64,000 bases of DNA, from NCBI GenBank assembly GCA_029953675.1, contig JAMWBK010000001.1:1116001-1180000 (forward strand). The letters run 5' to 3'. The notes beneath the pieces are model-generated. The model ran no database searches. It was given only the letters and a program-made list of their open reading frames with translations, and was not told where the DNA came from. The translations under genes were made by a program, and so were the position numbers. Numbering within the stretch: position 1 is the stretch's first letter; the number at the start of each line of letters is the position of its first letter. Source of the DNA: Rhodosorus marinus CCMP1338. Its lineage: Eukaryota; Plantae; Rhodophyta. Shown here in pieces: positions 1-64,000 of this stretch.

Positions 1-149
1 ATATGGTACGGCGGCTGTCGTCACAGGTGATCACCAGGTCGGCTACACGGCGTTCATCATTTTGAAAGTCCGCGACGGTTAAAGGTTTCTCACGTTCGAT
101 TTCCAGACCGGCTTGCCGGACTATAGGCCGAAGTTCCCGGTATAACAGG
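1..149 (-). mobile_element. CRE-family B fragment (RLE region), running off the left edge
   Basis: Near-identical to 19413-19560; encodes LLYRELRPIVRQAGLEIERE...ADLVITCDDSRRT on the minus strand. Confidence 0.9.
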
Positions 150-330
150 GTCGAAAAGGGCGACCATTGGCCCCTTTTTTGCATGCATGTGGGCTACAAC
201 TAGTTTTGAGCTAAACGTTCGCTCTGAGTTCCTGCAGGTTTGCACTGTCGGGTACCACGACGACGTGTGCCTCCTTGGACCACCAGCTGCGCTCCTCTTG
301 ACAGTAATCTGCCCTTGATGGTCACTTGTC
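150..330 (+). mobile_element. Degenerate CRE-B RT remnant
   Basis: gtaccacgacgacgtgtgcctccttgg matches the YHDDVCLLG region at ~48046; a decayed QQGDP-like segment lies upstream. Confidence 0.7.
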
Positions 331-849
331 AAATGAGCTAAGCCTGCGCAGGGCGGTTGATGGTCCAGCTTTTCCCGTGCACCTTTGCAACAATATCTTT
401 TGACTCTCGAACAGACGAAAACGGCGGCGTTAGTCTGAGGTTAGTAGAATGGGCGGCACCCACAAGCGGCCTAGTGGCAGGTTTAGCTCCTTTGACAGGT
501 TGCGCGCTCAAGGGTTGTACCGAAACCTGCAACAGGAGAATCCGTAGCTTTACAGGATCACCGTTTCTTCCGGTAAAACCATGAGGGATGCTACTATTGA
601 CCAGTCAGCCCTTTATAGCACTTAACGTCGAGTAAAAACAGTTTTCCCTATTCCCACCATTCCTCAGGTTAGAATTCCTCCTTGCTTCCCAGTAAAACCA
701 CCTGTCTCGTGCCAAACCATGGGAGGTACTGCCATGGTTCGTCACAACCCTTTAATCTTGGGTAAAAATCGGGGTTTTTTTGCTCTACCCGCAATTCCTC
801 AGGCTGTATAATCCTTCGGCTTTCGCCTTCCTGATTGAACGTTGGCCTA

Positions 850-1300
850 TGTGCTCGCCGAGGCACGCCACCGCCGCCTGGGCTTGCACACTTTTCTCCC
901 TAGTTCCTAGTTTCCCTTTTACGCCCGCGCTTAGTCTTTTTTTCCCCTCGGGGTTTTTTTTTTCAGCCTCTGATTAAACCATTCGTTCATTTACGCCCTA
1001 TGTGGCGCTTCAGGCATATACCTGAAGCGTTACACTACAGTAAAAAGTTGTGGTAAAAAGTCGATTTGCCCGCGTTCTCCGTTGTTGCTAGTTCGCTTTC
1101 ATGGCCTTGCGTAGCGCCTCAGACTATGCTAGTAGCTAATCGAACGATAGCTACGCTAGTCGCATGAATGCCGCTTTGATGTTGGAGGCGCGAGTACTTC
1201 GCCGCGCTTAGTCTTTTTTTCCCCTCGGGGTTTTTTTTTTTTTCAGCCTCCGATTAAACCATTCATTCAGTAGCTAATAAAGCCAGTAGAACCACCACCA
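850..1300 (+). mobile_element. Two family-A 3' stubs, each interrupted by a family-B 3' stub
   Basis: B stub 927-989 flanked by TTTACGCCC (918-926/990-998); B stub 1141-1268 flanked by AGTAGCTAAT (1131-1140/1269-1278). Confidence 0.85.
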
Positions 1301-1329
1301 ATAAAGGGATTTATTAACGTGTTTATTGA

Positions 1330-2410
1330 ATGAATTTATGAAACCGCTGAGTCTGACGGTTCCAACTGCTCAATCGGAGACTGAAAGAAAAAACCACAAG
1401 GAAAAAAAAAGACTACAGACGGCGAAGGTCGCGAAGTGCTGATTGACTAGCATCAGGTGAGAGAGCTATGATCACCATATCTCGGCAGCAAGCCTCTTCT
1501 ATTGGCAAAGAGTTTGCGCCAATTTTCTTAAAACTTTCAAAGCATAGACGTCCATTGGACCAAAAAGAAACTTGTTGACTACATTGGAACGGACAAAACC
1601 GTAGAAGATTGGGGCGGGCATAACAAGTGGGAGATTTGCGGACAGAACCGTCGGAAGGTTTGCAGACAGAATCCATGAACGGTTTGATGAAATGAGGGAA
1701 ACCAAATGACACCTTGTCTCTAATATGCAGAGAGCCTTCTAGAAGCCAAACTGTTGAGCTGGTTCCTTCTGAATGGTGTACTCGACCCCTGTCAAAATTC
1801 TCTTCTTCGGTCAAAGGGGAGCCCAACAGTCAAAAGAGAAAAGCCGAAAGAGCCCCAAAAAAACGTGGTGAATAGCTCGTAAATCTATTGTCGCTTCTCT
1901 GAACAAATTCACAATTCAATCGATAAGCTCCGGAAACCACTGACGATACTCCATCGAGTGCGGTTGGTACGGAAGTATAGGATAAGAGGAGAAGTTTACC
2001 ACAAGCATACACATGGTTTTGATAACACGGTGTTGGCTGAGATTAGTGGCAGGCCTGACACTTGTGAGATTCGTCATTCAGTCATTCCGTCGACGAACGA
2101 CGAATGGTTTAATCGGAGGCTGAAAGAAAAAACCCCGAGGCGAAAAAAAGACTAAGTGCGGCGAAGAACTCGCGCCTCCAACATCAAAGCATTCAGTAAC
2201 GTTTTCTGAAAAATTGGCTCCAATGGGATCATTAATCATTAATCGCCCTGACAGTCTCTCCTCGTTTACCGGTTTTAAGTTTCTTGCTGTGGCGTATGAA
2301 TGCTACTTTGATGTTTGGAGGCACGCGATCTTCGCTGCGCAAAGTTTTTTTGCACCTCGGGGTTTTTTCCCTGTGTCTCCAAATGAAGGACAAATTCATT
2401 CAATGATGCG
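1330..2410. mobile_element. Scattered older family-B 3' stubs (~1330-1435 -, ~2085-2190 -, ~2240-2410 +)
   Basis: Recognisable copies of TGATGTTGGAGGCGCG...CCTCGGGG-polyT-CTCCGATTAAAC-ATTCA. Confidence 0.7.
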
Positions 2411-2469
2411 CTTTCAAGTTTCATTCAATGAAGCTTTCCTGCTTCGAGTTTTCAGTAGGGGGAGTACTC

Positions 2470-3062
2470 CCTAGTCCCTAGTTTCCCTTTACGTCTTGCG
2501 TAGCGCTCAGGCTATACCAATAAATCACGTGCATAAGTCGGGTTTGGAGTGTTTGCGGAAATGCTTTGCTGGGCATCCTATGGAATACTTGGAACTCTTA
2601 CGCTGTTTCATGCGTCGCCCTGTGGCGATATCCTAGCAGCATGCTTGCCGAGGCGCGCCATCGGCTTGGGTTTGCTCGTTTTTCTCCCAAGTTCTTAGTT
2701 ACAGTCCACGCCATGCGTAGCGCTTCAGGCTATGCTAGTAAAACAACTGCATAGCCTGTGCGATATTCGAGTAGCATGCTTACCGAGGCGCGCCATCGGC
2801 GCCTGGGTTTGCACGCTTCCCTACTTAGTTCTTAGTTCCTTTTAACGGTTTGCGCAGCGCTTTAGGCTATGCTAATAAAGCCAGTAAAACCACCAGTACT
2901 CGAAGGGGCTAAACTGACAGTGTCGCTCTTTGGCCGTATTCTAGCAACATGTTCGCCGAGGCGCGCCACCGCCGCCTGGGCTTGCACGCTCTTCTCCCAA
3001 ATCCCTAGTTTTGCTTTACGTCTTGCGTAGCGCATCAGGCTATGTTCGTAAAACCACCACAG
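2470..3062 (+). mobile_element. Head-to-tail array of about four family-A 3' stubs
   Basis: Repeated GAGGCGCGCCA.CGGCG...CCTAGTT...TTGCGTAGCGC.TCAGGCTATG.TA.TAAA units. Confidence 0.8.
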
Positions 3063-3642
3063 TGGAAGAAACGAAAATGTTCCTATTCAGATACACCAGA
3101 CAAACCGAAGAACAGAAATACATCTGCCCGCTCTAGCCGCACTGCTCAAATTATTTCTGAACAAAAGAAAAACTAAACAGGAGCGAAGCAGAATTTTTTT
3201 TTCCGTAGAATTGTTGGATATTACGCAACATCCAGAGAGACGGGGAGAACACCGGATCACTTTCTGAAAAGCACGGCCAAGCGATGTGATGAATGATGGT
3301 GACATCTCACATATGGAACTGAGTGTGGGTGGATGATAACACAGTGAGCATCATATTTTCCGAGTCAAGTGAGTTCTTAGTTACAGTTACTTAAATGCCC
3401 ACCACCAACCACTTAAATGCGTTATAAACGTTAAGACTTAAGATGAGGATGCTTCAGGAGGGTATCCGGTTTAAAAGCAAAATCCTTGAGCGTTCAGGTC
3501 GGTCTGCGGTTGACTAGCTCGCTGCGTTAAATATTTTCTGGTGGGGAATATTTCATATCTCCTGTACTCCAGAGCGCAGGGACACTGTTGTTGGGACAGC
3601 GAAATTATTTGTAAGGAGTTGGTTACAACTTTGGATAAAACT

Positions 3643-5529
3643 ATGGCGGACCTTGCGGATGTGCGTGACGAGGTGTCGAGCGATGGGGAGAAGAACGTGG
3701 ATGTGGAGATGGGGATGGGCTATGCGGAAAAAGAGAGGGTCCAGTCAACGATTAGCACCATTTTGGAGCCTGTTCACCTCCAGTGGCAGGACTTGACGTA
3801 CGCTGTCAAAGGCAAGAAGGGAAAGCAGATCCTGAAGCCGATGAGCGGCGATGTGAAGCCAGGGCAAATGCTTGCGATCATGGGTTCATCTGGTGCTGGA
3901 AAGACCGTGCTTCTCGACCTTTTGGCGGGGAAACTGACATCGTCGCAGAACGTTGCAACTGGCGGACGAGTGTTTGTCAACGGGGAAAAGCGCGACTTCA
4001 AGAGTTATGGGAAATACTCCGCGTATGTAGGGCAGAGCGACAACATGTTTGACACACTTACTGTTGAGGAACAGATTCGGTTCTCGGCGGATCTGAGACT
4101 GCCGACGAAACTCGGAAAAGAGAATCGCCGTGCAATGGCTGATGAGATCGTCATCGAGCTGGGCCTCCGGAATGTGAAGGAATCGATGATTGGTGGGGAG
4201 CGTGTTCGGGGAGTGAGTGGAGGAGAGAAGCGAAGGGTTACTATTGGGACGGAACTTGTGACGAGTCCGTCGCTGATCTTCCTGGACGAACCTACTGCAG
4301 GGCTGGACTCGTTCAACGCACTGAATGTGATGCAATCGTTAAGGAGCCTAGCGAAAAATGGAAGGACTATTGTAACCACGATCCATCAGCCCAGGTCGAA
4401 CATCTTCTCGCTTTTCGATCAACTGCTGCTTCTGTCTAAAGGGGAAGTCGTATACTTTGGCCCCGCCAACCAAGCGGTCGCTTACTTTGCGAGACTGGGC
4501 CACCCCTGTCCCCCAGAGTTCAATCCCGCTGACTTCATGGTCGACTTAATCTCTTCGGACTCGAGGACGAACGCGAGGAGGGAGGAAAGCGATGAGAGAA
4601 TAGAGATGCTGGCTTGTGCGTACTCGAAAACTTCGAAAGTCGGTGCCATACTTGACGAATATGAGAAGCCAGCTCCAGTGGATGAAGAGCAGGACAGAAA
4701 GTTCTCGAAGTATAATTCCATCTGGACGGAGGAATTGGCGTATTTGCTTCATAGGTCTCTCATTTTGATGAAGAGGGACTCAACTGGAAACATTTTGAGA
4801 ATTGGTATTCAGGTACTCTTGGGCATGGTGCTAGGTCTGATCTGGTTTCGCGTAGGCTATGACTATTGGGACGACCCAACAATGGATCGATTTAATGCTC
4901 TCCAAGGAATGCTCAGTTTCAGTGTTGTCGACCAATGCTACAACTCGGCGCTTTCGATCGTGTTTGTCTTTCCAATGGAACGGACGATCGTGCTACGAGA
5001 ACGCTCCAGCAGGATGTACAGGGTGTCTTCTTACTTCATATCGAGAACGCTCGTTGAACTTCCGAAAACGATTTTGCTCATGCTGATATTCACGACGATC
5101 ACCTACTTCCTTGTTGGACTACGCATGCAGGCAGGAGTTTTCTTCGAGTATACTTTGATCGTATTTCTCACAATTTGGGCTGTGGAGAGCTTAACAATCT
5201 GTATTTCAACGTTCGCTAAAGATGCACATATTGCATCTGCGATTTTACCACTGTTCGTCAACCTAGCATTCCTGTTCTCTGGCTTCTGGATTGATATGGA
5301 CCTCGTACCGGCGACGCTGAGATGGTTGCAGTATTTGTCTTTTATCAAATACGGGCTCACGCTGATTATGTACAGTCAATTCGATGGCGACGTGAACGAG
5401 GACCTCATTTTACAACGTTACGGAGACGTTTCACGTGGAGCAGCGTATGGTGTTCTCATCGGATTTATCATTTTCTTCCGGATTTCGGGCTATTTATTCC
5501 TCCGCATTAACAAACCGCAGAAGAGCTAA
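3643..5529 (+). CDS. ABCG (White-like) half-size ABC transporter, intronless
   Basis: Walker A GSSGAGKT, signature VSGGEKRR, Walker B LIFLDEPT, TIHQP H-loop, C-terminal ABC2 membrane domain; first ATG at 3643 (MADLAD). Confidence 0.95.
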   Translation: MADLADVRDEVSSDGEKNVDVEMGMGYAEKERVQSTISTILEPVHLQWQDLTYAVKGKKGKQILKPMSGDVKPGQMLAIMGSSGAGKTVLLDLLAGKLTSSQNVATGGRVFVNGEKRDFKSYGKYSAYVGQSDNMFDTLTVEEQIRFSADLRLPTKLGKENRRAMADEIVIELGLRNVKESMIGGERVRGVSGGEKRRVTIGTELVTSPSLIFLDEPTAGLDSFNALNVMQSLRSLAKNGRTIVTTIHQPRSNIFSLFDQLLLLSKGEVVYFGPANQAVAYFARLGHPCPPEFNPADFMVDLISSDSRTNARREESDERIEMLACAYSKTSKVGAILDEYEKPAPVDEEQDRKFSKYNSIWTEELAYLLHRSLILMKRDSTGNILRIGIQVLLGMVLGLIWFRVGYDYWDDPTMDRFNALQGMLSFSVVDQCYNSALSIVFVFPMERTIVLRERSSRMYRVSSYFISRTLVELPKTILLMLIFTTITYFLVGLRMQAGVFFEYTLIVFLTIWAVESLTICISTFAKDAHIASAILPLFVNLAFLFSGFWIDMDLVPATLRWLQYLSFIKYGLTLIMYSQFDGDVNEDLILQRYGDVSRGAAYGVLIGFIIFFRISGYLFLRINKPQKS

Positions 5530-5798
5530 GTTGGGGAGTGGACAGGCTGCGCATGCCGAGCTGTAGTACCCTTCCGAACTCTCCGTGCTAACTACCGCTG
5601 TAGTTGTAGTTGTAGATTTTCAGCAACGGTCGTTTGGCAGTGATAACCAGTAGAACCTCACTATCTTTGTAAAGATCTGGCTTTATTGGACTTTACTGGC
5701 ATTATTGGACTTTACTGGACTTTACTAGCATAGCCTGAAGCGCTACGCAAGGCGTGAAGATGAACTTTACTAGCATAGCCTGAAGCGGTGAAGATGAA

Positions 5799-8700
5799 CT
5801 AATAACTAGGGAGGGAAGCATGCAACCCCAGGCGCCGATGGCGCGCCTCGGAAAGCATGTCGCTGGAATATCGCCAAAGGGAGACACTTAAACGCCTCAA
5901 GACCGCCAAATATTCAGTAGGATGCTCAGCAAAACATTTCCGCAACCACTCTAAACCCGACTTATCCACGTGACCAAAGCTTTCCACAATGAATGGCTGG
6001 AACCGGTGAGAGCGACCCTCAGCGCAAGGCAGACTGGCCATGCTCTCAGCATACCGTCGTTCCTTAACTCTTCGAAGGGCTGAAGCCGCGGCCCCCCGGC
6101 GGCGGGCGGCTGCGGTGAGGTGGGCGCTGGCCACGGGGCAGGTAATCGCAAGGTCCACATATGTTGAGCGTCTGGCAGCAGCGTCGGAGACGAGGAAATC
6201 GGCTATACAACGGGGCGGTGCAGAGTCCGAGATTGATCTGGGCAGTTCCGACTCAACCTCAACCGTATGCCCTATCCGAGTCAAAAATTCGCTGAGGATG
6301 TACTTGAGGCGAGTGTGACGCCTCGTACGGAGACCTCGCAACAGTCCGCAGGAACCCAGGAAGTGGTAGCCACAAGCGTCAATCCGGCTCTCACATCCCT
6401 GACAGAAACACGGCCGATTAGAGTGCCACGGAGGCTGTGGCAAACCGAGATAGATCCGTGCGGCAGAACGGAACTGGAAAGCATCGAGACGATGACTCAA
6501 TGACGACGGTAGAGTGGTTAACCACAAGTGCGAGAGGTGGCCTCCCATGCCGCGGAGACGAGCGTCAGTGGTAGGCGGCGTGAGAGGAGAATTGAGCATG
6601 ACTGTGTGAGCGGCACTGTGTTGGCCCCAGGTGAGGCTATGTTGAATCACATCAGTGCGGGAGCTCCACAATCGGCTCAAACCCGGGTAGTCTGCAACAG
6701 GGGACCCGGGGCTAGCCTCTCCGTCATCGGCAAGAACTCGGTCGAGGGGACAATCCTCAATCGCTTCCAGCTCGTCCCCATAACAGCTCCCTCCAGGAAC
6801 GAAAGCGGGACCGATTTGCGTCCGGCACGGCGTTGCACCTCCTGAACGCGTGTTGAAGACCATCATAAATTGTCAAAAGCGGGGGCGGCAGGGTCACTGG
6901 ATCCTCGTTGGTCAAAGCTCGAGCCAAGAGGCAGGCACTTCGCATCTGGAAGGTCACCAACGTTCGCAGCGCGGTAGCCCAGGAGGCAACCGCCGCTGGC
7001 GAGCATACCAGCCCACGGTCTGCGACGCCGAATCCCCCTAATCGCAACGGTAGAGCGATCTGTGCACGAATCAAGTCCCTGTCGGGAGCAGCTTCAAGAT
7101 CGAGGGGCTCATCCAAGAGCGTTCCCCAGTGTTGCAGGGTCATTTCGTCTGCTTTAGCCGCGATCCACGAGCCCCAAGCTGGAGGCAGGCTGCGCAACCA
7201 GTAGTTGAGTCTGGGACCGGCACAAAAGCGGGAAAACAAGCAGGCCGATTGCAGCATGCTGTCGGGTAGGTGCTCAATGGCGTCGGTGAGTTGCTTGTGC
7301 CGTGCCAAAACTCGCTCGCAGGATGCTTGGACAAAGTTGTCAGTCCCCAATCCGACGCCGTGGTGTTCGAACCCTTCACGTTCGCTGATTAGTCGCAGAG
7401 TGGGTGGCAGAGAGGTCAGCGACACGTCCCTCGGGGGGAGAAAGCGACATTTTTCTGTTTCCACAGTCAAACCGACGCGACGTGCAATCGCTTCGATCGC
7501 GGTCAGTCCCCTAGCCAGGGTGTCAGGGGTGCCCAGCAATGTTACGTCATCGTGGTACGCGCAGATTCGAAGATCCGAGACCTCAGTCGAAAGACGTAAA
7601 AGTACGAGCTGTAGGGCACAGGCATGAAGAAGAGGTCCGCAAGCGTCCCCTTGTTGGACGCCTGTATGTGCTTGAAAAACAGTGCCCTCCGTTGTCAAGT
7701 AGGGGAGGCTCTCCCCTCCGTAAATACCCGATAGAAACGGCCACGCCTCCGGAAACACACGTCGGAGCACCTCTAGCGCATGCGTCCGCGACACGCTGTT
7801 GAAATGCGTTCCGGAAATCAACCACCAAGACTCCCCACTCCGGCCTACTGGCGCGTTCTAGCTCGATCCCATGGGTGATCAGTTCGCAACCCCCAGAAAA
7901 TCCCACCCCTACTTGCAAGGGCGCCATAAAAGCTGTGACGCGCTGGCGAAGGCGCTGGCATAGCCACCTCCCGGCTAACTTCCGTAGGCTCTCCACCATC
8001 CCGATCGGCCGGAGACGCGGGTGGGCCGGCTGGTGGTCAGGTTTCGTGAGCAAGCAAAGCTGTGCCTGCCGGAGATGTTCCCATGGCGCAGACGCACCCG
8101 ATACGCCCTGGAACAACTTGTTAAGGATCCTCAGAAGCGCGCTCTTGCCAGGCTGGCTCAGGGACTGCAATAGCTCTGTTCTTAGTCCGGAGGGTCCGGG
8201 ACAGCGTCCCCGACGCGAGGTAGGAAGCAAATCCTCCAGGTCAGACTCAGTGAGCGTCAGATCGATGCGAAACCTGGCCAACTCCGGACGGTCCAAGAAT
8301 ACCTCGAATTCAGGGGACAAATCCACGTCGGACTCAGGGAACAAAGACCACACCGTCTGGGCGAGACTATCATCGTAGGGGAGGACAGGCGCCTGGCCCT
8401 CCAAAACCCGCGCCGCTCGACTTAAATCGCCCACTGCTACCAATTTCTGTACTCGAGCCGGCACGGGCGACACTGTGCCATGCCGAGTCCGACGGGCGGA
8501 TGGTGCTGACGACGCCAAATAGCTGCGCTGTAGTACTTCGAAGTCTCCCTTCAAGAACAGGGCCAGTCGGTCTCGTACTCGCCATCTGCGCTCCGATGTG
8601 TGAATGGGGGCCAGAATCAGGCGCGGCATGACCCCCAGAAAAACCCAAATGACTGTGTCCAGAATGTTGCGAGCCAGGCTCGTGAAGATGAAATCGAGAA

Positions 8701-8872
8701 TGGTTCCAGCTACTAGGAGGTCTCCACGAGGAAGGACGACTGGGGGAATGCCCCCACGGAGGGGAAGCGAGCCTCCTTCCAAAGAAATCCACCGCCGGAG
8801 CCAACTCCGAAAACGCGTACGCCAAATGCCCCAGTCTCCGCTCTCCTTCAGGACATAAGACTGTAGATCCAT
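5799..8872 (-). pseudogene. CRE-A1 ORF2 (RT, CCHC knuckle, RLE), two frameshifts
   Basis: QVGVGFSGG, VDFRNAFNSVSR, GVQQGD, AYHDD, CQGC..ID..GYHFLGSC, RHT, ADFLV..YVDL..KERRY..FQPFIVESFG spread over three overlapping ORFs. Confidence 0.92.
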
Positions 8873-8903
8873 AGGCTGCGACCTCGTAGCCGTGCCTGGA
8901 GCG

Positions 8904-10312
8904 CTAATCGTGCTTCTCCCCCTTAGACCCGGGGAAGTCGGTCCTCGCTCTCTTACCTCCTATCCGCACCAAAGTCGTGAGCCGCCCACTCCGCGAGGCT
9001 CGCGGAACGGATCCCGCGGGCTTCAGCAAAGTAACCTGGGCGTCCTCCACCGCCATGCCCTCAGTCTGCTCCCCTTCCTCACCACTCTCGCTGGAAGTAG
9101 TGCTGGAAGCAGAGCCCTCCAAAATCCCCACCCGCTGCAGCTCTGTCTTGTAGCGCGAAGTCAGCACAAGTCGCCTCTCCAGATCGAAGAAACTGGAAAC
9201 CGCCATGCGCAGGTGACGAGGGCCCGACCGGAACCGCTCCAACAAGATCCTCTCAAGGCGCTGAATCCGTAGCCAATGGATCGCTGCCGCCTTCACGCTG
9301 CTCTCATGCTCAGAGAGCCCTGCCGTTTCTCCCGGAGACAGGAAATTGCCCGAGAAAGGGTCAAAATCGAAGTGCAAAACCACCTGCGGGTTGCAGCGCA
9401 GCCACCGGGCGGTCTCAGGCCACTGCTCGGTAGGCTTCGCCAGCAAGGCCTCCAGGTACTTGGCGGCGGTTGCGGAGACCAAAAACAGCACATCGCGGCC
9501 CTCATAGTTTGCGAAGAAGAAATCACCCCGGCTGCACCCTAACGATTCCGCAAAAGTGTCCCGGAAGTCTCGCATAGACGGAACCTGTCCTCGTGTAGTC
9601 TGGGGCCGGACATTTCGCACCCACAGAAATTGGAGAGTGGTCTCCACAGGTCCATCCTGAGGCTCGCGATATGGTATGAAACGGAGCATAGCCGCCGTAC
9701 GTGTGGCAGTGGTGCCCTTCCGCAAGACTGATGCGTACGAAGCGCCCCCTTGCGGCCACCACGTGCCCCCGAAGTAGCCGGGAGCTGGTGACCACCTGAG
9801 GGCTGGTCCAAGAGAGGGAAGTCCACAGCTGCAGTCTCCTCCACACCGGTTGCCGCACAGTCACCACCACCATTGCCTCGAGTCCCCGAGCGCTGAAGCG
9901 CGTTTTGGCCCGGCCTGCCGCTCCCCAACGTCGTACTGTCCCGCGCAGAAGCAACAGCCCTCGCCTGTCCCGGGACAGGTTCATGTTGATTGACCTGATG
10001 TTGACTGCCTTCAGCCAATCCTGCCACTCTGGGGCAATTCAAATTCTCGTCCGAATTTGAATTTGACCTGGCCAGCAATCCCGATTCCAGCCCACCTAGC
10101 TTCTGGGTGAGCTGAGGGAGCACTCCACGATCACTCGCAGCCGTGATCAGGCTGGTGACAGCGGAGATAAGTGCACGCGCCTGGGTGCCAGAAGCGCCTT
10201 CCAAGTCAACCTCGGAAGAAAACGTGCCGCAGCTGAGGCGAACACGGAGTCCCCCACCTGGCAGTGCCTCCTTGGGAGGAGGCTCCGTCGAGCGCGGAGA
10301 TATCCCTACCAT
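8904..10312 (-). pseudogene. CRE-A1 ORF1 (~470 aa), one frameshift near 9745
   Basis: Begins MVGISPR, homologous to the B ORF1 start MVGVSPP; collinear with 33204-34613. Confidence 0.8.
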
Positions 10313-10629
10313 CCTCAGGGAATGCGCAAAGGAAACGTTGCACCACCAATATGAAACCGCACCGAGAGAATAATCGACCAAACCCAACCCAAATAGGAAA
10401 GGCCCCGCAACACACCCACCCGGAAGACAGAAGTAGTTGCAAATGCAAACGACGCCCCGCGGAAAATCGAGGGGAAGGCGTACCCACTGGCATTATTAGC
10501 ACAGCTTCTTCTAAAGAAGCTTGGTCAGTTTAGATTCTTCCCCGATTGAAGGAGCAACATGAGACAAAGAGCAAGGCCACCGCGCAAAGAGCGTTCTCAA
10601 AGGCTCCAGGTGTTCGCTGTCGAATGTAG

Positions 10630-11255
10630 CGGTGAGAGTCGCTCCCACCGGTTCCAGCCTTTCATTGTGGAAAGCTTTGGTCACGTGGAGAAGTCGGGTT
10701 TGGAGTGGTTGCGGAAATGTTTTACTGAGCATCCTGTTGAATACTTGGAACTTTTGCGGTGTTTAAGTGTCTCTCTATGGCGATATTCGCGTACCATGCT
10801 TGCCGAGACGCGCCATAGGCGCCTAGGTTTGCACGCTTCCCTACCTAGTTCTTAGTTCCTTTTCACGCATTCTCGTAGCGCTTCAGGCTAGTAAAGCCCG
10901 GAATAGATAGGGCATACGGTCGAGGTAGAATCGGAACTACCCAGATCGGTCTCGGAATTACATGCCCTATGGCAAGCGCCCATCTCAGAGCTGCCGCCCG
11001 CCGCCGGGGAGCAGCTGCTTCGGCCCTTCGCCGCGTGAAGGAACGACGGCACGCTGAGAGTATGGCCAGTCTGCCTCGCGCTGAGGGTCGCTCCCACCGG
11101 TTCTAGCCTTTCATTGTGGAAAGCTTTGGCCACGTGGAGAAGGCGGGTTGGAGTGGTTGCGGAAATGTTTCACTGAGCATCCTGTTGAAAAAGGCGGGTT
11201 GGAGTGGTTGCGGAAATGTTTCACTGAGCATCCTGTTGAAAAAAAAAAAAAAAAA
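10630..11255 (+). mobile_element. Two CRE-A2 3' fragments; the second ends prematurely in an internal duplication and an oligo(A) run
   Basis: RSHRFQPFIVESFGHVEKSGLEW variant; tail AGTAAAGCCC at ~10891; A-run at ~11239-11255. Confidence 0.85.
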
Positions 11256-11261
11256 GTCCTA

Positions 11262-13752
11262 GTAAAGTGGAGGATTTGCTTCGTACCTCGCGTCGGGGAC
11301 GCTGTCCCGGACCCTCCGGACTAAGAACAGAGCTATTGCAGGCCCTGAGCCAGCCTGGCCAGAGCGCGCTTCTGAGGATCCTTAACAAGTTGTTCCAGGG
11401 CGTATCGGGTGCGTGTGCGCCATGGGAACATCTCCGGCAGGCACAGCTTTGCTTGCTCACGAAACCTGACCACCAGCCGGCCCACCCGCGTCTCCGGCCG
11501 ATCGGGATGGTGGAGATCCTACGGAAGTTAGCCGGGAGGTGGCTATGCCAGCGCCTTCGCCAGCGCGTCACAGCTTTTATGGCGCCCTTGCAAGTAGGGG
11601 TGGGATTTTCTGGGGGTTGCGAACTGATCACCCATGGGATCGAGCTAGAACGCGCCAGTAGGCCGGAGTGGGGAGTCTTGGTGGTTGATTTCCGGAACGC
11701 ATTCAACAGCGTGTCGCGGACGCATGCGCTAGAGGTGCTCCGACGTGTGTTTCCGGAGGCGTGGCCGTTTCTATCGGGTATTTACGGAGGGGAGAGCCTC
11801 CCCTACTTGACAACGGCGGGCACGGTTTTTCAAGCACATACTGGCGTCCAACAAGGGGACCCTTGCGGACCTCTTCTTCATGCCTGTGCCCTACAGCTCG
11901 TACTTTTACGTCTTTCGACTGAGGTCTCGGATCTTCGAATCTGCGCGTACCACGATGACGTAACATTGCTGGGCACCCCTGACACCCTGGCTAGGGGACT
12001 GACCGCGATCGAAGCGATTGCACGTCGCGTCGGTTTGACTGTGGAAACAGAAAAATGTCGCTTTCTACCCGCGAGGGACGTGTCGCTGAACTCTCTGCCA
12101 CCCACTCTGCGACTAATCAGCGAACGTGAAGGGTTCGAACACCACGGCGTCGGATTGGGGACTGACAACTTTGTCCAAGCATCCTGCGAGCGAGTTTTGG
12201 CACGGCACAAGCAACTCACCGACGCCATTGAGCACCTACCCGACAGCATGCTGCAATCGGCCTGCTTGCTTTCCCGCTTTTGTGCCGGTCCCAGACTCAA
12301 CTACTGGTTGCGCAGCCTGCCTCCAGCTTGGGGCTCGTGGATCGCGGCTAAAGCAGACGAAATGACCCTGCAACACTGGGGAACGCTCTTGGATGAGCCC
12401 CTCGATCTTGAAGCTGCTCCCGACAGGGACTTGATTCGTGCACAGATCGCTCTACCGTTGCGATTAGGGGATTCGGCGTCGCAGACCGTGGGCTGGTATG
12501 CTCGCCAGCGGCGGTTGCCTCCTGGGCTACCGCGCTGCGAACGTTGGTGACCTTCCAGATGCGAAGTGCCTGCCTCTTGGCTCGAGCTTTGACCAACGAG
12601 GATCCAGTGACCCTGCCACCCCCGCTTTTGACAATTTATGATGGTCTTCAACACGCGTTCAGGAGGTGCAACGCCGTGCCGGACGCAAATCGGTCCCGCT
12701 TTCGTTCCTGGAGGGAGCTGTTATGGGGACGAGCTGAAGCGGTTGAGGATTGTCCCCTCGACCGAGTTCTTGCCGATGACGGAGAGGCTAGCCCCGGGTC
12801 CCCTGTTGCAGACTACCCGGGTTTGAGCCGATTGTGGAGCTCCCGCACTGATGTGATTCAACATAGCCTCACCTGGGGCCAACACAGTGCCGCTCACACA
12901 GTCATGCTCAATTCTCCTCTCACGCCGCCTACCACTGCCGCTCGTCTCCGCGGCATGGGAGGCCACCTCTCGCACTTGTGGTTAACCACTCTACCGTCGT
13001 CATTGAGTCATCGTCTCGATGCTTTCCAGTTCCGTTCTGCCGCACGGATCTATCTCGGTTTGCCACAGCCTCCGTGGCACTCTAATCGGCCGTGTTTCTG
13101 TCAGGGATGTGAGAGCCGGATTGACGCTTGTGGCTACCACTTCCTGGGTTCCTGCGGACTGTTGCGAGGTCTCCGTACGAGGCGTCACACTCGCCTCAAG
13201 TACATCCTCAGCGAATTTTTGACTCGGATAGGGCATACGGTTGAGGTTGAGTCGGAACTGCCCAGATCCATCTCGGACTCTGCACCGCCCCGTTGTATAG
13301 CCGATCTCCTCGTCTCCAACGCTGCTGCCAGACGCTCAACATATGTGGACCTTGCGATTGCCTGCCCCGTGGCCAGCGCCCACCTCACCGCAGCCGCCCG
13401 CCGCCGGGGGGCCGCGGCTTCAGCCCTTCGAAGAGCTAAGGAACGACGGTATGCTGAGAGCATGGCCAGTCCGCCTTGCGCTGAGGGTCGCTCTCACCGG
13501 TTCCAGCCATTCATTGTGGAAAGCTTTGGTCACGTGGATAAGTCGGGTTTAGAGTGGTTGCGGAAATGTTTTGCTGAGCATCCTACTGAATATTTGGCGG
13601 TCTTGAGGCGTTTAAGTGTCTCCCTTTGGCGATATTCCAGCGACATGCTTTCCGAGGCGCGCCATCGGCGCCTGGGGTTGCATACTTCCCTCCCTAGTTA
13701 TTAGTTCATCTTCACGCCTTGCGTAGCGCTTCAGGCTATGCTAGTAAAGTCC
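11262..13752 (+). mobile_element. CRE-A1 copy 2, 5'-truncated (RT-RLE, one frameshift near 12467)
   Basis: ORFs 11267-12550 and 12544-13704 are near-identical to copy 1 ORF2. Confidence 0.95.
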
Positions 13753-14050
13753 AGAGCATGGCCAGTCCGCCTTGCGCTGAGGGTCGCTCTCACCGGTTCC
13801 AGCCATTCATTGTGGAAAGCTTTGGTCACGTGGATAAGTCGGGTTTAGAGTGGTTGCGGAAATGTTTTGCTGAGCATCCTACTGAATATTTGGCGGTCTT
13901 GAGGCGTTTAAGTGTCTCCCTTTGGCGATATTCCAGCGACATGCTTTCCGAGGCGCGCCATCGGCGCCTGGGGTTGCATGCTTCCCTCCCTAGTTATTAG
14001 TTCATCTTCACGCCTTGCGTAGCGCTTCAGGCTATGCTAGTAAAGTCCAG
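13753..14050 (+). repeat. Tandem duplication of the last ~296 bp of A1 copy 2
   Basis: Begins AGAGCATGGCCAGTCCGCC, same as 13457, and shares the copy-specific CCG (Pro) variant. Confidence 0.9.
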
Positions 14051-14220
14051 TAAAGCTTTGCGTAGCGCTTCAGGCTTCAGTAAAGCCCAATAAAGCCCAG
14101 TAAAGCCGAGTAAAGCTCCAGTAAAGCGAACAAAGCCGAATAAAGCCGGTTTGCGTAGCGTTTTAGGCTATGCTAATAAAGCCAAGCCAATAAAGCCAAT
14201 AAAGCCAATAAAGCCAGCCA
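14035..14220 (+). repeat. Heterogeneous A(G/A)TAAAG(T)CC tail array interspersed with short TTTGCGTAGCG.T.CAGGCT 3'-end restarts
   Basis: Directly visible repeat units. Confidence 0.9.
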
Positions 14221-14519
14221 GGAATGTTCTGAACAGGTTTTAGGAATATTATGGTTAATATCTGAACATGAAAAAGCGTATTCTAGGGTTATTAATGACT
14301 CGAACGTAACTCCAGTATAAAAAAAAGTATAAAAAAAGTACTATTAACGCATATAAACGTCTTATCAACGCATAAATAAGTGAAAAAAAGTGTAAAATTC
14401 TCAAGAGCGCGCCTTAGGAATGGAGTCGCCCCCTCGCTGATGAAGACTGTAGTGTTGGAGACGTATCAAGTGCGGAGCCATCTTACCAGATTCGCGCCGA
14501 AGTGCAGGGTAGACAAAGC

Positions 14520-14700
14520 CTCCCGTTCTTTTTCACAGCCTTGTGACGGCGCATGGTGGCAGCAGCAGCTGCTCGACGCGGCTTCCTCCCCGTCAGCAGA
14601 TAACGACGAGCCTGGGGGTTGGGAGCAAGATCTACATACCTCGTGCCACGACGATCTTCACATCTTAAAACCACCACCCCCGCCACCATCTTCACAGATG
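14520..14700 (-). mobile_element. Diverged CRE-B-like RLE remnant
   Basis: LRCEDRRGTRYVDLAPNPQARRY...AAATMRRHK aligns to B ITCDDSRRTTYVDLAVPNPQASRY...AAASMRRRK. Confidence 0.75.
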
Positions 14701-14821
14701 ACAATGGGAGCCCTGCAACATTGCGCTCTTTGTCAACGGAATCTCCCACGCCCAGCAGAGCAGGGGCTGTCTACATGCGAACTGATCCTGACAGCGAGGG
14801 GATCGTGAAATCCTTCGCAAC

Positions 14822-14895
14822 AAAACAGCTGTTCTCGAATATTGAGGGGATTGTGATGTTCTTCCACGAAAACAGCTGTTCTCGAATATTGAGGG
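14822..14895 (+). repeat. 27-bp direct repeat, two copies
   Basis: aaaacagctgttctcgaatattgaggg at 14822 and 14869. Confidence 0.8.
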
Positions 14896-15859
14896 TGCCA
14901 GCTGAATGAATGTGTTTCAGTGTACGACGTTGTTGGGATGGCTTGGTTTTTTTGCCAATTTTTCCTCGGTTTTTCTATTTTTAGTCTCGGGGAAAAAACA
15001 CCTTCATTTCAGTCTCGAGCGAGTGTCGAAAATCTTTGAACAAAGAAAACGTCGATACTTAGACATTAGGTCTTAGTTTTCCTCGAAGTTCGTTTAAAGG
15101 AGATTATCATTTATCGACAGGCCGTGTCGCCGTCTTGCCATCCGACCGAGCTGGGCGGGCCGGGGCCGTACGTCCAAGACATCTATTATTGGGCGCCCAG
15201 TTTAGTTTACATGCGCCCATTTAGTTTCGAAAAAGAAGTGCAGAGATCCAATCTAGTTTTAGATTGTAATAGGCTGAACAGCTGTTCTATGATCATCAGG
15301 CTCTAGTATCCATAACCTCCTCTTAACATCTGCGAACACACTTCGCTTTCGGTTGAGATTTATTACCGGATTACCAGTGTGCCCTGTGGATGAATGCTGA
15401 CACCAGCGTGTAGAGATCTTGTACTAGCCTCGAGGAAGATGGGATGACTGTTTATTGAAGCGCTTTGGCGCACTGATCTTCAGCTGGTGGAATCAGTGTG
15501 AGGTAGCTACGACATTGTTCTGAGTACTGTGGTGGGAATGGTTGGCAATGTACACTGGATGAACATATAAGACGGCGGTAATAGTTGGTCACGTGTAGGA
15601 GGAAACAACCGTGGTGGTTTGGGCGACATTAGCCTACGCAGAATTGCGAGTAGAAATCGGCTTGTTTCGGATTTGTTTACTTAGGGTGTGGAGTTCCTGA
15701 GAAGAACCGGGAAGGGATTTGCAGCCATATCCGTAGGACGAAACACGATCCGCGGGCTTGCGAAGGTGACAATAATTTCCCAGACTTCGACTTTAGGTTA
15801 GAGATCGCGCTTGGAAGAGTCAACAGAACGCAAGGTCTTCTATAAAGTCAAAAGACAAA

Positions 15860-16861
15860 ATGGCAGTCGATGAGAGAATGTCTGCTTTTGAACTGATAAC
15901 AGTGCACCAATCCGATGGATGTGACTCAACATGTGTGAGCTGGAAGATTGGTTTTCTGTTCATAATCCTAACCGGAGGTTTGGTCGGCGGCCTCGCACCA
16001 CTGCTTTTTAGTGGGAAGGGAACCCGAACGAAAATCATTTCTCAAGCACTTTTATTGTGCTCTGGAGGAGTATTGCTTGCGATCTCGATCGTGCACATGA
16101 TGGAGGATGCCATTGAGAACCTTTTACCTTTTCAGGAAGATTCCTGGAGCGGCTACCCTTACGCGTTTACAATACTGATGCTCGGCTTTCTTCTCGACCA
16201 TTTTATCGAATCTGTTGGAGGTTACTATTTCGGTAAATACTTGCAGGAAAGAGCTATGGGGGACAAGGGGGCTTCAGACGAAAAAGTCATAGACGGTTCA
16301 GGCTCTGTTGGTGACGAAGATCTCGAAGTAGGATTGCCCTCGGATTCTGAAACGAGTTTGGGAGAACAAAAAACGGTTAAGAAATCCAAGGAAATCTATT
16401 TCGCCATCGCAGCCAGTGCTGGATACTTTGGGCTTTCCGTACATAGCGTTCTCGCTGGGCTTACCCTGGGACTAGGAGACTGGGAAACCGCCCTTAGTAT
16501 GTTCGTCGCCATAATTTCGCACAAGATTTTTGCTGCATTTGCTGTTGCTTCGAACCTACTCAAGGCAAATCCCCCACGTTGGATTTACTTCACCATTATC
16601 GTATGCTTCTCCTTGACCACACCTGTGAGCATCGGAATTGGAATGGGTATTACGAGTCTTGTAGGCGACGTTGCGAAGGGAACATTGCTGGCGTTGGCTG
16701 CCGGTATGTTGCTCTATGTCGGTACTGTTCATACCCTCGAACATGCAGCTAAAGGAGATGTACATCTATCCCCCATTTGGGCGTATCTGTCATATCTGAG
16801 CGGAGCCGCGCTCATGGTTGTTGTTATCTCGATTGTGACGTTCACCATCGGTGGTGGTTGA
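15860..16861 (+). CDS. ZIP family Zn/Fe transporter, intronless
   Basis: About 8 TM segments, CSGGVLLAISIVHMM, TM4 HSVLAGL, TM5 HKIFAAF, LAAGMLLYV. Confidence 0.93.
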   Translation: MAVDERMSAFELITVHQSDGCDSTCVSWKIGFLFIILTGGLVGGLAPLLFSGKGTRTKIISQALLLCSGGVLLAISIVHMMEDAIENLLPFQEDSWSGYPYAFTILMLGFLLDHFIESVGGYYFGKYLQERAMGDKGASDEKVIDGSGSVGDEDLEVGLPSDSETSLGEQKTVKKSKEIYFAIAASAGYFGLSVHSVLAGLTLGLGDWETALSMFVAIISHKIFAAFAVASNLLKANPPRWIYFTIIVCFSLTTPVSIGIGMGITSLVGDVAKGTLLALAAGMLLYVGTVHTLEHAAKGDVHLSPIWAYLSYLSGAALMVVVISIVTFTIGGG

Positions 16862-17479
16862 GGTTCGTGGCCCCTCTGGTTTGCTACGCAGAAAACAACA
16901 GAGCCACCGACGTAAGAACCATCGAATTGAGTGCGAGAAAAATTGGCTTAGTAATGTATTCGAAAATGATAAAGGCCTTAGCTTGGCAGTTTCTTCTCGG
17001 GACGACAACCGTTTTCTTTAAATTATTCTCAGACCTCTGGACAGGGACTCTGCGTATGTTTAGAACGCCTTGAGTTTTTCTAGGTTGCGCTGGAGTAAAT
17101 AGCTACGGAATGAAGGCTCCGAGGTTACGTCAGTCTGGGTACACTGGGAATTCACCGTTTAGCTTTGGCTCGTCGCGTTGATGGTTTGGTATCAAAACAC
17201 TTCATGACCACATTTAGACGGCTTGGGAACGCAGTTCGGAAATTCTTGGGCAAATTTTCAACATCTTGAGCGCAAGGGCGAGCCTCTGGGTTCGATGAGT
17301 CAGAAAATTGTTAGAAGATTACGACTGATCTGAACATATCGAATGCTCCCCTGAAGCTCAACGTGAATGTCTTCTGTTTTCAGAGGGGTCTGGTGTAAAT
17401 CCGTAGAGCGTTCGAGAATATCGTGGCTTATTCTGGACTTTACTAGCTTATTCTGCTCTTGCTGATTACACTCGTACCC

Positions 17480-17720
17480 GCATGCTCCTCTCCCTAGTGC
17501 GTACTTTCCTTCCCGTCTTGCGTAGCGCATCAGGTCATGTTGGCAAAACCACCACTCGTGCCCGTGTCAGATCCACTTCTGGTGCTGGTGCTGGTGCTGG
17601 CGCTGGCGGCTGGGTTCGTGACCTCCCTAGCCCGGGGTCTGAACTCATTTCCACCGAAGAGATTCGCTACGGCTTACGCCTTCTTTTGGGGCTGCCGATA
17701 CCTGGTCTTCGCACTAGCCC
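17480..17720 (+). mobile_element. Family-A 3' stub followed by a remnant of a third, diverged CRE lineage
   Basis: RARVRSTSGAGAGGWVRDLPSPGSELISTEEIRYGLRLLLGLP resembles the pre-RLE segment RARLRSLGG..QWL..VP...LSDFEVRTSLRLYLGL. Confidence 0.6.
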
Positions 17721-18059
17721 TGAATGCACAGTCAGTGCCAAACCTCATGCTCCGGACGGGATTCCAAGCTTGTTCCACTGCTCAACCTCGGCTGGGAACT
17801 GGACTTTGCGATACAATCGCATTCGTGATGAACGTGCGCATCACCTATGGTAGTGCCAACTTCATGAGATTCAAGCTGAGCCCTCCAACTCTTTCGAGGG
17901 TAGCCGGGTTCGACCCGAGATTTTGCTCGTCATCATCGTACCGGTAAGCAGTACGTTCTTGATGTCAAGGTAGAGTCCCCGCTAAGAGTCCATTTAGTCG
18001 CTCGTGCCGCCTGTCAAACAGGCTATGCTGCAGTCAACGCTGAAGCACGGAAACGAGCC

Positions 18060-18720
18060 AAACGCCCTGACCCCCTCTCCTCGTTGTTTACCCATTTAGT
18101 TCCTTCCTGTGGCATATGAACGCTGATCTGGTGTTGGAGGCGTGCGATTTTCGCCGCGCATAGTCCTTTTTTCCCCTCGAAGGGTTTTTTTTCAGTCTCC
18201 GATTAAACAAATTCATTCAATCGCACTTGGACAAACAAGGACCAGCTTTCGTTTCAACTATACCATCGAAAGGCAAGGTCAGAAGAGTCAGTATATGATG
18301 TCTTTCAGTGGCTGGAAGGACGTACGACGCGAGCGCTCGTCTTCCCTGCAAGTGAAAATAGCTCGGCAAACCTTGCCTTCAGCCACTGAAAGACATCATA
18401 TACTGACTCTTCTGGCCTTGCCCTCGATGGTATACTTAACCTGCTTACATGGGCCATCAGAGACGCATTCGATGAGCTGTATGATTTTATGCGGGGGGAC
18501 TGAAAAAAAAAACCGAGGGGAAAAACCAGATTACTGAAGGCGAAGATCATGCGCCTCCAACATCAAAGCAGCGTCCATTCACCACAACAGGAAACTCAAA
18601 CTGGTTAACAACGAGGAAAGCCGGTTGGGGCCCTCGAAAAACTATGTGTACCCATGGCGTTCGAGGATGCAGCCTTTGTAGCTCATCTACTGGCACTGCA
18701 GACGTCCATAAACACATGAA
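18060..18720. mobile_element. Old family-B 3' stubs (~18060-18220 +, ~18490-18720 -)
   Basis: Degenerate GTTGGAGGCG.G..TTCGCC...CCCCTCG...CTCCGATTAAAC.ATTCATTCA. Confidence 0.7.
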
Positions 18721-18992
18721 TGAATTCATTCACATACAACATTGATTCATTTTCATTCACAAACAGAAGAAAAACGATCAGTGTCTTGAGAGTCAGCCAA
18801 AAAGCTACCTAACCACTTTTCTTTTTTCCGCATATGCTCCCTAACTAAATCAATGTGGATGGAAACTTACGGAGATGATGAGGTTATCTGCGACATCCTT
18901 GCCTCTCAACCCCGTACTTGACCGAATGAATGTGCTTATTCGGAGACAGAGAAAAAAGAGGGGAAAAAAAAGGACTACTGAAAGCGAAGATC

Positions 18993-19874
18993 GAATGAAT
19001 GAATGAATGAATGAATGAATGAATGGTTTAATCGGAGGCTGAAAAAAAAAACCCCGAGGGGAAAAAAAGACTAAGCGCGGCGAAGTACTCGCGCCTCCAA
19101 CATCAAAGCGGCATTCATGCGCCACAGCAGGAAACTTAAGCGGGTAAACAACGATTGAAGACGGTCAGGGCGTTCGCGGAACAACTCCCGAAGCCAGCGA
19201 GAACCAACAGAGTCCATGAACCCAAAGCACTCAATGATCAGGGGTACCAAGCGATGTGCTAGTGCCGAAGCACGAACACCAGGGGAAGACAAAGCCCCCG
19301 CGTATTTGATCTCTTTGCGGCGTCTCATGCTGGCGGCGGCAGATCCACGGCGCTCCCCCGCAGCCGGGAGATAACGACTAGCTTGAGGGTTAGGAACAGC
19401 AAGATCAACGTATGTGGTACGGCGGCTGTCGTCACAGGTGATCACCAGGTCGGCTACACGGCGTTGATCATTTTGAAAGTCCGCGACGGGTAAAGGTTTC
19501 TCACGTTCGATTTCCAGACCGGCTTGCCGGACTATAGGCCGAAGTTCCCGGTATAACAGGTTCAAGATCCGTGTATGGCGGCGGGTTCGAGCACCTTTCA
19601 CCGCCGGGCAACTAGCGAGCAGGTGGGCGCCAAAATCTGCGTTGTCTTCAGTCTGAGAGCAGAGAGGGCACGACGAACCCATCTCGTACGGCCAAGGGGG
19701 CTGATGTAAGCCGAGGTATAAGCGCAGTGAAGTACGCACTTCGAAATCCGACAGTGTGAGTGGCGGAAAGGCTGGCACGGTCATGAGCCACTGAGAGCTA
19801 AGAACCCCTCCAAGACTACGTAGGCGGGCGCGAGCGCGAGAAGATGAGACCATCTGCGCGAGGAGTCGGCCATA
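18993..19874 (-). mobile_element. CRE-B 5'-truncated copy (RLE ORF 19071-19853) inserted in an older B 3' end
   Basis: (ATTC)n tail; 14-bp TSD tgaaagcgaagatc at 18979-18992 and 19875-19888; CPLC...HLLASC, RRHT, VADL, YVDL, KEIKY. Confidence 0.93.
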
Positions 19875-20089
19875 TGAAAGCGAAGATCAGGGCCTATGTA
19901 TCAAAGCAGAGTCCATACACCGTAGCAGGAAACTCAAAAGGGTAAACAGGGAGCTGACAACGTGCTGTAAATCAGCAACAAGAAGAGGCTAGTGAAGCTC
20001 TAGACTATAAGTTCATTCATTCTTTTTCCATCAAACAATTCATTTTTTCCTGAATGTATCGAATGAACTGGGCTTGTAGTAATAAACCA

Positions 20090-21260
20090 CCATGTCAGCC
20101 GCCGTGGCCTACCATGCCCCATGAGCACCCTCGCGATGAAGGGACAGCCGATTTTCGCGCCGACCTATTAGCCAGCTTCCCCGCAATGAAAGGCGCCCGC
20201 CCCCCCGCCCGCGCGCAGATTCTGAAGCTGTTGTATCGCAAAAATCGACAAGACAGAAGAAAAATGTCTAGTGTCGCGAGACACCCAAAACAATAAAACC
20301 CGCAACATAGTCCTATTTATTTTTAATTTTCAACTTTATATTCCTCAGGTGGTTTGTTGGTGGTCAATCAATGTGAATGGCACTGTAGAGAATGCTGAGG
20401 TTCTCTGGGACGGTATTGGCATCATTGCTTCGCGGGACTTTGAATAAATGTGTTTACATTTTAGTGCCCCCTAATGGCTGTGGCGCTAAGGAGTTCTCGT
20501 TGGCTTCGGGAGTCGTTCCGCGAACGCCCTGACTGTCTCTCCTCGTTGGTTTACCCACCGTCTAAGTTTATTGCTGTGGCATATGAACGAATTTTGTTGT
20601 TAATCGGAGACTAAAATGAAAAACCTCGAGGGGAAAAAGGAGAGACGATGCGCGGCGAAGGTCGCGCGCCTCCAATATCAAAGCAGCGTTCATGCGCCTC
20701 AGCAAAAAACTTAAACCTGTAAACAACGAGGATATATCGTCGGGGCGTTCGAGTCGCACCTAATGGCTAGTTCTCTAAAGACTTCTCACTGGCTTGGGGA
20801 ATGCTCCGCGAACGGTCTGTCAGTCTCTCCTCGTTCGTTTACACCTGTCCGAGTTTCTTACTGTGACATGTATGAATGAATTTGTTTAATCGGAGACTGA
20901 AAGAAGAAACCCCGAGGGGACGTATGAACTCGGCCTTGATATTGGAGGGGAGCGATCTTCGCCGCCACGTAGTCTTCTTTTCCCATCGGATTTGTATTTC
21001 AGATTCCAATTTAAACAAATGCATTCAAAAACCCCAATTCATTCATTCAATTCATTCAAAAGAGTACCTAAAAAATGAAAAAATATATAGGAAAGCCGTC
21101 GAAGGGGGGTGTACTTCCGGGCCGAGGCGCTGCTGGTTTTACGAGCCTTGGGACTTGGGCAAAGTTGTCTTTGCTTTTATCACCAGCAAACTTCAATACA
21201 GCTCTTCGTCTCCCTAGTTCCTAACTCCCTTTTACACCCTGCCTAGCTCTTCAGATAAGC
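20090..21260. mobile_element. Field of decayed B (and one A) 3' remnants in both orientations
   Basis: DFRADLLASFPAMKGAR..ILKLLYRK at ~20150; several GATTAA..ATTCATTCA and CCTCGGGG/CCCCGAGG motifs. Confidence 0.65.
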
Positions 21261-21773
21261 CAGCAAATAAAAACCGGTCAAACCATCACTTTTGGTCTAG
21301 CTTCGATTTTCGATACAAAACATGGATATTGGACAAATTCCACAAACACCGTCAAAAACGGACATATAAGTTTTGATTAAAAGCGTTTCTAAAAACCAGT
21401 TTTAATTGAGGGAGCCCGCTCTTGTGGGGATGAAGTTTGGGCACACCGTTTGTATCTACATCTCTGAGCGTCGATACACTTTTGGCCGTGACGGACGAAC
21501 TTAGCAAAATGCGTTGGTGAACTCATAGAAAATTCGAGAAAATGTCCTCAAGAACTATCTGGGTGGCTACCGCTTTGTTCGAGGATAAGTGCTTCTGTGG
21601 TTCGGATGTAGACCGTTTACTTCAGCTACCGAGTGTAGCGCGGGTAATCGTTGGCGGAGCTTTATTTAAGGGATTTAAGGGAGGTACCCATAGCGCTGGG
21701 GCTAGGAAAGCGACCCGAAATTGTTGAGCGTAAATTCGAGGTACCTGGATTGAGGATTAAGGAAGCTGGGTCG

Positions 21774-23108
21774 ATGAAAGTTCTCTTGTTTGTGGTTTCG
21801 GCTGTATGTGCGCACTATGCGTCCAGTCTGCCTGTTGAAGTGCTGCCCGGTAAGCGCCAGTTTGGCGGTAGTTCGAGGCAGCAGGGGGTGTCGACCTGCG
21901 GCGCCTTGTTAACCAACCGGAATGTATTGATCAACGACTTCAATGTTGTTGCGCGATTGAGAACAGATATCGATCGGACTTTTGCCTTGCAGCTGTTTTC
22001 AAGCACCGCTGAAAGAAGCGGTCTGCCTCTCATCAAGGCCAAGTTCGCTTCTGGTCCCGAGATGGACCTGAGACGACTGCGCCTGCACATTGCGCCCGGC
22101 AATTGTGACGACTTTCAGCGCAACGCGATCCATAAGATAGCGAAAACGAGGCACTACATTAAGGGAACAACCTCCGCTCAAATGAGGTTCACTCTTGGTG
22201 ACAACGTCAGTGCTCCAGATACACCCCGCGGGTGCTGCAATCTATGTGCGTACGTCCAGCCGATCATCAAGAACCCCGAGGATGGCAAGCGGATTCATGT
22301 CCTCAACGAGGAGTTTGAGCAATCTGTCAATCATGGAAAACTTTTCTGCAGAAAGGGAAGCAAGGATGATTTCCTATGCGATCTCCCAGATATCTGTATC
22401 AACCTTATTCAAGGAACAGAAGGCGACGATGTCCTCATCGGTACCCCCTACAATGACCACATCCTTGGACTCGGAGGGAATGACAGGATCATCGGTGGGG
22501 ATGGAGCGGACTATCTTAATGGCGGGGATGGTGATGATTTCATCAGAGGTGGGCCTGGAAGCGATCTAATACTCGGTTCAGCCGGAAGCGACAATCTGAA
22601 AGGCGGCAGCGGGATAGATAGGCTTGTAGGAGGAGAGGGAGATGACTATATTGGGGACTCTTCAAAGGATTCAGAAGCGAAAAGGGGTCCGGGTCAACCT
22701 CTCGTTCCGGACAACTTTGCCCACGGAGGTAACGGCGACGATACCATCGTTATGGGAGATGGGGATGATTTTTTGGAAGGCGGCGCAGGGAATGATACGC
22801 TTAGTGGGGGTGACGGCGACGATGTCATCGTCGGGCGGGGAGGAAAGGACACCTTGAGGGGAGGAGACGGAGATGATATTGTCCACGCCGACTTAGGTTC
22901 GAGCCTAATCCTCGCGTACGCCGGCGACGGCGGTGATATTTTCGCTGGCTACCCGGGCCCAGATGACAATAGCTATTACCACGTTCCCGACAAGGTTTAT
23001 GGGGGGAATGGCAACGACAGTCTCATAGGCGATAATATGGATCTACTCGATGGAGGCGAGGGGCTCTATGACTCTTATCATCACAGTTATTATTTTGATA
23101 CTGAGTAA
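21774..23108 (+). CDS. Secreted protein with a Cys-containing N-terminal domain and ~16 RTX/hemolysin-type Ca-binding GGxGxDxUx repeats
   Basis: Signal-like MKVLLFVVSAVCAHYASS; repeats GLGGNDRII, GGDGADYLN, GGDGDDFIR, GGAGNDTLS and others. Confidence 0.88.
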   Translation: MKVLLFVVSAVCAHYASSLPVEVLPGKRQFGGSSRQQGVSTCGALLTNRNVLINDFNVVARLRTDIDRTFALQLFSSTAERSGLPLIKAKFASGPEMDLRRLRLHIAPGNCDDFQRNAIHKIAKTRHYIKGTTSAQMRFTLGDNVSAPDTPRGCCNLCAYVQPIIKNPEDGKRIHVLNEEFEQSVNHGKLFCRKGSKDDFLCDLPDICINLIQGTEGDDVLIGTPYNDHILGLGGNDRIIGGDGADYLNGGDGDDFIRGGPGSDLILGSAGSDNLKGGSGIDRLVGGEGDDYIGDSSKDSEAKRGPGQPLVPDNFAHGGNGDDTIVMGDGDDFLEGGAGNDTLSGGDGDDVIVGRGGKDTLRGGDGDDIVHADLGSSLILAYAGDGGDIFAGYPGPDDNSYYHVPDKVYGGNGNDSLIGDNMDLLDGGEGLYDSYHHSYYFDTE

Positions 23109-23109
23109 A

Positions 23110-23375
23110 ACTGAATAAATGTGTTTTATCGGAGACTAACAAAAGGAGAAAGGAGAGGGAAAAAAGATTTCGAGCGGCGAAGATCGCGCGCCTGAGCCAC
23201 AGCAGGAAACTTAGACGGGTAAAAAACGAGGAGAGACGGTTAGGGCGTTCGCGGAACAACTCCCAAACCGAGTGAGAACCAACGGAATCCAAAAACTCAA
23301 AACATCAATCAGCAGCGGTACCAGGGAGATGACTAGAGCCGAAGCAGCGCACGCTTGGGGAAGACAAAACTGTAG
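23110..23375 (-). mobile_element. Old CRE-B 3' fragment abutting the RTX gene stop codon
   Basis: DSVGSHSVWELFRERPNRLSSFFTRLSFLLW matches the B C-terminus. Confidence 0.8.
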
Positions 23376-23779
23376 CAAAGTCATAGCTTTGCAATATCCA
23401 CATCGCCAGAACAAGCAAACCCTGAGGATTGTACGACACTCCTCTCAGGGTTTAAGATTCACTTATTGAATTCTCACTTGCTTTAGTCTGGTCTTTCTTC
23501 TACTGCTTCTCCTAATTCATGCCCGTTGCAACTAATACAGTATATATATATCCTTTGCTACTCGACATCTAAGATATACCGTAGACGTTAGACTCACGAC
23601 TAAACAATGCACGACGTAAATTCCATGACTAATCTAGATTGATCTGCTACCGTTCGATCCTTGATGTATTTCGCAGTGTATTCCGTTTTGACGTTGTACT
23701 CAGGGGGGTTTCATAGTACCTGAATTTCGAAACCATTCATTCAATTTCGACAAACGACCAAGTGGTGGGCTTGATAGAC

Positions 23780-23889
23780 GAACGAATGGTTTAATCGGAG
23801 GCTGAAAAAAAAAAAAACCCCGAGGGGAAAAAAAGACTAAGCGCGGCGCAGTACTCGCGCCTCCAACATCAAAGCGGCATTCATGCGCC
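23780..23889 (-). mobile_element. 110-bp young B 3' stub
   Basis: TSD atagac at 23774-23779 and 23890-23895. Confidence 0.85.
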
Positions 23890-24039
23890 ATAGACAGGGA
23901 GAGATAATGGAAACCACCGAAGTTCCCAAGGGATGCACTGAGGTCAACATAGAGAAATAATATTTCATTAAAATGGTCTCATCGCCGAGGGCGATTCATT
24001 GAGGGGGAGAAGGGTTTTCTGAGGTGAGACAGAAGTCGA

Positions 24040-27000
24040 GAAGACATGGTCCCCGCCACGAGGGGGAGTGCCTCAGAGGCCGATGGACGATTGAGGGATT
24101 TCAGTCTGCTCCCAGTCTTTAGGGGAGAAGACGACAACTATACGCCCTTCAAGCATTGCGCTATCAAGTCGAAACATTCCTCGATTTGAAAGGGCTAAGG
24201 GGTGTCATCGATCACCCCGGGGAGGTCACTGAAGCGGAGAGACGATATGTCTCGGCGGTGTTCGCGCCGGTGCTGGAGGGCCCAGCCATGGACGTAACAC
24301 TCGCTTCTTCAAGGGAAGCAGCGCGGACCAAGTTGGGGCAGCACTCATAGCGAGATACGAACCACCCCCAGATGCGACAACTCACAGCATCTGGGCAAGG
24401 GTTTATCGTCGAAAGTTACGAGGAAACGAGACCCCGCGAGCCCGGATCAACTGGCTAGAAGCCCAGTTTGCTGAAATACGAGAGATCAGCGGAGAACGTC
24501 CCAGAGAGGAGGAGAAACGGAGAGTATTAACGAGGATACTCGAGGAACGTCGTGAGTATGCCGAATTCTTTTACCACGCGTATAAGGATAAGGGCCTCCA
24601 ATGGAAGAGCCTGTGCAGAGATCTGGAAGAGATGCACGGACTCAGAGGCCCTCCAGAAGTTGAGCCCGCAAAGGCAACTGTTGAGCCCCGACACGCCACG
24701 ACAATGAAGAAGAAGAAGAAGAAGGGAATAATTTGCTACGGATGTACGCGTCCTGGACATATTCGGGCAGTAACCCCAGAGGAGGAAGCCAAGGACACCA
24801 ACCAACAACAAACCCCGGCGAGGAAGTTCCATGCTGGCGTGATGTCGCGAAATCAACAACGATTCATTTTGGACTCGGGGGCAACCGACCACGTTTGCAC
24901 TATCGACGGTGGTTTCACGGGTGATCGTCGCGTAACCGGCGCACAGATCACGTTCTGGGACGTGGGCGGCAACACTAAACGAAACTGGCACCGTAGAGCT
25001 TACAACAGTAAGTGGAGACATCTTATCGTTGGAGGACACTGTATTCCTGCTCTGAACGTCATTAGTCTGAGCCGACTAATGGAGAGAGGTTTCGCAGTCA
25101 GAAGCCTAGGCAACAACAGGCTGGCGGTGCGTAAGGATGGGGCGAAGCTTTTTGGAGCCACCACTAAATCGGATTTCTGTTACACCGATTTGCACATCTA
25201 CAAACGAAGTGCAGGAATAGCTGCATCCATTAATCGAAGTAGGGCAACTGATGCCATGGGATGGCACAGACGACTAGACTAGGTCATCCAGGGGCGTGTG
25301 CCATCAGACAACTCCAGAATTCGAATATAATTGACGTTAAAGGTCAAATACCCGCTAAGTTCGAATGCTCCAGCTGTGAACGAGCGAAGATGACGATTAA
25401 GCACCTAGGTGGGTGGCTCCGCCAAGTCGAAAACGTTCGGCCAATGTTTGCATAGCGACATCGCCGGCCAATTCCCTGAAGGAAGTGGACGAAGGAAGTA
25501 CATCGGACTGTTCGTGGACGAGGCTACAGGATGGGTGAAAGCCGAAACTCTGGAAAACAGGAGTTTAGTAGATGCAGCTTTCAAGGAGACAGTCATGATC
25601 CTTCGGACTCAACATAACGTCAGTATTAAGAGGATTAAGAGCGATAATGCGTTTGAGTATCAGGGGATGTGGCCCCTGCTGAGAGAATTGGGCATCCTGT
25701 GGGTTCCCAGTGCCCCCTACACACCGTCGGGGAATGGTATCGCAGAACGTATGGTGCGGACCGTCACGGAGCGACTACGCGCAACCATTTTTGGAAGCGG
25801 ACTAGGAGAAGACTTCTGGCGCGAAGCGCTGCCTGTAGTCGTGAGGAACATAAACAGAACGCCGAGAAAATTCCTAGGCGGCAAGACTCCGGACGAGATG
25901 GTCAGCGGGAAGAAGCTGAAGTTACCAGAAGTTATCAACTCGGGTCGGAAATAACTCACCATCGGACTGGACCAGGAAAACTCAGAAACTTGGACAGCAG
26001 ATCCGAAAAGGGGTTTCTCATGACGATCGAGGACCCTCATGTGGCGAGAATCTACGATCCTTCATCCAACGACTACAAACAGTCGCAGCACTGGCGTGTG
26101 TCAGAAGGAGTCTTTCCTGCGAAGGAGTTGAACCTGCAACGTGAGGGACGGGAGGTTTCGATCAACCTCATGCGAAAGGGAGACTCTCTGTTCAACGTAC
26201 CAGATCCAGAGTCGTGGAGTGAAGCGATGAACGGCCCTATGGCCGAAGACTGGTTGTTGAGAGCCGCTGCGGAAGAGCTCAGGGCATTAAGAAAAAATGG
26301 AGTATGGGAGCTGACACCCAGAGATACAATCCCACCATCGGCAAAGGTGTTAGGGTCAACGATGATCCTGGAGGTGAAGAAGAACGCTGATGGATCGGTG
26401 CAGCGCTTCAAGGCGCGTCTGGTCGCACGAGGGTATGCGCAGAGACCTGGCATCGACTACGAGGAAGTTTTTGCTCCACCGTTTGCCCTCGACTACGAGG
26501 AAGTTTTTGCTCCACCGGTGGACTTTGCCAGCATGCTGCTAACCATCGCTGCGTCGGAAGACCTAGAGATTGAGCAGGCAGACGTTAGGACCGCTTACCT
26601 GAACGCCAACCTTCGAGAGGAAGTATATATGTACCAGCTAAAAGGGTTGGAAGAACCCGGAAAGGCAGACCACGTTTGTCGCCTTGAAAAGAGTTTATAC
26701 GGCCTCAAACAGGCAGGACGCGAATGGAATCAAAAACTTATCGCTGATTTACAGGAAAAGGGATTCCAGAGATTACGAACCGACTGTTGCGTCTATCGAA
26801 AGGAACGATGTATGATAGCTGTCTATGTCGACGACATGCTCATCATAGGCAACCGTCCTGCAGTACAGGACGCAAAAGAAACGTTATCGGCCTTATTCGA
26901 CATCAAGCTTATGGGGGCGGTAACAGATTTTCTCGGAGTGCGCGTCGAGCGAAATCGATCAAGGAGGGAGATTTCCTTTACCCAGGAAGATTATATCCGA

Positions 27001-27084
27001 AAGCTCACACATACCTACGGCTTACAAGGTCGTACACCATTACCAACTCCAGTCTATGTATGTCACACACATGTTACCATCTAA
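24040..27084 (+). mobile_element. Ty1/copia LTR retrotransposon internal region (gag-PR-IN-RT), disrupted, ending before RNase H; LTRs not identified
   Basis: CYGCTRPGH knuckle, FILDSGAT protease, WHRRL(G)H and CSSCERAK, HSD..KSDN..NGIAER integrase, KARLVARGY, KSLYGLKQ, VYVDDML. Confidence 0.92.
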
Positions 27085-27257
27085 ATTTTACCATTATTCA
27101 ATATCTGGACTAGTAGTGATCGATTTCTAGTTCATGTTGTTGATTGAATACATGATGTTTCGCAAGGATTGTGGAATGCCAGGCTTTTTAGAAGGATTGG
27201 AATCAGGCATTATTGAATAGTTTATATTTATTCTTTAGTGCAACCTCGATAATAGTT

Positions 27258-27370
27258 GTGGCGCATGAATGCCGCTTTGATGTTGGAGGCGCGAGTACTT
27301 CGCCGCGCTTAGTCTTTTTTTCCCCTCGGGGTTTTTTTTTTTTTCAGCCTCCGATTAAACCATTCATTCA
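27258..27370 (+). mobile_element. 113-bp young B 3' stub
   Basis: 12-bp TSD tcgataatagtt at 27246-27257 and 27371-27382. Confidence 0.9.
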
Positions 27371-27745
27371 TCGATAATAGTTATAGCACGGTTTATAACA
27401 AAATTCTAGTCACCGCATGAAAAATGCGTGATTCACCTCCCACCTACCCCGCGCGTGTGTTGCTAGGCACTGGTGTATAGTGACACACCGAGTAGGCTTT
27501 ACCCGGCAATCAGCTGGGCGGCGGTGGAAAGCAAAATTAGGCCTGCTGAGCTACTCTTCGATGAGCTTTAGGAACTTCGCATCTGCAGACAAAACTGAGT
27601 ATATATCTGCGGAACGTTTCCTGCTCGTCTCCTTGTGCAGTGCAAAGCAACAAAGGTACCCGAAGCTCTGCCTTGTTGCAATGTTCTAGTCTTGGAGCTA
27701 CATTGGAATAAGAGGAGGGAGGAAAGAAGAAAAGGGGGAGAGAAG

Positions 27746-29687
27746 ATGAGTCCTTACGCACTCATCACATTCGTGGTGGTAGTAGTCTTTGCTGCCGTTC
27801 AATCTCAAGATTGCTCCGGTGATCCAAAGGTGGGAGCGTTTGAGTATTCAGAATTTTGTAGACCTCTCCGAGACAGGGAGGGGGTACAATATGGTGAGGC
27901 GTGCGCGGACACAAAGTTGAACGACAAAATCTTGGCAGACTTCCCTCCGAGCTGTATAAGACTCAAGTTCAGAGCTGATGCAGGATATCAGCTCAATAAG
28001 TTGAGGGGAGGGGCGCACTTTAATGAGCCTCCTACGGAGCAGGCTAGATTTACGTCTTACCGGGATATCGATAGGTGGAAGGAAAGTAACGATATCGTGG
28101 ACCCGGTTACGCTCGCCAGGGTTCTTATCTGTCCGGAGGAAATTGCCGGAATGTCTGATTGCTGTGGAGAAACAGTCAATGTCGTCGCATACGCAATTGT
28201 TAGTCTCATCCCCGATGGCGAGGAAATCCGCGTGTTTCTCAGTGAAGACGATGCGGACGAACTATGCGCGACGCGAGAGGAGGACAACACGACTGCCTGC
28301 GGCGTTACGATTTCATGCCCGATTTGTGGAGACGATCAATGCCGAGGGCCGGGGGGGGTTTGTTCCCCTCCAGACTCCCAATTCTGCCCTCCTGGGTCGG
28401 TAAGTCTCTCTAAAATGGGCTGCTCTTGGTTGTCGCCCTGAAAGGCCCCGAATACAGCAACACTGGAATCGATCTCCGGGCAGGTTGCTTTCCGGAAAAC
28501 CCGGCTGGGCTCCTTCTGCACCGTGCCAATTGTGGACGGAAGGCTGAGGGATAGCGAACGCAATGCGCAACTACTGACAGTTACTACCAACCTCCGATGC
28601 GTAGTTACCATATGTGAGACCCGATGAGTTCTGCGATTGCTGTGGGGGCGACTATTGCTTGGATTCGGACCGATCGGGAGTTCAGGCTCCGTGCGTTCTG
28701 CAAGGAGAATCTGCTTTGTGCGAAGGAAATGAAGTAGGTGTCCACCAGTAAATCAGCCTCTGCATCCTTGGAGACCATTACAGCTTGCATCAACGAGCTA
28801 ATCCGAGATCGCCTTCTCTTCACCCTACTCCGTGATGCTCTGTCTACGAAAGGTACTGGGTTCCACTGAGGGACTATGCACTTGCGAATGTAGCTCCGAG
28901 ATTACATGCACTAACCTCGATGGCGTCTGCCAACTTATTGAGGACTTCGATTGTCCCTTTTTCTTCGAGGTGAGTACTATCAAACCACCTCTAGCAAATG
29001 CCATGAACGAAAAACGAATACAATCACTTCGCATCTGAGTACCTCGTCCTGGCTGTGTTCTATAACCCCGTTCTCCCTGATAGTCCCCTGCCAGAGCTCC
29101 AGACGGAACATGCAAATGTGAGGAATTCTGCGCGCCTGATTTCTGCCTTACCTTCGCGGTGCACCCAATATGCTTAGAAACTCGAGTCCCTTTTGAACCT
29201 GATTGCGACGGGGTAAATATTAAGTTCAAACTGAGGCTACTGCAAAGAATATCTTACTAAACTGCGAATCCGTTGTATGCGTACCCCGCGTGTCATCTGT
29301 GCGTCAATGTAACCTTGGCTATCGATGAATTTGACTATTAGGGTGATTTTGTTGCACGAAATCCAGACGAGGGAAATCCAACATGTTTATGCTGCCCATC
29401 CTCCATTGCTTGCATAGACGAACGTGCGAAATGCATATTGAGAGAGCAAGTAGAGGATTGCCCTACCGGAGTACGTACTTACCTTCACCACGTAATTAGA
29501 ACACTTGTCCAAATCTGCTCGGATTTTCGTAATGGATGATGGACCCGGCTCGACTGTGCGTGAGTCTTTTTCTTGTCGTTTCTGGGTGCTCACGTGAATG
29601 CTCATCTTCGACTCTCTCCTCCCTTCACCTTTGCAGACTGTAGCCACCGATCCCAGCAATGGGTCATGCAAATGTGTGCAACCCTAG
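27746..29687 (+). CDS. Secreted Cys-rich modular protein; predicted exons 27746-28399, 28605-28733, 28853-28969, 29084-29212, 29342-29470, 29637-29687
   Basis: Signal peptide MSPYALITFVVVVVFAAVQS; GT-AG phase-0 introns; each internal exon reads open and carries six Cys. Confidence 0.7.
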
Positions 29688-29754
29688 TAAACTTCATCTT
29701 CGACAAGGGCGAGCACGGCCAAACCGTACTCGTAGTCACTGGTTGTCGTGGTGC

Positions 29755-30051
29755 ACTCGCTTTATTAGCATAGCCTGAAGCGCTACGCCTGGCGTGAAGA
29801 GGAACTAAGAACTAGGTAGGGAAGCGTGCAAACCCAGGCGCCTATGGCGCGCTTCAGCAAGCATGCTACTCGAATATCGCCACAGAGAGACACTTAAACG
29901 CCGCAAAAAGTTCCAAGTATTCAACAGGATGCTCAGTAAAACATTTCCGCAACCACTCCAAACCCGACTTCTCCACATGACCAAAGCTTTCCACAATGAA
30001 GGGCCGGAACCGGTGGGAACGACCCTCAGCGCGGAAGACTGGCCATACTCT
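29755..30051 (-). mobile_element. 3' end of a CRE-A2 copy split by A1 copy 3
   Basis: Begins at TSD AGAGTATGG; HVEKSGLEW variant; AATAAAG tail. Confidence 0.88.
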
Positions 30052-33000
30052 GGACTTTACTTGCATAGCCTGAAGCGCTACGCAAGGCGTGAAGATGAAC
30101 TAATAACTAGGGAGGGAAGCATGCAACCCCAGGCGCCGATGGCGCGCCTCGGAAAGCATGTCGCTGGAATATCGCCAAAGGAAGACACTTAAACGCCTCA
30201 AGAGCGCCAAATATTCAGTAGGATGCTCAGCAAAACAATTCCGCAACCACTCTAAACCCGACTTATCCACGTGACCAAAGCTTTCCACAATGAATGGCTG
30301 GAACCGGTGAGAGCGACCCTCAGCGCAAGGCAGACTGGCCATGCTCTCAGCATACCGTCGTTCCTTAACTCTTCGAAGGGCTGAAGCCGCGGCCCCCCGG
30401 CGGCGGGCGGCTGCGGTGAGGTGGGCGCTGGCCACGGGGCAGGTAATCGCAAGGTCCACATATGTTGAGCGTCTGGCAGCAGCGTCGGAGACGAGGAGAT
30501 CGGCTATACAACGGGGCGGTGCAGAGTCCTAGATTGATCTGGGCAGTTCCGACTCAAACTCAACCGTCTGCCCTATCCGAGTCAAAAAATTCGCTGAGGA
30601 TGTACTTGAGGCGAGTGTGACGCCTCGTACGGAGACCTCTCAACAGTCCGCAGGAACCCAGGAAGTGGTAGCCACAAGCGTCAATCCGGCTCTCACATCC
30701 CTGACAGAAAGACGGCCGATTGGAGTGCCACGGAGCCTGTGGCAAACCGAGATAGATCCGTGCGGCAGAACGGAACTGGAAAGCATCGAGACGATGACTC
30801 AATGACGACGGTAGAGTGGTTAACCACAAGTGCGAGAGGTGGCCTCTCATGCCGCGGAGACGAGCGGCAGTGGTAGGCGGCGTGAGAGGAGAATTGAGCA
30901 TGACTGTGTGAGCGGCACTGTGTTGGCCCCAGGTGAGGCTATGTTGAATCACATCAGCGCGGGAGCTCCACAATCGGCTCAAACCCGGATAATCTGCAAC
31001 AGGGGACCCGGGGCTAGCCTCTCCGTCATCAGCAAGAACTCGGTCGAGGGGAGAATCCTCAATCGCTTCAGCTCGTCCCCATAACAGCTCCTCCCAGGAA
31101 CGAAAGCGGGACCGATTTGCGTCCGGCACGGCGTTGCACATCCTGAACGCGTGTTGAAGACCATCATAAATTGTCAAAGGCGGGGGCGGCAGGGTCACTG
31201 GATCCTCGTTGTTCAAAGCTCGAACCAAGAGGCAGGCAGTTAGCATCTGGAAGGTCACCAACGTTCGCAGCGCGGTAGCCCAGAAGGCAACCGCCGCTGG
31301 CGAGCATACCAGCCCACGGTCTGCGACGCCGAATCCCCCTAATCCCAACGGTAGAGCGATCTGTGCACGAATCAAGTCCCTGTCGGGAGCAGCTTCAAGA
31401 TCGAGGGGCTCGTCCAAGAGCGTTCCCCAGTGTTGCAGGGTCATCTCGTCGGCTTTAGCCGCGATCCACGAGCCCCAAGCTGGAGGCAGGCTGCGCAACC
31501 AGTAGTTGAGTCTGGGACCGGCACAAAAGCGGGAAAGCAAGCAGGCCGATTGCAGCATGCTGTCGGGTAGGTGCTCAATGGCGTCGGTGAGTTGCTTGTG
31601 CCGTGCCAAAACTCGCTCGCAGGATGCTTGGACAAAGTTGTCAGTCCCCAATCCGACGCCGTGGTGTTCGAACCCTTCACGTTCGCTGATTAGTCGCAGA
31701 GTGGGTGGCAGAGAGGCCAGCGACACGTTCCTCGGGGGGAGAAAGCGACATTTTTCTGTTTCCACAGTCAAACCGACGCGACGTGCAATCGCTTCAATCT
31801 CGGTCAGCCCCCTAGCCAGGGTGTCAGGGGTGCCCAGCAATGTTACGTCATCGTGGTACGCGCAGATTCGAAGATCCGAGACCTCAGTCGGAAGACGTAA
31901 AAGTACGAGCTGAAGGGCACAGGCATGAAGAAGAGGTCTGCAAGGGTCGCCTTGTTGGACGCCAGTATGTGCTTGAAAAACAGTGCCCTCCGTTGTCAAG
32001 TAGGGGAGGCTCTCCCCTCCGTAAATACCCGATAGAAACGGCCACGCCTCCGGAAACACCCGTCGGAGCACCTCTAGCGCATGCGTCCGCGACACGCTGT
32101 TGAATGCGTTCCGGAAATCAACCACCAAGACTCCCCACTCCGGCCTACTGGCGCGTTCTAGCTCGATCCCATGGGTGATTAGTTCGCAATCCCCAGAAAA
32201 TCCCACCCCTACTTGTAAGGGCGCCATAAAAGCTGTGACTCGCTGGCGAAGGCGCTGGCATAGCCACCCCCGGGCTAACTTCCGTAGGCTCTCCACCATC
32301 CCGATCGGTCGGAGACGCGGGTGGGCCGGCTGGTGGCCAGGTTTCGTGAGCAAGCAAAGCTGTGCCTGCCGGAGATGTTCCCATGGCGCAGACGCACCCG
32401 ATACGCCCTGGAACAACTTGTTAAGGATCCTCAGAAGCGCGCTCTGGCCAGGCTGGCTCAGGGCCTGCAATAGCTCTGTTCTTAGTCCGGAGGGTCCGGG
32501 ACAGCGTCCCCGACGCGAGGTACGAAGCAAATCCTCCAGGTCAGACTCACTGAGCGTCAGATCGATGCGAAACCTGGCCAACTCCGGACGGTCCAAGAAT
32601 ACCTCGAATTCAGGGGAAAAGTCCACGTCGGACTCAGGGAACAAAGACCACACCGTCTGGGCGAGACTATCATCGTAGGGGAGCACAGGCGCCTGGCCCT
32701 CCAAAACCCGCGCCGCTCGACTTAAATCGCCCACTGCTACCAATTTCTGTACTCGAGCCGGCACGGGCGACACTGTGCCATGCCGAGTCCGACGGGCGGA
32801 TGGTGATGACGACGCCAAATAGCTGCGCTGTAGTACTTCGAAGTCTCCCTTCAAGAACAGGGCCAGTCGGTCTCGTACTCGCCATCTGCGCTCCGATGTG
32901 TGAATGGGGGCCAGAATCAGGCGCGGCATGACCCCCAGAAAAACCCAAATGACTGTGTCCCGAATGTTACGAGCCAGGCTCGTGAAGATGAAATCGAGAA

Positions 33001-34776
33001 TGGTTCCAGCTACTAGAAGGTCTCCACGAGGGAGGACGACTGGGGGAATGCCCCCACGGAGGGGAAGCGAGCCTCCTTCCAAAGAAATCCACCGCCGGAG
33101 CCAACTCCGAAAACGCGTACGCCAAATGCCCCAGTCTCCGCTCTCCTTCAGGACATAAGACTGTAGATCCATAGGCTGCGACCTCGTAGCCGTGCCTGGA
33201 GCGCTAATCGTGCTTCTCCCCCTTAGACCCGGGGGAGTCGGTCCTCGCTCTCTTACCTCCTATCCGCACCAAAGTCGTGAGCCGCCCACTCCGCGAGGCT
33301 CGCGGAACGGATCCCGCGGGCTTCAGCAAAGTAACCTGGGCGTCCTCCACCGCCATGCCCTCAGTCTGCTCCCCTGCCTCACCACTCTCGCTGGAAGTGG
33401 TGCTAGAAGCAGAGCCCTCCAAAATCCCCAACCGCTGCAGCTCTGTCTTTTAGCGCGAAGTCAGCACAAGTCGCCTCTCCAGATCGAAGAAGCTGGACAC
33501 CGCCATGCACAGGTGACGAGGGCCCGACCGGAACCGCTCCAACAAGATCCTCTCAAGGCGCTGAATCCGTAGCCAATGGATCGCTGCCGCCTTCACGCTG
33601 CTCTCATGCTCAGAGAGCCCTGCCGTTTCTCCCGGAGACAGGAAATTGCCCGGGAAACAGTCAAAATCGAAGTGCAAAACCACCTGCGGATTGCAGCGCA
33701 ACCACCGGGCGCTCCCAGGCCACTGCTCGGTAGGCTTCGCCAGCAAGGCCTCCAGGTACTTGGCGGCGGTTGCGGAGACCAAAAACAGCACATCGCGGCC
33801 CTCATAGTTTTCGAAGAAGAAATCACCCCGGCTGCACCCTAACGATTCCGCAAAAGTGTCCCGGAAGTCTCGCATAGACGGAACCTGGCCTCGTCTAGTC
33901 TGGGGCCGGACATTTCGCACCCACAGAAATTGGTGAGTGGTCTCCACAGGTCCATCCTGAGGCTCGCGAGATGGTAGGAAACGGAGCATAGCCGCCGTAC
34001 GTGTGGCAGTGGTGCCCTTGCGCAAGACTGAGGCGTACGAAGCCCCCCCCTTGCGGCCACCACGTGTCCCCGAAGTAGCCGGGAGCTGGTGACCACCTGA
34101 GGGCTGGTCCAAGAGAGGGAAGTCCACAGCTGCAGTCTCCTCCACACCGGTTGCCGCACAGTCACCACCACCATTGCCTCGAGTCCCCGAGCGCTGAGGC
34201 GCGTTTTGGCCCGGCCTGCCGCTCCCCAACGTCGTACTGTCCCGCGCAGAAGCAACCGCCCTCGCCTGTCCCGGGACAGGTTCATGTTGATTGACCTGAT
34301 GATGACTGCCTTCATCCAACGCTGCCACTCTGGTGCAATTCAAATTCTCCTCCGAATTTGAATTTGACCTGGCCAGCAATCCCGATTCCAGCCCACCTAG
34401 CTTCTGGGTGAGCTGAGGGAGCACTCCACGATCACTCGCAGCCGTGATCAGGCTGGTGACAGCGGAGATAAGTGCACGCGCCTGGGTGCCAGAAGCGCCT
34501 TCCAAGTCAACCTTGGAAGAAAAGGTGCCGCAGCTGAGGCGAACACGGAGTCCCCCACCCGGCAGTGCCTCCTTGGGAGGACGCTCCGTCGAGCGCGGAG
34601 ATATCCCTACCATCCCGGAAGACAGAAGTAGTTGCAAATGCAAACGACGCACCGCGGAAAATCGACGGGGAGGCGTACCAGATCAAGCGCTTCCCGTAAA
34701 CGAACACGCTCGCGACCGAAAAAGAAACAAAACCCCAATCCTCAGCCACTGGCTTACTGGCATTCATCAGGATGCT
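30052..34776 (-). mobile_element. CRE-A1 copy 3, apparently full length; ORF1 33204-34613 (one nonsense at 33450), ORF2 30100-33172 (one frameshift near 30580)
   Basis: 870-aa uninterrupted RT ORF; 9-bp TSD ccatactct at 30043-30051 and 34777-34785. Confidence 0.95.
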
Positions 34777-36465
34777 CCATACTCTCAGCATACGTTCGTT
34801 CCTTCACGCGGCGAAGGGCCGAAGCAGCACCTCCCCGGCGGCGGGCGGCAGCCGTGAGATGGGCGCTTACCACAGGGCATGTAATCGCGAAGTCAACATA
34901 TGCTGAGCGTGCGCCGGCAGCATCAGAGACGAGGATATCTGCGATACAACGGGGCGGTGCCGTGTCCGAGACCGATCTGGGTAGTTCCGATTCCACCTCA
35001 ACCGTATGCCCTACCCGAGTCAAACATTCGCTGAGAATGTGCTTGAAGCGAGTGTGACGCCTCGTACGAAGACCTCTCAACAGTCCGCGTGAACCTAAAA
35101 AGTGGTAACCACAAGCATCGATCCGACTCTCACATCCCTGACAGAAAGACGGCCGATTAGAGTGCCACGGAGCTTGTGGCAAACCCAGATAGATCCGTGC
35201 AGCAGAGCGGAACTGAAAGGCGTCAAGACGGTGACCCAGTGGTGAAGGCAGCGTGGTTAAACCACAAGTGCGACAGGTTGCCTCCCATGCCGCGGAGGCG
35301 AGCGGCGGTGGTAGGCGGTGTGAGGGGAGAGTTGAGGAATATTGCCTGAGCAGCAATGTGTTGGCCCCAGGTGGGGCTATGTTGAATCACATCAGTGCGC
35401 GAGCTCCATAATCGGCTCAGACAAGGGTAATCTGGAACAGGTGACCCGGGGCTGGCTTCCCCGTCGTCTGCGAGGACCCTGTCGATGGGAGAGTCCTCGA
35501 TCGCCGCAGTACGTCCGCATAACAGCTCTCTCCAGGAGCGGAACTTGGATCGATTCTCGTCCGGCACGGCGTTGCACTTACTGAACGCCTGTTGCAGCGC
35601 ATCATATATACTCAAAAGCGGTGGCGGAAGGGTCGCGGGGTCTTCGCTAGTCAGCCCTAGCCAAAAGGCAGGCATTTAGCATCCGAAAACTCGCCAAGGT
35701 GCGAAGCGCGGTAGCCCAGGAGGCGACCGCCGCAGGCGAGCATACGAGTCCACGGTCGGCCACTCCAAATCAACCTAATCGCAACGGTAGGGAAATCTGG
35801 GCACGAATTAGGTCCCAGTCAGGAGTCGCTTCAACATCCAAGGGTTCATCCAAGAGCGTTCCCCAGTGCTTCAGCATCGCCTCGTCCGCCTTGGCTGCCA
35901 TCCACGAGCCCCAATGGGGTGGAAGGCTTCGCAGCCAGTAATTCAGCCGGGGGCAGGCATAAAAGCAGGAAAGCAGGCTTGCAGATTGTAGCATGCTGTC
36001 CGGTAACCGCTCATTGGCGTCAGTGAGCTGCTTCTGGCGTACTAAAACTCGTTCACAGGAGTCTTGCACGAAGTTGTCACTCCCCAAACCGACGCCATGG
36101 TGCTCGAGCCCCTCACGTTCACCAGAGACTCGGAGACTAGATGGCAGGGAGTCCGTCGAAACTTCACGCGGGGCGAGAAAACGGCATTTCTCGGGTTCCA
36201 CGGTCAGACCTACTCCACGTGCTATTGCTTCGATCTGGGTCAATCCCCGAGCCAAGGTCGCAGGGGTGCCCAGCAACGTCACGTCGCCGTTGAGGCACAG
36301 ATTCGCAGATCCGGCACCGCAGCCGCCATTCGCAAAAGCAGGCCCACAAGGATCACCTTGTTGAACGACAGTACGTGCTGCAAAAATAGGGCCCTGTGTT
36401 GTCAAGTAAGGGAGGCTCCCCTCCCTTACTTGATACCGGATAGGAACGGCCACGCCTCCGGGAGC
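34777..36465 (-). mobile_element. 5' portion of the split CRE-A2 copy (RT C-terminal part to RLE), degenerate
   Basis: Homologous to ORF2 with many indels; ends RTYAESM at the TSD. Confidence 0.88.
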
Positions 36466-39125
36466 TAGTCCACGTCGGACGACGGGAACAAAGCCGACAC
36501 AGTTTTGGTCCAGACTCTCATCGTACGGGGGAACAGGCGTTTACTCCAAGACCCTTGCCGCTCGACTCAGGTCGCCAACCACCGCCAATTTCGGCACTCG
36601 AGTCGTCACGGGCGAGACTGGTCCAGTCCGAGCCCGACGCACAGAGTGCTCCCTCCGATGACGCCAAGTAGCTTTGCTGTAGTACCTGACCCTCTGGGCT
36701 ACGAACGGAATTACTGAAGGCCTTGAGCAAGCCTGGCCAGAGCGCCATGGTGAAGATCCTGAATACGCTGTTCCAGGGTGCAGGGAGTGCGCCTGCCCCT
36801 TGGGACCATCTGCGACGGGCACAGCTTTGCTTGTTAACGAAACCCGACCACGAGCCGGCACACCCGCATCTCCGGCCGATCGGCATGGTTGAGAGTCTAC
36901 GGAAACTCGCCGGGAGGTGGCTATGCCAGCGCCTGCGCCAGCGAGTCACCGCCTTTATGGCGCCTTGGCAGGTAGGGGTGGGAATTTCCGGGGGTTGCGA
37001 ACTAGTCACCCATACGATCGAGCACGAGCTAGCGAGTAGGCGTGATTGGGGAGTTTTGGTAGTTGACTTTCGTAACGCATTCAACAGCGTCTCGCGGACG
37101 CATGCTTTGGAGGTGATTCGCAAGGTATTCCCTGAGGCGTGGCCGTTCCTATCCGGTATTTACGCAGGGGGGAGCCTCCCTTACTTGACAACGCAGGGCT
37201 CTGTTTTTGCAGTACGTACTGGCGTTCAACAGGGTGATCCTTGTGGGTCGGTACTCCACGCATGTGCCTTGCAGCTCGTGCTCCAGCGACTGGCGGCTGA
37301 GGTGCCGGAGCTTCGCATCTGTGCCTACCATGACGACGTGAGGTTGCTGGGCACTCCTGAGCACTTGGCTCGGGGACTGACCCAGATCGAAGCAATCGCA
37401 CGTGGAGTAGGTCTAACCTTGGAACCCGAAAAATGCTGCTTTCTCGGCCCGCGTGAAGTTTCGAGGGGCTCCCTGCCACCTAGTCTCCGGGCCGTTGGTG
37501 AACATGCGGGGCTCGAGCACTATGGCGTCGGTTTGGGGAGTGACAACTTTGTCCAAGACTCTTGCGAACGAGTTTTAGCGCGCCATAAGCAGCTAACCGA
37601 CGCCATTGAGCGCATACCATGCTCCAATCGGCTTGCCTGCTCTCCCGCTTTTGTGCGGCCCCGAACTGAATTACTGGCTGCGAAGCCTTCCACCGCACTG
37701 GGGCTCGTGGATGGCAGCCAAGGCGGGCGAGGCGACGCTGAAGCACTGGGGAACGCTCTTGGATGAATCCCTGGATGTGGAAGCGGCTCCTGACAGGGAC
37801 CTAATTCGTGGCCAGATTGCCCTACCTTTACGATAAGGCGGATTTGGTGTGGCCGACCGTGGACTCGAAGGCTCGGCAGCGGCGGTCGCCTCATGGGCTA
37901 CCGCGCTTCGCACCTTGGTGAGTTTTTGGATGCGAAGTGCTTGCCTTTTGTCTAGAGCACTGACTATTGAAGACCACGTGACCCTTCCGCCGCCGCTTTT
38001 GAGTATCGATGATGCTCTAGATCAGGCGTTCAGTAAGTGCAACGCCGTGCCGGACGAGAGCCGACCCAGATTTCGCTCCTGGAAGGAGCTGTTATGGAGA
38101 CGAACTGAGGCGCTCGAGGACTCTCCCATCGACAGAGTACTCGCCGACGAGGAGGAAGCTAGACCCGGGTCGCCGGTTGCCGATTACCCGGGTCTGAGCC
38201 GATTCTGGAGCTCGCGCACTGATGTGATACAACATAGCCTCACCTGGGGCCAACACAGTGCCGCTCACGCAATCTTGCTCAGCTCTCCACTCACACCGCC
38301 TACCACCGCCGCTCGCCTCCGCGGCATGGGAGGCCATCTTTCACATTTGTGGTTAACGACCCTGCCGTCATCACTGGGTCACCGTCTCGATGCCTTCCAG
38401 ATTCGCTCTGCCGCACGGATTTACCTGGGTTTGCCACAAGCTCCGTGGCACTCTAATCGGCCGTCTTTCTGTCAGGGATGTGAGAGTCGAATCGATGCTT
38501 GTGGTTAACATTTCTTAGGTTCATGCGGACTGTTGAGAGGTCTTCGTACGAATCGTCACACTCGCTTCAAGTACATTCTCAGCGAATACCTGACTCGGGT
38601 AGGGCATACGGTTGAGGTGGAATCGGAACTACTCAGATCGGTCTCTCGGATAGGGCACCGCCCCGCTGTATCGCAGATCTTCTCGTCTCCGATGCTGCCC
38701 CCAGACGCTCAGAATATGTTGACCTCGCGATTACATGCCCTGTGGCAAGCGCCCATCTGACGGCTTCGGCCCTTCGCCGCGTGAAGGAACGACGGTATGC
38801 TGAGAGTATGGCCGGCCTGCCTCGCGCTCAGGGTCGCTCCCACCGGTTCCAGCCTTTCATTGCGGAAAGCTTTGGTCACATGGAGAAGTCGGGTTTGGAG
38901 TGGTTGCGGAAATGTTTCACTGAGCATCCTGTTGAATACTTGGAACTTTTGCGGCGTTTAAGTATCTCTCTGCGGCGATATTCGAGCAGCATGCTTGCCG
39001 AGGCGCGCCATCGGCGTCTGCGTTTGCACGCTTCCCTATCTAGTTCTTAGTTTCTTTTAACGGTTTGCGTAGCGCTGTAGGCTATGCTAATAAAGCCAAT
39101 AAAGCCATCCAATAAAGCCAGCCAA
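36466..39125 (+). mobile_element. CRE-A2 copy with an inverted 5' segment (36466-~36690)
   Basis: Minus-strand VLQQSYLAS..FPSSDVD joined to plus-strand PSGLRTELL..end; AATAAAGCC tail. Confidence 0.88.
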
Positions 39126-39169
39126 ACCCAGGAGGAATGTAAAATGTACTCCATGTCTACCGCGTAGGC

Positions 39170-39345
39170 AGAAACGTGTGAAATGAATGAATTTGTTTAA
39201 AGAAAAACAATCGCAGGGAAAAAAAACCTACGCGTGGCTAATATCGCGCACCTCCAAGATCAAAAAGCACTCATACGCCACAGCAAGAAACTTAAACGGG
39301 TAAACGAGCAGAGCTGGTCAGGGCGGTTGCGGAACAACGCCCTAG
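39170..39345 (-). mobile_element. Old B 3' stub
   Basis: gcacctccaagatcaaa..cgccacagcaagaaacttaaacgggtaaac..cagggcg. Confidence 0.65.
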
Positions 39346-40063
39346 TTCTGCTTTGAGAGGAATTGACTTTGCAACGTGATATGCGAATACATTCGGGTTC
39401 GCCTCACGTCCAGTAGCTGTGCTGGGGCAGTTCCGGATTTCTGGAATCGAGACTTTCCGATAAAGAGTCCTTCATGCTCTTACACACCTCCAGGGCTTCA
39501 GAGCAGTTTTCGCTTACTATTCGGGCTGGTTCTGCCCGGCTTTGCTCGCAACTCCGGAATGGAGGGATGCAGTAGCCGCGCACCTTCCCTGTTTGGTGTC
39601 AACAGGATGTTCGATTGGGAGCTGACAAGGTTCTTACCAGAAGTCACCCCCCCCCCCCGTGGTACTGTGCCACCAAAAGGGAATAATTCACTGCTAGTCC
39701 AGTCCTATCCATCTCCACTGACCCGAACGGACCTGTCACACGATGCTGCGCCAGCTGGCTAAGCGAACTCAACAGCGGAAGATTGGATGCCAGTCCATAT
39801 CCTTGGGCGATCACAATAACTCGATTTCTTGTCTCCTTTTATATTGTTCCCGATCATACGTACATACCCTCCTATGTGTGTAGATGTATTAAGTCCCTCC
39901 CCGTATCCGCCGCCCCATGTCCACCGCTACTACAAGTCGCGTGGGAACTGCCCAAATCAACCAAATTTCGCAGTTGAGCCGCAAGCGGGATTGATACTAT
40001 TACGTGTTTCTTCTTGTGTTCATAGCATCGATATATGCAAACGTGCTCCCGGTTGTCCCAAGT

Positions 40064-41538
40064 TTAGTCTCCTTTCAGTTTCCTCTTCATTCCAGGCATC
40101 CATCCGAAGAACTTATCCACAACCTCGCCGGCCCTGGTGCTAAGTTCTGTAGACAAGCTGCTGCTCAGACAGGCCGTGAAGATGAGGAACCCTCCAAGTA
40201 CTCCTTGAGAAGTCAGCGTCTCGTCCAGGAAGAAGGCTGAGAAGGCCGCTGCGAAAAAAGGTTCGCTACTAACGAGCAATGAGAGCTCAGCCGCAGACAA
40301 CCTCTTGAGGCTCAAGTTCTCCAAAACCAGAGTGAGTCCGGTTGTTATCAGACCAGTGTACAGCAGCGATCCGAAGACCAGACTATCCGAGACGGCAACC
40401 TGAATGCCGGAAAAATCCAGAGTTCCATATAGCATCAGAGAATCTATAGCGTACCAGACTGCAGAGAGGCCTCCAACAGTAGCCAACTGAGCAGCACTCA
40501 ACGCCATTGCCGAATCCGGATACCTAAGAGTTGGTTTCGGTAAAAACAGCCTGTTAGAAGGAAAGATGAGGTGTAATTCGATGCTTTGCAAGCTTTCCAA
40601 AATTTCCTGTTCTTACTTCGATAAAGCCCGCTCGTTGCAGATAAACTTGTATGCAAAGGCAATTGTTGATAGAAAGCCCAGAATGTCGCCTACGGAAGGA
40701 GTAGCAGCCGAGCTCAACTCAAGCAGCGCGACTCCAGAGATGGCTAACAGTATCGATATCATCGGTACCGGATTCTTCTCAACACCATGTTCTCTAATAT
40801 AGTTCGAACAACAGGAAGGGTGCAGGTGAGTCACTACCAATGACACCTCCTGCGAGAGTGTCTGATCGGGAGGGGGCAGTTGGAGCTAGGAGATAGGGCT
40901 CTATTTTTCGAAACTTACTTCGATGGAAACATGGTACCCAACAGGGGTACAAAAACCACAGTGAGGGAACAGAGGAAGGCGATTTTGTTCGCGGTAGAAT
41001 ACTTGAGTGCCATTGTCTGAAGATAGTAGCCCATAAATACGTATTTTCCGATATCGAAGCCGCGGAATAAGACTTCCCTCGATGCGCCGATCATCCATGG
41101 GCTCAGCGCTAACGCGGCGAGCCCGAATCTTGCGAATGCCGATGCCGCTACCCGCACTGACTCATCGAGCATCTTTACAACAGCAAAGTTGGTTCCCCAT
41201 AGTGCAGCTACGAGGATCATAGTAGCACGAGGCCACATATAATTGAAAACGGCCTCTGCATCCAGTTTTTCATCTTCAACAGCCTGCTCGGACGCAAGAA
41301 CAACCTCACCCTCCGGTCCAGCATCGGCCTCCCCAACCACCTTACGTTTCCCACTACCACTCCTAACATCCTCCAATTCGAAATCTCGAGTAGATACAGC
41401 CAACCGAACCTTCAAACCCCTAGAAGACAAACCTACAAGCCCCCTGGCCCGCAAAACAGGCCCACCGGACGCAAATCCAGCCGACAAAAACCCCACACCA
41501 TCCATAACACCCCCATACTCTCCAACAAACAAACTCAT
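40064..41538 (-). CDS. EamA/DMT family transporter with a probable plastid transit peptide; exons 41538-40919, 40793-40617, 40523-40064 (418 aa)
   Basis: LVAALWGTNF, AFARFGLA, LQTMALKYSTANKIAFL, VGDILG, LLVSSEPFFAA..LDE..GGFLI; GTAAG donors, phase-2 introns, CTAAC branch site. Confidence 0.9.
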
Positions 41539-41699
41539 CCTATCTCAACCTCCCAGTCTCCAGGAAGACCCTCTACCTTACCCCTTCTCCTCCACTAAAT
41601 TTCGCAATATCTCCTCAGCCTAGACTGCTCTGCCCGTACCCCTACACTCCGACATCTTCGTCCGACAAATACCGAACATCTCCCACGCAACCTACCTCC

Positions 41700-42160
41700 T
41701 TCCCCCTCCCCCTCCAACCCCACCACCACACCCTCCAGCCTTCCTCTATAGACCCTCAAACAAGCAAACTTCTCATAGAACCCTTCCGCCTAACCCTCAT
41801 TCCCCTCCCACCCCACCACCACACCCTCCAACCTTCCTCTATAAACACTCCAAGAATGCGAACTTCTCAGCAACCTCTTCCACCTAAAACCTCATTAAGA
41901 ACTGACAGCCAGCAGCTACCACATGCGCACCATTGATTCTCATACCTTAAACCTCATTGAGAGCTGGCAGCCAGCAGCCTCCCCATGCCCCACCATTGAT
42001 TCTCATCGCGTTGACGAAGATAAAGTGTGGCAATATCGCCTGCCAATGATTTTTGGACAGGTTTTTTGGACAGTCTATATTGGTGTGATCATTTCAAGCG
42101 GGTATCCAGCAGCAAACCCATGCCCTCCGCCATTGATTCTCATCGCATTGATGATGAAGT
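41700..42160 (+). repeat. Degenerate direct repeats upstream of the EamA gene (~92-bp C-rich unit x2; cagcagc..catg..ccattgattctcat x3)
   Basis: Visible repeated units. Confidence 0.6.
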
Positions 42161-43149
42161 GTGATGTTGACACCTCCCAATGATGGCAATATTCCATTCA
42201 TTCATCATGAGATTGCAGCAGACCAAACAAAGAAAAAGTCCGTTGACTTAACGGAAAACAGACGTTTTTGAGGTTTCTTGGATTTGTATTGGTAGATGAT
42301 ACTTAATGTTCAATCTATGTTAATGCGTACTGATCGTTGATTTGATCTGTATCGATTGATAATAGTTTCTAAATGTTTTATTGGATCTTGCGATTTTTTG
42401 AGGTTTTAGCGCTAATTTTAGGGAAGACTGGAATGGGACTTTCTGAGCTCTGATTTTGATGCGGTCTTATTTTGGAAAGAATGATTTTGTAATGGTGTAC
42501 AAAATATGAGGATTTGCGGAGGAACGTCTGTACTTGGTTGGACGATTGATAAAAGCTTTTCAGAAATATGAAAATAATTTGGTTATCGCGTTGCGCAGAT
42601 TTAGAGTTTGTTACGTACTTGTGGATTGACATAGAACATATTCTGGCTATATTACAGGCTAAAAATTGTAAGTTTTCGACTTGTACTTAAGAAAAAGATT
42701 CGCAACTTCTTCGGGCGGGAAAGTGCGGAAATTGGAAAATAGAAATTCGGTTTTAGAGATCAGCCAAACAGAAGCCTTTTTTTTTGTCGTGAGATCTTCT
42801 CCAAGATTCACATGCGCCTCAGGTTTCGGTATATTCTTTTTTGAATAAATCTGTGGATTTATCCAAACGGGCCAAAGACGGTATTTTAAGTAAAAAATGA
42901 AGAAAACAGTGGATCCTTGACGAATATGTCAATTTCAAAGGGTTAATGGTTTTCTCCTTTGTGCTAAATTTTTGTTACACCAATACGCGTCAAACGCGTC
43001 TAGAGCGAAATGGGGAGGAGGGCGGGTCCCTCAATCTGGACTCGGAACCCGTAGCATATGAGCTCGTCCTGGAGGGCTTAACGAAGTCAGAGCTGTGGGA
43101 GGTGTTTTCCTATATCAAAGTGACATCAAGATCCAGAGCACGTCTACCG

Positions 43150-44220
43150 TAAAATAGGTATTTGAGGCTAAGACGAAGAACAGGTAGGTGAAGTGAAGTA
43201 ATCAAGCCGTAAGAAAACTTCCTCCAGCAGGACTTCGAATCGCTCCTGATCTCGTCTTCTATACTGTCTATACGCTGAATGGACTATCCCAGCTACGTTA
43301 TTTGATCTGAACCTTACAACTATCGCTAAGGGCGCAAAGTCCATACCAGCCAACACTCTCCTTCGCCTTTATGCCCTCTGGGAAGGTCGCTCTGCGCTAC
43401 CGAAAACGCACATCAATTTCTCTGTACGCTCCTTGGTGAGTGCCTTTGTGAGATTATCAGCGATCATCTCATCCGTACCAAGATATCTAAGTTGCACCTC
43501 ACCCGAAATGGATCTCTAGCGTGCGTACTGTAACTTCACAGATACGTACGTGACGTACAACTGTCTCCAGTAGGCGCCCAATGCGGACATGAATTGTTGT
43601 TAGTGAACGCGACCGTCAGGCACGTCGATTGCGCTGCCAATTGCTTTAAGGAACTCTTGAACCTATCGTTGGGTTGTCAACATATCCCCGAGCGCTTGAC
43701 ACTTGGCCTCCGCGGTTGACCCCGCAACCGATCTTTGCTGCCTCTATCATCGACAGGTTGCTGGTGATCTACCGTTCATCACCAAAAAGCGATCCTGAGC
43801 TACTTTACCTCAGCACTCGCCAACTTGCATCCGATAATCCAGTCATTTGATAACTGATTTTCCCGAGTAGAGGAGAGAACCAGTTAGCTCCTGAATTGGT
43901 GAACAAGTTACTTCCATTGATTTTGACAACGTTGTGTTTGATTCTATGGCGATGGGTGTGGAACGGGGACGGTATCCCCTCGATCCGTAGGTTGCGATCA
44001 ACTTCTCGATGTAGTCTTCCTGTGTCAGGTGTATCTCACGCGTTGTTTTTTTTGGCTGTTTTTCTAGATCTTGACCCCGAGCAAGTCCCTTGCTTGTTGT
44101 TTGATCTCGTAGAGTCTGGACAATGTGATTCGTATTTTTCTAAGAACAGCATAATTCTTGGGGCTCATGTCAATGGCTGGTCCTAGGGAGGGAGTAGTGA
44201 GGACAAGGGCAGAAATCAAG
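43150..44220 (-). mobile_element. Second copia remnant: RT end, RNase H, PPT and start of the 3' LTR
   Basis: LSRLYEIK..LLGVKI..HLTQEDYIEKL; GLSDASW; VAGSTAEA; MIADNLTKAL; PPT GGCGAAGGAGAG followed by TGTTG at 43355. Confidence 0.8.
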
Positions 44221-44246
44221 GAGAAATATGAGGTTTCCAGGCTGCT

Positions 44247-44953
44247 TCGTGCGTTGTTCAGAAGAGCCCCTGCGCAGGACCTGTGAATAGGTCGCACGTG
44301 GGGCACTGGAGGGAGCAGGATTCGGCCCCGACGCGGGCCCAGGAGGCGTCTGTCCTTCAATAGGGGTAGGCCAGTCGGAATCAGGAATGACCGGAGCGGA
44401 GCGCTCGGGTCGGGTGGAGGCAGGCCCCGCTGTACCGTGTGGATCCGCGGGGACGGGCACCGGGGGGGGGTATGGGGCAGGCGCGGAGGCGGAGAAGCGC
44501 TCCAAATAGGCGATCAACAGGGGCAGGCGGTGTTCCTGGGAAGCAGTCACAAGAAGACTCGTCAGTTTCGAGCAGATCACATGGGCCAACTCGTCAGCGC
44601 AGTCCGTGAGGGTGGCCGCGGTACTAAACCCGCCCACGCTGAGCTCCACGCGCGCTGAGAGAACGGCTCCGTCCGCCGGAATGGGTGGGGAAACCCCAAC
44701 CATAACGATTGGAAGGTGTGAAAAACCGATTCCCTCACGAAACCCCCAAAAAGAGAACTTGTTCCCAACGTTTGCAACCAAAGAAAAACCACCACGACCT
44801 CCAAGGGGCGCTAGCAACCCCCAGCACGCACCACACCACTAGAAGATGCGGGGGAAAGGCTGCAGAAAGAAGCGCCTCCCACCGAAGAACACAATTGCGA
44901 CTCAAAACCACCAAAAGCCAGCACCATACACCCTCACGAAACCAAAAACAAAG
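44247..44953 (-). repeat. Inverted copy of the first ~700 bp of CRE-B (left arm of a palindrome)
   Basis: Reverse complement of 45028-45725 with a few indels and substitutions. Confidence 0.92.
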
Positions 44954-47517
44954 TTGGTACGATGCCTTTCCCGGCTTTGCGCTTCAGTTGGTACGATGCC
45001 TTTCCCGGCTTTGCGCTTCATTAAAATCTTTGTTTTTGGTTTCGTGAGGGTGTATGGTGCTGGCTTTTGGTGGTTTTGAGTCGCAATTGTGTTCTTCGGT
45101 AGGAGGCGCTTCTTTCTGCAGCCTTTCCCCCGCATCTTCTAGTGGTGTGGTGCGTGCTGGGGGTTGCTAGCGCCCCTTGGAGGTCGTGGTGGTTTTTCTT
45201 TGGTTGCAAACGTTGGGAACAAGTTCTCTTTTTGGGGGTTTCGTGAGGGAATCGGTTTTTCACACCTTCCAATCGTTATGGTTGGGGTTTCCCCACCCAT
45301 TCCGGCGGACGGAGCCGTTCTCTCAGCGCGCGTGGAGCTCAGCGTGGGCGAGTTAGTACCGCGGCCACCCTCACGGACTGCGCTGACGAGTTGGCCCGTG
45401 TGATCTGCTCGAAACTAACGAGTCTTCTTGTGACTGCTTCCCAGGAACACCGCCTGCCCCTGCTGATCGCCTATTTGGAGCGCTTCTCCGCCTCCGCGCC
45501 TGCCCCATACCCCCGGTGCCCGTCCCCGCGGATCCACACGGTACAGCGGGGCCTGCCTCCACCCGACCCGAGCGCTCCGCTCCGGTCATGATTCAGACTG
45601 GCCTACCCCTATTGAAGGACAGACGCCTCCTGGGCCCGCGTCGGGCCTGAATCCTGCTCCCTCCAGTGCCCCACGTGCGACCAATTCGCAGGTCCTGCGC
45701 AGGGGCTCTTCTGAACAACGCACGACGGCAATGGTGCGTATGATGCCACAACACATCCCTATTGACTCTTCTCGCCAACTATCTCCGTTCCACTTTGTTT
45801 GGATGACGAACGTGCGTCCCCAGACCCCCTCTCGTGGTCGGGGCCGCGCGCCCGTCCACTACCGCGATTTTCGCGACACCATGGCTTCCTCCCTTGGGGT
45901 CGCCCCGTCTGAATTCCTATATGTGGACTTCACGGGCCCTCATGCCTGTTTTCTTGTTACTGACTCGGCTTACCAGTTCCTTCAATCGCTTGTAACAACC
46001 CCCGCGCCCCAGCGCTCTGCTCTGGCCAACATGATACTGACTCGTCCTCATGTCTCTTTGTTTGTCGAGTTCGATCGTTTTGACGCCGGCTGGGTTCCTC
46101 CGTCGGCCTTGCAAAACCTGGATGCCTCGCAGGCTTCGGTTGTCGCGCTACACACTCATGCGGCGCGGCTTCGCGCATACAGGCGAGCCTCTTCGCGCGT
46201 TCTCCTCCTCGCGGGGTCCTCCGCACCGCGCTAGAGGCCTTCCTCTCCACTGAGGCCACCCTGCTGGAAGCCCACCCTGCGTATGACCTTCTGCCACCGA
46301 CTCTTGAGCACCCTTTCTCCCCTCGCCCTGTCTCCGAGGCTCGTGACACCGACATGGCAGAAGCACCATCGGCCTCTCCCAATCCGCTGGCTCTGGACAC
46401 CCTCAGTCAAGACTCCGCTGCTGAAAACCCTGTGTCTACTTTCTTAGGTCTTTTAGTTCCTTCGTGCGCCCCCCCACGTAAGCGTCGTGCGGCTCCTGAG
46501 CCTCCCTCCGAGGCACCTCCTCCGGATATTCGATCTGCCTTCCCGACTGAGGGGAGGCCCGATGTCTGAGTCTTCCTCCTCCGCGTGCGTGTCGCCCCGG
46601 TTACCCCTGTTTACCAGTGACCGCTCAGCCTGGCATGAGCGTGTTCTCTCGTGGTTTTCGCACCTTGTCGCCTCCTACCCGGACGGTTCCCTTCCCCTTT
46701 GTCGTCAGAGCACGGCCGTGCGGCTCCCTCGTCGACTTCATAAGCCCCTAGGATTGGTGTTGGATTTTCTCTGGCAGCAGGTCGCCGCGAACCCTCACTG
46801 CTCTCTTCGCTGGGAACTCTTGTTCTTTTTTCCCCGCCTCGTGCTCACCTCCTCTACCGTCCCCCTCAACCCACATCCTCGCCGGGTCCACCCTCGCCGA
46901 AAACTGCAAATGTTCCTTTCCGGCGACTTTGAGGACCTCGAGCGTCTTTATTTCGCTTCTCTCTCTTCCTTTTCTCCTAGTGCTCCCTCAGCTTTTAGGT
47001 CTTCTCGACAGAATCGGGCGCGTCACGCGGTGGCAGGCGGTGATCTGCGGCGGGCAGCCGGGATCCTCCAGCAGCGGCAACCTGTGGTTCCATACTCCGA
47101 TGATCTTTCTTCACCGCTCCGTTTGCTCTTTCCCTCGGAAGGCTCCCCTTGGGACTCCTCGTTTGAATCAGTGTTGGAAGAGTACCGCGCCGCGCCACAT
47201 CCCAGTGCGCGGTTAGTGGTCAATCTGGAGGCGGTGCGTGAGTTGGTTCATGATGCTCCGAAGGGCCGTTCCCCAGGGCCCTCGGGGCTGCGGGTGGAAT
47301 ATCTCCGTTTCTTAAGTGATGAAGGTTTGAAGGCGTTGGCGTGGGTGGTCGAAGGGCTTGTGAATGGTGATCCCCTGTGTGAGTGTGCGTGGTTCTTGGT
47401 CGGGCGTTCGCAGTTGTGTCTGCTTTCGAAGCCCGGTCACACGGCCTCGAGCCCTGCTATTCGCCCTATTGGCCTGGTTGAGGTGGTCCGCAAATTCGCG
47501 GCGCGATGGTTAGTGAA

Positions 47518-47763
47518 AATCCTGGTTCCCGAATCCCGCCGTTTCTTTGGGCACGTGCAGTTGGGCGTGGGCTATCGTGGTGGCTGTGAGTTGTTGTCTG
47601 TTTTACTCCGTTCGGAAATGGCGTACTCCCCAGATTCTGGAATCCTGGTTCCCGAATCCCGCCGTTTCTTTGGGCACGTGCAGTTGGGCGTGGGCTATCG
47701 TGGTGGCTGTGAGTTGTTGTCTGTTTTACTCCGTTCGGAAATGGCGTACTCCCCAGATTCTGG
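47518..47763 (+). repeat. Exact in-frame 123-bp tandem duplication in the B RT domain
   Basis: ILVPESRRFFGHVQLGVGYRGGCELLSVLLRSEMAYSPDSG x2. Confidence 0.9.
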
Positions 47764-48134
47764 GCTCCTCTCTGTAGATTTTACCAATGCGTTCAACCGC
47801 GTCTCTCGTCCGGCTCTCATGCACGTGGTGCGCGAAGTCTTCCCTGTAGGCTTTCCCTTTGTTAGTAGACTTTATTCTCCCCGTCGTGGGGCTACCTATG
47901 ACACCCTTGGCGCTTCCTCACACACGTTTGCGGCGCGCACAGGGGTACAACAGGGTGATCCCTTGTCCCCTTTCCTGCATGCCTGTGGACTACAACTCGT
48001 CTTGCTTTGTCTTCGCTCCGAATTCCCGCAGGTTCGTACGGTTGCATACCACGACGACGTGTGCCTCCTGGGGCCCCCCGATACTCTAGCGCTCGCTTAT
48101 GATCGTCTCCCCTCCTTGGCTTCGCGGGTTGACT

Positions 48135-49340
48135 GGACTTTACTAGCATAGCCTGAAGCGCTACGCAAGGCGTGAAGATGAACTAATAACGAGGGAGGGA
48201 AGCATGCAACCCCAGGCGCCGATGGCGCGCCTCGGAAAGCATGTCGCTGGAATATCGCCAAAGGGAGACACTTAAACGCCTCAAGAGCGCCAAATATTCA
48301 GTAGGATGCTCAGCAAAACATTTCCGCAACCACTCTAAACCCGACTTATCCACGTGACCAAAGCTTTCCACAATGAATGGCTGGAACCGGTGAGAGCGAC
48401 CCTCAGCGCAAGGCAGACTGGCCATGCTCTCAGCATACCGTCGTTCCTTAACTCTTCGAGGGGCTGAAGCCGCGGCCCCCCGGCGGCGGGCGGCTGCGGT
48501 GAGGTGGGCGCTGGCCACGGGGCAGGTAATCGCAAGGTCCACATATGTTGAGCGTCTGGCAGCAGCGTCGGAGACGAGGAGATCGGCTATACAACGGGGC
48601 GGTGCAGAGTCCGAGATGGATCTGGGCAGTTCCGACTCAACCTCAACCGTATGCCCTATCCGAGTCAAAAATTCGCTGAGGATGTACTTGAGGCGAGTGT
48701 GACGCCTCGTACGGAGACCTCGCAACAGTCCGCAGGAACCCAGGAAGTGGTAGCCACAAGCGTCAATCCGGCTCTCACATCCCTGACAGAAACACGGCCG
48801 ATTAGAGTGCCACGGAGCCTGTGGCAAACCGAGATAGATCCGTGCGGCAGAACGGAACTGGAAAGCATCGAGACGATGACTCAATGACGACGGTAGAGTG
48901 GTTAACCACAAGTGCGAGAGGTGGCCTCCCATGCCGCGGAGACGAGCGGCAGTGGTAGGCGGCGTGAGAGGAGAATTGAGCATGACTGTGTGAGCGGCAC
49001 TGTGTTGGCCCCAGGTGAGGCTATGTTGAATCACATCAGCGCGGGAGCTCCACAATCGGCTCAAACCCGGGTAGTCTGCAACAGGGGACCCGGGGCTAGC
49101 CTCTCCGTCATCGGCAAGAACTCGGTCGAGGGGACAATCCTCAATCGCTTCAGCTCGTCCCCATAACAGCTCCCTCCAGGAACGAAAGCGGGACCGATTT
49201 GCGTCCGGCACGGCGTTGCACCTCCTGAACGCGTGTTGAAGACCATCATAAATTGTCAAAAGCGGGGTTACGTTAGAAACAAAACCCCAATCCTCGACAA
49301 CAACTACTTTACGGACTTTACTAGCATTTCCGACTCCAGA
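48135..49340 (-). mobile_element. CRE-A1 copy 4 (5'-truncated, RLE ORF 48183-49259) inserted in the B RT
   Basis: TSD ttgact at 48129-48134 and 49341-49346; removing the insert restores SRVDLQVNHHKS. Confidence 0.93.
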
Positions 49341-51689
49341 TTGACTTGCAGGTTAATCATCACAAATCGTTCTACTGGGGAGGTGTAGCTGCACAAGAGC
49401 AGTAGGTACCTGCGTCGTTCCAGGATATTTGGAGACCGGATGGTTTTGTCTACTTAGGCATCCCCTACGGGTCGCCGTCCTTCGTTGAAGGCGAGTTGCT
49501 GCAGCTCCTCGGTAAGCACAGACAGCTGGTTGCAGAGCTTCGACGGCTACCTCCGGGCTTTCTCCAGTGCTCGTTGTTGCTGTTTCGGTATTGTTGCAGT
49601 CAGCGGTTAACCTATTGGCTCCGCTCACTTCCAACTCATTGGGGCGGTGGTTGGCCACTCGTGCGGATGCTGAAAGTTTCCGTGACCTTGGGTATTTTCT
49701 CGATGAAGAGCTGAGTGCTCTGTCGCGACCCACCTGTGATGTTGTGCGCGCCCAGGTAGGCCTCCCATTGCGATTGGGGGGACTGGGCCTCTGCAACCGT
49801 GTTGTGGTCCAACCCGCAGCCGCAGTAGGGGCCTGGGGAACCGCACTTCCCACTTTGAGCAGCTTGGGTATCTCAAAGTTCCGCAATTTGATGGCGAGCC
49901 TCTCGCGGGGTGTCTTGCTTCCCAGCGTACCGGAAAGCGCCCAAGACTTGTTTCTGGAGCTCCAAACCGCCCCGAATTCCTGTACTAGTCTCCCCGAAAC
50001 CGTTCAACCCCGTCTTCCTGACTGGCGAGCTGTATTTGACCGCTCTCGAGGCTCCGCCCCGGGGATTCGTCCTGCGCCTGAACCTGTTCTAGGGGAGATT
50101 GACCCAGTGGTTGCCGCAGAAGAAGAAGTTCCAGTTGATCCTCCTGATGATTCCCAGCGCCCTGGGAGCCGAGCTCAAGCACGCACGGATGCGCTGCAAA
50201 ATATCCTTTCTTGGGACTTGCACCGTGCTGCATGGCCGACTCCTCGCGCAGATGGTCTCATCTTCTCGCGCTCGCGCCCGCCTACGTAGTCTTGGAGGGG
50301 TTATTAGCTCTCAGTGGCTCATGACCGTACCAGCCTTTCCGCCACTCACACTGTCGGATTTCGAAGTGCGTACTTCACTGCGCTTATACCTCGGCTTACA
50401 TCAGCCCCCTTGGCCGTACGAGATGGGTTCGTCGTGCCCTCTCTGCTCTCAGACTGAAGACAACGCAGATTTTGGCGCCCACCTGCTCGCTAGTTGCCCG
50501 GCGGTGAAAGGTGCTCGAACCCGCCGCCATACACGGATCTTGAACCTGTTATACCGGGAACTTCGGCCTATAGTCCGGCAAGCCGGTCTGGAAATCGAAC
50601 GTGAGAGACCTTTACCCGTCGCGGACTTTCAAAATGATGAACGCCGTGTAGCCGACCTGGTGATCACCTGTGACGACAGCCGCCGTACCACATACGTTGA
50701 TCTTGCTGTTCCTAACCTTCAAGCTAGTCGTTATCTCCCGGCTGCGGGGGAGCGCCGTGGATTCGCCGCCGCCAGCATGAGACGCCGCAAAGAGATCAAA
50801 TACGCGGGGGCTTTGTCTTCCCCTGGTGTTCGTGCTTCGGCACTAGCCATCGCTTGGTACCCCTGATCATTGAGTGCTTTGGGTTCATGGACTCTGTTGG
50901 TTCTCGCTGGCTTTGGGAGTTGTTCCGCGAACGCCCTGACCGTCTTCAATCGTTGTTTACCCGCTTAAGTTTCCTGCTGTGGCGCATGAATGCCGCTTTG
51001 ATGTTGGAGGCGCGAGTTCTTCGCCGCACTTAGTCTTTTTTTCCCCCCCGGGGTTTTTTTTTTCAGCCTCCGATTAAACCATTCGTTTCGTAATGGTGGT
51101 CGGTATGAAGCAAATATTCTCAAAAAACATCAAACAAAACGTACCAAATCTGTCTTGGATTGCTCTATATTGACGGATACTAGTACATGTGTGGGATGTA
51201 CTAGTACAATTCTTTCTCTTGGCGGTGCAGATGTTCTCCAGGAGATGTAGCCAGAATCGATCGAGGGGGGATTGGTGGATGCGCTTGTAAGGGTCTGCTC
51301 TGGGCGTTTGACTTCCTGGGGTCGGTGACCTAATTGATCCATTGCAAAAGTTCTCCCCTCGTAAAGATTCCTGATATCTAGGTACAAGTTTGACATGAGT
51401 TGGCTACGCGGTCGAAGGCGAGGTTTCTTCCTAGCGAACGACATCTTAGCCAAAGTGCCTCAGTAGAATCCCAACAACGCACAGTAGCAGATGAGGTTGC
51501 GCCTTTTGCATACAACGATTGTTGACGTAAATCTTATTGCATCTCTTTTTTTATTCCGTTTCCTTGTTAAGTTTTTTTTTTGTCAGCGACATAGGACGCT
51601 GTGGGTGTGAGTTTTAGCGCCCGATGATCTCCCTCTTCTCTTCCCTATGCTTCAACCTTGCTAGCAGGAACACTATGTACACGATGGAT

Positions 51690-51960
51690 GAATTTACTAG
51701 CATATATACCTTCGTTCCTTCAGTCGGCGAGGTACAGGAGCTGCTGGCCCCGGCGGAGAGCGGCAGAAGGGAGATGGGTGCTTCACATAGGGCAAGTGAC
51801 AGCGATGTCCACAAATTCTGAGCGTCTGGCGGCTGCCTCCGATACCAAGCGATCTACGATGCAACGCTGGCGCATGGTGGCCGAGGTTGATCGGGACAGT
51901 TCCGATTCACCCTCAACCGCGTGGCCAACTCTGTTCAAATGTTCACTCAGGATGTACTCA
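51690..51960 (-). mobile_element. Diverged A-type RLE remnant joined directly to a tail
   Basis: YILSEHLNRVGHAVEGESEL..RCIVDRLVSEAAARRSEFVDIAVTCP; ends GAAGGAACGAAGGTAT-ATATGCTAGTAAA. Confidence 0.75.
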
Positions 51961-52328
51961 CCAAAAATTGGCTAGTTGCGTTGATCAAACGACTCGGTAT
52001 GGACAATGGATCCCTGTTGCCAAAGGGCCGAGGGCGCGTGTTGAAAGGTTCAGGGTATGCGAACTTCACCACAGCGGTGATGGAGGGTCGACATTTTCCA
52101 TTGTATTAGCGGCTTCGAACATTAAGAGTGCTTAGTGAATGCATTTCGTGCAATTGTAGGTGCTCAGGCATGTTAGGGACAGCCAAGATTCCAACAACCG
52201 GGATGAATTTACAACGTATTTTTAATATCAATGCTCGTACCTAAGAACCTAAAATAGTTTTTGTACCGTGTTTTTCCCCAAGAAGAGCCTCCGTCGTCCT
52301 CTCCGTTGCTGAGCAGTATTGCTGGCGA

Positions 52329-53723
52329 TCAGGGCTTGGGCAAGACAATGATTCCCAGACACTTTGCCCTGATGAAAGCGCCGAAATCGGGTGACCTGAT
52401 GGTGAAGGTATTGCCGAAGATGCCCTTGTACTGGAGAACCAGCTGACTGTACACGGCCTTCTCTGACAACGGCGCTCCCTTGATGACGTGTGAGATGGCT
52501 GGGGAGACCGTTCCTGCCAACAGGTACGACCACTTGACGGTTTCGCTCGAATCGCCGTCGGAAAAGTCGATTCTCGCGTCGATAGAGACCGGACCGGCGA
52601 CCGAGAACTTGGCGGTGAAGGGGAACGAGTATGAGCAGAATTTGGCAACAGTGGCGTCGTCCGGGGAGAAGGAAATGAGCTTGACGTAGCTGTGGTCGAC
52701 CCACTTTCGGTACCTCGTTTTCATGCACAGGTAACCTCTCCTGCTGTAGTACCAGCTCTTGACTCTCAGGCTCGACTTGACCCACTTCTCTACGTCCTTG
52801 GACTTGGGAGGCTTGGGATAATTGAAGCTCAGCGCTCGTTTATGGTAGTACTCTGTGAGCTCCTTGAGGATTCTCTGGTTGAGCTTCTTCATAACCAGCT
52901 TCTGGAACGTCTCCTTCTTAATCTGAGAGATCAGGACGTCTTCCATGGCATCCTTAATCCTCGAGGTGTAGGCTGAAATACCACCGCCAAGGATCAAGTC
53001 GGTGTTTGCGACAATCCACGGGTGCAAGCTAATGTTGAAATCAAAGTCAACGAAGGAGTAGGTGAGAAGTCCCTCGTATCCGTCCTTGGGGTCGGTATTG
53101 ATCTTCATGTAGATGCGGGTAACAATGTTCTTCATCTGACCAGTGTACTTCTGCTTGTTCTTGGAGCACGGCTTCTTCTTCTTCTTGTCGGTGCAACCCA
53201 ATCGGAACTCCTTGCCGTTCGTCTCCGAGTCGATGGTGACCACGACATGGGCGTCGCCACTTCCAAGGTTCACGACGGCGATGGAGACTTCATCGCTTCG
53301 AATGTCGTCGAGGTAGCCCTCATAGTACTCCTTGACGGAAAGCGGAAACAGCGGGATTTTCTCCTCCTCGGTCGCAGGCAAGTTAATCAGCTTCTTCTTC
53401 CCGTCAGGCATCTGGAAGTAGCTCCCATTCTTATCCAGAAACTTCTTGTTCAAGCCACGCCACTTGCCGTAGTTGTCCAGACGGAGCTTAATGTTCTTCA
53501 GCTTCTTCAAGTCGGCGCGCACTTTGTTCACCGGGATGCACACCGTATCTTCGACGTACGGATAGATCGGAATCGGAATCTGCGGGGGCACGAGGATATC
53601 CGGTGGAAAGACCACCTTCTCCAACACGCGCTCCGACGTCTCCGACCCGCCAACTGCAACCGACGTCACATTGGACACCAGCGCTGCCGCAAACGCCAAC
53701 AAAACAAACACGAACCTCGCCAT
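52329..53723 (-). CDS. 464-aa Lys-rich secreted protein of unknown function
   Basis: Signal peptide MARFVFVLLAFAAALVS; long intronless ORF with strong C/G third-position bias. Confidence 0.85.
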   Translation of the reverse strand: MARFVFVLLAFAAALVSNVTSVAVGGSETSERVLEKVVFPPDILVPPQIPIPIYPYVEDTVCIPVNKVRADLKKLKNIKLRLDNYGKWRGLNKKFLDKNGSYFQMPDGKKKLINLPATEEEKIPLFPLSVKEYYEGYLDDIRSDEVSIAVVNLGSGDAHVVVTIDSETNGKEFRLGCTDKKKKKPCSKNKQKYTGQMKNIVTRIYMKINTDPKDGYEGLLTYSFVDFDFNISLHPWIVANTDLILGGGISAYTSRIKDAMEDVLISQIKKETFQKLVMKKLNQRILKELTEYYHKRALSFNYPKPPKSKDVEKWVKSSLRVKSWYYSRRGYLCMKTRYRKWVDHSYVKLISFSPDDATVAKFCSYSFPFTAKFSVAGPVSIDARIDFSDGDSSETVKWSYLLAGTVSPAISHVIKGAPLSEKAVYSQLVLQYKGIFGNTFTIRSPDFGAFIRAKCLGIIVLPKP

Positions 53724-56700
53724 CGTCTTCAGCTCTTCCTAGTTAAGAATCACTAGTCACTTGCCTCCTTCTCGCCCAACCTCCCATTCACAAGCTAGCA
53801 TCCCATTCCACAGGTTATATATCCATCGCCGGCTCAAGTCAACCAGCTGACAAATCACCACCACACTATCCGGGTGGCAAAAAGGCTAAAACCCGAACAT
53901 AATCCCCCTCTAATCCCCCCCTCCGGGGCACCATCACAAACACCCCACGAGATAGAAAAATTTGGCTTTCACTCACCAACCTGAAAACGACGCTAAACCA
54001 TCGCTGCTGTCAAAATGCTTAGCCACTTCCGGTTGTTTTTGCTCATCGTCTTCGGGAAACTATGGAAACAAAAGGGACTAAAAAAAAAGAAAGAGAGAAT
54101 ACTTTTCACCCAGTGAAACAAAACAACTTCCATTTTATCCTTTAGTTTAATTTTTCTCACTGCTCTTTCAAAACGGTAGGTTCAAGAGGGCTTATTTTTA
54201 TTATAATATATCCATATATGCCACGTGTCTTTAGTGGCGAATTGTGAGGTTGATCTTTTTTAATTTATAGATATATTTTTGTCTACAAATGGATTTTGTT
54301 AATGTAATTTCGATGGTTTTGATTTTTATTCTTATTTTATAGAGAGTTTGAACGGGGACGGGGGGGTTAGGGTAGAATCTTTTGAAGGTGCGGTTTTGGG
54401 GGGGAGGGTAAGGGGGGTGACAGATACGTTAGTTCTGTGTACTGTTCTGTACTGTTGCATGTTTTTGGGAAATGCCGACGACTATTTGAAGGGCTCTTGA
54501 CCGCACTGAGGACGATTTACACTCTAAAATAATACACCCTAATGCACTAATAAACCTGGGGCTGAACAGGGAATCCTGTCTCTAGGTACGCATGGCCCCG
54601 CAATAACGTGTGATTGTCAAGAAATAGTTAGTACCAGTTATGGGGTTTCAATGCGCTTGCATGCAGGAGTCCCACTACGACGGTCGGTTTGCGACAGAGC
54701 ATCTGCATCATCGCAGCTCTGCTTACTACAAGTCATCGGTTTTCTCAAATTCCCGGCCTGACTACCCGTTGAAGGTTTTGGACTACTTGAGCCCGTGGCC
54801 AACCCAATCCTGATCCCATTTCGTGAATCCCAGAATTTTCTCGCTCACTACCATTGGGAACAGACCGTACTCTTTAACCTCGTCGAGGGCGACCCTATCC
54901 TCGTTAGCAGCACCTCGACTCCTGCTATCTAAGACGTCGAACATCGCCCATCAACACAACCCTTCAGCGCCTCGAAGCCACCGTTAGTAAACTCATGCAC
55001 GTGGTCACTTACCAACAACTCTTCATCCTATAATCGTCAACGAAAGCCTACCCCCATTTCCGCCCTTTCCCCCCCCGCCCCCTTCCTTCGTTCTGCAACA
55101 GAAATATGTCATATTCTAGTCTAAAAGGAAACCATAAAAAAAACTACCTCTCTCACAATATTTTAAAGAAACTCTACAAAATAATTAAACAAAAACAAAA
55201 TCTTGGGGTTAATCTTCCCAAAAAGAGCTTCCAATTTTTCGTCGTTGATACTGTAAAATACTATAAATATTCTATAAAACAGATTTTGCCACTTGACTGA
55301 CACTAGATTCACCAATCAGAGAAATGATCCGCTTCGTAGTGGTTAAAAATACTTCTATTTGAATTTATTGCATACGGATCAAATCTCGGATCGGGGGAGT
55401 TGTCATCTGTCAGCAAAAAACTGTATTTAATCGATCCGGGTGTTTGTTGTATAAACAATGAAAATTATGAAGATACTCGCAATACTTCATAAATAATATT
55501 CTATATGAATATATTGTCTATGAAAATATATTATTTATAGAATGACTGCTCCCCTCCACGCAATCAAATCATACCAATCGTTTTGATCCTCTAAATATTT
55601 CCATATTTTCAAGATCGCTCAAAAAGGATATCGAATTTAGAGGCGAATTTTCGCGGCACGCTCTAGTCTACATTCATATTATGAAAACTTCCAAGCCAGT
55701 TTCCAAAATCTGAAACAAAATTTCATAAAAAGACAATACATATTACTAATAAAATATATTTCTAGAGGGATACCAGTGAACTTACCAATGAAAACCTGAC
55801 AATCAACAAAATATAGTATTTTATGGCTATCCAATAAAGATGCAACCCGAATTGTGTATATAATTAATTTAATGTGTTTGATGGGGTAGAATATTTGGAT
55901 ATATGAATGAACTCTGTGTTTGAATATTGGTTAAAATATTATGGTCTAGGTTAGTTCAGTAGAATAGAAGAGGATTGAGGACAGAGGGAGAGGGGGAAGA
56001 GGTTCTTTGTAGGGGCTGAGGTGGCTGACGGCGGCGAAGGGGGAGCCCTTTTATTTTTGTTTTTTTTTGTTTTTGGTGGGGTGGGATGGTGTGGGAGATG
56101 TTGAAAAGCTTCGTTTTCCCGTCCCGGCAGCCCCCGCGCTTGCGGGGGAGATGACATTTCGTAGCCTGGTGAATGCTACTCGCCGACAGCAGGGATGGCG
56201 GGGGTTCGTTTGGGAGGGGAGGAATGGGGTGTTGATTTCTGGTTGCATTGGCTGTGTTGACGTGGGCGGAGTGGCGGTATATGTAGAACGGCGGTCTCGT
56301 CTTTTGAATTGTTGAGTTGGACTTTACTTTGAGACGTGGGGGCACAGACAAACCCTGCGTGGAGGAGCCAATAGACCCGATTTGATAGTGATAGTGACCG
56401 CGACATCTGCCTTTCCCGTTCAGTTGGTGCTCAGAACCCATGAGATCTCGAGGGACTCTTTCGCCTCGTACTGCGACGTTGTTGAGTAGATTGATTCACT
56501 GATGCGGCCATGCCATGTCGGGAGCGAACAGACTTACGTGGTGCGCCTCTCTGGTGATGAACTGACGAGAGCACGATTTGCTGTTTGAGCCGCATGACAT
56601 TGGTATTGCCTGCTACTGCTCAGCTGAATCGTCCGTTGCATGCTTGTGTGTATCTGTGTCAACGAGTCTGTGTTCGGGAGGAAGTTTTGGGTCCGTTAAT

Positions 56701-57749
56701 TTCATCAGGAGAAAGTCAGATTTCGCATAGACTCCCGCATGGTGATGCTCTGACCCAAAACTAGCCTCTGCTTTTATGCCGCCTCGGCGTGAAATTTGAT
56801 ATTCTCGAGTGCGTCTACAGACCAAGACTTGGCTTGTATTGCAAGGACAGTCGACACCGCATGGACTAACAATAGACTGAATGGCAGTGGTTATCGCGAC
56901 TAGGTTTCCGACGCATAAGAAAATGTCACAGACCCTCTGTTTCGAGACTTGAGCTCACGCATCCGCCAGCTAACCATTATTCTTGTCCTGTGAGCCATTT
57001 AGATAAGTCCTTCAAATCTCTAGATCTGAAACGTCCCAGGAAATGCTCTACCATTCACAGATCCAGATCGAACTATACTATAACCGTTCCTCTTCAAGGA
57101 ACTTGTTGACCATCTTGACATTGGTCGTAATCAAGCTCTCTGTGCACGGCTTATTACTGGTTGCAAGTGGTCGTCGTGCGTTGGGACGAGGCTGCAGTCC
57201 TGGTACACTCGAATGCGCAACTTGTGCAGATCTATGTACCTAAAAGCTAGAAACTTGAATTTCAGGGAAACGCTCTTCGCTTTCTTGGACTCGGCAGGCA
57301 GACATCGGCGCGGCCTCGGTAAACTTTGCGTCGTGCGCAACCTTCGTTTTCTCATAACTCCTCACCCGCACGCTCTTGCACATGTTCACCCGGCAGGTTA
57401 GCGCCTTCTTCCTCCCACTTAAATCCTTAGAATTTCCTCTGATCTATCGACGCTTACCATACGAGAAACAATCAGCAGCTACAGCCCTAGCTCCGGCTTC
57501 GGCCAGACCAGAGCCATCGCCCCACCGACTATGAGCAGCAGAAGCCGCTCTTGCGCGCGGGTGGCGAGGTATGAAAAAACGGGAATCATCAGGTTTGCGC
57601 ACAACGGGAAGTTTAGGACGGAGACCAAAACTTCCCGTTGTGGGCAAACCTGAGGATACCCTTGGACCTTAGTCACCTTTTGCTTCAAGTCTATCATCTA
57701 CGTCGAAGACTCAACTTCCACTTAAATACCGAAGCTAGCCTCGGTAGCT

Positions 57750-59528
57750 GACTTCCGTAACGCGTTCAACAGCGTCTCGCGGACGCATGCTTTGGAGGTG
57801 ATTCGCAGGGTATTCCCGGAGGCGTGGCCGTTTCTGTCCGGTATTTACGGAGGAGGGAGCTTCCCTTACTTGACAACGCAGGGCTCTGTTTTTGCAGCAC
57901 GTACTGGCGTTCAACAGGGTGATCCTTGCGGGCCGGTACTTCACGCATGTGCCTTGCAGCTCGTGCTCCAGCGACTGGCGGCTGAGGTGTCGGAGCTTCG
58001 CATATGTGCCTACCATGACGACGTGACGTTGCTGGGCACTCCTGAGCACTTGGCTCGGGGACTGACCCAGATCGAAGCACTCGCACGTGGAGTAGGTCTA
58101 ACCGTGGAACCCGAAAAATTCCGTTTCTTCGGCCGGCTCGCGTGAAGTTTCGAGGGGCTCCCTACCACCTAGTCTCCGAGCCTTTGGTGAACATGTGGGG
58201 CTCGAGCACCATGGCGTCGGTTTGGGGAGTGACAACTTTGTCCAAGACTCTTGCGAACGAGTTTTAACGCGCCATAAGCAGCTCACCGACGCCATTGAGC
58301 GCCTACCGGATAGCATGCTCCAATCGGCCTACCTGCTCTCCCGCTTTTGTGACGGCCCCCGACTGAATTGCGGGCTGCGAAGCCTTCCACCGCACGGGGG
58401 CTCTTGGATGGCATCCAAGGCGGACGAAGCGACTCTGAAGCACTGGGAAACGCTCCTGGATGAACCCCTGGATGAACCCCTGGATGCGTAAGCGGCTCTT
58501 GACAGGGACCTAATTCGTGGCCCCTACCTTTACGATTAGGCGGATTTGGAGTGGCCGACCGTGGACTTGTATGCTTGGCAGCGGCGGTCGGCTCCTGGGC
58601 AACCGCGCTTCGCACCTTGGTGAGTTTTTGGATGCGAAGTGCTTGCCTTTTGGCTAGAGCACTGACTAGTGAAGATCCCGTGACACTTCCGCCGCCGCTT
58701 TTGAGTATCGATGATGCTCTAGATCAGGCGTTCAGTAAGTGCAACGCCGTGCCGGACGAGAGTCGATCCAGATTTCGCTCCTGGAAGGAGCTGTTATGGG
58801 GACGAACTGAGGCGCTCGAGGACTCTTCCATAGACAGAGTACTCGCCGGCGAGGGGGAAGCTAGCCCCGGGTCACCGGTTGCCGATTACCCGGGTCTGAG
58901 CCGATTGTGGAGCTCGCGCACTGATGTGATTCAACATAGCCTCACCTGGGGCCAACACAGGGCCGCTCACGCAATCTTGCTCAACTCTCCACGCACACCG
59001 CCTACCACCGCCGCTCGCCTCCGCGGCATGGGAGGCCATCTTTCACATTTGTGGTTAACCACCCTGCCGTCATCACTGGGTCACCGTCTGGATGCCTTCC
59101 AGTTTCGCTCTGCCGCACGGATTTACCTGAGTTTGCCACAAGCTCCGTGGCACTCTAATCGGCCGTCTCTCTGTCAGGGATGTGAGAGTCGGATCGATGC
59201 TTGTGGTTACCATTTCTTAGGTTCATGCGGACTGTTGAGAGGTCTTCGTACGAGGCGTCACACTCCCTTCAAGTACATTCTCAGCGAATGCTCACTCGGG
59301 TAGGGCATACGGTTGAGGTGGAGTCGGAACTACCCAGATCGGTCTCGGATGGGGCACCGCCGCGCTGTATCGCAGATCTCCTCGTCTCCGATGCTGCCGC
59401 CAGACGCTCAGCATATATTAACCTCGCGAGTACATGCCCTGTGGCAAGCGCCCATCTAACGGCTGCCGCCCGCCGCAGGGGAGCAGCTGCTTCGGCCCTT
59501 CGCCGAGTGAAGGAACGACGGTATGCTG
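57750..59528 (+). mobile_element. CRE-A2 degenerate copy, truncated at both ends
   Basis: FRNAFNSVSR..AYHDD..RLE; stops at GGTATGCTG. Confidence 0.9.
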
Positions 59529-60190
59529 GGAAGGGAGGAGGGTGGGGAAGATGTGAACCGGTTGTTAGTCTCGGGTTATTGTGACGGAGTTCGTATTGGC
59601 TACTCGGGTGAAAAAGTCGTGACGGAAGGGGAAGGGCTTGCAACGAAACCCTGCAGCCTTCAGTCGGCAGTTACCTAACGCAACAAAGCTCACTCCAGGC
59701 GCTCTTGACATACCCAAAGCCCCTGTCCATGGATGTCATCTAAAGCCTAACGTCTATCTGAACGAACGAAATAGATCAAAGCGATCCCAGACTAATGAGA
59801 TCGTGTGAATGATTTATGGTTGGAGGAGATTGAGTTTGGTAGGTTGCTGGTGTGTGTGTGAAAAAGTCGAGGGCAAAGGGTGGGCGTCCAAAGCTTGGAA
59901 ACCAATAAGCACCAGCTGCTGTTGCTTTTTTTGGAAGGCGGATTCTGATCGTCATGTGAAAAACATACTGCGTGGATGGATACGAGAGCGGATCGAAGGA
60001 AGGGAGCCTTGGAGGGGTGAGACTATAAAAAGTTTAATCTCATCTGGGGATGGAGCTGTGTTATAAGGAGAACTGAGAGCGTGGCAGCGGCGAGGGGAGG
60101 CGGTGTGCCTTTGGTTGTTTTTTTTGCTCCGTGGGATGTAAGAAGTTATCGTACGGCTGGAACTAGTCGTAATTCAGACTAGTTCCATGG

Positions 60191-60753
60191 ATGCAGACAG
60201 CCATAATGTTGTGTTTCAAGTTTCTCTTGGAGCTTCTGATGCTTTTGCTTGGTGCGTTCCGGAATTCCTCAAGGTTTTGCAACGATTTCAGCTGCAGAGA
60301 CATTTGCAATGTCGGCACCACATGCAAGCCGGATCGGTTGAAGTTCGACAGGGAATGTGACGACCCGTACTGGTTTGAGGTCGGCCTGGAGACAATGGAT
60401 CCGGAAGTTTGGTGCACACAGTGCTGTGATGCAGACTGCAACGCAGTGCAGAGTTTTCCAAACTGCACTGGTGAGATATGCAACCAATGTTATGATGGGT
60501 CCAACGGAAGCGAATCGACGGAAAGCTGGGGTTCTCATGTAATCTCTCTCGACACCTTAGGTGTAGGGGTTGTTGCGAGAGCGATAAAAACGTGAATTGT
60601 GCTAGTTGTATTCCAAGGCGGGACAAAGTCCAGATCCTCTCGAGATTGTTCAAGAAATTAACCGTCAAATGCAAGACAAGAGAAAACGCAAAATGTGAGA
60701 AAATGCCCGGGGGAATCGTGAAAATCAACGTGAGCTGTCCGCCGGATAGCTAA
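60191..60753 (+). pseudogene. Cys-rich, possibly secreted ORF with one frameshift near 60500
   Basis: CNDFSCRDIC..WCTQCCDADC..CNQC continues in another frame as FSCNLSRHLRCRGCCESDKNVNCASC..SCPPDS*. Confidence 0.45.
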
Positions 60754-60781
60754 TACCACGTGTCTAGGTTTCATATGGTGA

Positions 60782-61090
60782 TTACTTCAGATGTAGTCTC
60801 TTAGATGGAAATAAAGAAGTCTGCTGAGCACTTGCACATTTCCACTTCGGTCCATCTTTATCGAAACAGCGAAACCTGCTAACCAGGTTTTTATAGCTGT
60901 TTGATACTGCTTGTAGAGGCACAGTTACTAGTGTACGTTTACCGAAGCAGCGAAACCTGCCAGTCAGGGTTGTATTGCTCTTTACTACGACTTGTCGAAG
61001 CATAGTTACTAGTGTACCTTTATCCAAACGGCCAAGCCTGCTAGCCAGGGCTTTATAACTGTCTGCTACTACTTGTGCACCCATATTCAT
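60782..61090 (-). repeat. 81-bp (27-aa) degenerate repeat x3 in an open frame
   Basis: QVVADSYKALASRLGRLDKGTLVTMLR / QVVVKSNTTLTGRFRCFGKRTLVTVPL / QAVSNSYKNLVSRFRCFDK. Confidence 0.6.
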
Positions 61091-61099
61091 TTTTTAATG

Positions 61100-61310
61100 A
61101 GTGAAATGGTTTAATCGGAGGCTAAAAGAGGAGAAACCCTGAGGAGAACGAAACTAAAGGGACTAAACTCGGCGAAGATCGCGCCTCCGACATCAAACCA
61201 GCGTTCATAGGCTTTAGGCTATATTAGCATTCATAGGCCACAGCAAGAAACTTAAAAGAGTAAACAACGAAGACAGACGATCAGGGCGTTCCCGGAATAA
61301 TTCCCGAATA
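61100..61310 (-). mobile_element. Old B 3' stub
   Basis: ELFRERPDRLSSLFTLLSFLLW; ggtttaatcggaggct. Confidence 0.75.
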
Positions 61311-61429
61311 AAGTGGACAATAATATCAATTACTAACGTTTTCGCCCCTTCTCGACCCGTTCGCTGACTGGCTGTTCGCGATCTGCTGCAGAATCGTTCG
61401 CTTCTAGGCAGAAGCTTGGATGGCAACAG

Positions 61430-64000
61430 GCTGTTATTGGGCTTTACTGGCTTGATCGGGCTTTACTGGACTTTACTGGACTTTACTGGACTTTACTGGA
61501 TTTTACGAGCATAGCCTGAAGCGCTACGCAAGGCGTGAAGATGAACTAATAACTAGGGAGGGAAGCATGCAACCCCAGGCGCCGATGGCGCGCCTCGGAA
61601 AGCATGTGGCTGGAATATCGCCAAAGGAAGACACTTAAACGCCTCAAGAGCGCCAAATATTCAGTAGGATGCTCAGCAAAACATTTCCGCAACCACTCTA
61701 AACCCGACTTATCCACGTGACCAAAGCTTTCCACAATGAATGGCTGGAACCGGTGAGAGCGACCCTCAGCGCAAGGCAGACTGGCCATGCTCTCAGCATA
61801 CCGTCGTTCCTTAACTATTCGAAGGGCTGAAGCCGCGGCCCCCCGGCGGCGCGCGGCTGCGGTGAGGTGGGCGCTGGCCACGGGGCAGGTAATCGCAAGG
61901 TCCACATATGTTGAGCGTCTGGCAGCAGCGTCGGAGACGAGGAGATCGGCTATACAACGGGGCGGTGCGGAGTCCGAGATTTATCTGGGCAGTTCCGACT
62001 CAACCTCAACCGTATGCCCTATCCGAGTGAAAAATTCGCTGAGGATGTACTTGAGGCAAGTGTGGCGCCTCGTACGGAGACCCCTCAACAGTCCGCAGGA
62101 GCCCAGCAAGTGGTAGCCACAAGCGTCAATCCGACTCTCACATCCCTGACAGAAAGACGGCCGATTAGAGTGCCACGGAGCCTGTGGCAAACCGAGATAG
62201 ATCCGTGCGGCAGAACGGAACTGGAAAGCATCGAGACGATGACTCAATGACGACGGTAGAGTGGTTAACCACAAGTGCGAGAGGTGGCCTCCCATGCCGC
62301 GGAGACGAGCGGCAGTGGGAGGCGGCGTGAGAGGAGAATTGAGCATGACTGTGCGAGCGGCACTGTGTTGGCCCCAGGTGAGGCTATGTTGAATCACATC
62401 AGTGCGGGAGCTCCACAATCGGCTCAAACCCGGGTAGTCTGCAACAGGTGACCCGGGGCTAGCCTCTCCGTCATCGGCAAAAACTCGGTCGAGGGGAGAA
62501 TCCTCAATCTCTTCAGCTCGTCCCCATAACAGCTCCCTCCAGGAACGAAAGCGGCACCGATTTGCGTCCGGCACGGCGTTGCACCTCCTGAACGCGTGTT
62601 GAATACCATCATAAATTGTCAAAAGCGGGGGCGGCAGGGTCCCTGGATCCTCGTTGGTCAAAGCTCGAGCCAAGAGGCAGGCACTTCGCATCTGGAAGGT
62701 CACCAACGTTCGCAGCGCGGTAGCCCAGGAGGCAACCGCCGCTGGCGAGCATACCAGCCCACGGTCTGCGACGCCGAATCCCCCTAATCGCAACGGTAGA
62801 GCGATCTGTGCACGAATCAAGTCCCTGTCGGGAGCAGCTTCAAGATCGAGGGGCTCATCCAAGAGCGTTCCCCAGTGTTGCAGGGTCATCTCGTCGGCTT
62901 TAGCCGCGATCCACGAGCCCCAAGCTGGAGGCAGGCTGCGCAACCAGTAGTTGAGTCTGGGACCGGCACAAAAGCGGGAAAGCAAGCAGGCCGATTGCAG
63001 CATGCTGTCGGGTAGGTGCTCAATGGCGTCGGTGAGTTGCTTGTGCCGTGCCATAGTCGAAGAGTGGATGGCAGAGAGGCCAGCGACACGTCCCTCGGGG
63101 GGAGAAAGCGACATTTTTCTGTTTCCACAGTCAAACCGACGCGACGTGCAATCGCTTCGATCGCGGTCAGTCCCCTAGCCAGGGTGTCAGGGGTGCCCAG
63201 CAATGTTACGTCATCGTGGTACGCGCAGATTCGAAGATCCGAGACCTCAGTCGAAAGACGTAAAAGTACGAGCTGTAGGGCACAGGCATGAAGAAGAGGT
63301 CCGCAAGGGTCGCCTTTTTGGACGCCAGTATGTCCTTGAAAAACAGTGCCCTCCGTTGTCAAGTAGGGGAGGCTCTCCCCTCCGTAAATACCCGATAGAA
63401 ACGGCCACGCCTCCGGAAACACACGTCGGAGCACCTCTAGCGCATGCGTCCGCGACACGCTGTTGAATGCGTTCCGGAAATCAACCACCAAAACTCCCCA
63501 CTCCGGCCTACTGGCGCGTTCTAGCTCGATCCTATGGGTGATCAGTTCGCAACCCCCAGAAAATCCCACCCCTACTTGCAAGGGCGCCACAAAAGCTGTG
63601 ACGCGCTGGCGAAGGCGCTGGCATAGCCACCTCCCGGCTAACTTCCGTAGGCTCTCCACCATCCCGATCGGCAGAAGACGCGGGTGGGCCGGCTGGTGGT
63701 CAGGTTTCGTGAGCAAGCAAAGCTGTGCCTGCTGGAGATGTTCCCATGGCGCAGACGCACCCGATACGCCCTGGAACAACTTGTTAAGGATCCTCAGAAG
63801 CGCGCTCTGGCCAGGCTGGCTCAGGGCCTGCAATAGCTCTGTTCTTAGTCCGGAGGGTCCGGGACAGCGTCCCCGACGCGAGGTACGAAGTAAATCCTCC
63901 AGGTCAGACTCACTGAGCGTCAGATCGATGCGAAACCTGGCCAACTCCGGACGGTCTAAGAATACCTCGAATTCAGGGGACAAGTCCACGTCGGACTCAG
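61430..64000 (-). mobile_element. CRE-A1 copy 5, running off the right edge; small internal deletion near 63055
   Basis: ORFs 62886-63989, 61981-63114 and 61546-61905; tail of four consecutive AGTAAA(A/G)TCC units. Confidence 0.93.

Follow-up and report, generated by a model that had tools for sequence, protein, structure and literature searches.

Self-targeting LINEs are already known, with CNL1 and Zepp both inserting into copies of themselves (PMC12810828, PMC8226300). LINEs that carry a restriction-like endonuclease (RLE) are mostly target-specific, with known targets that include transposons and microsatellites, and some of their lineages, having become less specific, insert at sites that look like the target (PMC4640811). 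As for the 5' end, in the R1 model the cDNA anneals precisely thanks to upstream target sequence carried by the transcript, and R2 5' junctions present extra nucleotides and microhomologies (PMC2718515).

Here we describe family A, a red-algal two-ORF non-LTR retrotransposon that is an R2-like LINE, in a 64-kb window from Rhodosorus marinus CCMP1338 (contig JAMWBK010000001.1 of GCA_029953675.1, positions 1,116,001-1,180,000, forward strand). All positions below are those of this window, unless given as consensus positions.

Family A and its proteins

ORF1 has ~400 aa and ORF2 ~1023 aa. The RT domain is of the LINE type: ORF2 matches RVT_1 in Pfam (E = 2.7e-13) and is closest, within the PDB, to the RT regions of R2 and LINE-1 ORF2 proteins. 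The copies also have the structure of a LINE, with no LTRs, 5' truncation (start points at consensus 98, 2239, 2645 and 3592, with one common 3' end), a 3' tail made of a 10-nt repeat, (AGTAAAGTCC)n, and TSDs that vary from 6 to 12 bp.

The C-terminus is predicted to hold a CCHC zinc knuckle followed by a PD-(D/E)XK-type endonuclease, as in RLE-bearing LINEs. In an alignment of family A with three distant relatives, C42, C45, H55, C60, D110, D125, K155 and Y159 are invariant. We assign the RLE because the top PDB hits of a profile over the CCHC/PD..D region are all R2 proteins (9nl2, 9nl3, 9dou, 8gh6, 8ibw; E = 4e-5 to 3e-3). The nearest proteins to family A reach 33-37% identity at most.

Membership in the R2 clade proper was considered and rejected. 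That clade has a single ORF with N-terminal zinc-finger/Myb domains and a fixed 28S rDNA site; family A has two ORFs, in which Pfam found nothing but RVT_1 at E <= 0.1 and no zinc-finger or Myb DNA-binding domain, and no 28S rDNA target was found among the junctions read. Copies in the window sit in other transposons, in tails or in window-unique sequence. Host genes for ABCG and ZIP transporters are located between the arrays.

Insertions at the end of older copies

Junction sequences, TSDs and boundary-targeted insertions can be read directly in this DNA (Table 1). What is new here is that two copies, c1 and P2, are inserted exactly at the ...TGCT|A... boundary between the body and the tail of older copies, as seen from the rare tail variants AATAATGCCAGT and AGTAAAAC that are duplicated around them. 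The 12-mer AATAATGCCAGT occurs twice in the window, with 0.01 occurrences expected by chance. Since AAGCTGTGCT is the terminal motif of an older mini-copy, the nick for c1 was at ...GTGCT|AATAAT. P2 lies between two copies of AGTAAAAC (2737-2744 and 2883-2890), and was therefore inserted at the ...TATGCT|AGTAAAAC boundary of P1, with the nick at ATGCT|AGT.

Table 1. Positions of family A copies, duplications and sites in the window
Feature	Position	Strand	Details
Tandem array of four 5'-truncated 3' pieces, P0-P3	2467..3060	+	P2 = 2760-2880
12-bp TSD of c1, downstream copy	5695..5706	-	AATAATGCCAGT, abuts c1 tail
A1 copy c1 with 52-bp 3' piece	5715..10484	-	site intact, 6030-6047 region; upstream half 6047-6061
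12-bp TSD of c1, upstream copy	10486..10497	-	after AAGCTGTGCT
Long same-orientation array	10629..14230	+	two A2 3' pieces, A16, c2 (11268-13752), duplicated unit, two short pieces, composite tails
Intact internal site in copy c2	13448..13465	+	GGTATGCTG|AGAGCATGG; ORF2 codons R-Y-A-E-S-M
Event 1, 296-bp tandem duplication	13457..14048	+	last 286 bp of body and 10-nt tail
Event 2, A2 host copy, 3' part	29760..30051	-	consensus 4429-4721, ~87% identical to A1
Event 2, TSD, downstream copy	30043..30051	-	AGAGTATGG, abuts c3 tail ...GCAAGTAAAGTCC
Event 2, full-length A1 copy c3	30052..34776	-	99% identical to A1 consensus
Event 2, TSD, upstream copy	34777..34785	-	AGAGTATGG, after ...AACGTATGCTG of A2 host copy
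Event 2, A2 host copy, 5' part	34777..36461	-	consensus 2724-4437
Uninterrupted site in A2 copy (36682-39095)	38788..38811	+	AACGACGGTATGCTGAGAGTATGG
A1 copy c4, internally deleted	48129..49346	-	nested antisense in another RT-bearing element
Event 4, old copy (70% identity)	51691..51958	-	site joined to terminal motif, then flank
Event 3, A2 copy, 3'-truncated	57737..59528	+	ends ...AACGACGGTATGCTG, i.e. ...GGTATGCTG(59528); then GGAAGGGAGG

Same-orientation arrays were found at three places (2467-3060, 5695-5800 and 10629-14230), and the tail between pieces is exactly 7 nt in three cases. New copies are present in older ones both as nested copies and as 3'-end arrays, which is the pattern of a self-targeting element. 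Template jumping by the RT is clearly common in family A, with 33-45 nt at the 5' junctions of c3 and c4 copied from the 3' end of another RNA, so tandem pieces need not represent separate insertions.

We scored the targets against TATGCT|ARTAAA, with all 128,000 window positions as background; the choice of the boundary motif and of a ±1 offset came after the data had been seen. The target of P2 matches at 12/12 (p = 3e-4), that of c1 at 10/12 (p = 6e-4) and that of events 1 and 2 at 8/12 (p = 0.011). The copy c4 has the TSD AGTCAA (48129-48134 and 49341-49346), and its target, CCTGCA|AGTCAA, also matches at 8/12 (p = 0.011). A mini-insertion near 17438 has a target at 5/12. For targets other than true boundaries, Fisher's combined p is 0.003. 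The motif scores of the six targets are significant within one 64-kb window, with a small n. A preliminary description of this DNA proposed that the motif is recognised. The position of c1 and P2 at ...TGCT|A boundaries agrees with this, but family A is not a strictly site-specific LINE, with c4 in an unrelated element and the mini-insertion near 17438 off-motif.

A breakpoint cluster in the endonuclease codons

Four events lie within 5 bp of one bond in ORF2, GGTATGCTG|AGAG, and three of them are on the same bond to within 1 nt. The coordinates given in the preliminary description were confirmed for all four, as was the location of the cluster in the RLE-coding region. The bond falls in the codons K-E-R-R-Y|A-E-S-M, after the conserved K-x3-Y of R2-type RLEs; its K and Y show no variation between family A and the three distant relatives that were aligned. 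The upstream half of the site is present in 11 copies in the window, 7 of them uninterrupted and 4 invaded or broken.

Event 2 is a clean nested insertion, genuine at the DNA level: a young copy, c3, lies in an old one in the same orientation, and the 9-bp TSD first reported there was found at both places. The two parts of the A2 host overlap by this TSD. The ORF1 of c3 has 400 aa and its ORF2 runs for 870 aa before a frameshift, with 33 extra, tail-like nt at the 5' end (34744-34776).

Event 1 was called by Tandem Repeats Finder at 13457-14050 (period 296, 2.0 copies, 99% matches). Its junction, AGTAAAGTCC|AGAGCATGG at 13752|13753, reads ...GGCTATGCTAGTAAAGTCC(13752)|AGAGCATGG(13753-13761), and the tail|AGAG junction is identical to that of event 2. 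The nick in the intact site of c2 would be placed between 13456 and 13457. A homologous 5' joining, as proposed earlier, would yield the 296-bp duplication, and cDNA annealing is accepted for R1 (PMC2718515). A template jump or a local duplication could also be the source. The two units have a private T>C in common, 16 nt past the site, and 1 difference in 292 positions, so a single-event template jump, a composite master RNA or an AG-microhomology local duplication fits equally well. The host of event 1 is A1-type and event 1 is thus not descended from event 2.

Neither event 3, a 3' truncation, nor event 4, a ~280-bp microhomology deletion, is an insertion. The ~1.5 kb after the end of event 3 is window-unique, with no other copy in the window. 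Event 4 reads GAAGGTAT-ATATGCTAGTAAATT, where GGTAT (51710-51706) is joined to ATATGCTAGTAAATT and the copy body covers 51706-51958; ~280 bp between the internal site and the terminal TATGCT are gone, and the two motifs are joined at a TAT/ATGCT microhomology. The kinds of event are mixed, with two tail-to-AGAG junctions, one truncation and one deletion. The idea of a site hit four times holds for events 1 and 2, where a tail is joined to it (with alternatives for event 1), but not for events 3 and 4.

On the sense strand of the element, TATGCT(N0-1)AG occurs nowhere but at the terminus and the internal site, and in the window the latter is the one internal position with insertions of family A into itself. 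Resemblance to the terminus alone is not distinctive, because GGCTATGCT (consensus 784), GGCTATGCCAG (2512) and GGTATGCT (3468) match it equally or better and have no breakpoints. In a standard local-alignment scan against the terminus, the internal site ranks below at least 8 other places in the element. The reconstructed targets do score high against TATGCT|ARTAAA.

A scan statistic, with ~30 breakpoints of which half are within the last 550 bp of the element, gives an unconditional probability of 0.013-0.065 for at least 4 breakpoints within 8 bp, and of ~0.2-0.3 for at least 2 identical breakpoints. Given event 2 and the event classes, a rough estimate from counts is 1e-4 or lower. From the unconditional range for four breakpoints and this conditional estimate, we take the cluster in the RLE-coding region to be probably real, though short of overwhelming.

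Proposed homing to the 3' terminus and its alternatives

The explanation that we prefer, with about even confidence for and against it, is that family A homes to its own 3' terminus and builds tandem 3'-end arrays, the internal site being a secondary look-alike. The integration complex would prefer to place its antisense-strand nick 0-1 nt downstream of a (T)ATGCT-like motif before A(G/A), and the main natural source of this motif would be the body|tail junction of genomic family A copies. Insertion at that boundary would leave same-orientation, tandem, 5'-truncated 3' ends with 7-12 bp of duplicated tail between them. As the sole internal TATGCT(N0-1)AG on the sense strand, after the invariant K-x3-Y, GGTATGCTG|AGAG would serve as the secondary target. 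A nick there, with the top strand cut 9 bp downstream, would give the nested full-length copy of event 2; after the same nick, the cDNA would re-anneal to the upstream copy by homology and produce the duplication of event 1. Breaks at the site repaired without insertion would give the truncation of event 3 and, by microhomology to the true terminus, the deletion of event 4.

The motif may be read by protein or by pairing of the RNA tail, and events 3 and 4 may have begun as endonuclease breaks. Insertion at the primary target, the terminus, leaves the older copy undamaged. The support consists of two tail-joined events at the internal site and ~6 junction-defined insertions in total, from one 64-kb window.

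We think it rather unlikely that the cluster reflects a hot spot at the RNA level combined with microhomology. RNA breaks or RT stops at CUG|AGAG would feed end-to-end template jumps, in which a 3' fragment leads to event 1 and a 5' fragment to event 3. Event 4 would arise when the RT switches template or slips from one TATGCT motif to the other. True insertion into DNA would then be limited to event 2, at a coincidental position. Template jumps are indeed frequent, since the 5' junctions of c3 and c4 carry 3'-end sequence at targets known to be tail-free, and the ability is documented for the R2 polymerase (PMC2718515). The private SNP common to the units of event 1 is what a single template source predicts, and the join of event 4 has its microhomology. 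Left unexplained is the same-bond position of the sole TSD-proven DNA insertion, and none of the ~13 other short 3' pieces starts at the site. That rare tail variants are duplicated at c1 and P2 speaks for TSDs made at the DNA level in the arrays. The local hairpin ATGCT-GAG-AGCAT has no stability above that of shuffled sequence (z = -1.1, 0.0, +0.1), so nothing marks an RNA break or pause there.

Priming guided by homology, with no motif recognition by a protein, appears less likely again. Nicks of low specificity would be selected by pairing of the RNA tail or of read-through sequence, which would favour old tails and the internal site; the read-through sequence would come from the master copy itself being at the site. 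An AG/CAG microhomology with the tail ...CCAG is present at events 1 and 2, c4 and the 17438 mini-insertion, the downstream half of the c4 target is tail-like (AGTCAA vs AGTAAA), the TSD range of 6-12 bp suggests loose cleavage, and the missing zinc-finger/Myb match in ORF1 and ORF2 fits as well. The 12-nt tail is the common form in young A1 copies, c4 included. At the internal site, just 2 nt (AG) can pair with the tail, and yet it is the recurrent internal target. Furthermore, one read-through master cannot explain both event 1, whose second unit is A1-type, and event 2, with its A2-type flank.

Least likely of all is chance, with four unrelated breakpoints close together in the most abundant and most rearranged last ~550 bp and chosen post hoc: the unconditional probabilities, the heterogeneous mechanisms and the other terminus-like places would allow it, but three of the four events share a bond to within 1 nt, the estimate given the TSD-proven nested insertion and the event classes is far lower, and independent boundary-targeted insertions point to the same motif.

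Comparison with known systems

CNL1 of Cryptococcus neoformans (R2 superfamily, near MoTeR) is, like family A, an R2-related LINE that forms arrays, with variable TSDs, frequent 5' truncation and possible insertion elsewhere; it is reported to prefer its own copies, and its TSDs are similar to the repeat that it prefers (PMC12810828). The single ORF of CNL1 and its subtelomeric arrays beside telomere repeats set it apart from family A, which has two ORFs, a tail of 10-nt repeats and no telomere repeats nearby. The exact target of CNL1 within itself is undefined, whereas those of family A are readable at the nucleotide level, as the body|tail junction and one internal look-alike.

In green algae, Zepp and Zepp-like LINEs occur as GC-rich clusters within a compact genome (PMC3446292), and this window presents the same picture. 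Zepp has one cluster per chromosome, at putative centromeres, and family A has arrays with host genes between them. Zepp belongs to the L1 clade, with an apurinic-type endonuclease and a poly(A) tail. Family A differs from it in its R2-type RLE and its 10-nt repeat tail.

The C-terminus with CCHC and RLE, and the repeated-sequence targets, are common to family A and to R2, NeSL/Utopia, R4/Dong and the microsatellite-specific HERO families, and in target-specific RLE LINEs the 3' junction is likewise precise and the 5' junction variable (PMC4640811). Unlike them, family A has no rRNA, snRNA or spliced-leader target in this window, where the repeated target is its own terminus, and it showed neither a zinc finger nor a Myb domain at the N-terminus. 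Its 5' junctions present extra nucleotides and microhomologies, like those of R2. The extra 5' sequences of family A are 15-45 nt copies of the 3' end of another element RNA, which differs from R1 and R2. Finally, homologous 5' joining, as suggested for event 1, resembles what the R1 model describes, with an older copy of the element as the upstream homology.

Structure and class of family A

Family A, a two-ORF non-LTR retrotransposon, covers about 24 of the 64 kb of the window, as tallied from the copy coordinates. Its consensus, the majority of five young copies (c1 to c5, subfamily A1), is 4726 bp long and contains an ORF1 of about 400 aa, in which no recognisable domain was found, and an ORF2 of about 1023 aa. 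The body terminates in ...GCGCTTCAGGCTATGCT; behind it stands a repeat tail, with units reading AGTAAAGTCC in A1 versus AATAAAGCC in the older subfamily A2.

A Pfam reverse transcriptase (RT) domain is present in ORF2. Its C-terminus carries, in this order, CCHC, RH, E, (A/P)D, D, K-x3-Y and P-x3-E-x2-G, none of which varies in an alignment with three relatives, each only 26-33% identical. When a profile of this region was compared with the PDB, the top five matches were all R2 retrotransposon proteins (E = 4e-5 to 3e-3); a single-sequence search gave the RT regions of R2 and LINE-1 ORF2 proteins as its best PDB matches. Because of the RT domain, the motifs and the R2-only top matches, family A is classified, by sequence, as a LINE bearing an RLE-type endonuclease. 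The single ORF and the N-terminal zinc-finger/Myb domain of the R2 clade are not found in it.

The nearest ORF2 matches are 33-37% identical, with none above 37%, and no named family stands close to this protein family. The 24-nt 3' terminus had no exact match (0 hits) in the metagenome and prokaryote-genome collections scanned, and a back-translated scan of metagenomes for the RLE region gave no confirmed relative. The two nearest relative contigs (L001 and L002) stop short of any recognisable tail.

Host genes and other repeats

The host genes in the window are single ORFs without introns. The ABCG protein has 72% identity to a Rhodosorus marinus protein, followed by matches in other red algae. 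An ORF with RTX repeats, unusual in a eukaryotic genome, may have been acquired horizontally or may belong to a mobile element. The dispersed short repeat, of about 90-200 bp and present on both strands, is possibly a MITE or a fragment of an LTR; several of its copies are 91-94% identical to each other.

Coordinates of host genes, repeats and family A features in the window
Feature	Position (strand)	Description
ABCG transporter gene	3541-5529	host gene
ZIP transporter gene	15860-16861	host gene
RTX-repeat ORF	21651-23108 (+)	485 aa; six matches to RTX calcium-binding nonapeptide repeats (Pfam HemolysinCabind, E = 2.5e-30)
Copia-type RT ORF	25669-27084	
Second GC-rich element	44000-50900	holds A1 copy c4 in antisense
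ORF in second GC-rich element	46487-48151 (+)	weak match to RVT_1 (E = 2e-6)
Tandem duplication in second GC-rich element	47518-47763	perfect, 123 bp
Dispersed short repeat copies	51000-51091, 2093-2185, 19018-19104, 1178-1267, 23781-23870, 27279-27368, 61096-61308	
Tandem arrays of family A 3' ends	2467-3060, 5695-5800, 10629-14230	same orientation, 5'-truncated
Extra 5'-junction sequences of A1 copies	34744-34776 (-), 49268-49340 (-), 10485-10512 (-), 11244-11267 (+)	
A2-like 3' fragment	10906-11260 (+)	internal deletion; perfect 51-bp tandem duplication (11140-11243)
Long tail of c5	61434-61506 (-)	composite
Long tail of c1	5660-5750 (-)	composite
Single-tail-unit insert	17425-17455 (-)	10 nt between 10-nt direct repeats
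Old 3' piece	17480-17547	opposite orientation; adjoins the single-tail-unit insert
Head-to-head A2 copies	36457-36685 (-), 36682-39095 (+)	joined within a few bases, tails outward

Four events at one internal site

The preliminary description reported four events at one site in family A's own endonuclease codons, and on re-reading the sequence at each we found all of them where it had placed them. The site is the bond before AGAG in ORF2 (consensus 4428|4429). In the protein it falls in K-E-R-R-Y|A-E-S-M, immediately after the invariant K-x3-Y. Seven of the 11 copies containing this position are uninterrupted there.

The junction of event 1, at 13752|13753, is ...GCTAGTAAAGTCC|AGAGCATGG; it creates a tandem duplication of 296 bp whose two units have a private substitution in common and differ from each other by 1 nt. 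Unequal crossing-over between two TATGCT motifs is ruled out for this event, as a full tail unit is retained at the junction. Event 2 is a full-length A1 copy (c3, 30052-34776, -), 99% identical to the consensus, inside an A2 copy that has the same orientation and is 80-87% identical to A1. On both flanks stands AGAGTATGG, and these 9 bp are the exact overlap of the A2 halves in family coordinates, which makes them a textbook target-site duplication (TSD). A single ancestral origin of events 1 and 2 is ruled out by their downstream partners, A1-type (99%) in one versus A2-type (87%) in the other.

In event 3, an A2 copy halts at GGTATGCTG (59528) and is followed by sequence unique in the window. 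In event 4, an old copy, 70% identical, passes from GGTAT directly to ATATGCTAGTAAATT. The sequence past the tail of this old copy was also considered as a 52-bp 3' piece like that in c1, and this was rejected, the alignment score being within the shuffle range.

No intact ORF2 was found among the copies in the window. In c3, the sole copy of full length, a frameshift some 210 bp upstream of the site (30459-30560, -) puts the copy's own RLE out of frame, and in c1 there are several frameshifts.

Over roughly 30 family breakpoints, all taken as equivalent and half of them in the crowded last 550 bp, a cluster of four within 8 bp has p = 0.013-0.065, which is only suggestive. The four events are of unlike kinds. 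Conditioned on the TSD-proven insertion of event 2, the start of one of about 14 short 3' pieces at that very nucleotide has p ~0.03. Adding the 3' truncation at the same bond and the deletion end within 5 nt brings the joint chance probability, as a rough estimate, to 1e-4 or lower. Among the window copies there is no insertion of family A into family A at an internal position other than the site. Given this and the joint estimate, a real hot spot is probable. For the present it amounts to a local pattern, documented well but with few events behind it.

Resemblance of the site to the 3' terminus

The site had also been described as a mimic of the element's own 3' terminus, and the evidence on this is mixed. 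On the element's sense strand, TATGCT(N0-1)AG is found only at the site and at the terminus, a pattern chosen afterwards, and target scores point the same way. Against this, equal or better look-alikes occur without breakpoints. TATGCT, common to site and terminus, has four occurrences in the consensus, which also contains GGCTATGCT (exact, at 784), GGCTATGCCAG (near-exact, at 2512) and GGTATGCT (at 3468). No breakpoints were seen at these three look-alikes, which is weak evidence, as upstream positions are present in fewer copies. A standard local-alignment scan places the site below eight other places, and this ranking and the three matches rule it out as the best internal mimic of terminus or tail. 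Hamming scans with the tail unit did not single it out either. A hairpin or palindrome at the site, ATGCT-GAG-AGCAT, was rejected as evidence on the cause of the events, the predicted stem being no stabler than that of shuffled sequence.

For the target scores, six junction-defined insertions were reconstructed and compared with TATGCT|ARTAAA, with a ±1 offset and every window position as the null. True boundaries scored 10/12 (c1) and 12/12 (P2, one piece of a four-piece array). Events 1 and 2 each scored 8/12, as did the c4 target, CCTGCA|AGTCAA in an unrelated element, and one mini-insertion target scored 5/12. For targets other than true boundaries, Fisher's p is 0.003. The scores are support and not proof of resemblance to the terminus, as motif and offset were picked with the data in view.

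Insertions at the body|tail boundary

At least two members of the tandem arrays, c1 and P2, are DNA-level insertions and not jumps. The 12-mer AATAATGCCAGT, a rare tail variant with two occurrences in the window against 0.01 expected, flanks c1, and the tail variant AGTAAAAC flanks P2. In both, the new tail abuts the first base of the older copy's tail, which places the nick at ...GTGCT|AAT (c1) and ...ATGCT|AGT (P2), precisely on the body|tail boundary. Three tails between pieces measure exactly 7 nt, the size of a TSD. No empty-site paralogues of the c1 and c4 targets were found in the window.

In the long, composite tails of c5 and c1, A1-type AGTAAAGTCC units come first and units of A2-like or degenerate form (AGTAAAGCCC, GATCAAGCC, AATAAAGCC) after them, as would be expected had the insertion gone into the tail of an older copy. 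Elsewhere a single tail unit, TAGTAAAGTC, lies between direct repeats of CAGAATAAGC and looks like a retrotransposition event truncated to one tail unit. The head-to-head A2 pair may come from a two-ended (twin-priming-like) insertion or from an inversion.

Template jumping at 5' junctions

Four A1 copies have 15-45 nt of extra sequence at the 5' junction, resembling a family RNA's 3' end (final bases of the body and tail units), for example GGAAATGCTAGTAAAGTCCGTAAAG ahead of c4. In c3 and c4, 33-45 nt are copied from the 3' end of another family RNA. Their pre-insertion targets are known to be without a tail, so the extra sequence cannot derive from the target and points to end-to-end template jumping. 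Such jumping is common in family A, and the R2 polymerase is known to be capable of it (PMC2718515). The extra sequence of c1 is an older mini-copy plus a TSD.

The A2-like 3' fragment stops at consensus 4562 and continues with A16 in place of the normal terminus. The extra sequence of c3 may contain the same ...AGCATCCTGNTGAA end, which could be a second recurrent breakpoint.

Possible mechanism and alternatives

We give roughly even chances to homing of family A to its own 3' terminus, with the internal site acting as a secondary look-alike. Event 2 would be a direct consequence of such homing. In event 1, new cDNA would have re-annealed to the upstream homologous copy, analogous to the R1 model, where target sequence lying upstream permits precise 5' joining (PMC2718515). 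Event 1 is equally compatible with a template jump in one step, with a composite master RNA and with local duplication through AG microhomology. Event 3 would reflect a staggered break that lost its 9-nt 3' overhang before end joining, and event 4 microhomology repair, or reverse-transcriptase switching, from the look-alike to the true terminus. At priming, the AG of the site can pair with the ...CCAG of the tail. The preliminary description called the system possibly self-limiting; insertion at the terminus, the putative main target, spares the older copy's ORFs, and most copies hit were already 5'-truncated.

Events 1, 3 and 4 can be accounted for by an RNA-level break or stop with template jumping, but the coincidence with event 2 is then left unexplained. 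The site's predicted hairpin does not reach significance. Priming guided by homology, with no protein recognition of the motif, agrees with the AG/CAG microhomologies and the variable TSDs. At the internal site it has only 2 nt of pairing to work with. Pure chance is unlikely.

A further extension of the homing mechanism, which we consider improbable, is that the integration complex reads (G)GYTATGCT then A in two roles, as a code shared by RNA and DNA. In RNA the motif would mark the start of body copying behind the repeat tail, and in DNA the nick position, with the family homing to its own terminus. A copy of this code would be held in the endonuclease K-x3-Y codons, where it is hard to mutate away. 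Active copies would each carry a built-in target for their relatives, giving copy-number feedback.

Comparison with known systems

If confirmed genome-wide, the pattern would define the target of a self-homing LINE to the nucleotide, a definition that CNL1 lacks so far and that exists for Zepp only in loose form. It would come from a lineage in which descriptions of such elements are scarce (red algae, R2-like RLE, two ORFs). It would also show a compact, intron-poor genome bearing many LINE copies cheaply, because new copies land in old ones. A look-alike fixed in essential endonuclease codons would be a tidy natural case for asking if transposons can restrain themselves.

LINEs with an RLE typically have specific repeated sequences as targets, transposons and microsatellites among them, and lineages with weakened specificity insert at look-alikes of their target (PMC4640811). 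Family A thus belongs to a known kind, and the added detail is that its targets are readable to the nucleotide.

What the first reader, a model, noticed from the sequence alone, without database searches (positions are those of the whole stretch)
34681..49340. Two independent A inserts share a composite 5' cap containing the same 21-nt sequence
Seen, element sense, inside the TSDs. Copy 3: TSD-AGCATCCTGATGAAT(RLE scrap)-GCCAGTAAGCCAGT(tail-like)-GGCT-GAGGATTGGGGTTTTGTTTCT-...-body (34681-34776). Copy 4: TSD-TCTGGAGTCGGAA(RLE scrap)-ATGCTAGTAAAGTCCGTAAAG(3' end plus tail)-TAGTTGTTGTC-GAGGATTGGGGTTTTGTTTCT-AACGTAA-body (49267-49340). Copy 4's body is truncated to ~1.1 kb. Copies 1 and 2 also have tail-like sequence just 5' of their bodies. 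Inference: RT finishes by ordered template jumps, either to the RNA's extreme 5' end or to a separate small helper RNA, then to a 3'-end fragment. This recalls R2 template jumping and HeT-A 5' tags.
Basis: partly seen in the sequence, partly recalled or inferred. Interest (0 to 1): 0.8.

Follow-up and report, generated by a model that had tools for sequence, protein, structure and literature searches.

The report
Shared 21-base leader on retrotransposon copies
Two separate copies of a newly seen jumping gene in the red alga Rhodosorus marinus begin with the same 21 bases, most likely the start of the element's own RNA, sitting behind scraps picked up when its copying enzyme hopped between RNAs; the behaviour is already known from the related R2 elements, so this is a tidy natural example, not a new mechanism.

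Summary
GAGGATTGGGGTTTTGTTTCT occurs exactly twice in the 64 kb (34723-34743 and 49275-49295, minus strand). No other site matches, even with 3 mismatches. Both sites lie at 5' junctions of independent inserts of element A, inside verified target-site duplications (copy 3: GAGTATGG; copy 4: TTGACT).

The window comes from Rhodosorus marinus. A is an undescribed two-ORF LINE with a reverse transcriptase and a C-terminal restriction-like endonuclease (RLE).

All four A 5' junctions in the window carry pieces of element 3' ends. These are canonical 3' end plus 10-nt-repeat tail, or an alternative 3' end (..CCTGTTGAA) that once carries an A17 run. That fits serial jumps of the reverse transcriptase onto RNA 3' ends, as documented for R2 proteins.

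The 21-mer is most simply the first 21 nt of A's full-length transcript. In copy 3 it runs on through 43 nt into the body. In the 1.1-kb copy 4 it is joined through a 7-nt filler, by an internal gap or a jump.

A separate short helper RNA is not excluded. Spliced-leader addition is disfavoured. An "ordered" programme of jumps is not needed. With two instances and no access to the rest of the genome, confidence is moderate and interest is modest.

The parts
34723..34743 (-). 21-mer leader, copy 3 (GAGGATTGGGGTTTTGTTTCT)
   Evidence: Exact match. In element sense it is followed by the 43-nt stretch and then the A body.
49275..49295 (-). 21-mer leader, copy 4
   Evidence: Exact match. It is joined to the truncated body through AACGTAA.
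34680..34722 (-). 43-nt stretch between the 21-mer and GGTACGCC. Probably the next part of A's 5' UTR; absent from copy 1.
   Evidence: No other match in the window. There is no ATG from the 21-mer to the ORF1 ATG, 127 nt.
34744..34776 (-). Copy 3 outer cap: AGCATCCTGATGAAT (alternative 3' end of a B-type RNA) + GCCAGTAAGCCAGT (tail-like) + GGCT (filler)
   Evidence: The scrap is 14/15 to the B-type sequence at 10728, 29919 and 38923.
30051..34679 (-). A copy 3 body with short tail. ORF1 is about 34617-33453; ORF2 (RT) is 33259-30563; the RLE part is 30528-30103 after a frameshift; the 5' UTR intron is already removed.
34777..34784 (-). Copy 3 TSD, 5' copy (GAGTATGG); the 3' copy is at 30043-30050
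   Evidence: Compared with contiguous B2.
49296..49340 (-). Copy 4 outer cap: TCTGGAGTCGGAA (origin uncertain, 11/11 to B3's RLE-coding region) + ATGCTAGTAAAGTCCGTAAAG (A 3' end plus tail) + TAGTTGTTGTC (filler)
   Evidence: ATGCTAGTAAAGTCC matches the A 3' end exactly in 4 copies.
49268..49274 (-). 7-nt filler AACGTAA between the 21-mer and the truncated body of copy 4
   Evidence: All four other A copies read ..CCCTGCC(G/A)C|CCCCGC.. here, with no AG acceptor and no microhomology.
48135..49267 (-). A copy 4 body (last 1133 nt of A, open C-terminal RT/RLE frame) with a one-unit tail
   Evidence: Identity is 99.3% to copy 1 and 98.2% to copy 3.
49341..49346 (-). Copy 4 TSD (TTGACT on + strand); the other copy is at 48129-48134. 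The target is the RT-coding region of related element C.
   Evidence: Joining the flanks restores C's frame.
5677..10505 (-). A copy 1. The body starts at GGTACGCC (10484), with no 21-mer. The cap GCTGTGCTAATAATGCCAGTG is at 10485-10505. It retains a 106-nt GT..AG intron (10314-10419). The 3' tail holds an extra 3'-end fragment.
10629..14216 (+). A copy 2 composite. Cap 10629-11268 = B-like 3' unit plus tail | B-like RLE fragment ending ..CCTGTTGAA | 51-nt repeat of that end | A17 (11239-11255) | GTCCTAGTAAAGT. The body runs from 11267-11269 (junction base T ambiguous). The 296-nt 3' unit is duplicated (13457-14050). The tail is interspersed with 3'-end fragments.

Best explanation
Element A is a two-ORF non-LTR retrotransposon of Rhodosorus marinus. 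It has a reverse transcriptase followed by a CCHC/PD-(D/E)XK-type restriction-like endonuclease, and it inserts by target-primed reverse transcription.

Its RT often does not stop when it reaches the end of a template, or when it falls off early. It continues on the 3' end of another element RNA, copies a short stretch and may repeat this before the cDNA is joined to the upstream target. This leaves caps made of 3'-end/tail pieces at the 5' junction, and similar mosaics in the 3' tail. This part is shown by sequence anatomy and matches R2 biochemistry.

The 21-mer is the first 21 nt of A's full-length transcript (inferred). In copy 3 the RT copied a spliced, full-length RNA to its 5' terminus, so the 21-mer runs on through 43 nt into the body. 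In copy 4 the same terminus is attached through a 7-nt filler to a body truncated at 1.1 kb. Two routes are possible (inferred, not distinguishable here):
- The RT left a broken or paused template and resumed on the 5'-terminal piece of an A RNA held in the same complex.
- The template was already an internally deleted A RNA.

In both copies the RT then ran off the same 5' end (GAGG...), added a few untemplated bases and jumped to 3'-end/tail RNA.
For: 1. The 21-mer is exact, occurs only twice and sits only at A 5' junctions.
2. Both copies share the same 5' edge. Upstream of it the sequences are unrelated fillers (GGCT against TAGTTGTTGTC) followed by 3'-end/tail pieces, as expected where a template ends.
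3. In copy 3 the 21-mer plus 43 nt plus body form a 127-nt ATG-free leader that ends at the ORF1 ATG. The 43-mer has no other source in the window.
4. Both inserts are bounded by verified TSDs, so the caps belong to the insertion sites.
5. Copies 3 and 4 belong to different A sublineages (98.2% to each other; copy 4 is 99.3% to copy 1). The leader is therefore stably linked to A.
6. The jump model has independent support: the A17 run after ..CCTGTTGAA in copy 2's cap, B-family pieces in an A cap, 3'-fragment mosaics in the tails of copies 1 and 2, and four tandem 3' fragments at 2470-3060.
7. Copy 2's truncated body starts at one of only two internal GAGGATT sites, the same 7 nt that open the 21-mer (post hoc p about 1e-3). 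This hints that the motif marks RNA 5' ends.
8. R2 proteins give the same junction classes in cells and in vitro: tandem 3'-end-to-5'-end joins, extra templates, snap-backs and internally gapped inserts (PMC11371274).
9. The best solved-structure match of the RT is R2. The RLE motifs are invariant across homologues.
Against: - Copy 1 is the only other copy with a complete 5' region. It begins 64 nt downstream at GGTACGCC, directly behind a tail-like cap. GGTACGCC could therefore be the true 5' end, and the 64 nt could be added material.
- Every jump whose source can be identified in this window lands on an RNA 3' end. Copy 4 needs a landing 21 nt from a 5' end, with no microhomology. That calls for a 21-nt RNA fragment or an earlier deletion.
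- There are only two instances.
- There is no transcript evidence for the start site.
- The 5' ends of A and of the related element C do not align significantly.
- One-event jumping cannot be separated by sequence alone from repeated insertion into pre-existing tails.
Confidence: 0.55

Rival explanations
1. The 21-mer is a separate short RNA: a discrete 21-nt (siRNA-sized) species, or a small family sharing a 21-nt 5' part. The RT copies it end to end as one step in its series of jumps. The 43-mer in copy 3 would then be a piece of yet another RNA.
For: - In this window all identifiable jump acceptors are used from their 3' end. By that rule copy 4's acceptor ended at or just after ..GTTTCT.
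- Both edges of the shared block coincide in the two copies.
- Copy 1 starts at GGTACGCC without it.
- R2 proteins do pick up non-coding RNAs as 'extra templates' (PMC11371274).
Against: - There is no independent copy of the 21-mer in 64 kb.
- There is no Rfam family match.
- The context does not fold into a precursor-like hairpin: z -1.7 and +1.5 for the two copy-3 stretches and -1.6 for the copy-4 stretch.
- It needs two unknown RNAs (21-mer and 43-mer) in copy 3 where one contiguous 5' UTR suffices.
- It needs the same rare RNA to be caught in 2 of 4 events.
Confidence: 0.2
2. The 3'-end/tail pieces upstream of the bodies are not made in the same event. They are older, extremely 5'-truncated inserts whose tails were later used as landing sites by the present copies (tail-targeted tandem insertion). 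The 21-mer would still be the 5' end of the later insert.
For: - Elements of this family re-use sites. The GAGAG(T/C)ATGG site is hit three times.
- Four 3' fragments of different subfamilies lie head to tail at 2470-3060.
- Tail repeats would hide the second TSD.
Against: - It would require a prior mini-insert at each of four unrelated target sites.
- Copy 3's scrap joins an alternative 3' end directly to tail repeats.
- Copy 2's cap strings four pieces, including an A17 run. This is easier to explain as continuous synthesis, which is the documented behaviour of R2 RT.
Confidence: 0.2
3. The 21-mer is a leader added by RNA processing: a trans-spliced leader, or the first exon of a host gene or upstream promoter spliced onto acceptors in A.
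For: - A RNA is handled by the spliceosome. Copy 1 keeps a 106-nt GT..AG intron that copy 3 lacks.
- The block is a discrete unit joined to two different downstream sequences.
Against: - There is no AG acceptor at the copy-4 junction in any of the four full-length-region copies. The 7-nt AACGTAA is not A sequence.
- The 21-mer ends in TTTCT and is not followed by GT anywhere.
- To my knowledge, trans-splicing is not known in red algae.
Confidence: 0.05
4. The 64 nt (21-mer plus 43-mer) are 5'-transduced flank of a master copy whose transcript starts upstream of the element proper. The true element 5' end is GGTACGCC.
For: Copy 1's body begins exactly at GGTACGCC behind a cap. The 43-mer and 21-mer are absent from all other A sequence in the window.
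Against: Copy 4 carries only the first 21 nt, so an internal gap or jump is still needed. The two carriers belong to different sublineages, so one master locus would have had to stay active across about 2% divergence.
Confidence: 0.1

Closest known systems
R2 retrotransposon RT: end-to-end template jumping and the 5' junction classes seen with R2 proteins in cells (PRINT study, PMC11371274; Bibillo & Eickbush in vitro work, from memory)
   Same: - RT plus C-terminal RLE architecture; R2 is the best solved-structure match.
- Jumps from finished cDNA onto the 3' ends of further RNAs.
- 'Tandem' joins of a template 3' end to the 5' end of a full or truncated copy.
- Extra templates, snap-back inverted duplications (compare C'/C at 44247-45725) and internally gapped inserts.
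- Short untemplated fillers.
   Different: - A is not rDNA-specific.
- A has two ORFs and no N-terminal zinc-finger/Myb domain.
- No 5' ribozyme was detected.
- A carries a 10-nt-repeat tail.
- A hits its own relatives' coding sequence.
- R2 'extra templates' are mostly whole U6 RNA, not a 21-nt block.
U6/L1 and other chimeric retrocopies formed by template switching or RNA ligation (from memory; cited within PMC11371274)
   Same: A foreign or terminal RNA segment sits 5' of a 5'-truncated LINE body inside one TSD.
   Different: In those cases the extra segment is a recognisable full-length snRNA. Here the source is unknown and is most likely the element's own 5' end.
HeT-A 5' 'tags' in Drosophila telomere arrays (from memory)
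   Same: Short pieces of element 3' end are found immediately upstream of the element's 5' end.
   Different: HeT-A tags arise because the promoter lies in the 3' end of the upstream neighbour in a head-to-tail array. Copies 3 and 4 are solitary inserts with TSDs inside other elements. The pieces include an alternative 3' end with poly(A) and B-family sequence.
Internally deleted non-autonomous LINE derivatives (RIME/ingi, NARTc/L1Tc, R2 SIDEs; from memory)
   Same: Copy 4 keeps only the extreme 5' end and the 3' 1.1 kb of A.
   Different: Only one copy is seen and only 21 nt of the 5' end are retained. Whether the same junction recurs elsewhere is unknown.

Membership tests
RLE-bearing (R2-superclade) non-LTR retrotransposons | Reverse transcriptase domain of the non-LTR type | tested here: met
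   Pfam RVT_1, E = 2.7e-13. Best solved-structure matches are R2 proteins, then L1 ORF2p.
RLE-bearing (R2-superclade) non-LTR retrotransposons | C-terminal CCHC motif followed by PD-(D/E)XK-type nuclease motifs; no N-terminal APE domain | tested here: met
   The motifs CQGC..H....C, RRHT, ADLLV, YVDLAI and KERRY are present. C155, C158, H168, H184, D238, K268 and E295 are invariant in an alignment with 6 homologues. Pfam finds only RVT_1, so no APE domain. This is motif-level evidence only: sequence search found no solved-structure match for the RLE part.
RLE-bearing (R2-superclade) non-LTR retrotransposons | TPRT hallmarks: TSDs, 5' truncation, defined 3' end with tail | tested here: met
   TSDs of 8 and 6 bp were verified against an uninterrupted relative and by frame restoration. 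Copies 2 and 4 are truncated. All copies share the 3' end ..GGCTATGCTAGTAAAG plus an (AGTAAAGYCC)n tail.
R2 clade in the strict sense | Site-specific insertion in 28S rDNA | tested here: not met
   The targets are the RT region of element C, the RLE region of element B, and intergenic DNA. No rRNA is present in the window.
R2 clade in the strict sense | Single ORF with N-terminal zinc-finger/Myb domain; 5' HDV-like ribozyme | tested here: not met
   There are two ORFs. No zinc-finger or Myb domain appears in Pfam or by eye in ORF1 or the ORF2 N-terminus. Rfam finds no ribozyme at the 5' end, even at E <= 10.
HeT-A-type 5' tags | Head-to-tail array in which the upstream element's 3' end supplies the promoter and tag | tested here: not met
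   Copies 3 and 4 are solitary and TSD-bounded inside other elements. Promoter activity could not be tested.
Spliced-leader trans-splicing | Leader joined at an AG acceptor of the pre-mRNA | tested here: not met
   Full-length copies read ..CCCTGCCGC|CCCCGC.. at the copy-4 junction, and a non-A 7-mer intervenes.
Spliced-leader trans-splicing | Independent SL RNA genes (leader followed by a GT donor) | not testable with these tools
   None is present in the window. The rest of the genome could not be searched.
Chimeric retrocopy with a non-coding RNA as extra template | The extra segment maps to a known RNA and is copied from its 3' end | tested here: inconclusive
   No Rfam match and no other locus in the window. 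The source RNA is unknown.
Internally deleted non-autonomous derivative | Several copies at different sites share the same deletion junction | not testable with these tools
   Only copy 4 is available. Other genome regions could not be fetched.

The most novel reading that the evidence does not exclude
The RT (or its RNP) deliberately re-caps cDNAs. After aborting on a long template it jumps onto a discrete 21-nt RNA that carries the element's 5' terminus. That RNA could be a Dicer-length terminal fragment or a short promoter-proximal transcript held by the integration complex. Even truncated copies would then regain the leader, a leader-body fusion reminiscent of discontinuous synthesis in nidoviruses. 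The recurrence of GAGGATT at another RNA or cDNA end (copy 2) would then mark a recognised terminus.
Probability: 0.12. Interest if true: 0.75.

Novelty: new member of a known kind. Interest (0 to 1): 0.38.

Why it matters
How LINE cDNAs are finished and joined at their 5' end is the least understood step of target-primed reverse transcription. This window gives natural, TSD-bounded fossils of the junction classes that R2 proteins produce in engineered systems: jumps onto further RNA 3' ends, snap-back, and a possibly gapped copy. They come from a distant RLE element in a red alga, which suggests these behaviours are ancient properties of this enzyme class. If the 21-mer proved to be a leader added back onto truncated copies, that would be a new way for a LINE to preserve its 5' end. 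If it is simply the transcript's first 21 nt, the value is descriptive: it fixes the true 5' end of a new family and shows one gapped copy.

Tried and rejected
- Spliced leader or upstream exon: rejected for copy 4. There is no AG acceptor, and a foreign 7-mer sits at the junction.
- miRNA-like precursor or structured 5' element: folds of the leader contexts are no better than shuffles. Rfam finds nothing at gathering score in the window and nothing credible at E <= 10 around 34400-34900.
- Homology between the A leader and the 5' end of related element C, which would have shown the 64 nt to be ancestral 5' UTR: alignments are not significant (p about 0.05-0.1 against random window segments).
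- The 34-nt x2 spacer of the C'/C palindrome as an A-like 5' fragment: no better than background.
- Origin of copy 4's 13-mer: the 12/13 match at 43035 has no informative context. The 11/11 match in B3's RLE region is kept as a weak lead.
- More copies from outside the window: the 21-mer is absent from metagenome and viral contig collections. A scan with the A/B 3'-end motif gave 4 hits, all unrelated bacterial-looking DNA with no BLAST similarity to A or B.
- Protein search: it found no A-like protein above 37% identity, so the genome's own TE ORFs are not indexed.
- Look-ups of window genes: they identified the source record but returned only sequence already in the window. Two look-ups failed. 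Copy 5's 5' end, about 2 kb beyond position 64000, could not be reached.

Full report
**Source and setting**

A look-up of two host proteins encoded in the window places it on Rhodosorus marinus CCMP1338 contig JAMWBK010000001.1, at about 1.116-1.180 Mb. The assembly is described in PMC10250338. R. marinus is a unicellular red alga.

The window is a transposon-rich stretch between ordinary genes. Those genes include an ABCG-type transporter at 3541-5529, a ZIP transporter at 15860-16861, an RTX-repeat protein at 21651-23108 and a copia-type RT at 25669-27084.

**The elements**

Self-comparison and tblastn with the ORFs of copy 3 define the following elements.

| Family | Copy | Coordinates and sense |
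|---|---|---|
| A | c1 | 5677-10505, minus |
| A | c2 | 10629-14216, plus |
| A | c3 | 30051-34776, minus |
| A | c4 | 48135-49340, minus |
| A | c5 | 61434 to beyond 64000, minus |
| B (about 80% identical to A) | B1 | 34777-36690 plus 29760-30050 |
| B | B2 | 36682-39125 |
| B | B3 | 57737-59528 |
| C (about 37% protein identity to A) | C | 45028-51090 |
| C | partial copy | 18993-19873 |

- A has an ORF1 of about 400 aa with no known domain.
- ORF2 carries RVT_1 and a C-terminal CCHC plus RH / D / D / K-KY nuclease module.
- The key residues of that module are invariant in an alignment with six distant homologues.
- The best solved-structure matches of the RT are R2 proteins.
- The closest proteins in the large database are only 33-37% identical. 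They are unnamed metagenome proteins and proteins from Pyropia and Closterium. The family therefore appears to be undescribed.
- All copies end in ..GCGCTTCAGGCTATGCTAGTAAAG followed by a degenerate 10-nt repeat, (AGTAAAGYCC)n.

**Check of the observation**

The 21-mer is exact at both stated places and occurs nowhere else, even with three mismatches. I verified that both composites lie inside target-site duplications.

- Copy 3 sits in B1. The uninterrupted B2 reads ..GCTGAGAGTATGGCCGG... B1 reads ..GCTGAGAGTATGG | cap-A-tail | GAGTATGGCCAG...
- Copy 4 sits in the RT-coding region of C. Removing 48129-49340 restores C's reading frame and its similarity to A across the junction (..ASRVDLQVNHHKSF.. 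against ..ARRVGLTVETEKCRF..). Keeping the 13-mer TCTGGAGTCGGAA breaks the frame.
- Copy 4's body is the last 1133 nt of A.
- Copies 1 and 2 do carry tail-like sequence 5' of their bodies.

**What the cap pieces are**

- The middle piece in copy 4, ATGCTAGTAAAGTCC.., is an exact copy of the A 3' end plus tail.
- The copy-3 "RLE scrap" AGCATCCTGATGAAT is 14/15 identical to the B-type sequence ..GAGCATCCTGTTGAAT, about 125 nt upstream of the canonical 3' end.

Copy 2's 5' side explains that scrap. Moving outward from the body it reads:

1. GTCCTAGTAAAGT (tail).
2. A17 preceded by ..GAGCATCCTGTTGAA (51 nt).
3. The same end-point again, heading a fragment of about 280 nt.
4. A B-like 3' unit ending in its own tail.

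Every identifiable piece has its 3' edge at an RNA 3' end. That end is either the canonical one or an alternative end at ..CCTGTTGAA, which is polyadenylated in one case. The 5' edges are arbitrary.

The same pattern appears inside the 3' tails of copies 1 and 2, where tail, 3' fragment and tail alternate. It also appears as four head-to-tail 3' fragments of different subfamilies at 2470-3060.

This is what an RT that jumps from the end of one template to the 3' end of the next would leave. R2 proteins do exactly this in vitro. In human cells they give "tandem", "extra template", "snap-back" and "internally gapped" 5' junctions (PMC11371274).

A snap-back-like fossil is present too. The first ~700 nt of C are duplicated in inverted orientation, with 96-100% identity and a 74-nt spacer (44247-44953 / 45028-45725).

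**What the 21-mer is**

Three facts matter.

1. The two copies share the same 5' edge. Upstream of it they have unrelated fillers (GGCT; TAGTTGTTGTC) and then 3'-end pieces. That is the signature of a template 5' end.
2. In copy 3 the 21-mer runs without any recognisable joint through 43 nt into GGTACGCC.., where copy 1 begins. The 127 nt from the 21-mer to the ORF1 start contain no ATG. The 43-mer has no other source in the window.
3. In copy 4 the 21-mer is followed by AACGTAA and then body sequence. All other copies read ..CCCTGCC(G/A)C|CCCCGC.. at that point, so there is no splice acceptor and no microhomology.

The simplest account is that the 21-mer is the first 21 nt of A's transcript. 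On this account copy 3 is a full-length copy, copy 1 lacks the first 64 nt, and copy 4 has an internal gap. The gap was made either during reverse transcription (a jump to the 5'-terminal part of an A RNA) or beforehand (an internally deleted template).

Two further observations fit this account.

- The carriers belong to different sublineages. Copy 4 is 99.3% identical to copy 1 but 98.2% to copy 3.
- Copy 2's truncated body starts at one of only two internal GAGGATT sites, the heptamer that opens the 21-mer. The post hoc chance of this is about 1e-3. It suggests the motif marks RNA 5' ends.

**Why confidence is only moderate**

- Copy 1 starts exactly at GGTACGCC behind a cap, so the 64 nt could be additions.
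- All identifiable jumps here land on 3' ends, which would make copy 4's acceptor a roughly 21-nt RNA.
- There are only two instances.
- A separate short RNA therefore remains possible (about 0.2).
- A leader added by splicing is unlikely. A RNA is spliced, however: copy 1 keeps a 106-nt GT..AG intron one base upstream of the ORF1 ATG, and copy 3 lacks it.
- Sequence alone cannot distinguish one-event serial jumping from repeated insertion into older tails. I prefer the former. All four A junctions, at unrelated targets, carry such pieces, and copy 2's string includes a poly(A) run and B-family RNA.

**Comparison and membership**

- A meets the tested features of RLE-type LINEs: RT, CCHC plus nuclease motifs, no APE domain, TSDs, truncations and a tail.
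- A fails those of R2 proper: it has no rDNA specificity, two ORFs, no N-terminal zinc finger or Myb domain, and no ribozyme detected.
- The HeT-A analogy fails on context, because copies 3 and 4 are solitary TSD-bounded inserts.
- The behaviour works like R2 template jumping.

**Verdict**

- The general inference, that the RT finishes by template jumps, is well supported and already known in kind.
- The specific ideas of an ordered programme and a helper RNA are not supported by the evidence available, though they are not excluded.
- The element family is new, but the mechanism is most likely not.
- A genome-wide census of the 21-mer and transcript 5'-end mapping would settle the question. 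I could not reach the rest of the genome with the tools.

Noticed in passing
10314-10419 (-) versus about 34614/34615: Copy 1 of A has a 106-nt GT..AG segment in its 5' UTR, ending one base before the ORF1 ATG. Copy 3 lacks exactly this segment. It looks like a spliceosomal intron, so both spliced and unspliced A RNAs were retrotransposed.
   Followed up: partly
34777-34784 / 30043-30050; 13457-14050; 59520-59530: The sequence GAGAG(T/C)ATGG lies inside the RLE-coding region (codons of KERRYAES|M) and is hit repeatedly. Copy 3 is inserted there in B1. Copy 2 has its last 296 nt duplicated in tandem starting there (99% identical). B3's homology stops there. The family seems to target its own nuclease-coding sequence.
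   Followed up: partly
44247-44953 and 45028-45725: The first ~700 nt of element C are present as an inverted duplicate, 96-100% identical. The 74-nt spacer contains a perfect 34-nt tandem repeat. This looks like cDNA snap-back synthesis at the 5' end.
   Followed up: partly
2470-3060 (+): Four 3'-terminal fragments (55-220 nt) of different A/B-like subfamilies lie head to tail, each ending in its own short tail, with no element body attached.
   Followed up: partly
11267-11275 (+); equivalent sites in copies 1, 3 and 5: Copy 2's 5' truncation point is at an internal GAGGATT, the same heptamer that begins the 21-mer. B2's truncated 5' end (36690) lies only about 36 nt downstream of the equivalent position. 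This may be an internal RNA start or an RT stop region.
   Followed up: partly
5677-14216 and 29760-39125: Elements occur as head-to-head pairs, each member with its own tail. Copies 1 and 2 are separated by 124 nt of unrelated DNA. B1 and B2 abut directly but are only 86% identical. This could reflect priming from both sides of a break.
   Followed up: no
11239-11255 (+) and 10728-10742, 29919-29933, 38923-38937: An A17 run follows ..GAGCATCCTGTTGAA, about 125 nt upstream of the normal 3' end and inside the end of ORF2. This suggests an alternative poly(A) site in A/B transcripts, even though the elements normally end in a 10-nt repeat tail.
   Followed up: partly
21651-23108 (+): An intronless ORF has six matched stretches of the RTX calcium-binding nonapeptide repeat family (Pfam HemolysinCabind, E = 2.5e-30). 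The assembly annotates it as a 444-aa gene. RTX repeats are typically bacterial, so this may be a horizontally acquired gene in this red alga.
   Followed up: no
47518-47763 (+): A perfect 123-bp tandem duplication lies within the RT-coding region of element C, about 370 bp from the copy 4 insertion site.
   Followed up: no
18993-19025 and 51084-51090: Element C and its partial copy end in a different tail, (ATTC)n. That tail is preceded by a T-rich/G-rich hairpin-like 3' end that recurs as short fragments at many places in the window (for example 925-991, 1161-1279, 23780-23898, 27257-27379).
   Followed up: no
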